64,000 nucleotides of DNA from Candidatus Latescibacterota bacterium (GCA_965200315.1 OZ241362.1:1760001-1824000); one strand, 5' to 3'; positions 1 to 64,000 are shown, numbered from the stretch's first letter. Notes: generated by a model from the sequence alone, not told the origin. Made by a program: numbers and translations.

Positions 1-595
1 GCTCATGATCCCAGAAACGGAACGAGCGGAAACGGCCCAAGAGAAGGCAGAGTTGCCCCCTAGGGACACCCTCAATGGCCTCGACGCGGCCGCCCGTGGC
101 GCGGCCGAAGGCATGCACTTGGTCCTCAACATCCTCGCCATGCTCGTCGCCTTTCTCGGGCTAGTCGCCTTGGTCAACTACGGCCTGAGCTACCTCGACG
201 CCCTGTTCAACGGCGCACCGAGCGGCTGGAGCCTGCAAACCATAGCAGGCGTCCTCTTCCACCCCTTGACGTGGTTGATGGGCATCCCTTGGGCAGAAGC
301 GCGGCTCGTCGGCGAACTCATGGGCCTGAAGACTATTCTCAACGAATTCGTTGCCTACCTTGCGCTCGCTCAGCAAATGGAAGGCAATGCCGTCTTGAGC
401 ACACGCTCGTTCATCATCGCCACGTACGCCCTCTGCGGCTTTGCCAACTTCGGCTCGGTAGCTATTATGATCGGCGGCATCGGCGGCATCGCGCCCGAGC
501 GACGCGGCGACCTAGCGCGCTTGGGGCTGCGCTCGCTCGTGGGCGGTACGCTCGCGACCATGGCGACCGGCTGCGTGATTGGGCTATATCTGTGA
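1..595 (+). CDS. NupC/CNT family nucleoside transporter, C-terminal part (5' truncated by window edge)
   Basis: Motifs MIPETE, NILAMLVAFLGLVALVN, GLKTILNEFVAY and TYALCGFANFGS typical of the CNT C-terminal domain. Confidence 0.9.
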   Translation, partial: LMIPETERAETAQEKAELPPRDTLNGLDAAARGAAEGMHLVLNILAMLVAFLGLVALVNYGLSYLDALFNGAPSGWSLQTIAGVLFHPLTWLMGIPWAEARLVGELMGLKTILNEFVAYLALAQQMEGNAVLSTRSFIIATYALCGFANFGSVAIMIGGIGGIAPERRGDLARLGLRSLVGGTLATMATGCVIGLYL

Positions 596-660
596 AACTC
601 CAGCGGCACTTGGGGCGTTTTATACTATCTCTAGCTAATGCGAACTAATGCGAAAAGCAG

Positions 661-909
661 ATGACGACAAAAAAGACGACCTATCGCGCCCGGTTTGACG
701 GCCATCGGCGGCTCGCTGCCGCCGTCATCATCCAAGCCGTCAAAGACATGCAGACCGCGGATTGCAATCAAGAGCGGCAGACAGCTATCGACTTCCTCTC
801 AGGGGACATGTGGCCCTTTTCCGACGTGCTCGACCTGCCGTTAGACGGTCGCGCCCTCTGCGAGTACCTACGCACCATGGAGATCGCTTCCGCCGAATCG
901 CTTGGCTGA
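661..909 (+). CDS. Small hypothetical protein (82 aa)
   Basis: ATG ORF between two genes; RRLAAAVIIQAVKD...AIDFL...WPFS pattern resembles uncharacterised, often phage-linked, small proteins. Confidence 0.55.
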   Translation: MTTKKTTYRARFDGHRRLAAAVIIQAVKDMQTADCNQERQTAIDFLSGDMWPFSDVLDLPLDGRALCEYLRTMEIASAESLG

Positions 910-945
910 CCTACACAGAAGCGGTATCTTCCGTGGTGCATCTAA

Positions 946-971
946 CCTTCGGCTGAGCTTAGGTCGAAACC
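946..971 (+). repeat. Palindromic 26-bp element, intergenic copy (CCTTCGGCTGAGCTTAGGTCGAAACC)
   Basis: 24/26 identical to the copies at 7091 and 20999. Confidence 0.85.
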
Positions 972-985
972 CGGAGACGATCCCC

Positions 986-1798
986 ATGGAACTTTCGCCC
1001 GCGCAGATTCGCTTCTTCAAGAGCTTCGGCTATCTCTACTTTCCGCAGCTTTTCGCCGCCGATGAGATCGCTTGGATCACCGAGGAGTTTGAGCAATCCA
1101 TCCAAGCCTATGGCAACGGCGCGCAACACGACGGCAGCAAGCGCACCATGTTCGGCGGCCCCATTGAGCACCGCGAGCGGCTGTGTACTCTCGTAGACGA
1201 CGAGCGCATCGTCGGGATCTGCAACGGCGTCCTCGGCGAAAACTTCAACTACGCCAGCGGCGACGGCAACTATTACAGCGGCGATACTGGCTGGCACCCC
1301 GATGGCAATTGGGGTCAGCTTTTCTCGGTCAAAATCGCCTTCTACCTAGACGATCTGACCCGCGACACCGGCTGCCTGCGCATAATCCCCGGCAGCCACC
1401 ACCCCAACCATTTCGTCCGCGCCGAGGGCCTTGACCTTAACAACTCCTTGGAGTTATTCGGCATCGAGCCGCGCGACTTTCCCGGCAGCCTCGCGCTCGA
1501 GACAACCCCCGGCGACCTCGTCATCTTCAACCACGACCTCTATCACTCTTCCTTCGGCGGCAACCAGCGGCGGCGCATGTTTACCATGAACCTCACCCGC
1601 CCCTGCACCAACGACGCCGACCGAGCTACCCTCAGGGACTATCTCAGCCGGCACTCTCCCGGCGGCTACCAAGTCGTCACTGGCGGCGGCATGTTCTATC
1701 CCACCATGCTCGATACCGCCAGCCCGGAGCGCATGGTGCACTTGCGCCAATGCGCCGAAGTCCACGACGAACTCTTCCCAGAATTAGCGCCGCATTGA
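986..1798 (+). CDS. Phytanoyl-CoA dioxygenase (PhyH) family Fe/2OG dioxygenase
   Basis: WHPD, GCLRIIPGSH and HDLYHSS motifs; ATG at 986 preceded by GGAGA. Confidence 0.85.
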   Translation: MELSPAQIRFFKSFGYLYFPQLFAADEIAWITEEFEQSIQAYGNGAQHDGSKRTMFGGPIEHRERLCTLVDDERIVGICNGVLGENFNYASGDGNYYSGDTGWHPDGNWGQLFSVKIAFYLDDLTRDTGCLRIIPGSHHPNHFVRAEGLDLNNSLELFGIEPRDFPGSLALETTPGDLVIFNHDLYHSSFGGNQRRRMFTMNLTRPCTNDADRATLRDYLSRHSPGGYQVVTGGGMFYPTMLDTASPERMVHLRQCAEVHDELFPELAPH

Positions 1799-1829
1799 CG
1801 GCCAGCCCACTCGTGCAGATATTTTTTCT

Positions 1830-1905
<76 letters not shown>

Positions 1906-1910
1906 TCTTT

Positions 1911-1951
1911 GCCAAAGGGGGTGCGAACGCCGTTTCCGCACCCCCTTTGGC
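1911..1951 (+). terminator. Strong hairpin downstream of tRNA (terminator or processing stem)
   Basis: Perfect 15-bp inverted repeat GCCAAAGGGGGTGCG...CGCACCCCCTTTGGC; no clear U-tract after the stem. Confidence 0.6.
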
Positions 1952-2060
1952 CGCCAATTCGCGCCTTCCCATCGTCCTCCCCCATCCTTGACATCTCGCA
2001 GTTCAAAGCATAAAATAGCCCTCGTTTCGGCCGCCTTAGCACCTCCCATTCCTCATCGCC

Positions 2061-2867
2061 ATGGCCAACTCCATAGCCAAACTGGAAAAAGCACTCCGGC
2101 GCGACCCGGATTCCCCGCGCTTTGCCCGCCTCGCCGATCTCTATCTCAAGCACGGACGCATTGAGCAGGCCCTCGAGCTTTGCCAAAAGGGCTGTGTGAG
2201 TTTTCCCGATTACGCCACCGGCTTTGTCGTCCTCAGCAAGTGCTATGAGAAACGAGGGGACTTAGAAGAAGCGCGCGAGGCCATGGGACAAGCTCTGCGA
2301 ATCGACCCAGAAAACCCCAGTGGGTACAAGCGCCTCGCCCACCTTTTTGAGCAACTCGACGTCGCGCCACTGGTCTTGCAAAGTCTGCGCCAAGCCGCGT
2401 ATTTCGACCCTTTCGACACCTCTCTAGCCGAGCAAATCGACCGCTTCTCCAGCCAAACCCACCAAGAGGCACCAACGCCCGAACCCGAAGAGGTCGTCGC
2501 TAGCACGGCCCCGGTCGAAGCCACTCAGCCCCAAGCACTGCCGCCGAACCAGGCACCGGACGACCGCGACGACCTGTACGGCGACACCGACGACCGCGAA
2601 CTGCTCCGCCTCTTGCAGGAGATCGAAGAGGAGGAAGCCGCCGAACCAGCGCCCGAACCCGAAGAGCCACCCCCCCCGGCCGACAGCGAGCCAAGCGCAC
2701 CGAAAAGCAAGCGCATTGCCACCATGACGCTGGCCGAGATCTACACCACGCAGGGCTTGACCCAAAAGGCGATCGAAACGTATCGCGAGCTGCTCGAAAA
2801 GGAGCCGAACAACACCATCATCCGCAGCAAGCTAGCTTCGCTAGAACAAAGCAGCAAAGCACACTAA
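2061..2867 (+). CDS. Tetratricopeptide repeat protein
   Basis: N-terminal TPRs (FARLADLY..G..EQA), acidic/Pro linker, C-terminal TLAEIY..QG...KAI..Y TPR. Confidence 0.85.
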   Translation: MANSIAKLEKALRRDPDSPRFARLADLYLKHGRIEQALELCQKGCVSFPDYATGFVVLSKCYEKRGDLEEAREAMGQALRIDPENPSGYKRLAHLFEQLDVAPLVLQSLRQAAYFDPFDTSLAEQIDRFSSQTHQEAPTPEPEEVVASTAPVEATQPQALPPNQAPDDRDDLYGDTDDRELLRLLQEIEEEEAAEPAPEPEEPPPPADSEPSAPKSKRIATMTLAEIYTTQGLTQKAIETYRELLEKEPNNTIIRSKLASLEQSSKAH

Positions 2868-2877
2868 CGGGAGCGAT

Positions 2878-3435
2878 ATGGCAGACACCACGGATTTTAG
2901 AAACGGCTTTACCATGTCCCTTGACGGTGAGATATTCTCCATCGTCGAATTTCAGCATGTCAAGCCGGGCAAGGGCAGCGCCTTCGTGCGCACTAAGCTC
3001 AAAAACACCAAGACAGGTGCCGTGCTCGACCGCACCTTCCGCTCGGGCGACAAAGTCGAGCAAATCCGACTCGAAAAGCGCCAGATGCAGTACCTATATT
3101 CCGACCAAGGGCTGTACTACTTCATGGACTTGGATACCTACGATCAGATCCCGGTGTCCGCCGAGACCGTCGGCACAGCCAGCGCGCTCCTCAAAGAAAG
3201 CGAGAACGCCTTCCTCCTCGTAGCGGGCGAGGAGATCGTCTCCGTCGAACTACCCAACTTCGTTTCCCTTGTCGTCACCCACACCGAACCGGGCGTCAAG
3301 GGCGACACCGCCACCGGTGCGGTCAAGCCAGCCACCCTAGAAACCGGCTACGTGGTGCAAGTACCGCTCTTTATCAACAAGGGCGACCGGCTCAAGGTCG
3401 ATACCCGCACGGGCGAATACGTAGAGCGCGTTTGA
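2878..3435 (+). CDS. efp: Elongation factor P
   Basis: HVKPGKG, GDTA, KPATLETG, VDTRTGEY. Confidence 0.98.
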   Translation: MADTTDFRNGFTMSLDGEIFSIVEFQHVKPGKGSAFVRTKLKNTKTGAVLDRTFRSGDKVEQIRLEKRQMQYLYSDQGLYYFMDLDTYDQIPVSAETVGTASALLKESENAFLLVAGEEIVSVELPNFVSLVVTHTEPGVKGDTATGAVKPATLETGYVVQVPLFINKGDRLKVDTRTGEYVERV

Positions 3436-3453
3436 GAAAGGACGACACCTCCT

Positions 3454-3918
3454 GTGAACGAAGACAAGCTCCGCAAACTGCTAGCGCTTTTTCACGATAG
3501 CGACATAGAAGAGCTAGAGGTCCAACACAGCTTCTGGCACGGCACACGCATCCGCTTAACTCGCAGGCGTGCGCCCTCCCCTGTGGCCCCTGCTGCCTCC
3601 ATGCCCGTTGCGCCCATGGTGTCCACTGCGCCCACTGAGCCTACGGCCCCAGCACCCCCTGAAAAGACCGACGACGGCCTCCACGAGGTGCTATCGCCCA
3701 TGGTCGGCACGTTTTACCGGGCCGCCTCACCCGAAGCCGATCCCTTTGTGCGCGAGGGAAATCGCATCGAAAACGGTCAGACCCTCTGCATCGTTGAGGC
3801 CATGAAGATCATGAACGAGATTCCAGCGGATGTCCGAGGCGAAGTAGTCGAAATCCTCGTCGGCGACGCCCAGCCTGTTGAATACAACCAAGCGCTGTTC
3901 AAAATTCGCCCTGACTAA
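3454..3918 (+). CDS. accB: Acetyl-CoA carboxylase biotin carboxyl carrier protein
   Basis: SPMVGTFY and EAMKIMNEI biotinylation motif; Pro/Ala linker. Confidence 0.96.
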
Positions 3919-3924
3919 GAGGCT

Positions 3925-5271
3925 GTGTTCAAGAAAATCCTCATTGCCGACCGCGGCGAAATCGCGCTGCGCGTCATCCGCGCCTGCAAGGAAATGGGCA
4001 TCGCGACGGTGGCTGTCCACTCCCAAGCCGACACCTGCTCCTTGCACGTATCGTTTGCCGACGAGGACGTCTGCATCGGGCCGGCGGCTGGCAAAGATAG
4101 CTACCGCAACATCGTCAATATCATCAGCGCCGCCCAACTGACCAACGCCGACGCGATCCACCCCGGCTATGGCCCCTTGGCCGAAAACGCCGACTTCTCC
4201 GAAATCTGCGCCGATTGCGGCATCCAGTTCATCGGCCCGCCGACTGAGGCCATCCGCAAAATGGGCGACAAGGCCGTCGCCCGCCACACCATGCAGGAGG
4301 CCGGCGTACCCGTAGTGCCGGGCAGCGAGGGCGCGCTCCACTCGCTAGACGACGCCCGTCAATGGGCGAAAAAAGTCGGCTTCCCGCTACGGCTTAAGGC
4401 GGCGGCTGGCGGCGGTGGGCGCGGGATGCGAGTCGTCCGCGCAATGGATGAATTGGAGGAAGCTTGGCAGATGGCGCGCCGCGAAGCGCGCACCGCTTTT
4501 ACCAGCGACGCCGTGTACATGGAGCGCTCCATTGAAGAGGCGCGCCACATCGAAATCCAAGTTCTCGGCGACCAGCACGGGCATCTCGTCCACCTCGGCG
4601 AGCGCGAGTGCTCCATTCAGCGACGGCACCAAAAGCTCTTGGAAGAAAGCCCCTCGCCGGTAGTTGACCCCGACTTGCGCCAGCAGCTTGGCGCGTCCGC
4701 CCTCGCCGGAGCCGCCGCGGTCGGCTACTACAGCGCGGGCACCATTGAACTCCTCGTCGATTCAGACCACAACTTCTACTTCATGGAGATGAATACCCGC
4801 ATCCAAGTCGAACATCCGGTTACTGAGATGGTCGCCGGCATCGATTTAGTCGGGGAACAGATTCGCATCGCGGCCGGCGAATCCCTCTGCTTTAGCCAAG
4901 AAGACGTCCAACTCACCGGGCACGCCATTGAATGCCGGATTAACGCCGAGGACCCCACACGCAACTTCATTCCCTCCTCGGGCATCATCGAAGCTCTCCA
5001 CCTGCCGGGCGGCCCCGGCGTCCGCATCGACAGCCACATCTACCAAGGCTATGAGATTCCTCCTTACTACGATTCCCTGCTGGCCAAAATCATCGCCTAC
5101 GGCACCGATCGCCAAAGTGCCATAGCGCGGATGCGTCGCATCTTAGGCGAATGCACAATAGAAGGCGTGGCCACCACCTTGCCCTTTCACCGAACCCTAC
5201 TCACCGAACCCGACTTTATCGCCGGGCAATTCGACACCAACTACGTAGCCAACTCAAAGTGGTCGTCTTAA
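3925..5271 (+). CDS. accC: Acetyl-CoA carboxylase biotin carboxylase
   Basis: RGEIALR, GGGGRGMR, ERECSIQRRHQK, EMNTRIQVEH, YYDSLLAK. Confidence 0.96.
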   Translation: MFKKILIADRGEIALRVIRACKEMGIATVAVHSQADTCSLHVSFADEDVCIGPAAGKDSYRNIVNIISAAQLTNADAIHPGYGPLAENADFSEICADCGIQFIGPPTEAIRKMGDKAVARHTMQEAGVPVVPGSEGALHSLDDARQWAKKVGFPLRLKAAAGGGGRGMRVVRAMDELEEAWQMARREARTAFTSDAVYMERSIEEARHIEIQVLGDQHGHLVHLGERECSIQRRHQKLLEESPSPVVDPDLRQQLGASALAGAAAVGYYSAGTIELLVDSDHNFYFMEMNTRIQVEHPVTEMVAGIDLVGEQIRIAAGESLCFSQEDVQLTGHAIECRINAEDPTRNFIPSSGIIEALHLPGGPGVRIDSHIYQGYEIPPYYDSLLAKIIAYGTDRQSAIARMRRILGECTIEGVATTLPFHRTLLTEPDFIAGQFDTNYVANSKWSS

Positions 5272-5290
5272 GCAAGCACGAGAGGCAATT

Positions 5291-5683
5291 ATGAACCAGA
5301 CCCAGATTCCCGAGCACTTGATCTACTCGGAAAGCCACGAATGGCTTCAGCTGGAAAGCGACATCGCCACTATCGGCATTACGGATTTCGCGCAAACCGA
5401 GTTGGGCGACATCGTATTCGCCGAGTTGCCCGAGGTGGGCGAACACCTCGAACGAGGCGAGACCTTTGGCACGCTTGAGGCGGTTAAGACCGTTGCCGAC
5501 CTGATCGCCCCGGCTTCCGGCGAGGTGCTTGAAGTCAACGACAGCCTCGCGGAAGAAGCCGAACAGATCAACGAAGACCCTTACGGCGGCGGTTGGCTGC
5601 TCAAAATCCGCATCAACGACTCTGCGGACTTGGAGGACTTGCTCAGCGCCCAAGACTACGCCGACCTGATCGCCGATCATTGA
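5291..5683 (+). CDS. gcvH: Glycine cleavage system H protein
   Basis: SHEW, GITDFAQTELGDIVF, lipoyl EAVK, INEDPYGGGW. Confidence 0.96.
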   Translation: MNQTQIPEHLIYSESHEWLQLESDIATIGITDFAQTELGDIVFAELPEVGEHLERGETFGTLEAVKTVADLIAPASGEVLEVNDSLAEEAEQINEDPYGGGWLLKIRINDSADLEDLLSAQDYADLIADH

Positions 5684-5811
5684 CCTTGCATTTGTTCACT
5701 ATAAGTGCGCTTTTAAGGAATGTGTATTGTATCATGGGAAGCTGGATAATAAATCCAATCCCGAGTATTGGAACATGCCAAAAGTAGCTTAAATTTAATT
5801 AGCTCTACCCT

Positions 5812-6327
5812 GTGAATAGACTCTTGTTGGAAAGAACTGTACTCGTCCTCAATCAAAACTACGAGCCCTTGAGCGTATGCAGCGTGCGCCGGGCCTTACT
5901 GCTGATTTTGCGCGGCAAGGCCGAAGCCGTCGAGAAGATGAATGAGGTAATCCATGCGGTCTCCCAAGAGTATCCGGTGCCCAGCGTCGTCCGTCTAGGG
6001 CGCTACATCCGCGCACCGCGCCGACGAGTCGTGCTGTCCAAGCGCAACATCCTCAAGCGCGACAACCACCAGTGCCAGTACTGCGGCAGCAAAGACGGTA
6101 AGCTAACGGTCGATCACATTGTGCCGCGCACCAAAGGAGGCCAAGGGACTTGGGAAAACCTCGTCTGCGCCTGCGCCCTGTGCAACAACAAGAAAGGCGA
6201 ATACCGGCCCGAGCAGGTCGGCCTCGTGCTGCGCAGCAAACCCAAGCGCCCCAATAACGTGAGCTTCATCCGCAATTTCGTCGGCATCGACGATCAGCGC
6301 TGGAAACCCTATCTTTTTATCGACTAA
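5812..6327 (+). CDS. HNH endonuclease (McrA-like)
   Basis: LVLNQNYEPL, RD.H.CQYCG, TVDHIVPR, WENLVCAC..CNNKK. Confidence 0.92.
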   Translation: MNRLLLERTVLVLNQNYEPLSVCSVRRALLLILRGKAEAVEKMNEVIHAVSQEYPVPSVVRLGRYIRAPRRRVVLSKRNILKRDNHQCQYCGSKDGKLTVDHIVPRTKGGQGTWENLVCACALCNNKKGEYRPEQVGLVLRSKPKRPNNVSFIRNFVGIDDQRWKPYLFID

Positions 6328-6340
6328 GGCAGGCGCTCTC

Positions 6341-7153
6341 ATGGAACGCGACGCAATCGAACAGGAAGAAGCGGCTCTCTACGAAGTCAAGCTCGACGTC
6401 TTTGAAGGTCCGATGGACCTGTTGCTCTATCTGATACGCAAAGACGAGTTAGACATCTACGACATTCCCATCGCCCACATCACCACCCAGTACTTGGGCT
6501 TCTTGCAACACATCCACCAACTCGACATTGAACAGGCCAGCGACTTCATCCTCATGGCCGCCACCCTACTGAGGATCAAGTCGCAGATGATGTTGCCCCG
6601 CGAAGAACTTGGTCTCGACAGCGAGGGCGAGGGCGAGGCGGATCCACAGGCCGATCTGATCCGCCGCCTGCTAGAGTATCAGCAGTTTAAGGACATTGCC
6701 GACTGGCTCGGCGTGCGTAAAGACGAGCGGCGCGATGTGTACCTGCGCCGCCAAGGGCCTAGCGATGGCGTCGAGGAGTCGGCCCAGCTACGGCCTATAT
6801 CCCTCTTCGACCTCTTGGTCGTGTACAAGCACGTGCTCGACACGGTGCCCGAAAACTTGGTCCACCAAATCGTCGACGAAGAAGTCTCGGTCGCCGAGTG
6901 CATCAACTACCTGTTGGCAGTGCTTGAGCGCAACTCGCGCATCAACTTCATGGACTTGCTCCAAGGCCGCGACCGCCAAGCCCTAATCGCCACCTTCGTC
7001 GGGGTTCTAGAACTGCTCAAGACGCAGCGCGTCCGCGTGCAGCAGGCGCGGCCCTTCGACGAGATCTGGATCGAGCAATCGCCACCCCAACCTTCGGCTG
7101 AGCTCAGGTCGAAGCCAACCGCAGCGGGGGCTGTGCAGACCCGTGAGTCATGA
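6341..7153 (+). CDS. scpA: Segregation and condensation protein A
   Basis: FEGPMDLLLYLIRK.ELDIYDIPI, FILMAATLL.IKS. Confidence 0.95.
   Translation: MERDAIEQEEAALYEVKLDVFEGPMDLLLYLIRKDELDIYDIPIAHITTQYLGFLQHIHQLDIEQASDFILMAATLLRIKSQMMLPREELGLDSEGEGEADPQADLIRRLLEYQQFKDIADWLGVRKDERRDVYLRRQGPSDGVEESAQLRPISLFDLLVVYKHVLDTVPENLVHQIVDEEVSVAECINYLLAVLERNSRINFMDLLQGRDRQALIATFVGVLELLKTQRVRVQQARPFDEIWIEQSPPQPSAELRSKPTAAGAVQTRES
7091..7116 (+). repeat. Palindromic 26-bp element in frame within scpA (PSAELRSKP)
   Basis: CCTTCGGCTGAGCTCAGGTCGAAGCC, identical to the copy in priA. Confidence 0.9.
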
Positions 7154-7799
7154 ATCCACAGCGGCCTCGCGCGACGTCAACCCTGCGCGGGCGCGGGCTA
7201 TCATTGAGGCCATCCTGCTAACCGCAACCGAGCCGGTAACCCCAGGTCGCCTCGTCGATCTGCTCGCCGGGTACAACGGCCGCGATATCCGCGAGGCCAT
7301 CGACGCGCTCAACGCCCAGTACGAAGCGGCCGGGCACGGAATCGAAGTCGTCGAATTGGCCGGCGGCTATCAACTCGCCTCGCGCCAGCAATGCGGCCCT
7401 TGGCTGCGCAAGTACCACAAGACCTCGCGCCAAGTCCGCCTCACGCCAGCGGGCCTCGAAGTCCTCTCCATCGTCGCCTTCAAGCAGCCAGTGACCCGCG
7501 TCGAGATCGACAACATCCGCGGCGTTAGTTCGGCCAGCGTGTTGCAAACGCTGATGGAACTCAACATGGTCCGCCTCGCTGGCCGCTCCGAGGGCATTGG
7601 CAAACCCATGCTCTTTGGCACGACCCGAGAATTTTTGGTTCACTTTGGGCTGCGGGGGCTGGGCGAATTGCCCAAGCCCAAGGAATTAGCAGAGCTGCTC
7701 GCCGAGGGCCAGCAGCCCACTGCCGCCCGCCAACTCGCCTCCGAGTTGAATGAGTTGCAAAAGCAGGCCGAGGAAGGGGGCGCAAGTGAACGCTCCTGA
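7143..7799 (+). CDS. scpB: SMC-Scp complex subunit ScpB
   Basis: LEVLSIVAFKQPVTR.EI..IRGV, GKP.LFGTT..FL.HFGL. Confidence 0.95.
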   Translation: MSHESTAASRDVNPARARAIIEAILLTATEPVTPGRLVDLLAGYNGRDIREAIDALNAQYEAAGHGIEVVELAGGYQLASRQQCGPWLRKYHKTSRQVRLTPAGLEVLSIVAFKQPVTRVEIDNIRGVSSASVLQTLMELNMVRLAGRSEGIGKPMLFGTTREFLVHFGLRGLGELPKPKELAELLAEGQQPTAARQLASELNELQKQAEEGGASERS

Positions 7800-8535
7800 G
7801 CCGCAAATGCGCCTCAACCGGTTCTTGGCTCGCTGCGGAGTGGCCTCGCGCCGCCACAGCGATGCGCTGATCCAAAGCGGTGCCGTGCGCGTCAACGGCG
7901 AGGTCGTCGCCGAGCCGGGGCGAGTGGTCGCAGTGAGAGCCGACCGAGTAGAGTGCCACGGCCGGGTCCTCATCCTGCCCGGCCAGTACGAATACGTGCT
8001 TTTGCACAAGCCGGCCGGATATCTAGTCACCCGCACCGACCCACGCGACCGTCCCACGGTTTTCGACCTTTTGCCCGACCTCCACCCAGGCACCGTACCC
8101 GTCGGTCGTCTCGACCTCGACACCACCGGGCTTTTGCTGCTGACCGACGACGGTGCCCTCGGCCATCGGCTGCTGCACCCGCGCTTCGTCGTCACCAAGC
8201 GCTACGAGGCCATCGTCAGCGGCGACCCGCACGAAGCCCAACTCGACCGGCTGCGCGCAGGCATCGCACTCGGCGACGGCCCCACAGCACCGGCTCAGGT
8301 GCAAGTCGAGGAGCGCTGGACCCGTGGTTGGATCAAGCAAGCGCGGCTGAGCCTTTGCATTCACGAGGGGCGCAAGCGTCAAGTCCGCCGCATGCTCCGC
8401 GCCGTCGGCTACCCAGTGCGGCAATTGACGCGGGTCGAATTTGCCGGGCTGACCCTCGGCCCACTCGCCGCCGGCCAGCACCGCCGCCTCAGCCTCGGGG
8501 AAGTTCGCCGTCTCAAAACCGAGGTTGGCTTGTGA
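7786..8535 (+). CDS. rluB: rRNA pseudouridine synthase (RluB/RsuA family)
   Basis: S4 domain RLNRFLA..GVASRR, catalytic GRLD, EGRKRQVRRM; GTG start after AGGAAGG. Confidence 0.9.
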   Translation: MNAPEPQMRLNRFLARCGVASRRHSDALIQSGAVRVNGEVVAEPGRVVAVRADRVECHGRVLILPGQYEYVLLHKPAGYLVTRTDPRDRPTVFDLLPDLHPGTVPVGRLDLDTTGLLLLTDDGALGHRLLHPRFVVTKRYEAIVSGDPHEAQLDRLRAGIALGDGPTAPAQVQVEERWTRGWIKQARLSLCIHEGRKRQVRRMLRAVGYPVRQLTRVEFAGLTLGPLAAGQHRRLSLGEVRRLKTEVGL

Positions 8536-9203
8536 AACGGCGCGGGCTAGTCATCGCCATTGACGGCACGGTCGGCACCGGCAAGACCACTACGGCGCGG
8601 CGGGTAGCTGAGCGGTTGGGCTATCGCCACCTCGACACCGGAGCCATGTACCGGGCCGTGGCCTTAGCGGCGACCCGTCGCGGGGTAGCCCCCGAGGACG
8701 AGGACGCGCTGAAGGTCCTATTGGCGACCGCGACCATAGACTTGGACTCTGGCTGGGGGCGCGTTCTTCTCGACGGACAGGACATCAGCGAGGCCATTCG
8801 CCAGCCCGACATCACCCGCCGAGCGGGTGCATACGCAAATGTGCCCTTGGTCCGCCACTCCTTGGTCGCCCAGCAGCAGCAGTTGGGGCGGGAAGGCGGC
8901 GTAGTCGCCGAAGGGCGCGACACAGCCGCGGTGGTCTTTCCCGCTGCCGAGCTAAAAATCGCCTTGGTCGCCGACCTCGATGAGCGCACCCGGCGGCGGC
9001 ATCGGGAGTTGACCACCAAAGGAGTGTGTATCACATTGGAACAAGTCCGCTCCGATATCCAAACTCGAGACCGGCAAGACGCCGAGCGCGACTACGGAGG
9101 TACGAGCGCAGCGGCCGAGATCGTCGAGATCGACACGACTCGCATGACTTTGGAAGCCCAAGTCGATTGCGTCGTCGCATTGGCCCGCCAACGCGGTGCC
9201 TAA
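8532..9203 (+). CDS. cmk: Cytidylate kinase
   Basis: IAIDG..GTGKTT, LDTGAMYRA, EGRD; GTG overlaps the rluB stop. Confidence 0.93.
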   Translation: MKRRGLVIAIDGTVGTGKTTTARRVAERLGYRHLDTGAMYRAVALAATRRGVAPEDEDALKVLLATATIDLDSGWGRVLLDGQDISEAIRQPDITRRAGAYANVPLVRHSLVAQQQQLGREGGVVAEGRDTAAVVFPAAELKIALVADLDERTRRRHRELTTKGVCITLEQVRSDIQTRDRQDAERDYGGTSAAAEIVEIDTTRMTLEAQVDCVVALARQRGA

Positions 9204-9284
9204 CTCTGGTGCGGAAAGCCCGCGCCAGTATTACACTACGCGAAGTGCGCGCTTCGCCTTAACCTTTTTGAGGATCTGCGCAAC

Positions 9285-11078
9285 ATGACTGAAGAAACCA
9301 CAGTAACAGAAGAGCCGCAGGAAACTCCTGTGTACGGCAACGTCAGCGTCGAAGAGCTGGAAAAGCCCGAGTACGATCAGGCCCAACTCGACGAATTCAT
9401 GGCCCTCTACGAAGAGAGCATCTCCGGCATCAAAGAGGGCCAGATAGTCAAGGGCACGGTCGTCTCCATCGGCCCCAGCGAGGTGATGGTCGATATCGGC
9501 TTCAAGTCCGAAGGCGCAGTGCCGATCAAAGAGTTTTCCGACCCCGAGTCCATTGAGCAAGGCCAAGAAATCGAAGTCTTCTTAGAGGACGTCGAAGACC
9601 AAGAGGGCCAAGTCGTGCTCTCCAAGCAAAAGGCCGACTTCATGCGGGTCTGGGATTTGATCAAGGATGCACACGACACCGGCAACACGGTCGAAGGCCG
9701 GCTGATGCGGCGCATCAAGGGCGGCATCGTCGTCAACCTCTTTGGCGTCGAGGCCTTCCTGCCCGGCTCGCAGATCGACATCCGCCAAGTCAAAAACTTC
9801 GACCAGTTCATCGGCCACCAGTTTCCCTTCAAAATCATCAAGCTCAACAAGGCGCGGCGCAACATCGTCGTCTCACGCCGCGCCGTGCTAGAAGAAGAGC
9901 GTGCGCGGATGCGCGAGCAGATCGTCAAGGTGTTGGAGGAAGGCCAAATCCGCGAGGGCGTCGTCAAGAACATCACCGACTTTGGCGCTTTCATCGACTT
10001 GGGCGGCGTCGATGGCCTGCTCCACATCACCGACATGTCATGGGGGCGCGTCAGCCACCCCTCGGAGTTGGTCTCTATCGGCGACCGCATCAAGGTCAAG
10101 GTGCTCAGCTACGACCGCCAGCGCGAGCGCATCTCCTTGGGGCTGAAGCAGCTAACTGCCCATCCGTGGGAGAACATCGAGAAGAAGTACCCGATTGAGA
10201 GCCAAGTGCGCGGCAAGGTGGTCTCCATCACCGACTACGGCGCCTTCGTCGAGTTGGAGGAAGGCATTGAGGGCCTAGTCCACATCTCTGAGATGTCCTG
10301 GACCCAGCACGTCCGCCACCCTTCCAAGCTGGTCAACATCGGCGACATCGTCGAAGTGAAGGTGCTCAAGATCGACAGCGAGAGCCAGAAGATCTCACTT
10401 GGCATGAAGCAAACCGAGGACGATCCGTGGGATACGCTCGACACTAAGTATCCCCTTGGCACCAAGCTCGAGGGCACGGTATGCAGCCTGACCAACTTCG
10501 GTGCCTTCGTCGAGATCGAGGCAAACATTGACGGGCTCGTACACATTTCGGATATGTCTTGGACCAAACGCATTCGCCAAGCCAGCGAAATGTTCAAAAA
10601 GGGCGACGTGATCCCCGTGGTCGTCACCGAAATCGACATCAAGCGCCGTCGCATCTCGCTCAGCCACAAGGATGCCTTTGAAAACCCCTGGCCTCGCTTT
10701 GCCGAGCAATACGCCGTAGGCGTCGAGGTGCGAGGTGCGATCTCGCGCATTCTCGAGCGCGGCGCGGTCGTCTCACTCGTCGACGAAGTCGATGGGTTCG
10801 TGCCGCTGTCACATTTGGCCATCGACGGGTTGCAAACCCCGCGCCAGAGCTTTACCGAAGGGCGGGAACTCCCGCTAGAGGTCATCGAATTCGACAAGAA
10901 CCAGAAAAAGATCGTCCTCAGTGTGCGCGAGTACTTCAAGGACAAGGATCAAGCCGAATACGAAGCCTACTTAGCCGAGCATCCCGTCCAAGAGATCGCC
11001 GCCGAAGTCGCCGCCGACAAGGACGACGAGATGGAAAGCTGGGGAGACTCCCACGCCGGCCAGCAAGACGAGTCGTAA
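9285..11078 (+). CDS. rpsA: 30S ribosomal protein S1
   Basis: Repeated S1 domains (FGAF...[13 protein letters not shown]). Confidence 0.98.
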
Positions 11079-11095
11079 GCCCCGCAACAACAATC

Positions 11096-11138
11096 AAGCG
11101 CGGTGGGACGAACAATCGTTCCACCGCGTTTTTGTTTT
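11096..11138 (+). terminator. Rho-independent terminator after rpsA
   Basis: GCGCGGTGGGACGA/TCGTTCCACCGCGT stem followed by TTTTGTTTT. Confidence 0.85.
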
Positions 11139-11169
11139 GCCAACCCCAACCCACGAACCCATCCAAATC

Positions 11170-13815
11170 ATGTCATCGAGAGCCAAACTCACGCCGGGCA
11201 GTAAGCTCACGCCGGCGATGGAGCAGTACATGCACTTTAAGCGTCAGCACCCCGACGCGATTCTCTTCTTCCGCATGGGCGACTTCTACGAGATGTTCTA
11301 CGACGACGCCAAAGAGGCCGCCCAGCTTTTGGGCCTCACCTTGACGGCACGCAATCACGGCAAGGCTTCCGGCGAGGTGCCCTTAGCTGGCGTGCCCCAT
11401 CACGCCATGGAAGGCTATCTGGCCAAACTCATCCAGCTCGGGCGCAAGGTCGCCATCTGCGAGCAAATCGAAGATCCGAAAAAGGCCAAGGGCGTCGTCA
11501 AGCGCGACGTAGTTGAAGTCGTCTCCCCAGGCACCGCGCTTTCCGACGCCATGCTCGATCAGCAGCGCAACAACTTCCTCGTCGGTCTCTGTGCGCATAC
11601 CGACCACGTCGGCCTCGCCAGCGTCGATTTGTCAACCGGAGACTTTGCGCTCGACGAGATTCCCCAAGGAGACCTCGCCGACGAGTTGGAGAGCTTAGGG
11701 CCAGCCGAACTGCTCATCGCCGAAGGAGCCGACGAACAGTGGGTCTCCGCCCTGCAAAACGCCCTACCGCGCGTGGCGCTCAGCCGCCTCGCGGACTGGC
11801 ACTTCGCCGCCGATACCGCGTATGAAACCCTCACCAGCCAACTCCGCGTCCAGACTCTGAAGGGCTTTGGCTGCGAGGACATGAAAGCCGCCATCCGCGC
11901 TGGCGGAGCAACGGTGGCCTATTTGCGCGAAAACCAGCGCGGCGCAGTCGAGCACATCAACCGCCTCCAGCGCAAGTACCGAGAGCACTTTGCCCTCATC
12001 GACGCCACGGCCCAGCGCAACCTAGAGCTGCTCGTCAATCGCCAAGATGGGGGCCGCGCCAACACCTTACTCGAAATCCTCGACCGCACCCGAACCCCCA
12101 TGGGCGCGCGTCTGTTGCGCCAATGGGTGGCCCAGCCGCTCAAGTCCCCGCCCTTAATTATCGCCCGCTTAGAGGCCGTTGACGAGCTGCGACGCCAGCG
12201 CAAGATCCGCCGCACCCTCGGCCAATGCCTAGAACAGGTCGGCGACCTAGAGAGACTGATTGCGCGGATTTGCTGCCTGCGGGCCAATGCCCGCGACATG
12301 GTGGCCCTCGCCCGCTCGCTCAACGTCGCGCCCGCCATTGGCACCGCGCTATCCACCGCGCAGAGTGCGCTCCTGCAGGAGCTATGCTCTAAGGGACTGC
12401 CCGACGTCAGCGAATTGATCGCCGAAATCCTCGACTCACTGGTTGACGCACCTCCGGCAACCCTGACCGAAGGCGGCCTAATCCGCGACGGCTATCACCC
12501 GGACATCGATCAATTGCGGCAGATCGCCCGCGGCGGCAAGGACTACATCGCCCGCTTGCAGGCCACCGAGCGCGAGCGCACTGGCATTGCCTCGCTCAAG
12601 ATCGGCTACAACCAAGTCTTTGGCTACTACATCGAAATCAGCAAGGTCAACCTCGACAAAACCCCCGCCGAGTACCATCGCAAACAAACCTTGGTCAATG
12701 CCGAGCGCTTCATCACGCCCGAGCTAAAGGAGTACGAAGAAAAAGTCCTCGGGGCCGAGGAGCGCCTCAAAGAGCTGGAAAACGAGTTGTTCCTAGCCCT
12801 GCGCGACCGCGCCGCCCATTGGACACCCCAAGTCCAGCAAATTGCCCGCGCCATCGCGCGCATCGACGTGCTGTATTCTCTCGCCGAAGTCGCCGAGAGC
12901 GAATCCTACACCCGGCCCCAAGTTGACGACGGTCAGCTAATCAAAATCCGCGATGGCCGCCACCCAGTCGTCGAGCGCCAACTCCGCACGGGCAGCTTCG
13001 TGCCCAACGACGTGCGCCTCGACGCCGACGGGGCGCAGATCATGCTCATCACCGGCCCGAATATGGCCGGCAAGAGCACCATCATCCGCCAAGTGGGTCT
13101 CATTGCGCTGATGGCGCAGATGGGCAGCTTCGTCCCTGCGCGCCAAGCTACCATCGGCGTCGTCGATCGCATCTTCACCCGCGTAGGCGCATCCGACAAT
13201 CTCGCCGGTGGCGAAAGCACCTTTATGGTAGAGATGCACGAGGCCGCCAACATCCTCAACAACGCCACCAGCCGCAGCTTGCTGCTCATCGACGAGCTTG
13301 GCCGCGGCACGAGCACCTTCGACGGCCTGAGCATTGCCTGGGCCATTGTCGAATACTTGCACCAGCACCACGAGCTCCATCCGCGCACCCTTTTTGCCAC
13401 GCACTATCACGAGATGACCGAACTCGAAAGCCACTTAGAGCGCGTCGTCAACTTCAATGTGCAGGTGCGCGAAGAAGGCGACCGCGTGGTGTTCCTCCAC
13501 CGCCTCGCACCAGGGTCTGCCGACCAAAGCTACGGCATCAACGTCGCACAGATGGCCGGGATGCCGGCCCAAGTCGTCGCACGCGCCCAAGAAATTCTCG
13601 CCCGCCTCGAAAAAGACCAGATCGACACCAAGGACATCCATCACGTCCGCGAAACAGCTCCGTCCCCCCAGCAGCAACTTTCCCTTTTCTCCACCGCGTC
13701 TGCGGACGCGCCGTGGGTGGCGGAGCTGCGCGACATGGACCTCGGCCAGATTACGCCGCTTCAGGCGTTGCTCAAGCTGAATGAGTGGAAAGAGAAAATT
13801 AAGACGGAGGAATGA
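11170..13815 (+). CDS. mutS: DNA mismatch repair protein MutS
   Basis: [35 protein letters not shown]; ATG at 11170 preferred because 11137 overlaps the terminator. Confidence 0.97.
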
Positions 13816-13826
13816 GGTTGAATTAG

Positions 13827-14042
13827 AAAACAATCGGCGACAGCGCGTTAAGGATAGTCGCCGAACGAAAAGAAATCGAAGTCCACGGCGTTTTATGGGT
13901 AACGGATGAACTGGAATCGCACGGGATCGTACCCCCGCGTAAATTGTACGATGTGCGACGGCTGCTGCACGATGCCCCTCTGGTATTTCTGCCGGATAAC
14001 GAAGTCCAGCACCGCATAAGGCCCCTAGCGAGGCTTTTTTAG
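13827..14042 (+). pseudogene. C-terminal remnant of a PIN-domain (DUF3368-like) protein
   Basis: Translates as TIGDSALRIVAERKEIEVHGVLWVTD; preceded by an in-frame stop, N-terminus absent. Confidence 0.55.
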
Positions 14043-14099
14043 GAAAATTTACAATTAGCCGATCTCAGAGATCCGGTTATACCTGCGCCTAGCCACTCC

Positions 14100-14867
14100 A
14101 TGACCGATAAACAAACGCCCGACGACCTAATTTGGGGCCGTCACCCCGTGCTCGAAGCCCTCCGCGCCGAACGCCCCCTGCGCCGCCTGCTCATCGCCAA
14201 GGGCGCGCACGGCCCGGTCATCGACGAAATTTTCGCGCACGCCCGGCAGGCTCGCATCCCTTATGATCTGCGCGACAAGGTCCAGCTTGACCGCCTCGCC
14301 GGTCCCCACCACCAAAGCGTCGTCGCCTATGCAGCCGCCGCAACGTACGCGGACTTCGACTCCGTGCTCGCCCACCTGCCGCCCCTTCAGCTAAGCTCAG
14401 GTCGAAGCCCGGCTCTACTCATCTTTCTCGATCAAGTGCAGGACCCCCACAACCTCGGCGCCATCATCCGCAGCGCCCACGCGCTCGGCGCACAAGGCGT
14501 AGTCGTGCCCGCCCGATCTGCCGCCGGCCTCTCCCCAGCCGTGCTCAAAGCCGCAGCCGGTGCCGCCCAGCACCTACCCGTCTGCCGAGTTGACAACTTG
14601 CAAAAAGCACTGCAAAAAGCCGCGGCCTGTGGGCTTTTTATCGCCGGACTCGACTCCCAAGGAGAGCAGTCCTTGACGACCGCAGACTTTACCCAGCCTT
14701 GCTCCCTAGTCATCGGCAGCGAGGGCAAGGGACTACGGCGCATGGTGCAAAAGCGCTGCGACGTACTCTTGCACATCCCCATGCAGCGCGAGGCCATCGG
14801 CTCGCTCAACGCCTCGGTGGCCGCTGGCATCGCCCTGTACGAAGTGCTGCGCCAGCGCCAGCCATGA
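14100..14867 (+). CDS. rlmB: 23S rRNA (guanosine-2'-O)-methyltransferase RlmB
   Basis: GRHPVLEAL, DPHNLGAIIRSA, IGSEGKG, SLNASVAAGI (SPOUT). Confidence 0.93.
   Translation: MTDKQTPDDLIWGRHPVLEALRAERPLRRLLIAKGAHGPVIDEIFAHARQARIPYDLRDKVQLDRLAGPHHQSVVAYAAAATYADFDSVLAHLPPLQLSSGRSPALLIFLDQVQDPHNLGAIIRSAHALGAQGVVVPARSAAGLSPAVLKAAAGAAQHLPVCRVDNLQKALQKAAACGLFIAGLDSQGEQSLTTADFTQPCSLVIGSEGKGLRRMVQKRCDVLLHIPMQREAIGSLNASVAAGIALYEVLRQRQP
14384..14409 (+). repeat. Palindromic 26-bp element in frame within rlmB (LQLSSGRS)
   Basis: CCTTCAGCTAAGCTCAGGTCGAAGCC, 24/26 identical to the consensus. Confidence 0.85.
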
Positions 14868-17317
14868 TCGGCCTACCAGTCCTCTGCCTCGCCCTCGCCC
14901 TAGTGAGCGGCAGCGAGGCGTCCGAAACCCAACTGCAAGAGACCCGCGCCCTGTTGACCCAAGCCAAGGGCCAAGACAAAGACCAAGGCTTTGCATACCA
15001 AGCCACCTATATGCGCTACTACGAGGTCGGCGACTCGCTCCTGTTGCAGGGACAGGCCCGCATCTCGTACAAAGGTGCTGAGCTAGAGGCCGCCGAAATC
15101 GTCTTCCGCCGCGCCCTCGACCAAGTCGAAGCGCGCGCCGCCCTTGATTCGCTTGGGCGCGTCGTCGGCCGCCCGGTGTTGCGCCAAGGCGACCAAACGC
15201 TGCGCGGCGAGCGCATCCTCTACGACCTCTCTACCGAACAAGGAACCATCCTCAAAGGCAAGATCCACCACGACAAAGGGTTTTACGCCGGACACTTGAT
15301 CCAGACCCGCAGCAGCACTGAGTTCCACGTCCACCAAGGCTCGTACACCACGTGCGACGCCGACCACCCGCACTTTGACTTCTACAGCCCGCGCATCAAG
15401 GTCATAGCTGGCGACATGGCCGTGGCGCGCCCAGTGTATTTCCGCATCAAGGAGCGGCGGCTGCTGTGGATCCCCTTCTACGTATTCTCGCTGCGCGAAG
15501 ACCGCCAGTCTGGGATTTTGACGCCGAGTTTTGGGCAACGCGCCCTTAGATTTGGGGCGCGGCAAAGCGAGTGGGAGCTGCGCAACTTGGGCTACTATCT
15601 CGCACCCAACGACTATTGGGACCTGTCCCTCGCGGCCGATCTGCGGCAGCACTCGGGCTGGCTAGGACGCGCCCGCCTCAACTACGCCGCGCGCTACCGA
15701 TTCAGAGGACGTGTCACCACCCAGTTTGAAAACCGCCAAGAGGGCCGCATAGCCTCGCGCAACTGGCGGCTCGAATTCAGGCACAGCCAAGAGTTGGGAC
15801 GCGACGCGAGCTTGCGGGCCGATGGCACCTTCCAGAGCAACAACAGCTTTGCCCAAGACAACAGCACCAGCCTCCAAGACCGCCTCAACCGCACCCTGCG
15901 CTCCAACCTCAGCTACACTCGGCGCTGGCGCGGCTCGGGCAATAGCTTGAGCCTAAAAGCGAGCCAGACCAAAAACCTCGACACCGAAAGTTTCTCCACC
16001 AGCCTGCCCGAGCTCCGCCTGCGCAAGAGCCGCAAGCCGATTTGGGGCCAAGCAAGCCAAAGCCGCCAAAATAGCCAAAACCTCCCCTGGTACAGCCGCA
16101 TTTACTACGACGGCAACGCCAGCCTGCGCAACACCCAGCGCGGCAGCCGCACGGACACCACCAGCCAAACCAAAGCCCAAGTAAGCTGGCGCGTCAGTGC
16201 GCAGTACCGCCCGTTCTCTTGGCTCAACCTCAGCCCGGCGCTCAACCAAGACTGGAGCGACCCAGATCTGCGCGAAGGCGCAATCCGCGGCCGGCGCAGG
16301 GACCGCTTCTCCACCCGCACGGCCCTGAGCCAGACCTTCTACGGGCTTTTTAACCCGTCCATCGGCCCGCTCCAAGCCCTGCGCCACGTACTCAAACCCA
16401 GCGTCTCGTTCAGCTATCAAGCCTCGCGCACCGATACCGGCGGCGTCTTGGGCTTTGGCGGCGACAGCAGCCGGCTCCAACACCGGCGGACCCTGAACCT
16501 GAGCCTCGGCAACACCTTCTGGGCCAAAATTTTGCGCGACGAAGAAGAGCACAAAGTGCGCCTAGTCCAGCTCAATTTCTCTACGGCCTATAACTTTGAG
16601 AAAAAGGAGCGCCAGCTAGCAGACCTGCGGACGACCCTAAGCGTCGCGGCGGGTCGCTACCTAAACTCGCAGCTAACCTTGCGCCACGAATTCTACGACG
16701 AGCAAGACCGATTGCACCTCTTGGCACCGCGCCGCGAGCAGCTCGAAGTACGGACCTCAGCTAGCTGGTCGCGGCGGTCAGCAGCGTCGCGCATGGACGC
16801 CAACCAGCTTGGTAATTTTGGCTCTTCCAGCCGATACGGACAGAGCAGTTTCGGTGCCTCCAGCCCCTACGGACAAAGTAGTTTTGGCACCTCCAGCCCC
16901 TACGGCCGGGAATCCTTTGGCTTTGAAAGCGGCCTCATGCGCGACATCGACAACCGCCGGCGCCGCACCCGCTTCCAACTCAGCCACTACATCTCGCACC
17001 GCCGCGCCACGGCTACGACTCCTCGCTTCATCCGCTCTTGGATACGGGGTGCGACTGGCTTTAGCTTGGGGGCGAGCTGGCATTGCAATTATTCGCTCAA
17101 CTACAATCTGCGCGTCCCGCGGACGCGGCTTTTAGCTACCGAGCGCATCACTTCCGAGCTGTTGTCCCTGCGAAAGGAATTCCACGACTGGACTGCGACC
17201 CTCAACGTGCAGCCGAGCACCTTTCACAAAAATCGGGCGTTCTTTTTTAAGGTGCAGCTAAAGGACATTCCGCAGCTCAAACTCGAGCGCGGCCAGCGGC
17301 GTTTCTACGGTAGTTGA
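14864..17317 (+). CDS. lptD: Putative LPS assembly protein LptD
   Basis: Signal peptide, YTTCD..HPHF, RQSGILTP, LRNLGYY, beta-barrel-like remainder. Confidence 0.8.
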   Translation: MIGLPVLCLALALVSGSEASETQLQETRALLTQAKGQDKDQGFAYQATYMRYYEVGDSLLLQGQARISYKGAELEAAEIVFRRALDQVEARAALDSLGRVVGRPVLRQGDQTLRGERILYDLSTEQGTILKGKIHHDKGFYAGHLIQTRSSTEFHVHQGSYTTCDADHPHFDFYSPRIKVIAGDMAVARPVYFRIKERRLLWIPFYVFSLREDRQSGILTPSFGQRALRFGARQSEWELRNLGYYLAPNDYWDLSLAADLRQHSGWLGRARLNYAARYRFRGRVTTQFENRQEGRIASRNWRLEFRHSQELGRDASLRADGTFQSNNSFAQDNSTSLQDRLNRTLRSNLSYTRRWRGSGNSLSLKASQTKNLDTESFSTSLPELRLRKSRKPIWGQASQSRQNSQNLPWYSRIYYDGNASLRNTQRGSRTDTTSQTKAQVSWRVSAQYRPFSWLNLSPALNQDWSDPDLREGAIRGRRRDRFSTRTALSQTFYGLFNPSIGPLQALRHVLKPSVSFSYQASRTDTGGVLGFGGDSSRLQHRRTLNLSLGNTFWAKILRDEEEHKVRLVQLNFSTAYNFEKKERQLADLRTTLSVAAGRYLNSQLTLRHEFYDEQDRLHLLAPRREQLEVRTSASWSRRSAASRMDANQLGNFGSSSRYGQSSFGASSPYGQSSFGTSSPYGRESFGFESGLMRDIDNRRRRTRFQLSHYISHRRATATTPRFIRSWIRGATGFSLGASWHCNYSLNYNLRVPRTRLLATERITSELLSLRKEFHDWTATLNVQPSTFHKNRAFFFKVQLKDIPQLKLERGQRRFYGS
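16817..16921 (+). repeat. 33-bp tandem repeat x3 within lptD (FGxSSPYGQSS)
   Basis: TTTGGCTCTTCCAGCCGATACGGACAGAGCAGT and two variants in tandem. Confidence 0.85.
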
Positions 17318-17403
17318 CAGAGGTGCGGCGAGGGGTACATTTGAAACGCATGCGACGATTCCCAAGCCTCAAAGACTTGGATTTTTGAGAACTCGCATCA
17401 TGG

Positions 17404-17430
17404 TAATCACAATAATCACAATAATCACAG
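17404..17430. repeat. 9-bp tandem repeat TAATCACAA x3
   Basis: TAATCACAATAATCACAATAATCACAG, just upstream of dtd. Confidence 0.8.
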
Positions 17431-17443
17431 TCCACTCCCCCCC

Positions 17444-17887
17444 GTGAAAGTCCTCGTCCAGCGCGTCAGCCACGCTAGCGTCCACGTCGATGGCCAACTC
17501 CACGGCCAAATCGGCCAAGGCCTAGTCCTGCTCGTCGGCTTCGGTCCCGACGACGACGAGCAAGCGTTGCGCTTCTGCGCTGAAAAGTGCGCTAACTTGC
17601 GCATCTTTGCCGACGACCAAGGCAAGATGAATCGCTCGGTGCTCGACATCGGCGGCGGCGTACTCGCCATCTCCCAGTTTACCCTGTACGGCGACTGTCG
17701 CAAGGGCCGTCGCCCCAGCTTCGTCCAAGCCGCTCCGCCTTCGGTTGCCGAGTGCCTGTACGAGCGCTTTCTCGCCCTGCTCGCCGAACAGGGCTTGCCG
17801 CCCGAGTGCGGTGTCTTCGGCGCGTACATGCAGGTCGAAATCCACAACGACGGTCCGGTCACCTTAATGGTGGAGTATCCAGCGTGA
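17444..17887 (+). CDS. dtd: D-aminoacyl-tRNA deacylase
   Basis: QRV..ASV, ISQFTLYGD..KGRRPSF, NDGPVT. Confidence 0.96.
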   Translation: MKVLVQRVSHASVHVDGQLHGQIGQGLVLLVGFGPDDDEQALRFCAEKCANLRIFADDQGKMNRSVLDIGGGVLAISQFTLYGDCRKGRRPSFVQAAPPSVAECLYERFLALLAEQGLPPECGVFGAYMQVEIHNDGPVTLMVEYPA

Positions 17888-18471
17888 AGCCGCTCATCCT
17901 CGGCTCGGCCTCGCCGCGGCGCGCCGCCCTGTTGCGCCAACTCGCCCTGCCCTTTACAGTCGTCCCCAGTCCGCTGCAAGAGCCGGTGCCCGCAACGTCC
18001 ATTCCGGCCGACTATGCACTCGAATCGGCCGGGGCCAAAGCCCGCGCCGTGGCCAGCGTAGTCGCTGCGGACGCCATCGTCATCGCCGCAGACACCATCG
18101 TCTATAGCAACGGCGCAATATTGGGCAAGCCCGCCGACGCAGCCGATGCGGCCTCCATGCTCGGTCGCCTCTCGGGCCAGGTCCATCAGGTCTATACCGG
18201 CCTAGCCATCCAAAGCGGTGATCAGCTTCTGCAGGAAGCTGTTTGCACCCAAGTGGAGATGCGGACCTTGACCGCCGCCAACATCGCCGCTTACGTCACC
18301 AGCGGCGAACCTCTCGACAAGGCCGGAGGCTATGGCATACAGGGGCTAGGGGCGCGCTTTATTGAACGCATCGCAGGTTGTTATTATAATGTAGTTGGTC
18401 TGCCCTTAGCTCGGCTTTGCGTCCTTTTGAGCGCGGTGGGGTGCGACCTAAACGATCAGGCCACAAAATGA
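17884..18471 (+). CDS. maf: Maf family nucleoside triphosphate pyrophosphatase
   Basis: LGSASPRR, ADTIV, LGKP, DKAGGYGIQG, NVVGLP. Confidence 0.95.
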   Translation: MKPLILGSASPRRAALLRQLALPFTVVPSPLQEPVPATSIPADYALESAGAKARAVASVVAADAIVIAADTIVYSNGAILGKPADAADAASMLGRLSGQVHQVYTGLAIQSGDQLLQEAVCTQVEMRTLTAANIAAYVTSGEPLDKAGGYGIQGLGARFIERIAGCYYNVVGLPLARLCVLLSAVGCDLNDQATK

Positions 18472-19382
18472 GCGAAGAAAAACGACAAACCATCGGCGAA
18501 GAATTGTCTGCCGCACGCCAAGCGCACGGCCTTGAGCTCGAAGAAGTCCAGAAAAAAAGCGGCGTTAGTATTTTCGTCTTACAGGGCATAGAAGCCGACG
18601 ATCTCGAGGTAGTTGAGCCGGTATTCGTCCGCTTAGCCCTGAAAGCATACGCTGAATGCCTCGACCTCGATCCTGATCCGTTCCTGAGCCGCTTTGACCA
18701 ACAATACGGCCGAATCATGCAAGCTCGCTCCCGACCTGTGGTCGTCCTATCGCAGCCTACTCAGCGCCGCTCTCATAAGCCGCTGATCGTCACCGGCTCG
18801 ATAATAGGTGCCTGCTGCATCCTCGCTGTGGTGTTCTTCTACCTTTACGCGCCGTCACAGCCTCCAACGCAAGCGCCTAGCACCCCAACCCAAGCGGCTG
18901 ACATCCCAACGCAAACGCCTAGCACTCCAACCCAAGCGGCTGACACCTCGGCCCAATCTCAGCCGGCAGCCACTCCAAGCGACCCGTCCGTCCAGTCCTC
19001 CACCGAACCAGATGCGGCTGATCCTATCGCAACCACAGCGGCTGCACAAGCCACCGAACCCGCCCCCGTAGTCCTCGAACTGGAGGCCCGCGACTCCACT
19101 TGGGTGCAGATCCGCTGGGATAACGCAGCAGAAAACTTTGAGGCCATCGTTCCACCCGGCGAGCGCCACCGATTTGAGGCCCGCGACCACTTCGACGTGC
19201 TCTCGACCCGTCCCCACGGCTTGCGCTATTGGTTGAACGGCCAATTACTCGGCGACGGCCAGCTCGGCGACCCCAATCAAGTGCTGCGCTTCCGCGCCAC
19301 AGCCGACAGCATCAAATTCCTAGAACCGATAAGACCGAATTTACAGCCCCCCACAGGAGAGGCCCCCGACGCCCAACCATGA
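18468..19382 (+). CDS. rodZ: RodZ-like protein (HTH, TM, DUF4115)
   Basis: IGEELSAARQ..GL.L HTH, one TM helix, Pro/Thr linker, LE.EARDSTWVQI. Confidence 0.8.
   Translation: MSEEKRQTIGEELSAARQAHGLELEEVQKKSGVSIFVLQGIEADDLEVVEPVFVRLALKAYAECLDLDPDPFLSRFDQQYGRIMQARSRPVVVLSQPTQRRSHKPLIVTGSIIGACCILAVVFFYLYAPSQPPTQAPSTPTQAADIPTQTPSTPTQAADTSAQSQPAATPSDPSVQSSTEPDAADPIATTAAAQATEPAPVVLELEARDSTWVQIRWDNAAENFEAIVPPGERHRFEARDHFDVLSTRPHGLRYWLNGQLLGDGQLGDPNQVLRFRATADSIKFLEPIRPNLQPPTGEAPDAQP
18864..18947 (+). repeat. 42-bp tandem repeat x2 in the RodZ linker (PTQxPSTPTQAADx)
   Basis: CCAACGCAAGCGCCTAGCACCCCAACCCAAGCGGCTGACATC and a near-identical second copy. Confidence 0.85.
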
Positions 19383-21853
19383 TCCAAGGCTACGTAGAGG
19401 TCTCCCTGCCACCCCCCGTAGTGCGCGAGTTGACCTATGGCGTACCTGCTGAATTTGCCGCAGAAGCGCAGCCTGGGGCCTTAGTGTTGGTGCCGGTAGT
19501 CCAGCGTCGGCTCACCGGCATTGTCTTAGGGCCAGCTACACTCGGCGACTTTCCCCCAAGCAAGATCCGCCCTATCGAACAAATTCTCGACACCTCGCTC
19601 CTCAGTCCAGAGGTCGTCGCACTCTGCCGCTGGATGGCTTCCTACTACATGGCTCCCCTCGGCAGTGCGCTGATGGCCGCGCTGCCCCCAGGCGTCAAAC
19701 TCAGCTCCAATCGCCTCGTACAATTGCGCGACGCACCCACTGGCCACCACGCGGGTATAGAGGCGCAGATCATCGGCGAACTCCAGCGCAGCGGCCCCCT
19801 CAAAGTTAGCACCCTCAAGCGCCGACTCGGCAGCCGGGGCTTGGAAAAGGGCGTACGCGCCCTGCGCCGCAGCGGACACATCGAAATCGCGCCCGTGCTC
19901 GAAGACCGGCGACCCCGCGCCCTGAGTCAACGCTGCTTCCTCCTAAACGACGAACCAGCCGCGCACACAGCCATAGCCGCCATCGAAAAGCGCGCACCGC
20001 GCCAAGCGGCCTGTCTGCGCTACTTGCTCGACCACCCCACGGCTGCGCACAGTGAACTGAGCGCGGCTGGTTTTTCCTCGGCTGTACTCAAGGCACTCGA
20101 AGGCCGCGGCTTGATTTCACCAACGACCGAGGAAGTCATCCGCAATCCCCTCGCCCACATCGCCAGCGGCACCCCCCCGGACCTCGTCCCTACAGCCGAC
20201 CAGCAACAGGTCCTCAACGACCTATCGGCCGCGCTCGACGCCCGCACATTCTATCCGGCCTTGCTGCACGGCGTCACCGGCTCGGGCAAAACCCTTGTGT
20301 ACGTCCAACTTGTGGCGCAAGCGTTGGCTGCCGGGCGCGGCGCGATCATCTTGGTGCCAGAAATCGCCCTCGCCTGGCAGATGGTGCGGCGCTTCAAGGA
20401 GCACTTCGGCGAGGCGGTCGCCGTTTTCCACAGCCAGCTTTCGGCTGGAGAGCGCTACGACACTTGGCGTCGCTTGCGCCGGCGCTCCCAGCGCGTACTC
20501 ATCGGCGCTCGCTCGGCCATCCTCGCACCGGTAGAAGATCTGGGGCTGATTGTCGTGGACGAAGAGCACGACACCTCGTACAAGCAAGAAGATCTAGACA
20601 GCAGCCACCCCCTCACCTACAACGCCCGCGACCTCGCCTTAGTGCGCGGGCAGCGCTGCAACGCCGTCGTGGTCCTCGGCTCGGCCACGCCCAGCTTAGA
20701 GTCGCACTGGAATGCCGCCACCGGCAAGTACCACCGCCACACCTTGCCCCGCCGCATCGACGACCGCCCCTTGCCACAAGTGACGGTCGTCGATATGAAA
20801 CAGGAGCCTTTCCAAAGAAAGCAGCGCACCATCTTCTCGCACGACTTGCGGCGCAAGATGCAAGATCGCCTCGTGCGCGGCGAGAAAATCATCCTGTTGC
20901 AAAATCGCCGCGGCTTCGCTCCCTTCATTAGCTGCACTGCCTGTGGCGAGCCGATCCAGTGCCCTAGTTGCCGCGTCTCGCTGACTTATCATCGGCGACC
21001 TTCGGCTGAGCTCAGGTCGAAGCCCACCGCCTCTGAGACGCGCTGTCATTACTGCGACTTTGAGGCTCCACCGCCGCCGGTCTGTCCGTCCTGCGGCAGC
21101 TCGGAACTGCGCTTTGCCGGCGTGGGCACTCAACGAGTCGAAAGCGCCCTTTTGGCCCAATTTCCCGGCATTCGCGTCATCCGCATGGACGTGGATACCA
21201 CCGCTTGGAAAGGCGCACACGACGCGCTCGTCGAGCGCTTCCGCAACGGCGAGGCCGATGTGCTGCTCGGCACCCAAATGGTCGCCAAGGGCCTCGATCT
21301 GCCCGAAGTCACGCTTGTCGGCGTGATTTCCGCCGACACCGGCATGCACCTGCCCGACTTCCGCGCGGCCGAGCGCAGCTTCCAGCTTCTAACCCAAGTC
21401 GCCGGCCGTGCGGGGCGCGGCCACACAGCCGGTGAGGTCGTCATCCAGACGCTCCTGCCCGACGACGCAGCCTTGCGCGAGGCCGCCAACCAAAATTACG
21501 CGGCCTTTGCCCACAACGAACTAGCCCAGCGGCGGCAGGCCGGATTCCCTCCGTTTGGCCGCCTCATTGTCTTCCGCTGGCGCGGCCCCTGCGAGCAAGC
21601 CGTCGAAACCGGGGCGCAACAGGGCGTCAACGCCTTGCGGCAGGGCCTCGACCAAGATGCGCTCGTGCTCGGGCCGGCACCAGCCCCACTGGCGCGGCTG
21701 CGCGGTCACTACCGCTGGCAAGCCCTCTTGCGCGGCTCCTCGGTGCGCCATTTGCGCACAACGGCCCTCAGCGCATTGCCAGCCATGCGCGAGGCCGCCA
21801 AAGATCACGCCCTCCACTTTTCTATCAACATTGACCCTCTAACAATGATGTAG
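19379..21853 (+). CDS. priA: Primosomal protein N' (PriA helicase)
   Basis: HGVTGSGKT, DEEH, NRRGFA, Cys zinc fingers, GTQMVAKGLD, QVAGRAGR. Confidence 0.97.
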   Translation: MIQGYVEVSLPPPVVRELTYGVPAEFAAEAQPGALVLVPVVQRRLTGIVLGPATLGDFPPSKIRPIEQILDTSLLSPEVVALCRWMASYYMAPLGSALMAALPPGVKLSSNRLVQLRDAPTGHHAGIEAQIIGELQRSGPLKVSTLKRRLGSRGLEKGVRALRRSGHIEIAPVLEDRRPRALSQRCFLLNDEPAAHTAIAAIEKRAPRQAACLRYLLDHPTAAHSELSAAGFSSAVLKALEGRGLISPTTEEVIRNPLAHIASGTPPDLVPTADQQQVLNDLSAALDARTFYPALLHGVTGSGKTLVYVQLVAQALAAGRGAIILVPEIALAWQMVRRFKEHFGEAVAVFHSQLSAGERYDTWRRLRRRSQRVLIGARSAILAPVEDLGLIVVDEEHDTSYKQEDLDSSHPLTYNARDLALVRGQRCNAVVVLGSATPSLESHWNAATGKYHRHTLPRRIDDRPLPQVTVVDMKQEPFQRKQRTIFSHDLRRKMQDRLVRGEKIILLQNRRGFAPFISCTACGEPIQCPSCRVSLTYHRRPSAELRSKPTASETRCHYCDFEAPPPPVCPSCGSSELRFAGVGTQRVESALLAQFPGIRVIRMDVDTTAWKGAHDALVERFRNGEADVLLGTQMVAKGLDLPEVTLVGVISADTGMHLPDFRAAERSFQLLTQVAGRAGRGHTAGEVVIQTLLPDDAALREAANQNYAAFAHNELAQRRQAGFPPFGRLIVFRWRGPCEQAVETGAQQGVNALRQGLDQDALVLGPAPAPLARLRGHYRWQALLRGSSVRHLRTTALSALPAMREAAKDHALHFSINIDPLTMM
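20999..21024 (+). repeat. Palindromic 26-bp element in frame within the priA zinc-finger region (PSAELRSKP)
   Basis: CCTTCGGCTGAGCTCAGGTCGAAGCC between LTYH and RCHYC. Confidence 0.9.
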
Positions 21854-21863
21854 GCCGTCCCCT

Positions 21864-24068
21864 ATGCTCTTGCTCCGCCTTGCTCCACTGCTGCTTGTGG
21901 CTCTGCCCTGCCGCGCCCAGCTATCTGGCACCCAATGGGAAGCCCACACCAGTATGCGCCAAATCAACCGAGTCCTCGTCCACCAAGACGCGGTCTGGGC
22001 CGGCACCCACGGCGGTGTCCTACGCTACGATCAGCAGACCCAATCCTATACGCGCTTCACCCGCCGCGACGGCCTGCCGGGCAACCTCATCTTGAGCCTA
22101 TCTGTAGATGCCAACGGTCACCTGTGGTTTGGTACGCACACTCAGGGTTTGAGCCGCTATCGGCCCGAGCAAAACCGCTTCGACCCGCCCTTTCTCGACT
22201 TCCAAAACCTTCGCATCAACGCCCTTGAGCCTCATGGGGACATCCTCTACGTCGGCAGCGAGCGCGGCGTCAGCGCGTTTGTCATCAGCAAGGAAGAGGT
22301 CAAGGAAACCTATCGCCGCTTGGGAGCGCTGCCCAAAGACACCGAGGTGACCAGCATTGAAGTGTTTGCCGGTCGCCTGTGGGCCGGGACCGTCAATGGC
22401 CTAGTGTGGGCGGATTTGGACCAGCCCAATCTCCAAGACCCCAGCAGTTGGGAGGCTGAGCCAATAAGGGGCGAGGTGCGCGACGTGCTGATCTATCAAG
22501 ACACGCTCTTCGTCGCGGCCACGAGCGGCCTCTGGCGGGTACATCCCGCGCTTGACCGGCCCGAACTCGATTACTCCACGACCAACAGCGTTGCCCTCGG
22601 CCTCTTTGAGGGGAGCATCGTCACTGGGGCGGCTGACGGGACCTTATCCCAGCGCCAAGGCTCTCGCTGGCAACCCCTCGGGGCACCGCATATTCGCAGC
22701 ACCGCCGACCTGTCCGACACCGACGACCACCTGTGGGTCGCCAGCGAGAGCGGCCTGCGCGTCCTCGGCACCAACCAACCGCCACCACCCCGCGAGCCTA
22801 TAGGCAACTTCTTCTTCGACATAGCGCAGACTCCCAACGGCCACCTGTGGGTCGCCTCCGTGCCCAAGGACAATCTGCCCGCTTTTGGTCTGTACGAATT
22901 CGACGGAGAGGGTTGGACTACCCACACCACCAATACCGACCTGTCGTCCAATACCGTCTCGGCTTTGGAGACCGACGACGAGGGCCTGCTGTGGGTAGGC
23001 CATTGGGGCCTAGGCATTAACGTGCGCGACACCAACGGCCAGTGGCAGCATCTCACCGCCAACAACTCGGCTCTCGAAGGCATCAACGGCGGTTCCTTTG
23101 TCCCCATCAGCGACATCGACCGCGACGCCAACGGCGCGCTGTGGATCGCCAACGTCCGCAATGGGCTCGTCGTCATGGATGGGTGGCCGCCCCAACAGGC
23201 CGCGCTCAACAGCCAGTTGAACTTCGGCATGTCCTCAGGCCGCGACATGACCAAAATCGCCATTGGTCCCGACGGCCTAAAGTGGATTGGGACGGCACTC
23301 GACGGCTTCTGCCTCTTAGACGATGGCGGCACCCCTTTTGAGATCGGCGATGAGACCGGCTTCATTTTCGACACAATCGGTTATCCAGACCTGACCAGCA
23401 ACGCCGTCATCGACATCCACGTCGATCGCTCAGAGCGAGTGTGGGTCGCCACGAACAACGGCCTTAATGCAGTGCGCGGCGAGTATTCGCGCACCAACGC
23501 GGACTTTGCTGTCACAAGCTGGAAGGTGTACAACACCGACAACGGCCTGCCATCCAACGCGACCACGTCGCTGGCCGAAGACGACTGGGGGCGCATTTGG
23601 GTCGGCACTGAAGGCGGCTTGGCCCGCATCAGCACCGAGGGCCAAGTCGAGTTTGCACTCGACACTAGCGACGGCCTCGTCAACAACCGCGTCAACTCGC
23701 TCTATTTCGATCAGGAAAGTGGCTCGCTGTGGATTGGCACACTTGGCGGGATGAGCCGCCTGCAACTCGGTACCTCGGGGACCGCCTCTGGTCCTCAGGC
23801 ATACGCGTATCCCAACCCCTTTCACATCGGCGTACGCGACGCAGCTTTGACCTTTGCCGACCTGCCGCTGGGGGCCGGTGTACACATTTTCACCGCAGCC
23901 GGCGAATTCGTCCGCCAGCTCGAAGGCGCAGCCGGCGAAGGCGCGGTCACTTGGAATGGGCAGAGCGCGGCGGGTTTTCTCGTGGGATCGGGTATTTACT
24001 ACTTTGTAGCACAGGCAGAAACCGGCGACGCCGTGCGCGGCAAATTCGCCGTAATCAACAACCGCTGA
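21864..24068 (+). CDS. Beta-propeller protein (PorZ-like) with a FlgD/T9SS-type C-terminal domain
   Basis: Signal peptide; D..G.LW.GT repeats; C-terminal YPNPF...WNG....G..V.SGIY. Confidence 0.75.
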   Translation: MLLLRLAPLLLVALPCRAQLSGTQWEAHTSMRQINRVLVHQDAVWAGTHGGVLRYDQQTQSYTRFTRRDGLPGNLILSLSVDANGHLWFGTHTQGLSRYRPEQNRFDPPFLDFQNLRINALEPHGDILYVGSERGVSAFVISKEEVKETYRRLGALPKDTEVTSIEVFAGRLWAGTVNGLVWADLDQPNLQDPSSWEAEPIRGEVRDVLIYQDTLFVAATSGLWRVHPALDRPELDYSTTNSVALGLFEGSIVTGAADGTLSQRQGSRWQPLGAPHIRSTADLSDTDDHLWVASESGLRVLGTNQPPPPREPIGNFFFDIAQTPNGHLWVASVPKDNLPAFGLYEFDGEGWTTHTTNTDLSSNTVSALETDDEGLLWVGHWGLGINVRDTNGQWQHLTANNSALEGINGGSFVPISDIDRDANGALWIANVRNGLVVMDGWPPQQAALNSQLNFGMSSGRDMTKIAIGPDGLKWIGTALDGFCLLDDGGTPFEIGDETGFIFDTIGYPDLTSNAVIDIHVDRSERVWVATNNGLNAVRGEYSRTNADFAVTSWKVYNTDNGLPSNATTSLAEDDWGRIWVGTEGGLARISTEGQVEFALDTSDGLVNNRVNSLYFDQESGSLWIGTLGGMSRLQLGTSGTASGPQAYAYPNPFHIGVRDAALTFADLPLGAGVHIFTAAGEFVRQLEGAAGEGAVTWNGQSAAGFLVGSGIYYFVAQAETGDAVRGKFAVINNR

Positions 24069-24069
24069 C

Positions 24070-24729
24070 ATGCGCGGCTTCGCCCTCTACGCCTCGCTCT
24101 CCATCGCGCTCCTCGCCGCAGACAGCCCGGCCCAGCCCCTATTTACCATTGCGCGGCTGCAATACGGCGGCGGCGGCGACTGGTACAGCGACCCCTCTTC
24201 CCTGCCCAACTTGCTCCGCTTCTTGCGGGAGCACACCCAAATCGACGCGGCCGAGGCTGAGGCACGTGTGCAAATCATGGATGAGGAGCTGTTCTCCTAT
24301 CCGTACCTCTACATGACCGGGCACGGCAATGTGGCCTTTTCCACTGAGGAGGCGGCGCGGCTTCGGCACTACTTGGAAAGCGGCGGCTTTCTGCACGCCG
24401 ACGACAACTACGGCATGGACGAGAGCTTCCGCCGCGCCATGCACCAAGTCTTCCCCAACGCCGAATGGGTGGAGCTGCCGCCCGACCATCCCCTGTTCCA
24501 CTGCCACTTTGAGTTGCCAGCCGGCCTGCCCAAGGTCCACGAACACGACGGCAAGAGGCCGCAAGCCCTCGCACTTTTCACCGGTGAGCACCTAGCCGTG
24601 CTGTACACGTATGAGGCCGACCTAGGCGACGGCTGGGAGGACCCCGACGTCCACAGCGACCCGGAGAGCAAGCGACTCGACGCCCTCAAAATGGGGGCCA
24701 ATATCGCGGTGTGGGCGCTGAGCCGCTAG
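24070..24729 (+). CDS. DUF4159 domain protein
   Basis: IARLQYGGGGDWY, YLYMTGHG, GGFLHADDNYG, DLGDGWED. Confidence 0.85.
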   Translation: MRGFALYASLSIALLAADSPAQPLFTIARLQYGGGGDWYSDPSSLPNLLRFLREHTQIDAAEAEARVQIMDEELFSYPYLYMTGHGNVAFSTEEAARLRHYLESGGFLHADDNYGMDESFRRAMHQVFPNAEWVELPPDHPLFHCHFELPAGLPKVHEHDGKRPQALALFTGEHLAVLYTYEADLGDGWEDPDVHSDPESKRLDALKMGANIAVWALSR

Positions 24730-25200
24730 CGTCCAGGTCTGAACCGAAGCAAAACATAGACAGCGAATGCGCGACGGTCCTTTAACGGCACACGTTCAAG
24801 TAGGTTGATCGCCGCGGCGGCTTGGGCTATATCGTCCGCCACTTCGGACTTCAGCCAATGTCCCTCAGATGCGTAGTCCGCTCGATGGCGTTTCCGCTGC
24901 ATGTCCACGAACGATCCGGCAAATTCTTGAATTTCTGGAGGGAGCTGCTGGATTCGGCTCTGTTCGCACCGCTTGGCAGCGTCGCGGTGTTCTAGGGCGC
25001 GATAGGCTTGCACGCCATGCGGGTTCGCTTCGATTGGCTCTAGCAGTTCCTACTAGGGAGTCGGCGCAACATCTCGCCAAGCAATGGAATAGAGCATAAT
25101 AGGCCGTGCTGACAGCCCGGCGAAGATTCGCCTGCCGTGGAGCACCTTGGCCCTCGCCAACTAAGTCTTGCGCGGTGGAAACGAGGTCATACGGCGTCAC
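24726..25200 (-). pseudogene. HEPN-domain toxin-like gene, frameshifted near 25012
   Basis: LRRAVSTAYYALFH in one frame and QRKRHRADY in the next; one extra base at TGGCGTGCAAGCC. Confidence 0.7.
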
Positions 25201-25504
25201 TTGGATGCTCGTCCCAGTCGGATTTTGCGATGTAGCGCATGATCGGAAACGCGGTGACGCCCGACTCCTGTAGGCGTCGCCTCAGCAGGGGAATCACTCC
25301 GACCATCCGCTCACCGCGCAATTGCCCAGCGACTCCATCGTAAATCGCCTTGACTTCGATAAATTCGTCGTCGTCGTCGTCCCACTCTTCTATATCGGGC
25401 TGGACGGAGACCATCACGAAGTCAATGTCGGCAAATTGCTCGCCCAACGTGGTTTCGACCACATGCTTCGCGTCATTCAATTGCTGTTGCGTGACTTCCG
25501 GCAT
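25187..25504 (-). CDS. Small acidic protein, putative antitoxin partner of the HEPN gene
   Basis: 105 aa, overlaps the HEPN start, GGAGG RBS. Confidence 0.6.
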   Translation of the reverse strand: MPEVTQQQLNDAKHVVETTLGEQFADIDFVMVSVQPDIEEWDDDDDEFIEVKAIYDGVAGQLRGERMVGVIPLLRRRLQESGVTAFPIMRYIAKSDWDEHPSDAV

Positions 25505-25879
25505 TGTCGTCCTCCGTATCTGCGCTCGTCCATCCCCGCTGTTTTCTTAACATGTCTGATGGTTGTAGCCATTTATGCGATTCAAACTGGGCTTGCGACT
25601 CTTGAGACAGGGGATGATATCTGGCCTGAGCATTTCTCGGAAAAAGCGTTGGAGGCTGCCAAGACGATGGGCGAAGTGGTGTCCAAGTCCGCAGGGGAGT
25701 TAAGTGCAGTAAAAGTCCGATATAATGGACAGGCTACTAAAATGTCGTCCCGCTCTATTGCGTCTGTCGACCAATCACTGTTGAGAAACTTAGAGAACTT
25801 CGTCCAAAAAGCGAATTTCTACTCCAGATATACCAGATCAGCTTTCTATTCCGTTTGCATAACTCACTTTGACCCAGAC

Positions 25880-27487
25880 CTACCCCCCCTCCACAACCCT
25901 CACATACCTATCAATCGGCAACTCAGTCAGCCGTTGCAGCGCACCACTCGGCCAATAGATATGCAGCGAGTCGGCCCGGCCCGCCGCGCCCAAGCCAAAA
26001 TGCACGCGCCGGTCGCCGCTGCCCAAGAAGCTCTCGCCGCACAGCACGTCCCGCTGCTGCCTTTGACCGCCGCTCCACAATACGACCTTCGCGCCGACAG
26101 CCTCGCGGTTTTTTCCCGCACCCAAAAGACGCAGACCGAGCCAGTGATGACCTGTAGCCGTCTGGTTGTGCAGCAGGGAGGGCCGGCCATTGAGGTTGGT
26201 GACGAACAGATCCACGCGGCCGTCGTCGTCAAAATCCCCGGCCACCGCACCGCGACTGACCGCCCGCTCCTCGCCCAACTCGACGAGACTGAAATGACCA
26301 GCGTCATTGGCAAACAAGTGATTGGCTTGCGCGTAGGTCGCGCCGCTGCCCGGGCGTTCGATCTGCGGATACACGTGCCCGTTGGCCACGAACAAGTCTT
26401 GGTCAGCGTCGTTGTCAAAATCGAGAAAGACCGCGCCGAACCCCACGTAGGGCAGGCTGATGCGGCCCAAGCCCACAGCAAAGCTCACGTCCGCAAACGT
26501 GCCGCCGCCTGTGTTGCGATAGAGCGTGTTGTAGTCGTCCTCAAAATTGGTGACCAGCAAATCGCCGTCGCCGTCGTTGTCGTAATCGCCCCAAGCCGCG
26601 CCCATGCCGGCCTGCGCCAAGCCGGTTTCCCCCAGCGCGGCATTGGCCTGTAGCCCCACTTCGGCAAAGGTGCCAGTGCCATCGTTGCGGTAGAGGAAAT
26701 TGGGCGTTGAGTCATTGGCCACATACAGATCCAAATCCCCGTCGCCGTCGCTGTCGATGAAGAGCACGGCAAACCCATAGCCCGGGTCGTGCTGTCCAAG
26801 GCCGCTAGCCGCTGTCACCTCGGCAAAAATGCCAGCACCATCGTTGCGGTAGAGCGCGTCCGGCAACGCGGGCAAGCCCAGCGGACCGACGAATACGTCC
26901 CGGCCCTTCCACTGAGTCCCCAAGGGCCGCACTGCAGCCGAATCAAAATCCGCGTAATTGGCCACGTACAAATCCAAGTCGCCGTCCAAGTCCGCGTCGC
27001 CCATGGCCGCGCCCGTGCTCCACACCGGCAGCGCCAGCCCGGCGCGGGCCGTGGCATCGGCGAATTGCTCTAATCCGTCGTTGCGATAGAGGATGTTTTC
27101 TCGCAGGCACGTGATGTACAGGTCGGCATCGCCATCGGCATCGTAGTCCGCGCTCAGTGCGCCCATGCCCCAGCCGCGACCCGCAGCCCCGGCCGCGGCC
27201 GCTCGATCGACAAAGCCCCGGCCGCGGTCGTTGCGGTAGAGGGCATTGTCACCGCCCTCTCCGTTGACCCAATAGATGTCCAAATCGCCGTCGCCGTCCG
27301 CGTCGAGGAGCGCGGCCCCACCGCCTTTGGCTTCGACGATATAGCGCTTTTCCGCGCCGCCGCCGACGTGGGAGCGCTCCAAACCCCACTCACTGGCCTT
27401 GTCGATGAAGGGAAAGGAAGGGCCGTCGGCAGGCGCGCAGGCCACCATGCACAGCGGCAACAGCCCCCCCCACTTCAATCGCGCCAC
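25880..27487 (-). CDS. CRTAC1-family / ASPIC-UnbV FG-GAP repeat protein
   Basis: Many DxDGDGDLD repeats; NREAVGAKV and HFGLG ASPIC/UnbV domain; lipobox-like N-terminus. Confidence 0.88.
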   Translation of the reverse strand: MARLKWGGLLPLCMVACAPADGPSFPFIDKASEWGLERSHVGGGAEKRYIVEAKGGGAALLDADGDGDLDIYWVNGEGGDNALYRNDRGRGFVDRAAAAGAAGRGWGMGALSADYDADGDADLYITCLRENILYRNDGLEQFADATARAGLALPVWSTGAAMGDADLDGDLDLYVANYADFDSAAVRPLGTQWKGRDVFVGPLGLPALPDALYRNDGAGIFAEVTAASGLGQHDPGYGFAVLFIDSDGDGDLDLYVANDSTPNFLYRNDGTGTFAEVGLQANAALGETGLAQAGMGAAWGDYDNDGDGDLLVTNFEDDYNTLYRNTGGGTFADVSFAVGLGRISLPYVGFGAVFLDFDNDADQDLFVANGHVYPQIERPGSGATYAQANHLFANDAGHFSLVELGEERAVSRGAVAGDFDDDGRVDLFVTNLNGRPSLLHNQTATGHHWLGLRLLGAGKNREAVGAKVVLWSGGQRQQRDVLCGESFLGSGDRRVHFGLGAAGRADSLHIYWPSGALQRLTELPIDRYVRVVEGG

Positions 27488-27493
27488 AACCCC

Positions 27494-30400
27494 TCAAGAC
27501 CCGGTAACTGGCGCGACCTCGGCGGTTTCATCCTCGCTCAACCGCCCCCAAAGCCCTTGGACGTCCACCAGCAGGCGCATTCCCACCGGGACGCCTAGCA
27601 AAATGATGAAGGTGGCAAAGAGGATGCCAAAGCCTAGGCTGACGGCCATGGGCATCAGGAACTGCGCCTGGAGGCTCTCTTCGAGGATCATCGGTAGTAG
27701 CCCGAAGAAGGTCGTCAGGGAGGTGAGCAGGATGGGACGGAAGCGTGCGACCCCGGCCGAGACTAGAGCTTCCTCGTGCGACGTACCCTCGCGCCGCATC
27801 TGATTGTACAAGCTCAGCAGCACCAGCGAATCGTTGACCACCACACCCGACAGCGCGACGATCCCAAAGAGGCTCAAAAGCGCCAAGTCCAAGCCCATGA
27901 GAAGATGCCCCCAAACCGCACCGATGATGCCGAAGGGAATCGCGCTCATGACGACGAGGGGCTGGGTGTACGATCTGAATGGCACGGCTAGCAGCACGTA
28001 GATGGCAAAAAGAGCGATGATAAAGTTGAACAACAGGCTCTGTAGCGAGTCCTGCTGCTCCTGCTGCTCGCCCGCGAAGCGGTAGCGCAGCTCGGGATAG
28101 TCTTGGACCAGCGCGGGCAGAAAAGACGCTTCGAGATCGCGGTTTATTTCATCGGCATTGGCAGCTTGGTCATCTACTGAGGCACTTACCCGCACGACGC
28201 GCTGGCCATCGGTGCGCTGGATGGACGCATAGGCGTGGCCGACGGTGACGGTGGCCACCTCGGCAAAGGGCACCTCGGCACCCGAAGGGGTGCGGACGCG
28301 CATTGAGCGCACGTCGCCTACGTTGCGACGCTCGTCTTTGGGATACCGTACCATCACCCGCACGTCGTCCGAGCCGCGCTGGAATCTCAGTACTTGGTCG
28401 CCGTAGAAGCCCTGGCGCACCTGCCGCGCCAAATCCGCGAGGGTGAGGCCGAGGGTGCGGGCTTGGGGCTTGAGCTGGAGTTTCATCTCTAGCTTGCCCT
28501 CCGCAAAGCTGTCTTGGATATCACCGACGCCGGCGTACTCGGCGATCTTGCCCTTGAGACGCTCGACAGCCAACAAGAGCTGGTCAAAGTTTTTTGAGGC
28601 TAGCTCGACCTCAATGGGATTGCCCACGGAAAACAGCGTCGAAGAAAAAACAATGGATTCGGGGCCGGGGACCTCGCCAACCAGTTGGCGCAACCGCGCC
28701 TCAATCTCCGCGCTGGCGAGATCGCGTTCCTCGGAAGGTAAGAGTTCGACGGTAACTTCGGCTAGATGTCCTTGGCCCGCCCCTCGGACACTGACTAAAG
28801 AAGAACGCCGGGCCATAGGTTGGTCGCCGATGTAGGTAAAGACATTGCGGTAGATTGAATCCCCACCTCCGCGCTCGGCGTCGATCTGGTCGCGCAGGAC
28901 GATGGCCTGTTCCTCGATGTGTCGCACGACCTTGGCAGTCTGAGTCGCCGTGGTGCCCTGCGGCATGTTGACCGCGATCGTCACCCAATCGGACCCAATG
29001 CCAGGCATAACCACTAACTTGATATGACCGCCAGTGACCAGCCCAGCGGTACACAGCATCAGCGATAAGGCCAAAGCGGCCGTGGAAATCGGATGGGCCA
29101 GCGCCAAACGCAACGTGGGCTTATAGGTGTTGCGAATGACGTGCTGGAGGCCGCGGTCAAAGAGGACGACGACCCGGGCGTGCCAATCGAGCGGGCGTAT
29201 GAAAATCCGGCGAAACAAGCGGCTGAGTGGCCCGTCCCCCTTAGAGGATAAGTGCGCCGGCAGAATGAACAGGCTCTCGATCAGCGACAGCAGCAACACG
29301 GAGATGACGATCACCGGGATGACCGACAGGAACTTACCTATCATGCCCTCGACGAAAAACAATGGCATAAAGGCCGCAATCGAGGTCATAATCGAGAACG
29401 CGACCGGCGTACCCACTTCAAGCGCGCCATCAATGGCGGCGCGGCCAAAGGATTTACCCTGTACGCGATGGGAAAAAATGTTTTCGCCGACGATGATCGC
29501 GTCGTCCACGACGATGCCCAAGGCCACGATAAAGGCAAACAGCGACAGCATGTTGATTGAGGCGTCAAAAGGCTCCATTAGCACAAAGGCCCCCAAAAAG
29601 CTGATCGGGATACCCATCATTACCCAGAAAGCCAAGCGCAAGTCGAGGAAGAGGCTCAGACAGATGAAGACCAGCACCAGACCAAGGCGGGCGTTGCGAA
29701 TAAGCAAATCGATGCGGCTGCGCAGGATGCGTGCGTCGTCGCGCGCGTAGCCGATGTGGATCCCGGCCGGCAGGGTTTGGCGTTTGTCCTCAATGTACTG
29801 GTGGACATAGTCGGAGATGTCGAGGGCGTTCTGATCGCCAATGCGATAGACCTGCACCACGGCCGCTGGCTGGCCGTTGAAGCGCGCGACGAGTTCGGTA
29901 TCCTCAAACCCATCGACGACCGTGGCCACGTCTTTGAGCTTGAGGGCCGTGCCGTCGGGGCGGGTCAGCACGACGACCTCTTCGTATGCTCGCCCTGTGC
30001 GCATCAGCCCCTGAGTACGGAGCAAAATCGCGCCATCCTCGCTCTCGACGCTGCCAGCGGGCAGGTCAACGCTCGTGCGGCGGACTGCAGCGGCGACCTG
30101 CGCGAAGGTCAAGCCGTAGCGGCGCAGAGCCTCTTCGGAGACCTCAATGGCAATTTCATCGACGCGTACGCCCTTGAGCTCGACCTGCGAAATGACGCCG
30201 CTGCTGCGCAGATCGTCGCGCACTCGTTCGGCCGCGACTTTGAGCGCCTTCTCCTCAACATCACCGTAGAGCACCACGTGAATGGCTTGATTGCGGCGAG
30301 TCAGCTCTTTGACGACCGGCTCCTCGGTCTCAGCGGGAAAGGTGTCGATGCGGTCGAGCTCGTTTTTGATATCGTCGAGGCTCTTATCTATATCGGCACC

Positions 30401-30694
30401 GCGCTCTAGCTCGACGCTGACTACGCCCATACCCTCAGAAGCAGTGGAGCGCACGTGGCGCACCCCATCTAGGCCGCGCACCCGCTCCTCAATGCGCTTG
30501 CAAACGGCATCCTCAACCTCGGCCGGCGTCGCGCCTAAGTAGGGCACTTGGATTTGCACCTGATCGAGCGACATCTCGGGGAAGGTCTCTTTCTTGGTAT
30601 GCATCATGGCAAACAGACCGCTCAACATGATGAAGCCCATCAGCAGATTGGCGGCGACGTGGTTCTTGGCCATCCAAGATACGGGTGCTTTCAC
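27494..30694 (-). CDS. RND efflux transporter permease (AcrB family)
   Basis: GIVVDDAIIVGENI, GVVVNDS, RFRPILLTSLTT; 1066 aa. Confidence 0.95.
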   Translation of the reverse strand: MKAPVSWMAKNHVAANLLMGFIMLSGLFAMMHTKKETFPEMSLDQVQIQVPYLGATPAEVEDAVCKRIEERVRGLDGVRHVRSTASEGMGVVSVELERGADIDKSLDDIKNELDRIDTFPAETEEPVVKELTRRNQAIHVVLYGDVEEKALKVAAERVRDDLRSSGVISQVELKGVRVDEIAIEVSEEALRRYGLTFAQVAAAVRRTSVDLPAGSVESEDGAILLRTQGLMRTGRAYEEVVVLTRPDGTALKLKDVATVVDGFEDTELVARFNGQPAAVVQVYRIGDQNALDISDYVHQYIEDKRQTLPAGIHIGYARDDARILRSRIDLLIRNARLGLVLVFICLSLFLDLRLAFWVMMGIPISFLGAFVLMEPFDASINMLSLFAFIVALGIVVDDAIIVGENIFSHRVQGKSFGRAAIDGALEVGTPVAFSIMTSIAAFMPLFFVEGMIGKFLSVIPVIVISVLLLSLIESLFILPAHLSSKGDGPLSRLFRRIFIRPLDWHARVVVLFDRGLQHVIRNTYKPTLRLALAHPISTAALALSLMLCTAGLVTGGHIKLVVMPGIGSDWVTIAVNMPQGTTATQTAKVVRHIEEQAIVLRDQIDAERGGGDSIYRNVFTYIGDQPMARRSSLVSVRGAGQGHLAEVTVELLPSEERDLASAEIEARLRQLVGEVPGPESIVFSSTLFSVGNPIEVELASKNFDQLLLAVERLKGKIAEYAGVGDIQDSFAEGKLEMKLQLKPQARTLGLTLADLARQVRQGFYGDQVLRFQRGSDDVRVMVRYPKDERRNVGDVRSMRVRTPSGAEVPFAEVATVTVGHAYASIQRTDGQRVVRVSASVDDQAANADEINRDLEASFLPALVQDYPELRYRFAGEQQEQQDSLQSLLFNFIIALFAIYVLLAVPFRSYTQPLVVMSAIPFGIIGAVWGHLLMGLDLALLSLFGIVALSGVVVNDSLVLLSLYNQMRREGTSHEEALVSAGVARFRPILLTSLTTFFGLLPMILEESLQAQFLMPMAVSLGFGILFATFIILLGVPVGMRLLVDVQGLWGRLSEDETAEVAPVTGS

Positions 30695-31932
30695 GGTTGA
30701 GCTCCTAGGTTGCCGTCCGCGAGGCGCACCTGCATCCCGTCGGTAACGCCGCTGAGCTGAGAGACGATGACCCGCTCTTCCGGGGCCATATCGATATAGG
30801 CCAGCACTTCATCTTCAAGTGCGCGCGCCACTTGCACTTGGCGGATGCGGAGGACGCCGTCGCGGCCCACCGCCCACACGCGGTCGCCCTCGCGCAAAGC
30901 GACGCGGGGCAGGACGCGGACGCCGTCGACCGTGCGGCCGGCGATAGCCACCTCGACGAACATCCCCACCGTCAGCGGCGGGGTCCCATCGGCAATGCCA
31001 CCGTAGGGAGCTTCGACCTCAACGACTAAGCGGACCATGCGGCTTTGCGGGTCGAGCTCGCCCTCGGTGCGGACTACGCGCCCATCCCACTGGTGCCGAC
31101 GGCCGGCAAAGGCCCCGCGGACCACAACACTGGCACCCTCTCGGCTAAAGGCAAAGGCGTGGGAACGGCCCTCGGCGTTGCGCTCGGCAACAGCATTGGG
31201 CGTACTGGCCGCCGCGATAGCAATGGGCAGCGGTAGGGTGAACCACCCGAGGTCTTCGTCGGGGACGGGAACGACGATCTCGGCCTTTTCGATACTGTAT
31301 AGTTGGGCGATGGCTTGGCCGGCGTTGAGGTGCTGGCCGACATCGACGCGAGCCGTGCGCACCCGACCGGCAAACGGCGCGTACACCTTGGTGCGGTCTA
31401 AGCGCAACCGCGCTTCGGCGAGCCGCGCTTCCGCTCCTTGGAGGCTGGCCTCGGCCGCCCGTAGCTGGGGTTGGCGCAGCACCAAGTCAGTGGGAGCTTC
31501 TTCGGCGTGCAGCCGCTGCCACTCCTGCTTGGCAATAGCGGCTTCCTCTCGGGCCAAGTCGAGTTGATAGCTCGCCTGCGCCACTTGGGCGGCGGCCTGT
31601 TGCACGGCGAGTTCGTAGTCGCGCGGGTCAATCCGAAACAGCAGCGCGCCCTTGGCAAAGGTCCCGCCGGGTTTGAAATCGGCGTCCTTCCACACCACAA
31701 TACCCGACACCTGCGGCACTAGATCAATCTGGGCGTCGGGACGCACTGTACCCTGCCCCTCAACTACGACTTGAACCTGCTGGAGCGGGGCGGCTACGGC
31801 TTCGACGAGCGGGCCGACATAGGAGCGTGAGACGCGCTGGGGCGGCTCGCGCATTGAGTCCAGCAGTTGGAAGGCCCCAAAGCCGAGGGCGAGAATGAGA
31901 ATCGGCAAAGCTATTTTGAAGACGCGCATCAT
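30691..31932 (-). CDS. RND periplasmic adaptor (membrane fusion protein)
   Basis: PQVSG.V, coiled coil, APFAGRV; position in operon. Confidence 0.92.
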   Translation of the reverse strand: MMRVFKIALPILILALGFGAFQLLDSMREPPQRVSRSYVGPLVEAVAAPLQQVQVVVEGQGTVRPDAQIDLVPQVSGIVVWKDADFKPGGTFAKGALLFRIDPRDYELAVQQAAAQVAQASYQLDLAREEAAIAKQEWQRLHAEEAPTDLVLRQPQLRAAEASLQGAEARLAEARLRLDRTKVYAPFAGRVRTARVDVGQHLNAGQAIAQLYSIEKAEIVVPVPDEDLGWFTLPLPIAIAAASTPNAVAERNAEGRSHAFAFSREGASVVVRGAFAGRRHQWDGRVVRTEGELDPQSRMVRLVVEVEAPYGGIADGTPPLTVGMFVEVAIAGRTVDGVRVLPRVALREGDRVWAVGRDGVLRIRQVQVARALEDEVLAYIDMAPEERVIVSQLSGVTDGMQVRLADGNLGAQP

Positions 31933-33347
31933 TGCTGAATCTCCGCGTACTGAGAGGCAAGGGTAAAGCCGCCGCCAAGGGCTAGGTGCAAATCGATCCG
32001 CTTATCGAGGCGCTGGCGACGGACGGCGAGCAGGCGACTCTCGGCATCAAAGGCCCGGCGTTGAGACTCCAGCAGGGCGATGAGATCGGCGAGCCCCCTG
32101 GAGTAGCGATCTTCGGCCAAGGAGCGCGCTGCCACAGCTTCTTCCGCGGCCGTGGCTAGTGCTCGTTCTTGATCGGCGAGCAAGCCTTCGGCGTTCAGCG
32201 CCGCCTCCACCTCGCCGTAGGCTCTAAGTGCGCTCTGCGCGTAGGCAAAAAGCGCTTGCTCGGCCGCGGCCGCAGCCTGATCAACGCCCGCGCGCAGGCG
32301 GCCGCCTTGCAGCAGGGGCTGCGCGATATTGCCCACGAGGTTCCAGACCGAGAAATCGCCATCGAGCAAGTCGCGCAATGCGCTCGACGAGCGGCCCGTA
32401 GAGGCCGTGAGGCTGATGCGGGGCAACAGGGCGCGCCGGGCTTGGGCCAGCCGGCGGTCAGCGGCGGCGAGGCGGCGGTCAGCGGCCACGAGGTCGGGCC
32501 GCCGTTCCACGAGCTGGGCGGGCAGGCCGGCTGGAACCGGGCTGCCGATGGCGGGCAACTCGTCCCCAACCTCAATCCGGGCGCTGGGGTAGCGGCCCAA
32601 GATCAATTCGAGCTGGCGCAGGGCAGCATCCCGTTGCTGGCGGCGTTGGGCGAGGGTCGCCTCGGCCGCGGCCAAGCTCGACCGGCCCAAGCGCACGTCG
32701 AGCGATGAGCGCAAGCCACGGCGATAGCGATCCTCTATCTGCTCGGTGGAAAGCCGGTAGTTTGCAACCGTCGCCCTCGCCAGCGAGACTTGGTGGCCCG
32801 CTTCAACCGCGGCGAAATAAGCTCGCGCCGTCTGCGAGGCCAGCGAGAGACGCGCCGCGCGAAAATCAGCGGCTGCGGCGTCGGCGTCGGCGAGCGCGGC
32901 TTGCGCACCAGCGCGCAAGCGACCCCACAGGTCAGCTTCCCAACTCGCGGTCAGATCAACGCCAAAGGACGTGCTCTTGGAGGTCAAGACCTGATCCGGG
33001 TCTCTCCCGGGGATGGGCAGGCCGACGAAGTTCTGTTTGCGCCGTGCGCTATGGGCATTGATGCCGAGTTGAGGCCAGAGCGGCGCACCTGCCACCCGGG
33101 CCTGGGCTTGGGCTTGGGCCAGACGCGCCCCGGCAATTTTGAGATTGTAGTTGTGCTCCAAGGCCAACGCCACGAGGCTGTCGAGGCGCACAGCCCCCAT
33201 ATCGCGCCACCAATGGTCGGCGACAGGGGCCTCTGAAGCCTCGGCCGTCCATTGGTCCGGCTGGGCCAAGTCGAGGGCCGGATACTCGACTTTGGGAGCT
33301 GAAGCACAGGCGAGCAGAAATAGCACCGGGAGGCACAACGGCCTCAT
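31929..33347 (-). CDS. Efflux outer membrane lipoprotein (NodT/OprM family)
   Basis: LLACA lipobox, WEADLWGRLR, LVERRPDL, LHLALGGG. Confidence 0.92.
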   Translation of the reverse strand: MRPLCLPVLFLLACASAPKVEYPALDLAQPDQWTAEASEAPVADHWWRDMGAVRLDSLVALALEHNYNLKIAGARLAQAQAQARVAGAPLWPQLGINAHSARRKQNFVGLPIPGRDPDQVLTSKSTSFGVDLTASWEADLWGRLRAGAQAALADADAAAADFRAARLSLASQTARAYFAAVEAGHQVSLARATVANYRLSTEQIEDRYRRGLRSSLDVRLGRSSLAAAEATLAQRRQQRDAALRQLELILGRYPSARIEVGDELPAIGSPVPAGLPAQLVERRPDLVAADRRLAAADRRLAQARRALLPRISLTASTGRSSSALRDLLDGDFSVWNLVGNIAQPLLQGGRLRAGVDQAAAAAEQALFAYAQSALRAYGEVEAALNAEGLLADQERALATAAEEAVAARSLAEDRYSRGLADLIALLESQRRAFDAESRLLAVRRQRLDKRIDLHLALGGGFTLASQYAEIQQ

Positions 33348-34210
33348 GGCAATGCTCCAGGGGAAGCGGCGAAGTCCGCGTAGCGGACTTCTATTTGTGC
33401 GGGGCCGGGGTCTTGGTCTAGGACGAAAAGCGCGTGGTGCAGATCCAAGCACTCGCCGGCTGTCAGCTCTAAGTCGCCTTCTATCAGCAGGCCTGTGCCC
33501 AGCAAGTTGGCGCGGGTAAACCAAGTGACCGGGTACCGCGGGTTGCTCGGGTGATCCATGAGCGCGACAAAGCCGCCGCTTTTCCCGCACGCCCCCACCC
33601 AACGGGCGTGCTGATGCATGATGTTTGCGTGGCCCTCGCGTCCCTCGCTGCAATAGTGGTCGGCTTCGGCAAAGGAAGGCCCCATGCGCAGCACCAGCCC
33701 TGAGTAGCGCGCCGCCCGCGAGGCCCCCATCACCAGCCGGTCGCCGACTGGCTCAATGCGCGTGGATAGCCGCAAGCAGTAGCCACCCTCCGTGCTGTAA
33801 AAACCAAAAGAGCGCGACTCCCGCGCCATGAGCCGATCATGGCCGTCGAGCCAAGAAAGCGACTCAGAAACGCAACCCGCTTCCAAAGCCGTGAAGCAAT
33901 CGTGCCGCTGCATGCCGTGGCTGTCGTCGACGTGTTCGTACTTCTTTGTTTCCGGCAAATACCAACGCCCGCCCCACAAATTCGCGTCGTTGACGTGGAC
34001 CCAGCCGAAGAACAGCCCCGTATGCCAAGCGTGGTCGGGCGGGCGGTACTCCGTAACGAGCTGGCCGGAAAGCGTGTACAGTGGCGCGAAGCAGGGCTTG
34101 GGGGACTCGCTGCGGGGCAGCTCCTCGGTGGCGCGGTACAGGGCCAGCAACTGATCGCCCGCGTGAATTTCAACGCCGAGGGCGTTTTCTCGCAAATCAA
34201 AAGCACTCAT
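33344..34210 (-). CDS. DUF6807 / 'PmoA'-like family protein (not methane monooxygenase)
   Basis: KPCFAPL, P.DH.WH.GLF, Y.GL..R, DHPSNP. Confidence 0.7.
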   Translation of the reverse strand: MSAFDLRENALGVEIHAGDQLLALYRATEELPRSESPKPCFAPLYTLSGQLVTEYRPPDHAWHTGLFFGWVHVNDANLWGGRWYLPETKKYEHVDDSHGMQRHDCFTALEAGCVSESLSWLDGHDRLMARESRSFGFYSTEGGYCLRLSTRIEPVGDRLVMGASRAARYSGLVLRMGPSFAEADHYCSEGREGHANIMHQHARWVGACGKSGGFVALMDHPSNPRYPVTWFTRANLLGTGLLIEGDLELTAGECLDLHHALFVLDQDPGPAQIEVRYADFAASPGALP

Positions 34211-34212
34211 AG

Positions 34213-35148
34213 CTATTTCTCCAATTCTCGCTTGAACCATGCAATCGTTCGGCCCAACCCTTCGTCCGGCCCCACGCGGGGCGTCCAGCCGAGGAGGGAG
34301 CGGGCCTTGGCAATGTCGGGCAGGCGCACCCGAGGGTCGTCCTGCGGCAGCTCGCCGAAGGCGATGCAGCTCTTGGCCCCGGTCATGGCGACGATCTTGT
34401 GGGCTAAGTCTAGCATGGTGATTTCACTGGGGTTGCCGAGGTTGACCGGGGTCTTCACGTCGGACAGCATGAGCCTGTAGAGGCCGGCGATCAGGTCGCT
34501 GTAATGGCAGATGCTGCGCGTTTGCTGGCCATCGCCATAGACCGTCAGATCGCGGCCCTTGAGGGCTTGGATGATGAAGTTGGGCACGGCCCGACCGTCG
34601 TCTTGGCGCATGCGTTCTCCATAGGTATTGAATATGCGCGCAATGCGCACATCTGTGCCGTGCATACGATGGTACGCCATGGTCATGGCCTCGGCAAAGC
34701 GCTTGGCCTCGTCGTACACGCCGCGGATGCCAATGGGATTGACGTTGCCGAGGTACTCCTCGGACTGGGGATGCACCAAGGGGTCGCCATAGACTTCCGA
34801 AGTAGAAGCCAGCAGGAACTTGGCCTGCTTGGCCACGGCCAACCCCAAGGTCTTGTGCGTACCCAACGCGCCGACCTTGAGGATGTTGATGCCCAACCGC
34901 TCGAAGTCGGCCGGGCTAGCCGGGCTGGCGAGGTGCAGGATGAAGTCGAGCGGACCATCTACGTGGATGTAGTTGGTGACATCGTATTGAACAAACTGGA
35001 ACCGCGCATGGCCGAGCAGATGGGCGATGTTCTCGGGCCGGCCCGTGAGGAAGTTGTCCATGCAGATGATTTCGCAGCCTTTTTCCAGCAGTAGATCGCT
35101 CAGATGCGACCCCAAGAAACCTGCGCCGCCGGTGATCAGCACACGCAT
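34213..35148 (-). CDS. UDP-glucuronate decarboxylase-like NAD-dependent epimerase/dehydratase
   Basis: [42 protein letters not shown]. Confidence 0.92.
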
Positions 35149-35293
35149 TGTTTAGGCTCCTTTCGCTGCTGGTGGTCCGGCAATTCGCCGCTCTCTTTAG
35201 CAACATAAAAATGTATTGCTGTCTTGAGGAACTTTCAACCTCGACGCGGGAACGCCGGCCTTAGAAAGATGGAAGACCCGTTCATTTTGAACT

Positions 35294-35324
35294 ATATTTA
35301 TGATTTATTATAAACCATAAATAT
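35294..35324. promoter_or_regulatory. Inverted-repeat operator upstream of vapBC
   Basis: ATATTTATGATTTA-TTA-TAAACCATAAATAT (14-bp arms, 1 mismatch). Confidence 0.7.
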
Positions 35325-35335
35325 GAGGCAAAGAT

Positions 35336-35575
35336 ATGGAATCTCTGACTATCCACATGGACGATGCCTTGGCCCAGCTCATACGCAAGAAAGCCGCTGC
35401 CGAGGGAAAAAGTCTAAACAAGACTATAAACGGTGTGCTGAAGGAGGGCTTGGGACTGCAACCGCCGAATCATCGCGCTGACTTTTTGGATCAGTGCGGC
35501 GTGTGGAGCACCGAGGAACGGACTGAATTCGACGCCTTGACTCGCCGCCAAGTAGATCCTGAGGACTGGCAGTGA
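35336..35575 (+). CDS. Antitoxin (RHH-type, VapB-like)
   Basis: 79 aa, A..EGKSLNK, overlaps the PIN gene start. Confidence 0.8.
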   Translation: MESLTIHMDDALAQLIRKKAAAEGKSLNKTINGVLKEGLGLQPPNHRADFLDQCGVWSTEERTEFDALTRRQVDPEDWQ

Positions 35576-35961
35576 AGGCCCTGCTCGACACCAATGCGTT
35601 AAGTGCCCTGTGGAACGGCGACAAACGCGTACTCGATGCCTTGGGTCAGGCGGAGTGCGTGTTTATGTCCATCATCGTGCTCGGCGAATTATTCGCCGGT
35701 TTTCGCGGAGGGACCCGGACGAAAGAGAATCGCGCTCGTTTAGCTGGATTCCTAGCCAAACCCACCGTGCGCACGCTCGAATTATCTACCGAGACGGCCG
35801 AGGTTTACGGTCAGCTCAAGGATGAACTGAAGAAAGCCGGTACGCCTGTACCTATTAATGATGTCTGGCTATCGGCTCAGGCCATTGAAACCGGCTCGGT
35901 TTTGATCACTTTTGACAGCCACTTTGGCAACGTGCGAGGGGTCCGCCTGTGGGACCCCTAA
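35572..35961 (+). CDS. vapC: VapC PIN-domain toxin
   Basis: LLDTN, IVLGEL, P.NDVW, LITFD.HF. Confidence 0.9.
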   Translation: MKALLDTNALSALWNGDKRVLDALGQAECVFMSIIVLGELFAGFRGGTRTKENRARLAGFLAKPTVRTLELSTETAEVYGQLKDELKKAGTPVPINDVWLSAQAIETGSVLITFDSHFGNVRGVRLWDP

Positions 35962-35995
35962 CCGCTCAGCGTTCTTCCGAGTTACTTGGTCGCGC

Positions 35996-36763
35996 CTAAC
36001 CCTGAGAGGTCTCCAGCCCCATCTGCTGATGCTGGCTTTGCAGGGACTCTTGGTATCTCCGCCGGCCCTCCTCATCAACCCTACAACTGACGCCTTCGAA
36101 GACCATGGCAAAAGCACGGCGGTGGCGCTGCGACGAGCGATTGGGATCGGCCCGGTGGATGACTTCGCCGTGGTGGACCACCGCATCGCCGGGCTGCAAA
36201 TGCACCGCAACTTCGCTGGCTCGGTCTTGCGGGCCGTAATCGGCAATGCCCTGCGAAAAACCTAAGACCGCAGTGCGGTTGTGCGGCCGGATGCCCTTGC
36301 GATGCGAGCCGGGGCTGTAGCGCAGGCAGCCGTTTTCCTCGTCAACCGGGTCGAGGGCCAGCCAAATGGAGGCGACGTTGGGCGGCGTGAGGTTGAAGTA
36401 GAAATTGTCCTGATGCGGCGGCGTGGCGTGTTCGGTTTGCGGCGGCTTGTTGAACCACTCGGGCTGGCTCACCTGCGCGGCTTCGCCGATGAGGGTTTGG
36501 GCTAGGGCCTTCCAGCTCGGTTGGTCGCGGTATTCTGAGAAGAAGGCGTCGTAGTCGCCCATGCTCTGTAGTTGTTTCAGGGTTTCGGGCCGGGCCTTGT
36601 CTTGGTAGAAGGCGGCCTGATCGGGCAGGATCGGCACCACGTCGCGGACGTAGCGGGCGACTTGGGCCGTTAGGTCTTTGAGTTCGTCAGGGGGCAGGAA
36701 GTTGCGCACGAGGACGAAGCCGTCGCGGTCATAAGCGGCTTTATAGGAAATGTAGTCGGACAT
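35996..36763 (-). CDS. PhyH family dioxygenase
   Basis: FNKPP, HQDNFY, NGCLRYSPGSH, IHRAD.N. Confidence 0.88.
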   Translation of the reverse strand: MSDYISYKAAYDRDGFVLVRNFLPPDELKDLTAQVARYVRDVVPILPDQAAFYQDKARPETLKQLQSMGDYDAFFSEYRDQPSWKALAQTLIGEAAQVSQPEWFNKPPQTEHATPPHQDNFYFNLTPPNVASIWLALDPVDEENGCLRYSPGSHRKGIRPHNRTAVLGFSQGIADYGPQDRASEVAVHLQPGDAVVHHGEVIHRADPNRSSQRHRRAFAMVFEGVSCRVDEEGRRRYQESLQSQHQQMGLETSQG

Positions 36764-36773
36764 GATGGCGCTC

Positions 36774-36797
36774 CCTTCGGCTCTGCTCAGGGCAGGC
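36774..36797 (+). repeat. Related short repeat CCTTCGGCTCTGCTCAGGGCAGGC
   Basis: Shares CCTTCGGCT..GCTCAGG with the palindromic element; overlaps the RBS region of the PhyH gene. Confidence 0.6.
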
Positions 36798-37202
36798 TCT
36801 CAGTTTTCGGTCGCTCTGCGAAATGAACTCTCATTCAACCGTATCATTTTAACTAACTTCATCAAAAAATGACAGTCAAGGCGATCCGCTCGCGGACGAG
36901 GAGTTGACGGCGATCCGAGCCGAGTTAGACCGAGCATCCTCGCATCCTCGCCTGTCGGGCACCTAATAGTGCAAGTTGCGGCTTCTCCGACAATTGCCAC
37001 AAGTAGGGTGCCGCTTACTACCGCCGGTTGGGGAGCGATATGTGGCGACGAACGTGCCCCGCACGGGATGCTCGCCGGGATCATGGATTTCGCCCGCCAA
37101 GTAGGGCTTGTTAATCAGGTAGTGGCCACGGAACCGCAACCGGGGATTGCTATAGCATTGCGCTGGCACAATAGGAGCAGTTCGGCTAGTCACCACCGCC
37201 TA

Positions 37203-37810
37203 CTAGACCAATTCCCCAATGTCCCGCCATCCCAAGACGATACCGTGGGCGCGTACCTGACGCTCTTCCCCGCCGTAGATCAGATAGTAGTCCTGCTCCA
37301 CCGGCAAAGCCGCTGCCAATTTCTTATAGTAGCGCAAACCCTTAAACTGGTCCGTGCCCAGCGTCGCGCCCGCCTTGATTTCGACCACCTGCCGCCGGCC
37401 ACCCCATTCGCAAAGCAAGTCTAACTCGTTGCCAATGTTGTCGCGCCAGAAGTAGAGGTCTGGACGGCGGCCCGCGTTGACGTGCTGTTTGGTTATCTCG
37501 GCGATGACCCAATTCTCAAAAATCGCCCCGCGTAAATAGTGGGTGGCGAGTTGGTCGGCCGGCTCCAGCCCCAAAAGCGAGCACCGCAGGCCCGTGTCGT
37601 AGAAGTAGAGCTTGGGCGCCTTGATGAGCCGTTTGGAAAAATTCTCGTGATGCGGATAGAGCAGGAAGGCGATATAACTCGCTTCCAGTACCGAAATCCA
37701 AGCGCGCACCGTCTTGTAGTTGATCCCCAAGTCGTTGCCGAGGCCGCTCAAATCGAGCAACTGGCCAACGCGCCCAGCACAAACCCGCAAAAAGCTACAC
37801 CACCTATCCG
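37203..37810 (-). pseudogene. C-terminal part (DUF4143) of an AAA-family ATPase; N-terminus lost
   Basis: KAPKLYFYDTGL, GAIFENWVI.E, YFWRD..G.ELD; no Walker A motif upstream. Confidence 0.75.
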
Positions 37811-38052
37811 CAGACGATACCCCTCGAATTGTCGGGAAATCAACCGTATAAAATCGACGGCATCGATACGTGGAACATGCAAATCGCCCCCATTGGAACG
37901 GCACAGCCGGGAGCATATACGTTCGCTACGCCCTACAGCGACTTTGCCTACCGCTTTACGTCGTATGCACCGGGCGAGAAAATCCGCCCGGCAGCCAAGT
38001 CATAGGCCAATGTACTCCAAGGCAATGCACCGCTCACAGCGCGGGCGACTTG

Positions 38053-38184
38053 CAACATCACTGGGATTTTGGCGACGGAACAACCGCTAGCCAATCGAAC
38101 CCAACTCACGGGTACGAACATTTCGGACAATACACCGCAACCTCACTCAGAAGGCGCGACATCGGCTACAGCACTCGCAATTAA
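38053..38184 (+). pseudogene. PKD-domain remnant
   Basis: WDFGDGT....NPTH.Y...GQYT motif in a broken frame. Confidence 0.55.
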
Positions 38185-38428
38185 CGTAGCTCCCCCAAGC
38201 TGCAACAGACATCGGCAAATACGCCACATTCTCCGGCTCGCACGACGATCTAGTTTTTCTTTGGGAGAGCGCAGATAGCGACGACGCGATTCTCGACGCC
38301 ATTTGCGCGATCGAAGCGCACAGCCAGCGGCGGTAGGGATTGCCGAGTGGCAATTTACAGCCGGTTTGTTGGCTTGGCGGAGGCGGCACAAAAATTCAAA
38401 ATGAGCAGGGGTGAGTGCAGCAGGGGCT

Positions 38429-39910
38429 CTACTCAGATTCCTCCAGAGTCCCATCATAAGAACCAGCGAGTGCTTCACCTTGCGCTTTGATTTCTTCCAA
38501 GCGGCGCGACAAACTACGCACGGTATCCGGGTGCTTATCGTACAAATTCTGCCGCTCGGCGATATCGTCTTTGAGGTTGAACAGTTCTCCGGGGCAATCA
38601 TGGTCTCTATAGCCCCGCTCCGCCTTGAACCAATCCGGCTCGCGGTTGTCGTCGCCAGAAGGAGCGTCGATAAAGACCCAGTCGTCCTCGCGCAGGGCAA
38701 AGCGGCCCGAACAACTGTGATGCACGGCCGAGCGGCGCACTGGCGCGTCAATTTCTCCCTGTAACAAGGGCAATATGCTAATACTGTCCTCGGCCCCCGG
38801 AGGCAACTCGACTCCAGTCAACTGGACACAGGTGGCCATAAAATCGCCCAATAGAGCGAGCTGGCCGCAGACCGATCCGGCCGGAGTGACGCCGGGCCAG
38901 CGGGCGACAAAGGGCACGCGGTGCCCGCCCTCCCAAGTGTCGCGCTTGGCACCGCGCAAATGGGCCATGCTGTAGTGGCCGAATTGGCGCACGTGCTCGT
39001 AGCAGCCACCAGCCGCGGCCGGACTGCACTCGGGGCCGTTATCGCTGGTGAAGATGAGCAGTGTGTCGTCGGTTAGCTCCTGCTCGTCGAGCGCGGCCAT
39101 AATTTCTCCGACCACCCAATCGACTTCGCAGACAAAATCGCCGTACAGACCTGCCCCGCTACAACCGATAAAGTCCTGATTGGGGACAATCGGCGTGTGC
39201 GGCGAGGTCAGCGGCAAGTAGAGGAAAAAGGGATCGGAGCCAGCTTCGGCGATGTAGGCGCGGGCGCGGCGAACGAATTCGGGGACCATGTCCTCTAATT
39301 TCCAGCCCGGCATCATGGCCCCGGGCAGGCCGAACATCTCCGCGGGCTTTTGCGCGGTCGGGGCCGCAGCCAGCCGGTCCTGTTCAAACCAAGTGTAGGG
39401 CGGGAAATTGGGCACATCGACTCCAAAGTAGTAGTCAAAGCCACACGCTAGGGGGCCACCGCCGATGGGCTGGCTGTAATCGATATTGCGCTCTAGGGCT
39501 AGGCGCTGGTCGCGGTCGAGGCGGCCGATGGGAGCGTCACCGCAGGCTGGTTTGCCGTCCTTGGTCGCCCATTCCCAGCCGAGATGCCACTTGCCGATGC
39601 AGGCAGTGCGGTAGCCTTGCTGGCTCAGCATCTTGGCTACTGTGGGGCGGGCGGCTTCTATCAAGGGCGGATCCCAAGGCCACAGGACGCTGCTTTTGAG
39701 CGGAGTGCGCCAGCAATAGCGACCAGTGAGCAGGGCGTAGCGGCTGGGCGAGCAGACGCTGGAGGAGGCGTGGGCGTCGGTAAAGCGCATCCCCTCGGCG
39801 GCGAGGCGGTCGAGGTGCGGCGTGGGAATTTTGCAACCGGGGTTGTTGCATCCCATGTCGCCGTATCCCATGTCGTCGGCGAGGATGTAGATGATGTTGG
39901 GCTTTTGCAT
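38429..39910 (-). CDS. Arylsulfatase (FGly-dependent)
   Basis: KPNIIYILADDMG, CSPSRYALLTG, GKWHLG, FTSDNG, WEGGHRVP. Confidence 0.94.
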   Translation of the reverse strand: MQKPNIIYILADDMGYGDMGCNNPGCKIPTPHLDRLAAEGMRFTDAHASSSVCSPSRYALLTGRYCWRTPLKSSVLWPWDPPLIEAARPTVAKMLSQQGYRTACIGKWHLGWEWATKDGKPACGDAPIGRLDRDQRLALERNIDYSQPIGGGPLACGFDYYFGVDVPNFPPYTWFEQDRLAAAPTAQKPAEMFGLPGAMMPGWKLEDMVPEFVRRARAYIAEAGSDPFFLYLPLTSPHTPIVPNQDFIGCSGAGLYGDFVCEVDWVVGEIMAALDEQELTDDTLLIFTSDNGPECSPAAAGGCYEHVRQFGHYSMAHLRGAKRDTWEGGHRVPFVARWPGVTPAGSVCGQLALLGDFMATCVQLTGVELPPGAEDSISILPLLQGEIDAPVRRSAVHHSCSGRFALREDDWVFIDAPSGDDNREPDWFKAERGYRDHDCPGELFNLKDDIAERQNLYDKHPDTVRSLSRRLEEIKAQGEALAGSYDGTLEESE

Positions 39911-39925
39911 AGCCGGTCCTTTCTT

Positions 39926-40557
39926 TTAGAGGGAAATCGCTACTGATAGGCTGAACTCTCGATCGACGTCCCCGTTCGGTCCGGGAGCACCGGCCCAGCC
40001 GTTGGCCAAGCGGTCGTAGGCCACAATCAACCCGTCGGCTCCCCAAGGCATCAGCGCGGTGTAAGACGTGCTCATAGCGGGCTCCTCTCCGGCCTGCGCG
40101 TTACAGAAGGCGTCCGAAAAACCCGCATCCGGCTCGACCAAGCGGTTGTGATGCACCCCCAGATTTACCCGCTCCCATTTTTCGCCCTGCCCATCGGCGC
40201 ACAGCCAGAGAAACAGGCCCGGGCGGCCACCAGTTATCACTATTGAGCCATTGCCCAACCGAGCTAGCCGCGGCTGCACCGAGGCCATCCCCTCCATGCG
40301 CACCGACGGCGACCACGTCCGGCCTTCATCCGCGCTGATGCTCTTGTGGGGCACCAGTTACCACCAGCATTATAGCTCACAAAAAGATCGGCTGGCCATT
40401 TCCCCTGCGCGACATCAGCGGAGCGAATGCAGGCACAGACTAGCGAGTCGTCGCCGACTTGGTGCAGAGACGGAAACCAAAAATGTCCGGTGGCTTGCCC
40501 CACTTCGACCGGAGCACCTGCCTCGACGAGACCGTTCTGGAGCGGATAATCGATCAT
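39926..40557 (-). pseudogene. Sialidase/BNR-repeat protein with internal deletion and frameshift
   Basis: Asp-box-like SYNAGGNW and S.DEGRTW fall in different frames; combined length is short for a propeller. Confidence 0.6.
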
Positions 40558-40559
40558 AG

Positions 40560-41570
40560 CTATTCCCTTTTCTCAATCCACGTCGGCTCAAAGCGAGCCA
40601 AGCGCAAACAGCCGTAGCGCTCGGCCTCGTATAGACACAAAACCTGTCCGTCGGGAGCCACGGCCAAATCGGAGTACGCCGCCGCACCCGGCTCAAGCAC
40701 TCGCTCTATAGACCAACTGTGCCCTTGGTCCACACTCAGCCGCAAGGTCAACTCGGCGCGCTCGTCGGGCTTACTCGGATGCGCCATGAGCATGCGCCCA
40801 TCGTCGAGACGCACAATGCTGCCCTGACAAGAAGGTTCGGGCAGGGCCGACTCATAGGCCACCGCAGACCAAGTGGCGCCGCCATCGCGGCTGCGCGACC
40901 AGCCCCGGCAGCGGCGTTCGTTGCGACTGCGCAGGGTCATATACAGAAAGCCATCGGCCATTTCCACGGCCTCGCATTCGTCCGAGGCGTCGTGAGTCAA
41001 CTTGGCTCCAGCCCGCCAAGTGTGGCCGCCATCGTCGCTGTAAAAAGCAATGGAAGACTGCACTTGGCCCCAAGTGGGCGGCGGCTGACGCCAAGTGGCC
41101 GGGCCGGGGCTTTCATCGACCCAAGAGGGCACGAGCAAGCGACCGCTTTGCAGTTGGATGCCGTGGCCGGGTCCAGTACCGAGGTAGGTCCACGAAGAAG
41201 ACTTCACCTGAGAGGTAATCTCCACCGGGTCAGCCCAAGCGCGTCCGCCATCGACGCTGCGACTGACAAACACCTCTTGATTGTCCTTGCAAAAGGGCAG
41301 CAACACCGCACCGCGGTCGTGGTCAACTACGGGACAGGGGTTGCCGCAGGTGCGCTCCCCATCGGCGACGATCCGCTGGCGCGGTTCCCAAGTGCGACCG
41401 CCATCGGTGCTGCGGCGCAGGAGAATGTCGATTTGATCGTCGTCGCGGCCGGTGTGGCGGCGCGCTTCGCAAAAGGCCAGCACGGCGCCGTCTGGCGCTA
41501 CGGCCAAGGCGGGGATGCGATAGGTGTGGTAGCCTTCTTGGCCGGAGACGAATAGGTCTTGTATTTGCAC
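40560..41570 (-). CDS. Exo-alpha-sialidase (GH33) family protein
   Basis: YRIP motif, multiple S.DGG.TW Asp-boxes, AAYSDL; GTG start after AAGGAG. Confidence 0.9.
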   Translation of the reverse strand: MQIQDLFVSGQEGYHTYRIPALAVAPDGAVLAFCEARRHTGRDDDQIDILLRRSTDGGRTWEPRQRIVADGERTCGNPCPVVDHDRGAVLLPFCKDNQEVFVSRSVDGGRAWADPVEITSQVKSSSWTYLGTGPGHGIQLQSGRLLVPSWVDESPGPATWRQPPPTWGQVQSSIAFYSDDGGHTWRAGAKLTHDASDECEAVEMADGFLYMTLRSRNERRCRGWSRSRDGGATWSAVAYESALPEPSCQGSIVRLDDGRMLMAHPSKPDERAELTLRLSVDQGHSWSIERVLEPGAAAYSDLAVAPDGQVLCLYEAERYGCLRLARFEPTWIEKRE

Positions 41571-41759
41571 GGTTCGCTCCTTAAAGCAGCATCGACTTGG
41601 TTCCGCAGCGCCAGCCCTCCGGGCAGGATCGCCTAGCCGTGCTCCTGCAAGTGGTCGGGGGCGGCGCGGTGCTGCGATTCGTCGAGGGCTAGTGGGTCCA
41701 CAATCCATTCTCCCCAGTTGCGTGAAGGCGTGCTTTAGCGATGAGGTTTTGCTCACTGT

Positions 41760-42593
41760 TTAGGTGAGTTTTTCCAGCACGTGCTCCTCGTAGTACTCTG
41801 CGGAAAAACCGGCCTCGGCGTAGGCTTGGGTGGCCGCGGACCACTGGCTGTAAAAGGTGCGTTGCTCGGGGTCGGGATGTTCGGCCAAGCGCTGCGGGAG
41901 GAGCACCCAATTGGTCAAGGGCTGGCTGGCGGCGCGGCTGTAGTAGTGGTGCAAGGTGCGTCGGGCGCGGGCGCGTTGTCCGGGCAGGCGGGTGTGAAAA
42001 ATGGCAATGTCGTACAGAACCAAGGTGCCGGCCGGGCCGCGGATGGGCACTTCTTCATAATCCGGCCCCAATTGGACGCGGGCCTCGTCCAAAGTCTCGT
42101 AAGGACCGCTGTTGGGCACGACGCAAAAGCAGGGGTCGCCGGCCCCCACGTCGCTCAAGTAGTGAATCGCGCAGACATAGGTGCATTCGTAAGGACGCTC
42201 AGGCTCAGACTCGGTGGTGGGTTGGTAGGGCCGGTCGCGGTGGAAGTGCATCTCGCCGTCGCCCTTGCCAGCGGGCACATCGCGGAAATCGAATTGGGCA
42301 AAGCGAGGTTGGGGTGCCATGATGGTCTGCACTAGATCGTAGGAGACCGCCGGCTGGATAAAGCGATCTAACTCGGGGTGGTGAACCAAAATTTGCCCGT
42401 GCGAAAAGACGCCCAAGCGGTCGGGGCCCCATTCGCGGGGAATTTCCCCTTTGGAGCGATCGACAAAGGCGTTGAGAGTGCGGATGTCGGCGAGTGGTAG
42501 GGCGTCGGCGACCACGGCGTACCTATACTGCTGAAAAAAAGCGAGTATGTCTTCCTTTTTGTCGCAAGCAAAATGGGAGGCTGCGCCAGGCAT
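41760..42593 (-). CDS. PhyH family dioxygenase
   Basis: FHRD, FCVVPNS, AGTLVLYD..IFH. Confidence 0.75.
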   Translation of the reverse strand: MPGAASHFACDKKEDILAFFQQYRYAVVADALPLADIRTLNAFVDRSKGEIPREWGPDRLGVFSHGQILVHHPELDRFIQPAVSYDLVQTIMAPQPRFAQFDFRDVPAGKGDGEMHFHRDRPYQPTTESEPERPYECTYVCAIHYLSDVGAGDPCFCVVPNSGPYETLDEARVQLGPDYEEVPIRGPAGTLVLYDIAIFHTRLPGQRARARRTLHHYYSRAASQPLTNWVLLPQRLAEHPDPEQRTFYSQWSAATQAYAEAGFSAEYYEEHVLEKLT

Positions 42594-43576
42594 TAGGCTT
42601 CCTCCACCGCCTGCAAGGCCGCGTGGATATAGCCAAAGGCATAGGCAAAACCAACTTTGCCCGGCTCCGGGCCGCTGATCCCGGGGACGTGATCCGGCAT
42701 GATCATATACTCGTAGCCGACTTCCTTGTACACCTTCAGAGCCCGAACCATATTGACATCGCCCTCGTCGGGAAAGACCTCGACGAAGTTACCCAAACCG
42801 CCTTTAATGTTGCGGAAGTGGACGTTGAAAATTTTCTTGCGCTCGCCAAAGTAGCGAATGACAGCGAAAATTTCCTCCGCCGGATTGACCAGTGCCTCGG
42901 ACATGCAGCCTTGGCAGAAATTCAGGCCGTTGTAAGGACTGTCGTAGAGCGCGATGAGCTTTTTGAAGCCCTCGACCATCCCCAAGGGACGCACCACGCC
43001 CCGATACGTATTGCCCACGCCAATGCCCGGGTCGGACGGATGGCAGGCCATCTGGACTTTGTATTCTTCGGCCACGGGTATGATCTCCTGCAGCCAGTGG
43101 TCAATGCGCTCCCACATTTCGTCTTCATCGGCCGGCCCGTCTTCAAATTCGCCCAGCGATTGGTCCAATTGGTCCAACTCAAAGGTCGATACGATGGCTC
43201 CCCCGCGCCCCGTCTTCGAGGGCGTCCGCAGGTGGCCCAAGATGGTGATGTTGTAGTTGAGGCCGCGGATGCCAGCCTCGCCTGCCATCCGCACCGTCTC
43301 TTTCATCGAGTCAATCTGGCGGTCGCGCTCGTCGCTCGGTTTGAGAAAGATCGCCCCGGCCTCGTTTTGGTAGGCACTGCGCGAGCCCAAGGGGATGTGA
43401 ATCATCTCCATGCTGATGCCGTGTTTGGCCCACCGCTCCTTCATCTGCAGCAGCATCTCCGTGCTCCATTCCCGCCACGGCGCGGAAGGAGTCTGATCGA
43501 CGTTTCTGATGCCGAGTTGCGACAAGACCTGCATTTCTTCGTCGGTCTGTTCCCCGAATTGCGATCCAATGTACAT
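42593..43576 (-). CDS. uxuA: Mannonate dehydratase family protein
   Basis: IIPVAEEY.V.MACHP.DP, NGLNFCQG, VHFRN, MPDHVP. Confidence 0.8.
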   Translation of the reverse strand: MYIGSQFGEQTDEEMQVLSQLGIRNVDQTPSAPWREWSTEMLLQMKERWAKHGISMEMIHIPLGSRSAYQNEAGAIFLKPSDERDRQIDSMKETVRMAGEAGIRGLNYNITILGHLRTPSKTGRGGAIVSTFELDQLDQSLGEFEDGPADEDEMWERIDHWLQEIIPVAEEYKVQMACHPSDPGIGVGNTYRGVVRPLGMVEGFKKLIALYDSPYNGLNFCQGCMSEALVNPAEEIFAVIRYFGERKKIFNVHFRNIKGGLGNFVEVFPDEGDVNMVRALKVYKEVGYEYMIMPDHVPGISGPEPGKVGFAYAFGYIHAALQAVEEA

Positions 43577-43636
43577 AGCATATCCTCCAAGTGGTCGGTT
43601 TAGTAATGGACGATTAACATACGGCGGCGGCCAAAG

Positions 43637-44374
43637 TTAGCTCGGCGCATCCGCTTGAAAAAGCGTAATCCCCATCGCCAGATACTTGTCGCGTTCTTCC
43701 GGGCTAGTACCCGTTCCCATCGCCAGACTGATGCCAGTACCAGCCAACTGCGCGGCGACATTGCGCATACAGTCATCGACCGTGCGCAACGGATAGTCCG
43801 GATGATCCTCCAAGCTGAAGGAAAGGTCGTTGGGGCCGAACGTGACCACGCGCACACCCGGCTTGGCCAATTTGCGAATGTTGGTCACCGCTTCGACGGA
43901 TTCTACCTGGATCGCCAAAATCACGTAGTCATTCCACCACGCCGCATAGGCGCGGCGGTCGATCCCTTGAGTCGAGCCACGCAGACCGCGGCGATTTGCG
44001 CCGCCCCAACTGCGCCGCCCAACCGGGCCGTAATAGGCATAGGCAATGGCGTCGTCCACGGTCTCCGGCTCCATGACCTCGGGAATCAAGACCGCGCTGG
44101 GACCCAAGTCGAGATAGCGCCCGACCATGTGGGCCTGCCGAGTGTGCGGGATGCGCAATTGCACGTCGATATCCAGCTCTTCGGCCGCCCGGCAGTACGC
44201 GACCAATTGCTCTTCGCTGAAGGGAGTGTGCTGGCTGTCGATCCAGATGTAGTCGTACAGACCGGCAGACCATATATCGGCCAACTCCTCCTTGGTGGTG
44301 GTTAGCGAGCCGCGCAGGGCGGTGAGCACTTCGCCATCTTGCATGCGTTGTCTGAGCGTCTTCTTTGGCGTCAT
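43637..44374 (-). CDS. HpcH/HpaI aldolase family protein
   Basis: IWIDSQH, P.G.RS.G, QVES.EAV.NI, FGPNDLS. Confidence 0.85.
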   Translation of the reverse strand: MTPKKTLRQRMQDGEVLTALRGSLTTTKEELADIWSAGLYDYIWIDSQHTPFSEEQLVAYCRAAEELDIDVQLRIPHTRQAHMVGRYLDLGPSAVLIPEVMEPETVDDAIAYAYYGPVGRRSWGGANRRGLRGSTQGIDRRAYAAWWNDYVILAIQVESVEAVTNIRKLAKPGVRVVTFGPNDLSFSLEDHPDYPLRTVDDCMRNVAAQLAGTGISLAMGTGTSPEERDKYLAMGITLFQADAPS

Positions 44375-44462
44375 AATGACTCCTGTCTTAGTCGGCTAAT
44401 TGAATGGGAAAGAACCCGTGATTAGATTGGATGAAACCGCAAAGGAAGGTGAATAAATCGCC

Positions 44463-46348
44463 ATGACCGCGAAAGAGCTTTCTGCTATCCCGTACAGCAC
44501 ACCGGAGCAACTAGTACAGGACTTCGCCAGCCGCGGGCTGGTCGTCCTAGCCCCGGAAAGCCTCGGCATTCCAGCCGCCGTCCACGAGCGAATCTATCGG
44601 CGCGAAAAACAGGCGGTCGGCTCCAGCGAGCGCGTAACGCCCGAACTCATCCCAGACGTACTCGAAGTAATCAACGCCTCTGGCGTCGTCGCGGCCTGCA
44701 ACCAATTAGTCGGCGAGCACTGGGCCATTGTGCCGTTTACCCACAATGCGACCTTTACCAGCGGCGGCCGCGACCAGCACTGGCACAAGGACGACAACGG
44801 CCCGTTCAACGGCCGCAAACAGCACCACCACCAAGCCGTGCAAATCGAAATGCTGTACTATCCGCAGGCCGTGCGCGAGGACATGGGCCCGACCGCGACC
44901 GTGCCCTACTCTCACTACTGGACCTTCAACCACGAAGAAAACCACGACAATTTCGCCGGAGCCGATCACCTCGATTTCGGCTACCACCTCAGCGGCATGG
45001 AGGGCGAGCTAGTCAGCGGCCCCGATTCCCAATACGACCCCAGCGATATTGTCCAGCGCCGCACCGCGCACGACGTGCGCCTGCGGGAGGCGGTCACCAA
45101 CCTACAGTGGCCACTCGTGCAGCCTTTTGAAGTGGCACCACTGCGCACCGGCAGCGTCGTGTTGTACTCTCACAATACCTTCCACCGGGGCAACCACCGC
45201 CGCGACGATTGGCGCACTTGGAAAGACAACCCGCGCTTCATGTGGCGTTTCTGGATCTATCGCACCACCGATCCCGCCGGCGGCCATGGCTCGCCGAGCG
45301 CAGTGCATTGGAACGGGCTTGGCGTGGACCCGCTGACCCGCATCGACAGGTCTGCGGCCAACGACGACGTCACCTCGGTTTGGCGCTATCACCACCACTG
45401 GATGCAGACGGGCCAAACGCCGCCGCCGCGACCCGAGGCCACCGCCCTATCGTCGGCGGACCGAGAAGCGGAGGCCAACCGCTTATTGGCCCAGCTACAC
45501 GCCCAAGGCGAAGCGGCCGAGCCTGCGCGCATTGGCGCGGCGTACAAACTGGCCTCCATCGGCGACCCGGCACTAGCGGTGCGGCTGCTCGGTCAGGCTC
45601 TGTACAACGACCGAGAGAGTGTGCGGCGGGCCGCCACCTACGGCCTGATCGCCGTTGGCGCGGAGGCTACCGACACCTTGCTCAAAGCGGCGAATTCCCC
45701 CATCAAATGGGTCCGCAAGGCGGGCGTGTACGGCTTGGGGATGCCAGCCCCTCAACGAAGAGGTCTTGCAGACCGTAGCGACGCGCCTGCGCGAAGATCC
45801 GTCGGTATATGTCCGGGCCGTCGCCGCTGGTACCTTGGGCTGCCTCGGCCGCCGCGCAATCGCGACCGGGGTCGGCCGAGCACTGATTCCCGCCTGCCTC
45901 GAAGCACTGGTGCAGAGTCTGGGCCGTGAGGAAAACCGGCTGGCCATGGACCGGGCGCAAGGGCGGAGCATAAAGTTCGTGCGGCCCACCGATGAGTGCG
46001 ATGTATGCGAGGGGGGGTGGCGTCGATTTTGGCCTCGAGCGATTCAAGCCGGTGCGCTCGGCCGTGCGCGAGAACGCGCTGTGGTCCATGGTCATCCTCT
46101 GTTCCCACGGTACCGCGATTGCCGGCCCGGCCCTAGGGCCGACCGCCCGGGCCTTGCAAGCGGTCATCCGCCGCGACGACAACGCCATCTGCGTCGGATT
46201 GGCCATGGATGCGCTGGGCCGCCTAGCCCATTTGCATCCCGAGGGCGAAACCGCGAGTGGCCTGCAGGCGGAGGTCGCGGCGCTACTCGCAGAGTCGCCC
46301 ATGCGGTGTTGGGAATCCCTAGTCCGCAGCGGCCTCAGACCCGCATAG
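44463..46348 (+). pseudogene. PhyH-like dioxygenase fused to HEAT repeats; frameshifts at homopolymers (~45740-45752 and ~46011)
   Basis: WHKDD and HNTFHRG in the N-terminal part; HEAT-like VRRAATYGL, VRAVAAGTLG and VRENALWS continue across frames. Confidence 0.7.
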
Positions 46349-46441
46349 CGCAGATGTGTCAACACGTGCTATGCAGGCCAGCGAACCCACCCCCACTTGG
46401 CGCACCGACGGGCCTACGCTAAGACTCGGGATATAGCCGTC

Positions 46442-47320
46442 CTACATGGCTTGCGGCGCGTACCGGTTGGCAGGCGTGAACGCACTCCACTCGTCGGCCG
46501 GGCCATGGCCGGCGAGCCGATGGCTGTAGCGCATCTGCTTGGCTCCATTCCTGAAGCCGATGCCTTGGAAGTGAACCTGAATCTCCGGCGTGTTATCTGA
46601 GCAGGACACGGCTTGGGGCATCTCCAACAGATGCCCCGCCCTGACTTGGCGGATGACGATGCCCGGGGGCGTATAGCCGGGCTGATAGGCAATCAGCCCG
46701 GCCCGCGTTCCAAACCACAGCCGCCCGCGGCTATCGCGCAGAATGGCCTCGACGATGTTCTCAAGGGGGGACTTGCCCAGCCGGATGTTCTGAAATAGCT
46801 GACCGTCGCACTTTAGGACGCCCCCGCCGCTGGTCCCAATCCACAGACACCCTTCCTGCGGGTCGCTTACCTGCGCTAGAATGCCATTGGCCGACAGCTC
46901 GCCTTGGTCGGCCGTAAACTGATGCACCTCGTGGGATCGGTAGTCCCAAGCAAACAGGCCGTTGGCCGTCCCAATCCACAGCCGGGCCGCGTGGTCGCAC
47001 AACGCACTCACATAAGCGACGGTTGCTAGCTTGGGTATATCAGCCACGTGGAAACGGCCGTCCCGATACACGTAGAGCGCCGGGGTGCTCCCATAGATCC
47101 CAACCCACAAGGTGCCTTGGCTATCCTGCAAGGCAACTCGGCATTGATCAGGCCCCTGCCTGTCTGCTATGAAGCGGTTGCCTTCGATTCTTCCCAAGCG
47201 TCCCGTGGCCGTGCCGACCCGCAGGCGCCCGGCTAAGTCTGCGTACAGCATGATTTCTTGCGGGCCGAGGTCTTTCGCCACTTCGATCACTTGGGTTTCT
47301 GTATCCACCCTTTTGGGCAC
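46442..47320 (-). pseudogene. C-terminal part of a two-component-regulator-type beta-propeller / Y_Y_Y protein
   Basis: DSQGTLWVG, LWIGTANG, DSRGRLWFGT, Y.HRL.G...W; ends abruptly. Confidence 0.7.
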
Positions 47321-47535
47321 TGCTTTAGTATTTTCCTGTCGCCATCACCACAGCAGAGGCCGACTCTCCCGGGTCTCCTGCTGAATGCAATAGCCGTATC
47401 GTTACTTTGGGGTAGCTCCCCAATGACTCAAAGCGGTAAATAGGTAGGACCGTCCCGCACCTCTGCGTGGTGGTGGCAAGGCCCGGCTCTTAGTCGAGTC
47501 GGGTAAAATGCCACCATTTACAGCAGAGGTGCCCC

Positions 47536-47841
47536 ATGTTCCGTCCGTGCGTCTTTCTAGTCGCCGTTCTCTGCCTGGTCGCCTGCTCTAGGCATCAGGC
47601 TCTATTAGCCCCTCAAGAAGTTTCTACCGAATCAGGCCCCGCCATACGGTTGTCGTATGTGGCTAACCCCATGACCAATGGGACACGTTGCATGTATGAC
47701 CGGCCCGGACTGCTCTACTGGTCGCGCCTAGGCTTGACGGCGACCGTGCTATCAAAGGGGCAGTGGGTCTATCATACCTATACCTGGGATTACATCGGTA
47801 TTGAGCCTTCCGTTGGCGAAGTCTCCTATGGGATCAATTAA
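47536..47841 (+). CDS. Small putative lipoprotein
   Basis: GAGG RBS, hydrophobic stretch and LVAC lipobox. Confidence 0.5.
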   Translation: MFRPCVFLVAVLCLVACSRHQALLAPQEVSTESGPAIRLSYVANPMTNGTRCMYDRPGLLYWSRLGLTATVLSKGQWVYHTYTWDYIGIEPSVGEVSYGIN

Positions 47842-48046
47842 TGGTCGAATCACTTTCCTTGGGGATAAACTCGCCATCTGGACACCGGAGTAATAGGTAG
47901 AAAGCGGGTAATTTTTAGCGTGGATACTCCCCTTCGCAAGGGGACAGATAGACGAGAGACGACATCCGCGCTCGTGGGGAGGTGGGGCGCGGCCGGCCTC
48001 CCCACACCTATTTTTACTCGTAGGCGAAAAGCCTTATATTCAGGAT

Positions 48047-48202
48047 ATGAAACAACCGCCTAAGCGTCCCCGCGATACCAACCAACCGGCATGGCAGATC
48101 GTCCAAGAGACGACGCGGCAGCCTTACTCTACTAAGTCTCATAGTCCTAAAGACACGACTGCGAAAAAGCGGGAATCTAAGAAGCAGTCAGAAGCTCAAT
48201 AA
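48047..48202 (+). CDS. Small basic protein (51 aa) with a KRPRDxNQ motif
   Basis: MKQPPKRPRDTNQPAWQIVQETT; AGGA RBS; followed by a terminator. Confidence 0.5.
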   Translation: MKQPPKRPRDTNQPAWQIVQETTRQPYSTKSHSPKDTTAKKRESKKQSEAQ

Positions 48203-48211
48203 ACCCATCTC

Positions 48212-48256
48212 ACGTAAAAAGGCTCCTAAGTATTTTACTCAGGGGCCTTTTTACGT
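48212..48256. terminator. Bidirectional terminator between convergent genes
   Basis: ACGTAAAAAGGCTCCT...AGGGGCCTTTTTACGT with A- and T-tracts on either side. Confidence 0.8.
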
Positions 48257-48272
48257 AAATAAGCCTTATTTA

Positions 48273-48614
48273 TCAAAATTCAGGTTCAATAGAATCTTCT
48301 ATTGCAATTTTGCTCATGAGAGAGAAGGCAGATGAAAGTGAAAGTATAAACAGAGACAATGCTATAAAGTGAAAAAAACCTAAGACGTACGTAAAAGGCT
48401 CTAATCCCTCATCTTGTAGCGCCAAGCGAGCAAATGAATATATAAAGTCTGCAACAACACTATACCATGATGCCAAAACAAACCAAAAAACAGGTAAAGA
48501 GGCCTTTAGTCCGTCAAAGCCAGTATTGCGGTTATAGTTAATCGCAAATACGATGCCAAGTAAGACAACAGCAATAGATAGAAGGGCATATGTTGAGGTT
48601 TCAGCGTATATCAT
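48273..48614 (-). CDS. Hypothetical membrane protein (about 3 TM)
   Basis: Three hydrophobic segments; 4-bp overlap with the upstream gene; AT-rich. Confidence 0.7.
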   Translation of the reverse strand: MIYAETSTYALLSIAVVLLGIVFAINYNRNTGFDGLKASLPVFWFVLASWYSVVADFIYSFARLALQDEGLEPFTYVLGFFHFIALSLFILSLSSAFSLMSKIAIEDSIEPEF

Positions 48615-49192
48615 AATTCCTCGAATTGGGTCGGGGACTGTCTAAATTTTCCAATAATAGCTCCTTTAGCTCTTGGAATATCATCGGGAGGAAAATTCTT
48701 GTACGAGAAATCTCTGTAACATCTCTCCCCGTCTCCAAGATGATGTGAAGAGAGAACCCCTTTTATCCATTCGTCTATCGCTTTATAATGAATATTGTTT
48801 GGACGTTTATTCCTGCGAATATAAATACTTACTTGGTTGTGGTCCTTGAATCTTTGAATAAATTTTAATTTTTGATCGGCTACATTGAAATAGCAACGAA
48901 TCCTAAACGATGGGTTCTTTTTGAGCTTGTCTTGAATCGCTTCGATGAATGGATCGTAATTATACGTCGATCCTTCAAAGAAGTCTCCATCGTCATAGAT
49001 TTCTATTTCTTCCTCGGCCTCTTTGACAAGACTCGTGGCGAGATTAGCAGCTTCAAGGTTGCTGTTGTGCTTTAAACGACTAAACCCTTCTGACCGAAGC
49101 GTTAGCGCACGTTTTGCGTGACGGATGATCCTGAGTCCCATCAGCACTGTAACAATGCCGATTACTATATAGGCAAGAAGTAGGGCGGTCAT
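48611..49192 (-). CDS. Hypothetical N-anchored protein, possible PLD-like domain
   Basis: N-terminal TM; EAEEEIEIYD...RIRCYF...IHYKAID pattern; AT-rich. Confidence 0.7.
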   Translation of the reverse strand: MTALLLAYIVIGIVTVLMGLRIIRHAKRALTLRSEGFSRLKHNSNLEAANLATSLVKEAEEEIEIYDDGDFFEGSTYNYDPFIEAIQDKLKKNPSFRIRCYFNVADQKLKFIQRFKDHNQVSIYIRRNKRPNNIHYKAIDEWIKGVLSSHHLGDGERCYRDFSYKNFPPDDIPRAKGAIIGKFRQSPTQFEEL

Positions 49193-49709
49193 AGGTCAAC
49201 TCTCTTTGGGATAGAAAGCAAATTGTGTACATGCTTGTCCGTAGCTTGTTGCCGTAGAGACAACGGCCAAGCATGAAGGGTAAAAGTGGAATTGATAAAA
49301 AGGGGAGTAGGCAGAAGATTCGTGGGAAATCTTCTAAAGACGCCTACATCGAGATAAGGCAAGAAGGATGTGGGGAGCATCCCTTTTTTCCTTAAATGAA
49401 TGAGTAAAATACAGCAAGCTCCTTGGAACAAAAGAGCTTATTAAAAGCCAAATGGACATAGAAATAGGCGTGTCAAAAATCTGTGTCAAGGGCAAAAATG
49501 CCGGTTTTTTTGTAAAAAAAAATGGGAAAATTTAATAAAAAAATACAAAAAATGGGACTATTATGTCAAGTTTTTAGCTCTTGTAGCCCCCAAACCTGTC
49601 AAGCTACCCAAATTGTAGCCTCTTAAATACTGCACAAGAATATAGTATAACTGCCTTAAATTACTTATATTTAAGGTATATCCAATTCGACTATCCATAG
49701 TCCCTTTCC

Positions 49710-50443
49710 TTATACCTCTTCGGTCGACGTACCGTAATTTACGGCCTCCGTCCCTTCACAAGCTGCGTCCGCATGGATAAAGTCGAGTTGTTGGCTGTGC
49801 GGATCGCAGCGGCCGATAACGGCTTCGGTACCAGTGTAGCAAAAGGCGTCCACAGCAGGCCGGACGCCGCTTGGGCGAATTTCCAAGGCCACTGCATCCC
49901 GCTGTTTCCGGTGCTCAGGTGCCGACCATCGAGGCTGATAACGCCTCGCTCCAGCGTTGCCAGCCACGTCGAACACCCTCCCTAGCGGCTGGCCGGCAAT
50001 TTCCGTCACGCGCTCTACGCACCGATCCCCAACAAACCAGCCCCCCAACAGCCAAGACCCGCACCGAGCCATCCGGCTGCGGTTGCAAGCCCACGATGTC
50101 GTCCCTGGGCAGCCCGCCCGTGTGAGGTGGTGTACGTCCGAAAGTGGTGGCCGTTGTATGCGGCTAGCCCGCCGCCGATCGTACCGAACAGCAACCGGCC
50201 GTCGGCGTCTTCGGCAATCGCCGTTGCGGTCAGATGGGGAAACCCGTCCGACAGGCCGAAGGTGTCGAAATGCGCTCCGTCGAATCGGCTTACGCCGCCA
50301 TCGGCGGTGGCGACCCACAGCATGCCGCGGCGACCTTGGTAGATGTCTTCTATCTGAATTCCGGCCAGCCCATCAAAGACCCTGTACTAGTGCCCTAAGA
50401 TGTGCGGCCTCGGGGCCTTTACAAATTCACTCGCGCTTTGCAT
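49710..50443 (-). pseudogene. N-terminal part of the beta-propeller protein (internal stop, frameshifts)
   Basis: MQSASEF...GH*YRVFDGLAG..IEDIYQ.RRGMLWVATADGGVSRFDG, AEDADGRLLFGT. Confidence 0.7.
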
Positions 50444-50490
50444 CGCATGGCCTTCTTTGGACCTACCCCTTCCTAAGCGGCCGCACCCGC

Positions 50491-53400
50491 TCAATTAACC
50501 CTTCTTCCGCCGGCTGTGTAATCAGCGTCGGCTATGGCCGCTTCAGCCCGCTGCCGAAAAGTACTCCGCTCGGCTGTTTTGAGCGTATTCCATATCAGCA
50601 GCTCTTTGCGGATCGCCTGCAAGAAACTCCGGTTGGCCCGACGCCACGAATCGTTGTCGCCGCTGAGGCAGTGCAGATAGAACACTAGGCCGTAAATATC
50701 GGCTTGGTCTTCGGGGCGGATGCACAGCACTGCGTGCTGGCTCACGCCCAAATCCAGCGGTGCCAGCCACACCTTGGCTTCGATGGCATAAGCCGTGCCC
50801 TCGGGCGTGGCAAAGGACTGGAGCAAGGTGCCCTCGGTGTAAAACGAACCAATCGACGCCTCGCCGTACGACGCTAAGTAATCCAACAAAAAGCCGCACA
50901 GACCCTTGGCCTCGGCCGCCGACACTAAGAAGGGAAAGCGGAATTCCCACTCGGCCCCCACTGGCGGCTCGGGCTGCCAGCGCCTCACTAGGTCGGGAAC
51001 GGCAGTGCGGGCGGCCACCCGGGCTGGATACACTGTTGACAGCAAGACCACGCCCATGACGATGAGCGCCGAAAACACGGCCGCCAAAGACGAATAATTC
51101 AAATTGAGTCCGCCCAGCATGCCCCAGTGGTTTAGCACCAAACCCATCCCTTGCCCCCCCAAGTACCCCAGCGTAATGCCCAAGACCGCATAGGCGCAGG
51201 CTTCGGCGATAAACAGCAAGGCGATATGAGACGGGGCCAATCCTACGGCCGCGTAGATACCAATGTCCTTGAGGCGCTCGTACACCGTCCCCAGCATGGT
51301 ATTGAGGACGATGAAAGCCGCGATGAGCATGGGTACGATCAGCACCCCTAAGCCCTTTATCGCCGTCGCCCCAATCGACGAATAGGCCCAGACGCCGATG
51401 GTCGAGGCTTCGTCTTGTCGCAAGCCGACGAACAGGCTGACGGCCACCCGCAACAGAAAGTCTTCCAGCAACGCTTGGGCCGCCCCAAGGTCCTCCCGGT
51501 CAAAAGCGATGGCCACCGAGCGCAGCCGCCCCCCCATTTGGCGGACGATCTGATATGGCGCAATGAGCACGTTGTCCGGCAGTATGTGTACATAGGGGCG
51601 GTACTGAGCGGCGGTAGCTGTCGTGGCCGTGCTCTCGTTGAGCTGAAAGGTGCTGCCGGCAGTCCTAGACAGCTCAAAATCCACCGGCGTCAGCGGCCCG
51701 TCGTCTAGGTCGCGGATGTCGTTGAAAACCGCTGGGTCGAACAAGCCCACTACAGTCAGTTCTTTGCCCATTACCTGCACTTGCGCACGTCCCAAGTCGC
51801 CAGCATCCAAGCCTAGGGCCTCGGCCATCGGCAAGGGCAGCAGACAACTAGCCTCGGTCGCGGCGGTAAAAAAGCGCCCAGCCGTCAGGGCTTGGTCAAT
51901 GCCTGTGATGTCGGTTTCCGCGGGATTTAGGCCGAGCAAGCCATAGGTCCGCACCAATTGCCGCTCGGACGCGGCTTCGAGGTACGTCTTTTTGTCCTCC
52001 TGCAAAATGAACCAGTTGCGCGGACTGATCGGGCCGACTGCGGCAAAGTGGGATCGGATGTAATCCAACATGGGCTGGCCCAAGGGACTCCAAGCCCGAT
52101 TGCGGACCAAGAGGCCCTCGTACTCACCCTCGTGTTCGAGAGGCAACGAGATAAAGCGCGCTCGGCTCTCGTACGAGGCAAAGGAGAGCACCGTAAACGT
52201 CAGCAGCACTAGGGTCGTCAAGGTCAGGCCGGTGCGCAGTTTGCGCCGCCGCATGTTGGATATGCCCAGCATAAACGCGGCATGGGCGACGCTGAAACGC
52301 CGCATCTCAACGTGGTGGATCTGGTCGCCGCGCTCCTTCATAAAACTGTTGAAGCGGCTGCCAATGAGGACGAGGACGAGACCGGCCATGGCCATGATAG
52401 CAAAGGCCAGCAAAATGACCAGCGGATGGGCAATGGCAAAGGCGGGATGCACCTGAGAAACCGCGAGCCAGACTGCGGCCAATAACGCGCCAAAACCCGC
52501 TAATTGCCGCGTGATCTGCGCTGCTCCCAGCAGCAGGCGCTCGCCCAAAAAGGCCGCGGGAATGAGCAGCGCCAAGAAGAACACCATACCCTTTATGACG
52601 TCGTTTAAGGTCGCCATAGTCTGGGGATAGACTTGGTTTTCCAGCCCCAACGCCGCCCGCAGATGGGCCACGTAGCGGCTCCATTCTTTTTGCTGGGCGG
52701 CCTCTTCGGCGGCTGCGAGCACTTGGGCGGTGCGCTGGTGCAGGTGCTGCAAGTGCTGGTTTTCAATGGCGTGGTCGCGCATGGTCTGCAACCGATCCTC
52801 GTCGAGACGCCACATATCCCAAGCGGCCTGCAACAGCGTCGGCATCAGTCGCTCTTCGGCTAGGTCAAAGCCCTCGCCGTTGGGTCGGCTGTCGGGGATG
52901 CCGTTGTTGAGCAGCAGCAGTTGGCGGCCCGCCAGTATCTTGATGCGGTTTTGCGGGCCGGCGTCCTGCGGCCCGAATACCACCCCGGCCGCTTCGTCGA
53001 GGCCGTTGCCCAGCGCATAGCCGTATTGGCGCGGGGCGGTGTCGTAGCGGTTGAGCACAGTGATGCCGCTCAAGAAATTGAGCGAACGCGGATTAATGAG
53101 GCCGTAAAAAGGACGGCTCAGGCAGGGAAACACCACCACCGGCTGCTCGGTGAGCGCCCACTGGACGGTGCTGGGAATGGAACCGTCGGGCAGCGATGCC
53201 CCGTGGAATCCTTCCGCCCTTTTGCTCAGATCGGCGGCATAGGTAATGGCCCCGTCTTCTGGGTCCAAGACGTACACGTTGGTGCGATATTGGGCTTGCG
53301 GCAGCCCCGTTATGAGCAGCTCGCCCTCGGCGTCGCTCAGATAAACTTGGGCCGTGCGCACCCCTTTGACGGCTTTGCCGGCGGCGGTCGCCCGTTGCGG

Positions 53401-54900
53401 TCGCACCACGGCTACCGCGTCGGCTACCGGCCGGTCCGGCGTTTGCGAGCGGCGCGGAAAGGTCCGCACCTTGAGGCGCAAGTCGCGCAAGCGATCCTGC
53501 AGCACCGGCCCAAAGGCCGCTTTCTCCTCCAACAACTGCGGATCGTTTAGGGCCTGTTGCAGCACGCCGTTTATCAAGGCGACTTGGCGCGCCAGATTGT
53601 CGTAGTTGACCGCGGCGGGCTGGTCCAACGGCGAATCGATCTGCAAGCGGGCGTCGTTGACGGTAATCAAGCCCAAGGAGATCAAGCCTCCTTCGAGGGC
53701 GAGCTGACTATTGGCGGCGATGCCACCGGGCATGTACGCCGACCAGTCCAAGCCCTTGATGGGGGTGATGCCGTTGACCAAACGGCCGACTGCGGCCGAG
53801 TCTAGGGTGCTGGCGTAGTTGCTGAAGCGGCGACCGAATGGGGCGAAAAAGCGCCGCAATTCGGGCCTAGCGGTATTGTTCCAGAGGCCGACTTGATCGG
53901 TGCGGCTCGACAGATCGAGGCCGATGAACAGGTCTATGTGGAGCGGCTCCTCCAAGCGGCGGTCGTGGCGAGCGAGAAAGTCGGCCATGCCTTGGCGGCC
54001 CTGAAAGTGAGCCGACGTTGCCACCAAAATGGTGGTGCGCGCCGGCGGATGGGCCGCGAGCTGGCGGGCTAGCTCCAATAAAGCGGCCACGCCACAGGCG
54101 GCCTCGGCGCTGGGCGCCCGGCCCGGCACCACGGAAATGCCGTCGTAGTACGCCTCGATAGCAACGCGCTCGGCGGCCAGCTCGGGATCGGTGCCGGGGA
54201 TTGTGCCCCAGATATTCCACGCCGGCCGCCGTTGCCAGTCCATGCGGCCCTCTAAATGCACCAATAGCTCGCCGGCCCGCAGGCGCTGGCGCAGGTCTAG
54301 GCCCGCTTCGCGCTCGATCCAGAAGCGGGGGATGTCGAGCGGCACGTGGGCGTACTTGGCGGCGGCTTGGTGGCGGTTGGCCTGCTCGGGCGCGATGAAT
54401 ACCACGGCCCGGGCACCCAGCGACGCGGCCCGCAGCCAGTGGTTCCAACTGTCGAATTCCAGCAGGACAATGCGCCCGTCAATAGCTTGGCCGTCGAAGT
54501 CGCGCCACGCACCACGCCCTCCGTAGATCATCGGTGCTCGCAGGCCCTGCGGTAGCGTTATTGTCCGCGCCAGATTGGGCCACAGGCCCCACAGCGGCAC
54601 CTGCTCCCCGCTGGGCTCCAAGCGCAGGCGACTGCCGAGCTCTATGGGCACCACCACGGCAAATGAGTCGCGCTGCACCCCTGAGACGCCAGCCGCGACC
54701 AGTTCGCGCTCCACCAATGCAGCACCCGCTTCGGCACCGGGATAGCCAGCCAAGCGCGATTCGACCGCGCTTAGGGCTTCGATCGCGGCCCGCAAGAAAG
54801 CCACCTCTCCGTAGCAGGGCATTGGCAGCAGCAGCCCGACGAGACATAGGCTGTCCAGCCACCGATAAGTCGCTTTGCCAGCCATGCTGTTCAACCCCAA
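50491..54900 (-). CDS. Giant membrane protein: M28-peptidase-like/PA domain + TM bundle + MacB-like periplasmic domain + FtsX-like permease
   Basis: NIWG.IPG.D..L..E.V.I.AYYD, SNMRRRKLRT.LT, LNTMLG.VYER..DIGIY..VGL.P; 1469 aa. Confidence 0.8.
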   Translation of the reverse strand: MGLNSMAGKATYRWLDSLCLVGLLLPMPCYGEVAFLRAAIEALSAVESRLAGYPGAEAGAALVERELVAAGVSGVQRDSFAVVVPIELGSRLRLEPSGEQVPLWGLWPNLARTITLPQGLRAPMIYGGRGAWRDFDGQAIDGRIVLLEFDSWNHWLRAASLGARAVVFIAPEQANRHQAAAKYAHVPLDIPRFWIEREAGLDLRQRLRAGELLVHLEGRMDWQRRPAWNIWGTIPGTDPELAAERVAIEAYYDGISVVPGRAPSAEAACGVAALLELARQLAAHPPARTTILVATSAHFQGRQGMADFLARHDRRLEEPLHIDLFIGLDLSSRTDQVGLWNNTARPELRRFFAPFGRRFSNYASTLDSAAVGRLVNGITPIKGLDWSAYMPGGIAANSQLALEGGLISLGLITVNDARLQIDSPLDQPAAVNYDNLARQVALINGVLQQALNDPQLLEEKAAFGPVLQDRLRDLRLKVRTFPRRSQTPDRPVADAVAVVRPQRATAAGKAVKGVRTAQVYLSDAEGELLITGLPQAQYRTNVYVLDPEDGAITYAADLSKRAEGFHGASLPDGSIPSTVQWALTEQPVVVFPCLSRPFYGLINPRSLNFLSGITVLNRYDTAPRQYGYALGNGLDEAAGVVFGPQDAGPQNRIKILAGRQLLLLNNGIPDSRPNGEGFDLAEERLMPTLLQAAWDMWRLDEDRLQTMRDHAIENQHLQHLHQRTAQVLAAAEEAAQQKEWSRYVAHLRAALGLENQVYPQTMATLNDVIKGMVFFLALLIPAAFLGERLLLGAAQITRQLAGFGALLAAVWLAVSQVHPAFAIAHPLVILLAFAIMAMAGLVLVLIGSRFNSFMKERGDQIHHVEMRRFSVAHAAFMLGISNMRRRKLRTGLTLTTLVLLTFTVLSFASYESRARFISLPLEHEGEYEGLLVRNRAWSPLGQPMLDYIRSHFAAVGPISPRNWFILQEDKKTYLEAASERQLVRTYGLLGLNPAETDITGIDQALTAGRFFTAATEASCLLPLPMAEALGLDAGDLGRAQVQVMGKELTVVGLFDPAVFNDIRDLDDGPLTPVDFELSRTAGSTFQLNESTATTATAAQYRPYVHILPDNVLIAPYQIVRQMGGRLRSVAIAFDREDLGAAQALLEDFLLRVAVSLFVGLRQDEASTIGVWAYSSIGATAIKGLGVLIVPMLIAAFIVLNTMLGTVYERLKDIGIYAAVGLAPSHIALLFIAEACAYAVLGITLGYLGGQGMGLVLNHWGMLGGLNLNYSSLAAVFSALIVMGVVLLSTVYPARVAARTAVPDLVRRWQPEPPVGAEWEFRFPFLVSAAEAKGLCGFLLDYLASYGEASIGSFYTEGTLLQSFATPEGTAYAIEAKVWLAPLDLGVSQHAVLCIRPEDQADIYGLVFYLHCLSGDNDSWRRANRSFLQAIRKELLIWNTLKTAERSTFRQRAEAAIADADYTAGGRRVN

Positions 54901-56960
54901 AAAATCACATTGCCGACCGTGCCGGTAAAATGGTCGATGACTAAGAAGATGCCGCCCGGCAGCAGTTGCCCCAAGATCAGGCCCATAAAAAACGGCCTAG
55001 TCCGATGATAGCGGTCGGCACCTCCATACTTGAGCACGAGGACTTTGATAAACCAAGCCAAAAACATATTGAACCACAGGTGATCCATAATCCAAGTCGG
55101 CCCAATGGGATAGCCCAAAGGGTGCAGGGGCCACCAAGCGTAGTGCCACCGGGCCACGGTCAAGCCCAGCATGATAGCCGCGCCCAAGCCCATATTGATC
55201 CAGCCCCACAGGTGCAGCTCGCTCGGATAGCGCAGGAGGCTCTCGACATAGCGGTAGGGGGCTTCGCGACTGACCATGGCCCGCAGATTGAGGTTGCCGT
55301 GCTCGTAGCTCAGCGCCAAGATCATCCAAGTCGAAGCCGCTAGCGCCACGGCTATGGCCGCGACCATGGCCCAGAACAAAGGCCGACGACTCGGCTGAGC
55401 TCGCCGAAGTCGCCCCCGGCCCAATTCCTGACTCAGCTTCAGGCTGTTGGCGCAGGAGGCCATGACAAAGCTGCGGACATTGGCCGTCCAGATATAGGTG
55501 CTGGCCAGCAAGACCAAGCCCGGTGCCCCCAGCGCCGACGAGCCTACCGCGGAAATGAGGATGCCAGCCGGCACCACGGGCGGAGCGCCGTCGGACAGAC
55601 CGCCCTCGGCGACCACCCGGGTGAAGGCGACAAAAAGGGCCCCGGCCAAAAAGAGCAACGCCGCACCGGCCCACAGCGGCAATCCAGCCAGCCACAGCCA
55701 GCCGATCATGATCGCCGTGCCGACGGCGAGAATGATCACGGCCGCCCGGTACGACAGGATTTCGTCGGCGTCGTCAATGGCCGGATCGCCGGACCAAGCC
55801 TTGCGCCACACCGCGGCCAGATGGCGGCGGGCGGCCCACAAGCCGCCGAGAAAGAGGACCAACATGGCACCCATGGCGTGATAGACCTGCAAAGTGTGCC
55901 GGATACCATGGCCACTACCCAAGCTGGGCGTATTGCCTATGCCGAGGATGGCCAAAGTGCCGCGCAAGACATTGGCCAACAAATTGAAAACCCACAGACT
56001 GAGCGCGACTTCGGTCTTGAGGAAATAGAAAAACCCGAAGATGTGGAAGCGGAAGATGACATGCAGCGTAGAGGTCCCGCGCATGATCGGCAGTTCTTGG
56101 TGGAACAGATCGACGCCGCGAGCAAAATGTACGCCTTCCGGGAAATAGGCGTACAGGCCGTGCAGCGTGCTCCAAGTGGCGGCAAGGGCAAAGCCGATCC
56201 ACATCCCCCGATTTTTGAAAAAGGGCGGCCAGCGCTCCGTTCCCTCTCCCATCGCGGTCATAGCTAGCGGCACTTGCACCAGCGGATAGACGAGGCGCTC
56301 GTTGTCGATCCACTGCCGCCGCAGAACGACCATGATGGCAATCATCACCAAGAAGAGGGACCAGATAAAGGGCTGCCAAGCCGCCAGCGCCAGTAGCCAA
56401 GCCTTCCACGGCACCGCGTAGGAGGCACCCATCCCCTCAAAGAAAAACTGAGCGTCGCCGAGCTGGCGCGGCATCATCCAGTGGGGGATGTGGGGGTGGA
56501 TGAGGCTTTGCCAATCGTTTTCGGGCGTGGCAAAGTAAAAGGGAGCGACGAGCTGGCTGATGATCTTTGAGGTAAAAACGACGGGGATAGGCGAGGCCAT
56601 CACCATCATGACATAGACCAGTAGCAATTCGCCTCGGCGCAAACCCGGCCTCCCACACAGTTTGAGCAGGGGATTGACCAAGCCCGTCAGCAGGGCCAGC
56701 AGGCAAACCGCCCCGACTGTGCTAAAGCCCAAGGCCATGAAGGAGCCTTGCAAATACAGGGTACTATAGGCCACGCCGCCGCCGATGAACGCGGCCAAAA
56801 AGGTGCCCAAGGCAAAGGCCCGGAGCGTAAAGGCTGAGCCAGCTTCTTCTACGGCCGGCTCCGGGTCGGGCGGCTCTAGGTCCAGCCGCGAGCGAAAGGC
56901 CGCTGGCAGCAGCCAGCCGACCCTTCCCGGCTCAGGTGCAGTAGATCCAGTCTCCGGCAT
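54891..56960 (-). CDS. Multi-pass membrane protein, DUF6785/DUF6784-like
   Basis: RRQW...ERL.YPL..VP and C-terminal WWPLHPLGY...W..K..VLKYGG...PFF.GLILG. Confidence 0.78.
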   Translation of the reverse strand: MPETGSTAPEPGRVGWLLPAAFRSRLDLEPPDPEPAVEEAGSAFTLRAFALGTFLAAFIGGGVAYSTLYLQGSFMALGFSTVGAVCLLALLTGLVNPLLKLCGRPGLRRGELLLVYVMMVMASPIPVVFTSKIISQLVAPFYFATPENDWQSLIHPHIPHWMMPRQLGDAQFFFEGMGASYAVPWKAWLLALAAWQPFIWSLFLVMIAIMVVLRRQWIDNERLVYPLVQVPLAMTAMGEGTERWPPFFKNRGMWIGFALAATWSTLHGLYAYFPEGVHFARGVDLFHQELPIMRGTSTLHVIFRFHIFGFFYFLKTEVALSLWVFNLLANVLRGTLAILGIGNTPSLGSGHGIRHTLQVYHAMGAMLVLFLGGLWAARRHLAAVWRKAWSGDPAIDDADEILSYRAAVIILAVGTAIMIGWLWLAGLPLWAGAALLFLAGALFVAFTRVVAEGGLSDGAPPVVPAGILISAVGSSALGAPGLVLLASTYIWTANVRSFVMASCANSLKLSQELGRGRLRRAQPSRRPLFWAMVAAIAVALAASTWMILALSYEHGNLNLRAMVSREAPYRYVESLLRYPSELHLWGWINMGLGAAIMLGLTVARWHYAWWPLHPLGYPIGPTWIMDHLWFNMFLAWFIKVLVLKYGGADRYHRTRPFFMGLILGQLLPGGIFLVIDHFTGTVGNVIFWG
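55388..55411 (-). repeat. 24-bp sister palindrome in frame within the DUF6785-like gene (RLRRAQPS)
   Basis: GACTCGGCTGAGCTCGCCGAAGTC on +; shares TCGGCTGAGCTC and CGAAG with the main element. Confidence 0.75.
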
Positions 56961-57001
56961 TGCAGATCCGCCGCACGGGAAAACCGGACGAAGTCACGGT
57001 T

Positions 57002-57727
57002 TTAGTTTGGGACTGTGGAAGTGAACTGCTCGGCGAGCAGGCGGGGAAGTTCGCCCAAGTGGGCTATTTGGTGGTATCGCCGGTGCTCGGCCTCCGAAGG
57101 TTCGGCGCGTTCGTGGATCCAAGTGGTGTGATAAGGCACATAGACAGCGCGTCCGCCCAAGGCGACGACGGGCAGGATATCCGATTTGAGCGAATTGCCC
57201 ACCATGCAAAAGTCAGCCGGTTGGACGCCGTGGCGCTGCAACAGGGCCGCGTAGGTTCCCTCGTTTTTTTCGCTGACAATTTCGATGTGGGTGAAGTGAT
57301 CGGCCAAACCGGAGCGGGCTATTTTGGCCTCTTGGTCGAACAAGTCGCCCTTGGTCAGCAGCATCAGGGGACGGGTTCGGGACAGGTCGGTAAGCACTTC
57401 CTCGACGTGGGGCAGCGGTTCAATGGGCATTTGCAGCAACTCTTTGCCATAGTCCAAAATCTGGCGGATTTGCGGCCCGGTTACCGCGCCCTTGGTCAGA
57501 TCGAGAGCCGTCTCTATCATGGACAAGGTGAAGCCTTTGCTGCCGTAGCCAAAGTGGGACAAGTTGCGCATTTCGGTCTCGTACAGCTCCCGCTCGGTCC
57601 ACGCCGGATCGCAATCGGGAGCCAACAGATGCTTAAAGCGGTCTTTGGCCGTTTCAAAGTAAATCTCGTTTTCCCACAGTGTATCGTCGGCGTCAAAGGC
57701 GATCAGGGCGGGCTGTGTTTTTTGCAT
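57002..57727 (-). CDS. HAD-family hydrolase
   Basis: FDADDTLW, LTKGD, MVGNSLKSDI. Confidence 0.9.
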   Translation of the reverse strand: MQKTQPALIAFDADDTLWENEIYFETAKDRFKHLLAPDCDPAWTERELYETEMRNLSHFGYGSKGFTLSMIETALDLTKGAVTGPQIRQILDYGKELLQMPIEPLPHVEEVLTDLSRTRPLMLLTKGDLFDQEAKIARSGLADHFTHIEIVSEKNEGTYAALLQRHGVQPADFCMVGNSLKSDILPVVALGGRAVYVPYHTTWIHERAEPSEAEHRRYHQIAHLGELPRLLAEQFTSTVPN

Positions 57728-58067
57728 TTGTCGAATGGCAAGAGGTCGCCGAGTGGATAGTTGACCGAGCTTGAATTTTGGCTGATAAAAATAGCCCATC
57801 CACAATCCGGGCAAAAGTGGCCCAAAGCGAGGCCTCATAGATCAAAGGCGGAGGAACACCAGGTGGAAATCCGTGGGGAGATGTCTCCAGACCTTACTGC
57901 TATTCCTTATGGGTTGCTCCACCCTGTCGGTACAGGTCGAGACAGGGACGATTTTGAACCGGCTCCCGTCTCTCCGCCCCCACCCTCTTCATAACGAGCT
58001 AGCTTATGCCGACAGCTCGTCTTCGGCGGGCAGAACAGTCGCCCATCGTAGGTACAACATGTGGTTA

Positions 58068-58101
58068 GTCGGCTTGCGCTGCATCTATTGAGCGGTGCTG
58101 C
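58068..58101 (+). repeat. 34-bp direct repeat, copy 1
   Basis: GTCGGCTTGCGCTGCATCTATTGAGCGGTGCTGC, 29/34 identical to 59947-59980. Confidence 0.7.
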
Positions 58102-58164
58102 GGTACTTTGTCTTTCGTTCTATCGTGCATTAATTTAATACACGCCAACGAAGGAGAACCGACT

Positions 58165-58992
58165 ATGGCTGCCGATCAGCTTGTACAAGCCCGCATTGAC
58201 GGAGCCGTGAAGGAAGAAGCGGCCGCGGTATTACATGCGTCGGGTTGGGTCGGCTCCTTTGGGTACACGTATGCCCGCACGGATAATCTGACGCGCTTCG
58301 TCAACCGCAATGACGCCATCTTCGGCGCTCCGTGGGCGACGGGGCTAGGGGCCGATGGCAGCAACGGCATCGGCGATTTGACCGCGGTCGCGAGTACGGC
58401 CAAGTCGCGCTACCACGGCCTCAGCTTCAGCTTGCGCCAGATGGTGCAAGACGCCTTGCAATTCCAGCTCAACTATACCTTGTCGTGAGACCAATCCGAC
58501 GACGACAACGAGCGCGATCCCTTCACCTTCCGCTACGTCGATGCGACCCAACTGGAGCGCGAGTGGGGTTATTCGGACCGCGACCAGCGCCACCGCTTCA
58601 ATGCGTGGGCCTTGGCCGCATTGCCCGGCGGAGTTTTGCTCAACCAGTGCCTGAGCTACTATTCGGCGCAGCCGGGCTCGGCATCCTGCGCCGGCGGCTC
58701 GCTCAACCCGTGGGGCGCGGCCTCCGACCGGATCTGCAGCGACGGCCGCATCACAACGCGCAACACGCTGCGCAAGGACAACGAGTTTTTCTCTTATGAC
58801 GTGCGCCTGTCGCGGCCTATCTTGGTGGGCAGCGGCCAGCTAGAGGCCATGGTCGAGGTCTTCAACCTGCTCAACACGGATAACTTCCGCGACCCATCCA
58901 GCACCGGCCTCCTGTTCAATTGCGACGGCACCGTGCAGTCGGGCTTGGGCGATCCGCGCCAAGTGCAAATCGGCCTGCGCTATGTCTATTAA
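58165..58992 (+). pseudogene. Chimeric remnant: RelB/DinJ antitoxin N-terminus joined to a TonB-dependent receptor C-terminus with an internal stop
   Basis: MAADQLVQARIDGAVKEEAAAVL, then QLNYTLS*DQSDDDNERD...EVFNLLN...PRQVQIGLRYVY. Confidence 0.75.
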
Positions 58993-59134
58993 GCGACCCG
59001 GCGTTCACGTCTCTACCGAGCGCGGACCAACGGCCGGAAGGCCCCGCTCAACGCCAAACAAAAGTCAAGAAAGATGAGCCAACTCAAAACTATCGCTAGG
59101 TATTTGCGTGAATAGCTATGCCGAGTCAAAGAAT

Positions 59135-59842
59135 ATGACATCCCATTCTGAGAAGGTGGAGTGGGGCTACGGGGCAGAGAACGGACCGGACGTTTGGGAC
59201 CAGCTAAGCCCAGAATACATCCTTTGTGCCGCGGGGACGCGCCAATCTCCGATCGACCTTGTAAACCCCACGCCAGCACAACTTCCCGCTATCGTCTTCA
59301 ACTACCGGCCAACAGCTCTGAACATCCGCCATAATGGCCATGCGATTGAAGTAGCGTCCACCGCAGAAAATTGGATTGCGGTTGACGACACGCGGTATGA
59401 GCTTCTGCAATTCCATTTCCACGCGCCAAGCGAACATACGCTAGCCGGCAAACCGTTTGCTATGGAGATGCACCTCGTTCACAAAAGTACGGATGGCACG
59501 TTGGCTGTCCTTGGGGTGCTAATTGAGCGCGGTAGCGATCATGCCGCATTTAATGCTCTCTGGGCACATCTGCCAAGCACTCCGGGCGAGGTGCGACGCA
59601 TTGAACATGTCGCCATCAATCCTTGCGATTTATTGCCGAGCGCGAGGCGCACCTATCGCTACGATGGTTCATTGACTACGCCGCCTTGTGAGGAGGGAGT
59701 CAAGTGGTTTGTGCTGACAACGCCCATAGAGCTGTCTGAAGCGCAAATCGCCGCGTTTACAGCCATTGTCCATGGCAACAATCGGCCGCTACAGCCGCTG
59801 AATGGGCGCAAACTTCTCGTGGATGCTGTAGAAAACCATTGA
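59135..59842 (+). CDS. Alpha-class carbonic anhydrase
   Basis: WGY, QSPID, QFHFH.PSEH, EMHLVH, GSLTTPPC.EGV.W, NNRPLQ. Confidence 0.93.
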   Translation: MTSHSEKVEWGYGAENGPDVWDQLSPEYILCAAGTRQSPIDLVNPTPAQLPAIVFNYRPTALNIRHNGHAIEVASTAENWIAVDDTRYELLQFHFHAPSEHTLAGKPFAMEMHLVHKSTDGTLAVLGVLIERGSDHAAFNALWAHLPSTPGEVRRIEHVAINPCDLLPSARRTYRYDGSLTTPPCEEGVKWFVLTTPIELSEAQIAAFTAIVHGNNRPLQPLNGRKLLVDAVENH

Positions 59843-59946
59843 GGTACTCGTCGTCAATGTCCCGCAGGGGCCGAGCAGAGCGGTGCGAAAGTCCGGTCTA
59901 ACAACCGCACAGTGCCGTCGGCCTTGGCGATCCGCGCCAAGTGTAG

Positions 59947-59980
59947 GTCGGCTTGCGCGCTGTCTATTGAACGGTGCTGC
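59947..59980 (+). repeat. 34-bp direct repeat, copy 2
   Basis: GTCGGCTTGCGCGCTGTCTATTGAACGGTGCTGC. Confidence 0.7.
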
Positions 59981-60080
59981 CTGTGCGTGGTCGGTACATC
60001 ATCGACAGAATAGTCAGAGAACAGGTTTACAGTTTCCCCTTCTTGGACCGCTCAACTCCAACACGTTCCGCGAGATTTTT

Positions 60081-61061
60081 ATGAAGCCTCGTACTCGACC
60101 CAATTCGCTCCGCCCACTGCGGCGCTGGCTCCCGCTGGCGGCCCTCCTGCTGGCGGTTGCTCCTACCCCACTACATGCCGGCGCTTGGACTCAGGACTTG
60201 GGCGGCATGTACTTCAAAATCGCCGGACTTTCCTTCCGCTCTCAAGACTATCTCGACGCCGTTGGCAAGCGGCAGGCCCGAGTGGCAAAACCCAGCACGG
60301 AAGAATTAAGCGATAGGAATATATCGGCCTACTTGGAGTATGGTTTGCGGGAGCACCTGACCTTGGTGGCCACCCTGCCCTACAAGCGCTTGGTGTACAA
60401 GAACACCGAAGTAAAGGAGTTCAAAAGCGACGTTCTCGATACCACCATAACTCGCATCCACCCCGACGAAATCAACTCAGGTCTGGCCGATTTGGAACTG
60501 CGCCTGCGCTGGCGCGTGCTCCGCAATCCAGCGGTAGTCTCCCTAGCGCTAGGCGGCAAATTCCCTTTAGGCTACGACATGGATCAAGACAGCATTGGCT
60601 CCCTCGACGCGGGCGGGCTTGGCCTGGGGCCGAGTCCAGTGGATGGCGTCGCAGATGCCGTCAGCAAGGTTCCCTTGGGTACGGGCGAGAAAGACATCGA
60701 CCTGCGCCTGTTGGTAGGCAAATCGCTGTATCCATTTCCGGGCTATTTGACGAGTACGGTCGGCTATCGCAAGCGGGGCGGGGCCTTCAGCGACGAATTC
60801 TTCTATGGCTTAGAGGCCGGCGTCACCTATAAACGCCTGCTGGTCAAAGGCGTGGTCGAAGGGATGCGCACCACGAGCGATTGCGGTGCCATGGGACAGG
60901 GCGGTCTCGTCGGCGACCAAGACATCCTCAAGCTGGCCCCGGGGTTAATTTGGTCGCTCAGTAAGCACCTCGAAATCGGCGTCGATTTGTTCCACATCGC
61001 GGCTGGCTGCAATACCGCAGCGGGCACGACCTACGCCGCAGGGTTGGCTTTCAAGCGCTAA
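60081..61061 (+). CDS. Exported protein, probable outer-membrane beta-barrel
   Basis: Signal peptide ending AGAW, YLEYGL, GLADLEL, PLGTGE.D; aromatic residue near the C-terminus. Confidence 0.65.
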   Translation: MKPRTRPNSLRPLRRWLPLAALLLAVAPTPLHAGAWTQDLGGMYFKIAGLSFRSQDYLDAVGKRQARVAKPSTEELSDRNISAYLEYGLREHLTLVATLPYKRLVYKNTEVKEFKSDVLDTTITRIHPDEINSGLADLELRLRWRVLRNPAVVSLALGGKFPLGYDMDQDSIGSLDAGGLGLGPSPVDGVADAVSKVPLGTGEKDIDLRLLVGKSLYPFPGYLTSTVGYRKRGGAFSDEFFYGLEAGVTYKRLLVKGVVEGMRTTSDCGAMGQGGLVGDQDILKLAPGLIWSLSKHLEIGVDLFHIAAGCNTAAGTTYAAGLAFKR

Positions 61062-61127
61062 AAAATCGCGGCTGCCGAGCCAATCTGTTATATTCTCCTC
61101 ATACAAAACCATTGAAAGGAGGCTGTG

Positions 61128-62117
61128 ATGCCGCGCAAAAAATGGGAGCTCCCCGAGCGTCAGGCCACCGACGAAGACGCCTATCTCAACCGCCGCAAGT
61201 TCATCCGGCGGGCTGGTTTGGGCACCATCGGCCTACTCGCGGGATGCATCCCCGAAAAGCTCCTCAATCCAGAAAAACTCGTCGATCCAACAAAATACCT
61301 CAGTCCCCTCATCGAGCCAATCCCGCCTTCAGAGTGGTATCCGGCTCCCACAAACGATGAGTTTTCCACGCTCGACCGGCCGCTTACCGATGAGACGATA
61401 GCAGCCCGGTACAACAACTTCTATGAATTCTCCACCTCCAAAGAGGTATGGCGCTTCATAGACAATTTTGAGCCTGCCCCCTGGACCGTGGAAATAAGCG
61501 GCCTGGTGCAGCAGCCCAAGACCTACGATATCGACTACCTAATCGGCATCATGGATCTGGAAGAGCGCCTCTACCGCCATCGCTGCGTCGAGGCGTGGTC
61601 CATGGCCATCCCGTGGACGGGCTTTCCCATGCGGGACCTCATCGACTTTGTCCAACCGCTGTCATCGGCCCGCTATGTGCGCATGATCTCCTTCTTCAAT
61701 CCCGAAGTGGCCCCAGTCCAATGGGATCGCTCCGATTGGCCTTGGCCCTATACCGAGGGCCTGACCATGGCCGAAGCGACCAATGAGTTGACGCTGCTGG
61801 CGACGGGTGTCTACGGCCACGAAATGCCCAAGCAACACGGTGCCCCCCTGCGCTTGGTAACGCCTTGGAAATACGGCTATAAGGGCCTCAAGTCGATCAC
61901 CAAAATCGAATTCACCAACGAACAGCCGGCGACGTTTTGGAACACCCTAGCACCCCACGAGTACGGCTTTTTCTCCAACGTCGAGCCCGACGTTCCCCAT
62001 CCCCGCTGGTCGCAAGCCAGCGAGCGCTTCATCTCCACTGCCCTCAATACGTCCGAACGACGAGCAACCCTCCCCTACAACGGCTACGCAGAGTACGTCG
62101 CCCATTTGTACGAGTAA
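61128..62117 (+). CDS. msrP: Protein-methionine-sulfoxide reductase catalytic subunit MsrP
   Basis: Tat NRRKF, YNNFYEF, RCVEAWSM.IPW.GF, GAPLRLV.PWKYG.K, PHPRWSQASER. Confidence 0.93.
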   Translation: MPRKKWELPERQATDEDAYLNRRKFIRRAGLGTIGLLAGCIPEKLLNPEKLVDPTKYLSPLIEPIPPSEWYPAPTNDEFSTLDRPLTDETIAARYNNFYEFSTSKEVWRFIDNFEPAPWTVEISGLVQQPKTYDIDYLIGIMDLEERLYRHRCVEAWSMAIPWTGFPMRDLIDFVQPLSSARYVRMISFFNPEVAPVQWDRSDWPWPYTEGLTMAEATNELTLLATGVYGHEMPKQHGAPLRLVTPWKYGYKGLKSITKIEFTNEQPATFWNTLAPHEYGFFSNVEPDVPHPRWSQASERFISTALNTSERRATLPYNGYAEYVAHLYE

Positions 62118-62135
62118 TTCTTAAAGGAGACCCTT

Positions 62136-62780
62136 ATGAGCCAACTCCTGTCGTCTGTCCTCTTACTCTGCCTGCTCGTCGCGCCGCTCGCCGCTCAGCA
62201 AGAAGCGCTGCACGGCACTTGGGAGGGCACTATCGTCGATGAGCAAATCGGCGAGATTGTCATTCGCCTGACCTTCGGGGAGGATGGAGCCTTTGAGATC
62301 GACCAAGTCATTCAGGTGAAAGACGATTTCCTAGCCGATGTCCAAGTCCCGGAGCCACCCACCATGGAGACGCTCGCCGCCCACGGCACCGGCAACTATG
62401 GAGTCTTGGGCGACAATCTGGTGATTGGTATAGCCGCATTACACCTGTCTGTGGACGGCGAAGGCTTCGTCGAATTTTTCACCCAAGTGGCCCGCGACTT
62501 CGCCCGCTACGTAGCCGACTCGCACGGAATCCCCGCCGAGACCTACCCAGCCTTTGAACAAGAATTTATCGACGCATTTTTCGCTGAACTCGATACGGTT
62601 TCGTTCCTCGCCATTCTCAATAAGTGGGGGGTTATCGCGTATGCCATTGAGGGGGGCACCCTGTTTCTCACTACCACGAAGGAGACCGGAGTCACAGTCT
62701 GGGAATTCCACCGCATAGACGCCTCCAGTGCGGTCGCCGAAACTACCTGGGGCCACCTGAAAGCAGCCTCGCGTCCGTAA
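62136..62780 (+). CDS. Secreted hypothetical protein with a C-terminal AV..TTWG.LK tail
   Basis: AAGGAG RBS, signal peptide, L.GTW, terminal SAVAETTWGHLKA. Confidence 0.75.
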   Translation: MSQLLSSVLLLCLLVAPLAAQQEALHGTWEGTIVDEQIGEIVIRLTFGEDGAFEIDQVIQVKDDFLADVQVPEPPTMETLAAHGTGNYGVLGDNLVIGIAALHLSVDGEGFVEFFTQVARDFARYVADSHGIPAETYPAFEQEFIDAFFAELDTVSFLAILNKWGVIAYAIEGGTLFLTTTKETGVTVWEFHRIDASSAVAETTWGHLKAASRP

Positions 62781-62824
62781 CGCTCTTGGAATCGCTCGGC
62801 TGCAAACACAAGCGCTATACCGCT

Positions 62825-63688
62825 ATGCAAAATGGACGCAACAAAAAGCGAGAACAATTGGCCCGCGATGGGTTTTATGTATTCAAAAACACGCTCGATG
62901 CCCCCCTGTTGGAGTGCTTAAAGAGCTTTAGCGATGGCGTGCTCGCCCGACAGGACCCAGCGCATTTTGCGAACCAGCGCACGACCGGCAGCATGGTGAT
63001 GATCGATTGGGCTATGGCCTATCAGCATTCGGTAATGGCCGAACTCATCGCCCACCCCAACGCGCTCACAGCACTGCAACAGCTCGGGTTCGCCGACCCC
63101 AAGTTTGGCCACGGACGCATCATCAGCAAGCCACCCCACAGCCCACCCCTGTTCTGGCATGAAGACGGTCGTTTCTGGGACGATCCGGTGAGCTATACGA
63201 CGCAGCCCATCCAGTGCTTTTTGATGTACTACCTGACCGACACCACGCCGCAAAACGGGTGCCTGCGCGTGATCCCGGGGTCGCACCTCAAGCGTCATGC
63301 CTTACACGACAAAATTGCACCGGGCCATACAGACGACCTCAGAACATTTGCCAATCCCGACGATCCGGGGTTTTCGCGGGTAGCTGACGAGATCGATGTT
63401 CCCGTAAAAGCCGGCGACCTCGTCATGGGATACGGCAGCCTGTTGCACGCTTCCCATGCCAATCAAAGCAATCAGCACCGGACGGTGCTCACGATGTGGT
63501 ACTATCCAGACTTTGTCACCCTACCCGAGCGCACACAGGCCACCGTTGCCCTAGCAGAAGCCAATAACAGCGACGCCAGCTCAGCATCTGCAAAGACCCA
63601 AGCTCTGCTCGAACCACTCAGAATCGCGTACGCTGGCGAGGCCGAGCCGATAGCGATACAGTGGACACCAGGCGAGGGACTGAAGTGA
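62825..63688 (+). CDS. PhyH family dioxygenase
   Basis: ISKPP, WHED, NGCLRVIPGSH, LLHASHAN. Confidence 0.88.
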   Translation: MQNGRNKKREQLARDGFYVFKNTLDAPLLECLKSFSDGVLARQDPAHFANQRTTGSMVMIDWAMAYQHSVMAELIAHPNALTALQQLGFADPKFGHGRIISKPPHSPPLFWHEDGRFWDDPVSYTTQPIQCFLMYYLTDTTPQNGCLRVIPGSHLKRHALHDKIAPGHTDDLRTFANPDDPGFSRVADEIDVPVKAGDLVMGYGSLLHASHANQSNQHRTVLTMWYYPDFVTLPERTQATVALAEANNSDASSASAKTQALLEPLRIAYAGEAEPIAIQWTPGEGLK

Positions 63689-63827
63689 GAAATAGATAGT
63701 TCGACACATGCGCGATTCGGATATTGACTTTCTCGGCGGGGCTTCCCCGCCATTTTTATATTACTCTCCGAGTATGCTCCGGCTATCACTCGATAGACAC
63801 TAACTCTCGCATTAGAAGTAGGTACCG

Positions 63828-64000
63828 ATGGAACGGCTAATCAGCCTATTCGGACTTGTGGTGATGATTGCCCTAGTCTTCGCCATGAGTGCCGACCGCC
63901 GCAAAGTAGATCGCCGCTTAGTGGTGGCTGGCGTGGGACTGCAATTTCTCCTCGCCCTGCTCGTGCTCAAAACCGGGCCGGGACAGGCGCTTTTTAGTTA
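63828..64000 (+). CDS. NupC/CNT nucleoside transporter, N-terminal part (runs off the window)
   Basis: MERLISLFGLVVMIALVFAMSADRRKVDRRLVVAGVGLQ matches the CNT N-terminus. Confidence 0.85.
   Translation, partial: MERLISLFGLVVMIALVFAMSADRRKVDRRLVVAGVGLQFLLALLVLKTGPGQALFS

Follow-up and report, generated by a model that had tools for sequence, protein, structure and literature searches.

Among known kinds of element, the "very small mobile repeated elements" (SDRs) of cyanobacteria come closest to the repeats analyzed here. Elhai is said to have given their size in 2008 as 21–27 nt. To our knowledge, mostly intragenic, in-frame residence and lengths divisible by three (3n) were not the emphasis of the SDR work, and the movement of DNA units too small for transposase-binding ends has been an open question since SDRs were described. 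Further points of comparison are the Rickettsia palindromic elements (RPEs), which are about 100–150 bp long, and the IS200/IS605 group, whose member IS608 transposes as a single strand by 'peel and paste'. According to papers citing the SDR work, SDR5 inserts precisely inside HIP1, and among HIP1-rich cyanobacteria SDR-like repeats were not found outside the Nostocaceae. REPs, as portrayed by Di Nocera et al. 2013 (PMC3733652), are short (20–40 bp) imperfect palindromes, some of which lie in frame inside genes, often those of replication or repair, and the CGTC-type REPs appear there without a dedicated transposase. The same authors describe RPEs as inserted in frame into genes that are apparently functional, as carrying a CGTC tag and as confined to Rickettsia (PMC3733652). 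REPINs with their RAYT (Y1 HUH) transposases serve as a further comparison system (Bertels & Rainey 2011, PMC3116915).

The window analyzed here is a stretch of 64,000 nt from a genome of Candidatus Latescibacterota (G000; other G numbers denote congeneric genomes). The host is an uncultured, sponge-associated bacterium. Two types of repeat, A and B, occur in the window, and a third type is found elsewhere. The original prediction did not mention very small mobile repeats of like size, which were already in print. The repeats analyzed here resemble SDRs as described in their size class (24 and 27 bp here), in dispersed copies with signs of mobility (presence or absence between related genomes), in nesting in copies of themselves (here B in A, B in B and A in A), in a hairpin with compensatory changes, in copies set in tandem heptamer repeats (here in the metagenome contigs L220, L224, L237, L240 and L243) and in precise insertion at a short target (inside HIP1 for SDR5). 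They differ in their hosts, which for SDRs are reportedly Nostocaceae, and here are a Latescibacterota genus and probable cyanobacterial contigs. With REPs the elements share the short imperfect palindrome, the in-frame residence of some copies in genes and, for the CGTC type, the lack of a dedicated transposase. REPs carry a GTAG or CGTC tag. A and B contain neither GTAG nor its complement; the reverse complement of CGTC occurs only across the common CGAC-GAC junction of B. REPs are, moreover, mainly extragenic and often arranged in inverted pairs, whereas A and B are mostly intragenic and not in inverted pairs, and unlike REPs and REPINs they show no co-occurrence with a RAYT/Y1 gene. RPEs are likewise palindromic repeats in frame inside genes, but they are several-fold longer than A and B and are set apart by their CGTC tag and their restriction to Rickettsia.

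As originally predicted, the window contains four matches to the 26-mer of type A at no more than 3 mismatches, all on the plus strand, and one match to the 24-mer of type B; dinucleotide shuffles (100 for type A) yielded no match to either. Two of the A copies are perfect and encode PSAELRSK: one at 7091..7116 in the C-terminal tail of ScpA (scpA, 6341-7153), the other at 20999..21024 in PriA (priA, 19229-21853), between two cysteine pairs of the zinc-ribbon region. The copy at 14384..14409 (2 mismatches) encodes LQLSSGRS in an RlmB-like protein (SpoU/RlmB-type methylase gene, 14100-14867), where it occupies the linker between the substrate-binding domain and the SpoU methylase domain; a contig from an RNA library (X4) crosses this site without a gap. 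The B copy at 55388..55411 (plus strand, 1 mismatch to the genus consensus) encodes RLRRAQPS in a gene on the minus strand for a DUF6785/DUF6784 protein (54891-56960). All four genes are Pfam-confirmed, and the translations contain the respective peptides. The remaining A copy, at 946..971 (2 mismatches), had been called intergenic. It lies about 15 nt 5' of the ATG at which a PhyH-family gene probably starts, yet it also falls within a longer ORF, 902-1798, with TTG as start. Because the Pfam PhyH domain covers residues 39-225 of this ORF and a GGAGA-preceded ATG lies just 3' of the copy, a position in the intergenic 5' leader is plausible. The genome-wide count for G000 likewise bears out a dispersed repeat: there are 23 A copies at no more than 3 mismatches (13 on the plus and 10 on the minus strand), 10 of them perfect, mostly single and with unrelated flanks, together with 13 B copies.

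The A and B copies are true insertions. For every site in the window, an allele exactly 24 bp shorter exists among the congeneric genomes, and ortholog alignments of ScpA, RlmB, PriA and the DUF6785 protein agree with the predicted net gain of exactly 24 bp with the frame kept. Of the 16 congeneric orthologs of priA, 14 lack exactly 24 bp at this site, G014 has a copy there, and in G002 the copy contains a nested B. In ScpA, G012 and G003 have the empty site (24 bp shorter), G013 has the copy, and G014 and G010 have the copy with a B nested in it. Exact 24-bp gaps are found at the rlmB site in G012 and G013 and at the B site in all five relatives compared (G013, G003, G010, G014, G012); the site at 946 is empty, by exactly 24 bp, in G003 and G010, while G014 has a variant copy at the equal place. 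The reciprocal comparison leads to the same picture of a mobile micro-repeat: for 29 A loci of relatives, G000 shows an exact 24-bp gap at 14, is likewise filled at 6 and has odd derivatives at 2, with 7 loci uninformative. Type B shows an exact 24-bp gap in 11 instances (8 sites). A TPR-like gene contains two A and three B copies, and none of these five sites is occupied in G009, G004 and G001, which are element-free. Over 97 kb of alignments with five relatives, A or B elements account for 8 of 9 gaps of 24 bp. Numerous filled sites are private to a single genome.

Genes are the usual residence of type A. According to a crude gene caller, 26 of 30 A matches lie within ORFs (25 in called ORFs, plus the rlmB copy); three of the 30, with 4-5 mismatches, are doubtful and are not counted among the 23 copies that lie securely inside genes. 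A has four open frames out of six, and, in line with the prediction that different ones are used, these 23 copies employ all four and no others (7, 8, 6 and 2 copies). The stop-containing frames are used only at three natural gene ends, where three further A copies sit at ACC-TAA or ACC-TGA with the element's own TGA. The lengths of the elements are all multiples of three; given this and the four open frames, copies persist in genes as inserts of 8 or 9 residues.

Sites differ between sister species, and insertion is precise, beside a C (CC or CCT for A). The two junctions overlap by 2-3 nt in A (CC or CCT), but B, the 27-bp type and the T2/A17 subtype have just one C (1 nt) in common between them. 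The CC at both ends, initially proposed for the element, is therefore not a general feature, and the junction data do not establish either a target duplication of fixed length or a consistent absence of duplication. The third type is an insertion of 27 bp, with a 27-bp gap in three of five relatives at one site and in five of five at another. In PriA of G002 and in ScpA of G014 and G010, a B copy is nested in A, each time at the same internal point; B nested in B also occurs, and the metagenome contig L217 has A nested in A. In one remnant of 15 bp, a single end of the unit is preserved.

What pairs within the unit was read from 117 independent sites. The pair 2-17 is C-G at 99 sites, T-A at 11, G-C at 4, G.T at 1 and broken at 2, so that it is doubly compensated at 15 of 18 variant sites; the pair 3-16 is T-A at 105 sites, C-G at 5, wobble at 4 and broken at 3. 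This covariation supports base pairs between positions 1-3 and 16-18, with 12 conserved nt as the loop between them, that is, a putative stem of 3-4 bp of free sequence closing the loop TCGGCTGAGCTC. The hairpin originally drawn, with CTTCG/CGAAG ends and a perfect core CTGAGCTCAG, is not the one favored by these data: at 18 of the 117 sites, positions 8 and 17 of that core do not pair, and stability as single-stranded DNA is unremarkable (predicted folding of -4 to -5.4 kcal/mol, with z never below -1.8). The types share a common anatomy of a 3-4 bp free-sequence stem, the loop TCGGC(T)GAGCTC, the second stem strand and a tail of 5-7 nt. A loop-plus-stem scan found a stem of at least 3 bp at 29 of 86 loop matches, versus 0 of 21 in the reversed control, and subfamilies with compensated stem changes have each spread over several sites. 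For B, the top strand of the consensus has scarcely any predicted fold, and in variant copies the equivalent stem pair is often broken, as read from the copy lists.

The distribution of the element is wider than first assumed. Among 31 genomes of the genus, A is present in 19 and B in 17, with both in 17 and neither in 12; a reversed-pattern control gave 0 in every genome. A scan of the phylum found matches in 22 of 168 genomes, 20 of which belong to the studied genus; the hosts' records read Latescibacterota, with some labelled Gemmatimonadota. In the PriA tree, the element-free G009 and G004 nest within the element-bearing clade. The predicted lineage specificity has to be given up, because the exact 26-mer is also present in 50 metagenome contigs without DNA similarity to G000 and a compensated variant copy of A is found in the cyanobacterium Kovacikia minuta (Leptolyngbyaceae). 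Two of the 50 contigs were tested and both look cyanobacterial; the G+C content of the probable cyanobacterial contigs is 47-63%. A 61-nt nested-A query against PLSDB found no copy in Nostoc or Anabaena plasmids, and its sole element-like match was Kovacikia.

We consider it likely that A, B (+24 bp each) and the third type (+27 bp) belong to one family of mobile, non-autonomous DNA elements that are very small and have a stem-loop-tail anatomy. The contrary reading, in which nothing moves and the copies result from slippage or template switching at hairpins, from spread by homologous recombination only, or from an assembly or adapter artefact, is scarcely credible. Interspecies recombination does occur near scpA, where G010 and G014 are 95% alike as against 89% in the upstream 3 kb, and Logan contigs break at the element; yet an identical unit with exact boundaries lies at more than 100 unrelated sites, many of them private to one genome, in 19 genomes from different projects and in contigs from independent runs, and reversed patterns give none. 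Contigs of four public runs showed no 24-nt presence/absence variants; such contigs drop rare variants. Hardly more probable is an RNA-templated insertion, in which a reverse transcriptase would copy a small template RNA into nicks. The identity and extreme shortness of the units and the 15-bp one-ended remnant would suit it, but G000, with its 23 A copies, has no RVT_1 match, the surroundings of the copies show no larger conserved locus for a template, and the occurrence of reverse transcriptase, which 15 of the 31 genomes contain, does not follow that of the element: in G010 there are 20 A copies without such a gene, while G001, G009, G041 and G042 have the gene and no element.

No mobilizing enzyme was visible to the original prediction, and our search among Y1/HUH transposases, reverse transcriptases and TnpB found none that tracks the element. 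Of the 31 genomes, 15 contain Y1_Tnp (PF01797), and the element-rich G012, G010, G038, G014 and G003 lack it; TnpB in G000 is reduced to a remnant of 49 residues. The sole Y1-like domain in G000 has other repeats around it: a separate, mostly intergenic REP-like family with the core GGCGAGACGCCC is clustered about the ORF with this domain. G000 also contains IS1595-like and IS5-like elements in several copies, so that a minimal MITE comes to mind, with two short terminal inverted repeats, a resident IS DDE transposase and a 2-bp target duplication (CC). The CC on both sides of A and its inverted CTTCG/CGAAG ends would fit; however, the ends of these IS elements have no resemblance to A or B, the apparent duplication varies among types, and covariation ties positions 1-3 to the internal positions 16-18 and not to the opposite terminus, which makes this model improbable. 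A conserved housekeeping enzyme, e.g. a topoisomerase, a Xer-type recombinase or a repair nuclease, might instead mobilize the stem-loop accidentally, one seed copy being enough. Such an activity would account for the exact 26-mer in both the genus and unrelated, probably cyanobacterial contigs, for the failure of every tested transposase family to track the element, and for G009 and G004 within the element-bearing clade; we nevertheless regard it as rather unlikely, since 12 of 31 genomes are copy-free despite interspecies recombination, which would be unexpected were any cell able to multiply a seed copy.

For the family of mobile elements that we favor, a tentative mechanism is that the unit moves as a folded single strand, and that an enzyme supplied in trans would recognize the loop and the stem and would cut and join beside a C. 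Because the exact 26-mer also occurs in probably cyanobacterial DNA, such an enzyme would be either widely conserved or horizontally travelling. IS608 offers a partial parallel: its asymmetric hairpin tells the strands apart, and its insertion, next to a short specific target, produces little duplication or none. Strand bias of A is a possible likeness only, the replichores being uncertain: 18 of 23 A copies have their top strand on the lagging strand as defined by skew (p = 0.011; origin and terminus are uncertain and the skew curve is asymmetric), as do 13 of 18 when only clear-skew regions are counted (p = 0.10), while the bias of B (9 of 13) is not significant. In contrast to the two ends of IS608, the element has one hairpin, and no Y1 transposase tracks it. 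Variant stems are not paired with variant targets, i.e. they do not retarget insertion, which argues against IS608-style pairing of guide and target. More speculative, and in our view doubtful, is a class of cross-phylum, "coding-compatible" mini-transposons with fixed loop and free stem, which a novel or universal enzyme (non-Y1/HUH, non-DDE, non-RT) would move, and whose 3n length would be tuned to colonize the coding 88% of compact genomes and to seed new surface loops in essential proteins, PriA and ScpA among them.

The genus constitutes a natural experiment, with dozens of dated filled and empty sites and nested events, in which spreading subfamilies with compensated stems define the functional structure. 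Some sister genomes have elements and others have none, so that the enzyme could be sought by a phyletic comparison. The exact 26-mer in probably cyanobacterial DNA implies either that the machinery has spread horizontally or that the activity belongs to the hosts and is highly conserved. For the hosts, the elements are a steady supply of 8-9-residue insertions in core proteins, which bears on the origin of protein loops. They are also relevant to the assembly of MAGs, as de Bruijn contigs break at the copies.

The four family A copies in the window, defined by the 26-mer CCTTCGGCTGAGCTCAGGTCGAAGCC and each a net insert of 24 bp, all lie on the plus strand at 946, 7091, 14384 and 20999, with 2, 0, 2 and 0 mismatches, respectively; the 24-mer sister, family B, is found at 55388. 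No family A match occurred in 100 dinucleotide-preserving shuffles of the window. The source genome (G000, a single contig of 5.36 Mb with 59% G+C, in which the window is C1:1760001-1824000) contains 23 A copies when up to 3 mismatches are allowed; 10 are perfect, and the whole set is spread over both strands with unrelated flanks. According to Pfam, the host genes encode ScpA, a SpoU/RlmB-type methylase, PriA and a DUF6785/DUF6784 protein, and a PhyH gene is located directly downstream of the 946 copy; the peptides quoted in the original prediction are present in the translations of the host genes. Based on the comparisons described here, A and B represent a real and well-supported mobile micro-element, and the kind itself is known but poorly understood.

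The proposed mobility is confirmed by insertion polymorphism at the window sites and in relatives, as seen in a comparison with 30 other species genomes of the same genus. At the PriA site, 14 of 16 congeneric orthologs are shorter by exactly 24 bp (GGCGA-CC-CAC), the G014 ortholog is filled, and in the G002 ortholog the filled site has another 24-bp element inside the first. Exact 24-bp empty alleles also exist for the sites at 946, 7091 and 14384, in two relatives each, and exactly 24 bp are missing at the B copy at 55388 in all five relatives examined. At the ScpA site, a B element is nested in G014 and G010, at the same internal position as in PriA. The reverse test, with 29 loci around A copies of relatives, yielded 14 exact 24-bp gaps in G000 and six loci filled at the same site; of the remainder, two correspond to derivatives in G000 and seven gave no usable alignment. 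Of the derivatives, located in C1:3830446-3830876 and 1426757-1427185, one is an A unit with 7 additional bases in its 3' half (33 nt), the other a 32-nt A/B remnant such as a nested pair would leave on losing 18 internal bp between its TTCGG repeats. For B, the reverse test gave an exact 24-bp gap in 11 instances, representing 8 distinct sites, and 7 further, larger gaps in which host and nested element are both missing. A TPR-like gene of G000 (3672047-3673618) contains two A and three B copies, and none of these five sites is filled in G009, G004 or G001, genomes free of the elements. In an unbiased sample, i.e. window positions 1-20000 against five relatives with 97 kb aligned, eight of the nine gaps of 24 bp are A or B; the remaining long gaps are tandem-repeat changes or fall in variable regions. 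Interspecies length differences of 19-60 bp unrelated to the hairpin elements were noted at 11058-11067, where they are tandem-repeat expansions of GAGCAAGAC-type units, and within variable regions at 16855-16905 and 18846-18946.

Whether an element also leaves a site precisely is a separate matter, and we make no claim of precise excision for the empty scpA sites in G012 and G003, because local recombination between G010 and G014 fits the shared filled allele at least equally well. These two genomes are 94.6-95.6% identical around scpA (window 6341-7900) and 89.4% identical in the 3 kb upstream (3000-6000); this contrast is a local signature of interspecies recombination. Contigs of four public runs revealed no variant with the 24 nt left out at the sites they cover, their uncovered parts being uninformative. 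In all four runs, Logan contigs begin or stop within the scpA element (7089-7117); the 26-mer is an assembly-graph repeat that fragments short-read assemblies.

The elements reside mainly within genes. With gene calls from our own rough caller (4287 genes, 88% of G000), 25 of the 30 A matches found with at most 5 mismatches are located wholly within called ORFs and another is in that of rlmB, an ORF missed by the caller; three overlap a gene end, and one is intergenic. The expectation that insertion preserves the reading frame holds; the secure intragenic A copies are confined to the four open frames: PSAELRSK (7 copies) and LRLSSGRS (8 copies) in sense orientation, LRPELSRR (6 copies) and GFDLSSAE (2 copies) in antisense orientation. 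Three weak matches with 4-5 mismatches do not fit this pattern. The three copies at gene ends are placed exactly at ACC|TAA or ACC|TGA, and the stop is now the element's TGA, two codons on. According to Pfam coordinates, the insert lies in the C-terminal tail of ScpA, in the interdomain linker of RlmB, between the two halves of the cysteine-rich region of PriA, and near the domain end of the DUF6785 protein. One RNA-library contig spans the rlmB copy ungapped, so the unit is not removed in that contig; DNA carry-over is possible.

Type A is followed by CC, and by CCT in 35 of 39 metagenome copies; the preceding base is A at 24 of the 54 sites from the genus and at 20 of the 39 from metagenomes. 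B is preceded by GAC, CAC or AGC, and its entry points in other elements are TCGAC^(C)TGAGCTC and GAGC^TC. Across all types, the junctions have just one feature in common, a single C that is repeated at both sides. Variant stems retain the CC target, which argues that the stem is no guide for the choice of target.

The fold of the element was examined by covariation. A total of 179 A copies from G000, loci of relatives, metagenome contigs and Kovacikia were clustered by flanks into 117 independent sites, in which variants are deliberately over-sampled because 60 loci were chosen for non-consensus copies (all but one G012 copy). The original prediction had paired the two ends of the unit and a palindromic core; we find a stem of positions 1-3 with 16-18 around a 12-nt loop. 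Pair 2-17 of this stem is C-G at 99 sites, T-A at 11, G-C at 4 and G.T at 1, and broken at 2; pair 3-16 is T-A at 105, C-G at 5 and wobble at 4, and broken at 3. For the earlier fold, the core pair 8-17 is C-G at 98 sites and wobble at 1, and the end pair 2-24 is C-G at 99 and wobble at 11; they are broken at 18 and 7 of the 117 sites, respectively, and this fold has to be abandoned. The T2/A17, G2/C17 and C3/G16 subtypes are each present at several unrelated sites, which indicates that the compensated variants themselves spread, and comparison with the empty alleles of two T2/A17 sites shows the 5' strand of the stem to be part of the moving insert. The predicted stability of the single-stranded DNA is modest (-4 to -5.4 kcal/mol, z >= -1.8) and no better than that of shuffles; hence, the case for the structure rests on covariation and not on thermodynamic stability.

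The same architecture extends beyond A. A scan of G000 for the loop TCGGCTGAGCTC with at most 1 mismatch gave 86 matches, 29 of which are closed by at least 3 Watson-Crick pairs (reversed control: 0 of 21). The bottom strand of B reads GACT-TCGGCGAGCTC-AGTC plus a tail, with an architecture as in A, and its 11-nt loop TCGGCGAGCTC is closed in 23 of 641 matches in G000 versus 4 of 344 in the reversed control. In a third type, whose stems are CGTT/AACG or CGGT/ACCG, the insertion is 27 bp long: a gap of 27 bp is seen in three of five relatives at one site and in five of five at another, and a 15-bp remnant was also found. Further stems, e.g. GAGT/ACTC and GCGT/ACGC, occur in metagenome contigs. 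For a hybrid type nested in itself (contig L234), a 25-nt reading, made by eye, is tentative.

Among the 31 genomes of the genus, A is present in 19 (0-23 copies each) and B in 17; 17 genomes possess both, two low-copy genomes A only, and 12 neither, while reversed-pattern controls gave no match in any of the 31. In a PriA tree, the element-free G009 and G004 are nested in an element-bearing clade with support of 95/99, for a single gene and with interspecies recombination evident around scpA. Across the phylum, 22 of 168 genomes match, 20 of them in this genus, and the viral contig collection contains no exact 26-mer copy. The element had been regarded as lineage-specific, a view that does not stand: 50 metagenome contigs, at 47-63% G+C, contain the exact 26-mer. 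BLASTN against G000 (E <= 1e-20) finds nothing for 44 of them, and the other six reach 73% identity at best. In these contigs the unit lies within long ORFs, among them those of a P-type ATPase, a TonB receptor, MalT-like regulators, phosphoglucomutase and TnpB; it is also found nested in itself (contig L217) and in tandem heptamer repeats. Two of the contigs were compared with a protein atlas, and for both the nearest clusters are commonest in Cyanobacteriota; their cyanobacterial origin is a lead, not proof. Plasmid pA of the cyanobacterium Kovacikia minuta carries one copy, a compensated CG...CG variant followed by CC.

As to the agent that moves A and B, neither the Y1/HUH transposase (PF01797) nor the reverse transcriptase (PF00078) nor the TnpB TNB domain (PF07282) tracks A/B across the 31 genomes. 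Y1_Tnp is found in 15 of them and is missing from five element-rich genomes; in G000, the family is matched only once, by a Y1-like domain that forms part of a 1241-residue DUF1156/methyltransferase ORF. G000 has no RVT_1 match, and its TnpB is a fragment only. Repeated DNA of at least 400 bp in G000 was listed, 12 repeats were fetched, and Pfam was run on ten ORFs (the two best of one repeat, one each of six more repeats, and two from other loci). The resident IS1595-like and IS5-like transposases have ends unlike A/B, and the other scanned repeats are duplicated ordinary genes. For 16 intergenic or odd copies, the 400 bp on either side were compared with one another; except for two overlapping windows of a single locus, these flanks share nothing but the element, so there is no larger master element. 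A restriction link through GAGCTC avoidance was also dismissed, as most palindromic hexamers are avoided in this genome and an observed/expected ratio of 0.57 does not stand out. The ratios of CAGCTG (0.07), TTCGAA (0.08), GTGCAC (0.10) and GTCGAC (0.16) suggest heavy restriction-modification pressure. With the lagging strand defined by skew, 18 of the 23 A copies have their top strand on it (p = 0.011), as do 13 of 18 in regions of clear skew (p = 0.10); the bias for B, 9 of 13, is not significant. The A bias hints at a single-strand mechanism, on a skew curve that is asymmetric. Cumulative GC skew in G000 has its maximum at 0.42 Mb and its minimum at 4.17 Mb and is flat from 2.7 to 4.2 Mb, indicating that the replichores are very unequal or that the contig is rearranged or misassembled.

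Among described kinds, the closest are the SDR elements of Nostocaceae, i.e. very small mobile repeated elements of cyanobacteria. REPs that lie in frame inside ORFs are already in print, as are REP super-families that lack a dedicated transposase (PMC3733652). Our literature search returned no such elements outside cyanobacteria, and supplementary lists such as that of REPs inside ORFs (PMC3733652) may hold comparable cases; a search with a 13-nt part of the element matched only an unrelated paper. What appears to be new here is the host phylum, the sequence identity across phyla, the rule of a loop with a free stem, the restriction to lengths divisible by three (24, 24, 27), and the mainly intragenic life.

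G000 contains other repeats as well. A REP-like hairpin family with the core GGCGAGACGCCC has 67 exact, mostly intergenic matches and clusters around the 1241-residue ORF (C1:705360-709082 and 712797-713062), whose DUF1156, D12-methyltransferase signature and partial Y1_Tnp domain give it, amid these repeats, a REPtron-like look unrelated to A/B. Two more dispersed, mostly intergenic motifs, with cores CAGATGGACGCAGA (25 copies) and GTAGGATTGCTATA (23 copies), are often near each other. Very large CRISPR-like repeat sets outside the window have approximately 246, 109, 30 and 17 units, as estimated from 14-mer counts. Within the window, the G+C content, about 0.61 in other parts, drops to 0.52 at 48001-52000, at the start of a 1469-residue ORF (50491-54900, minus strand).
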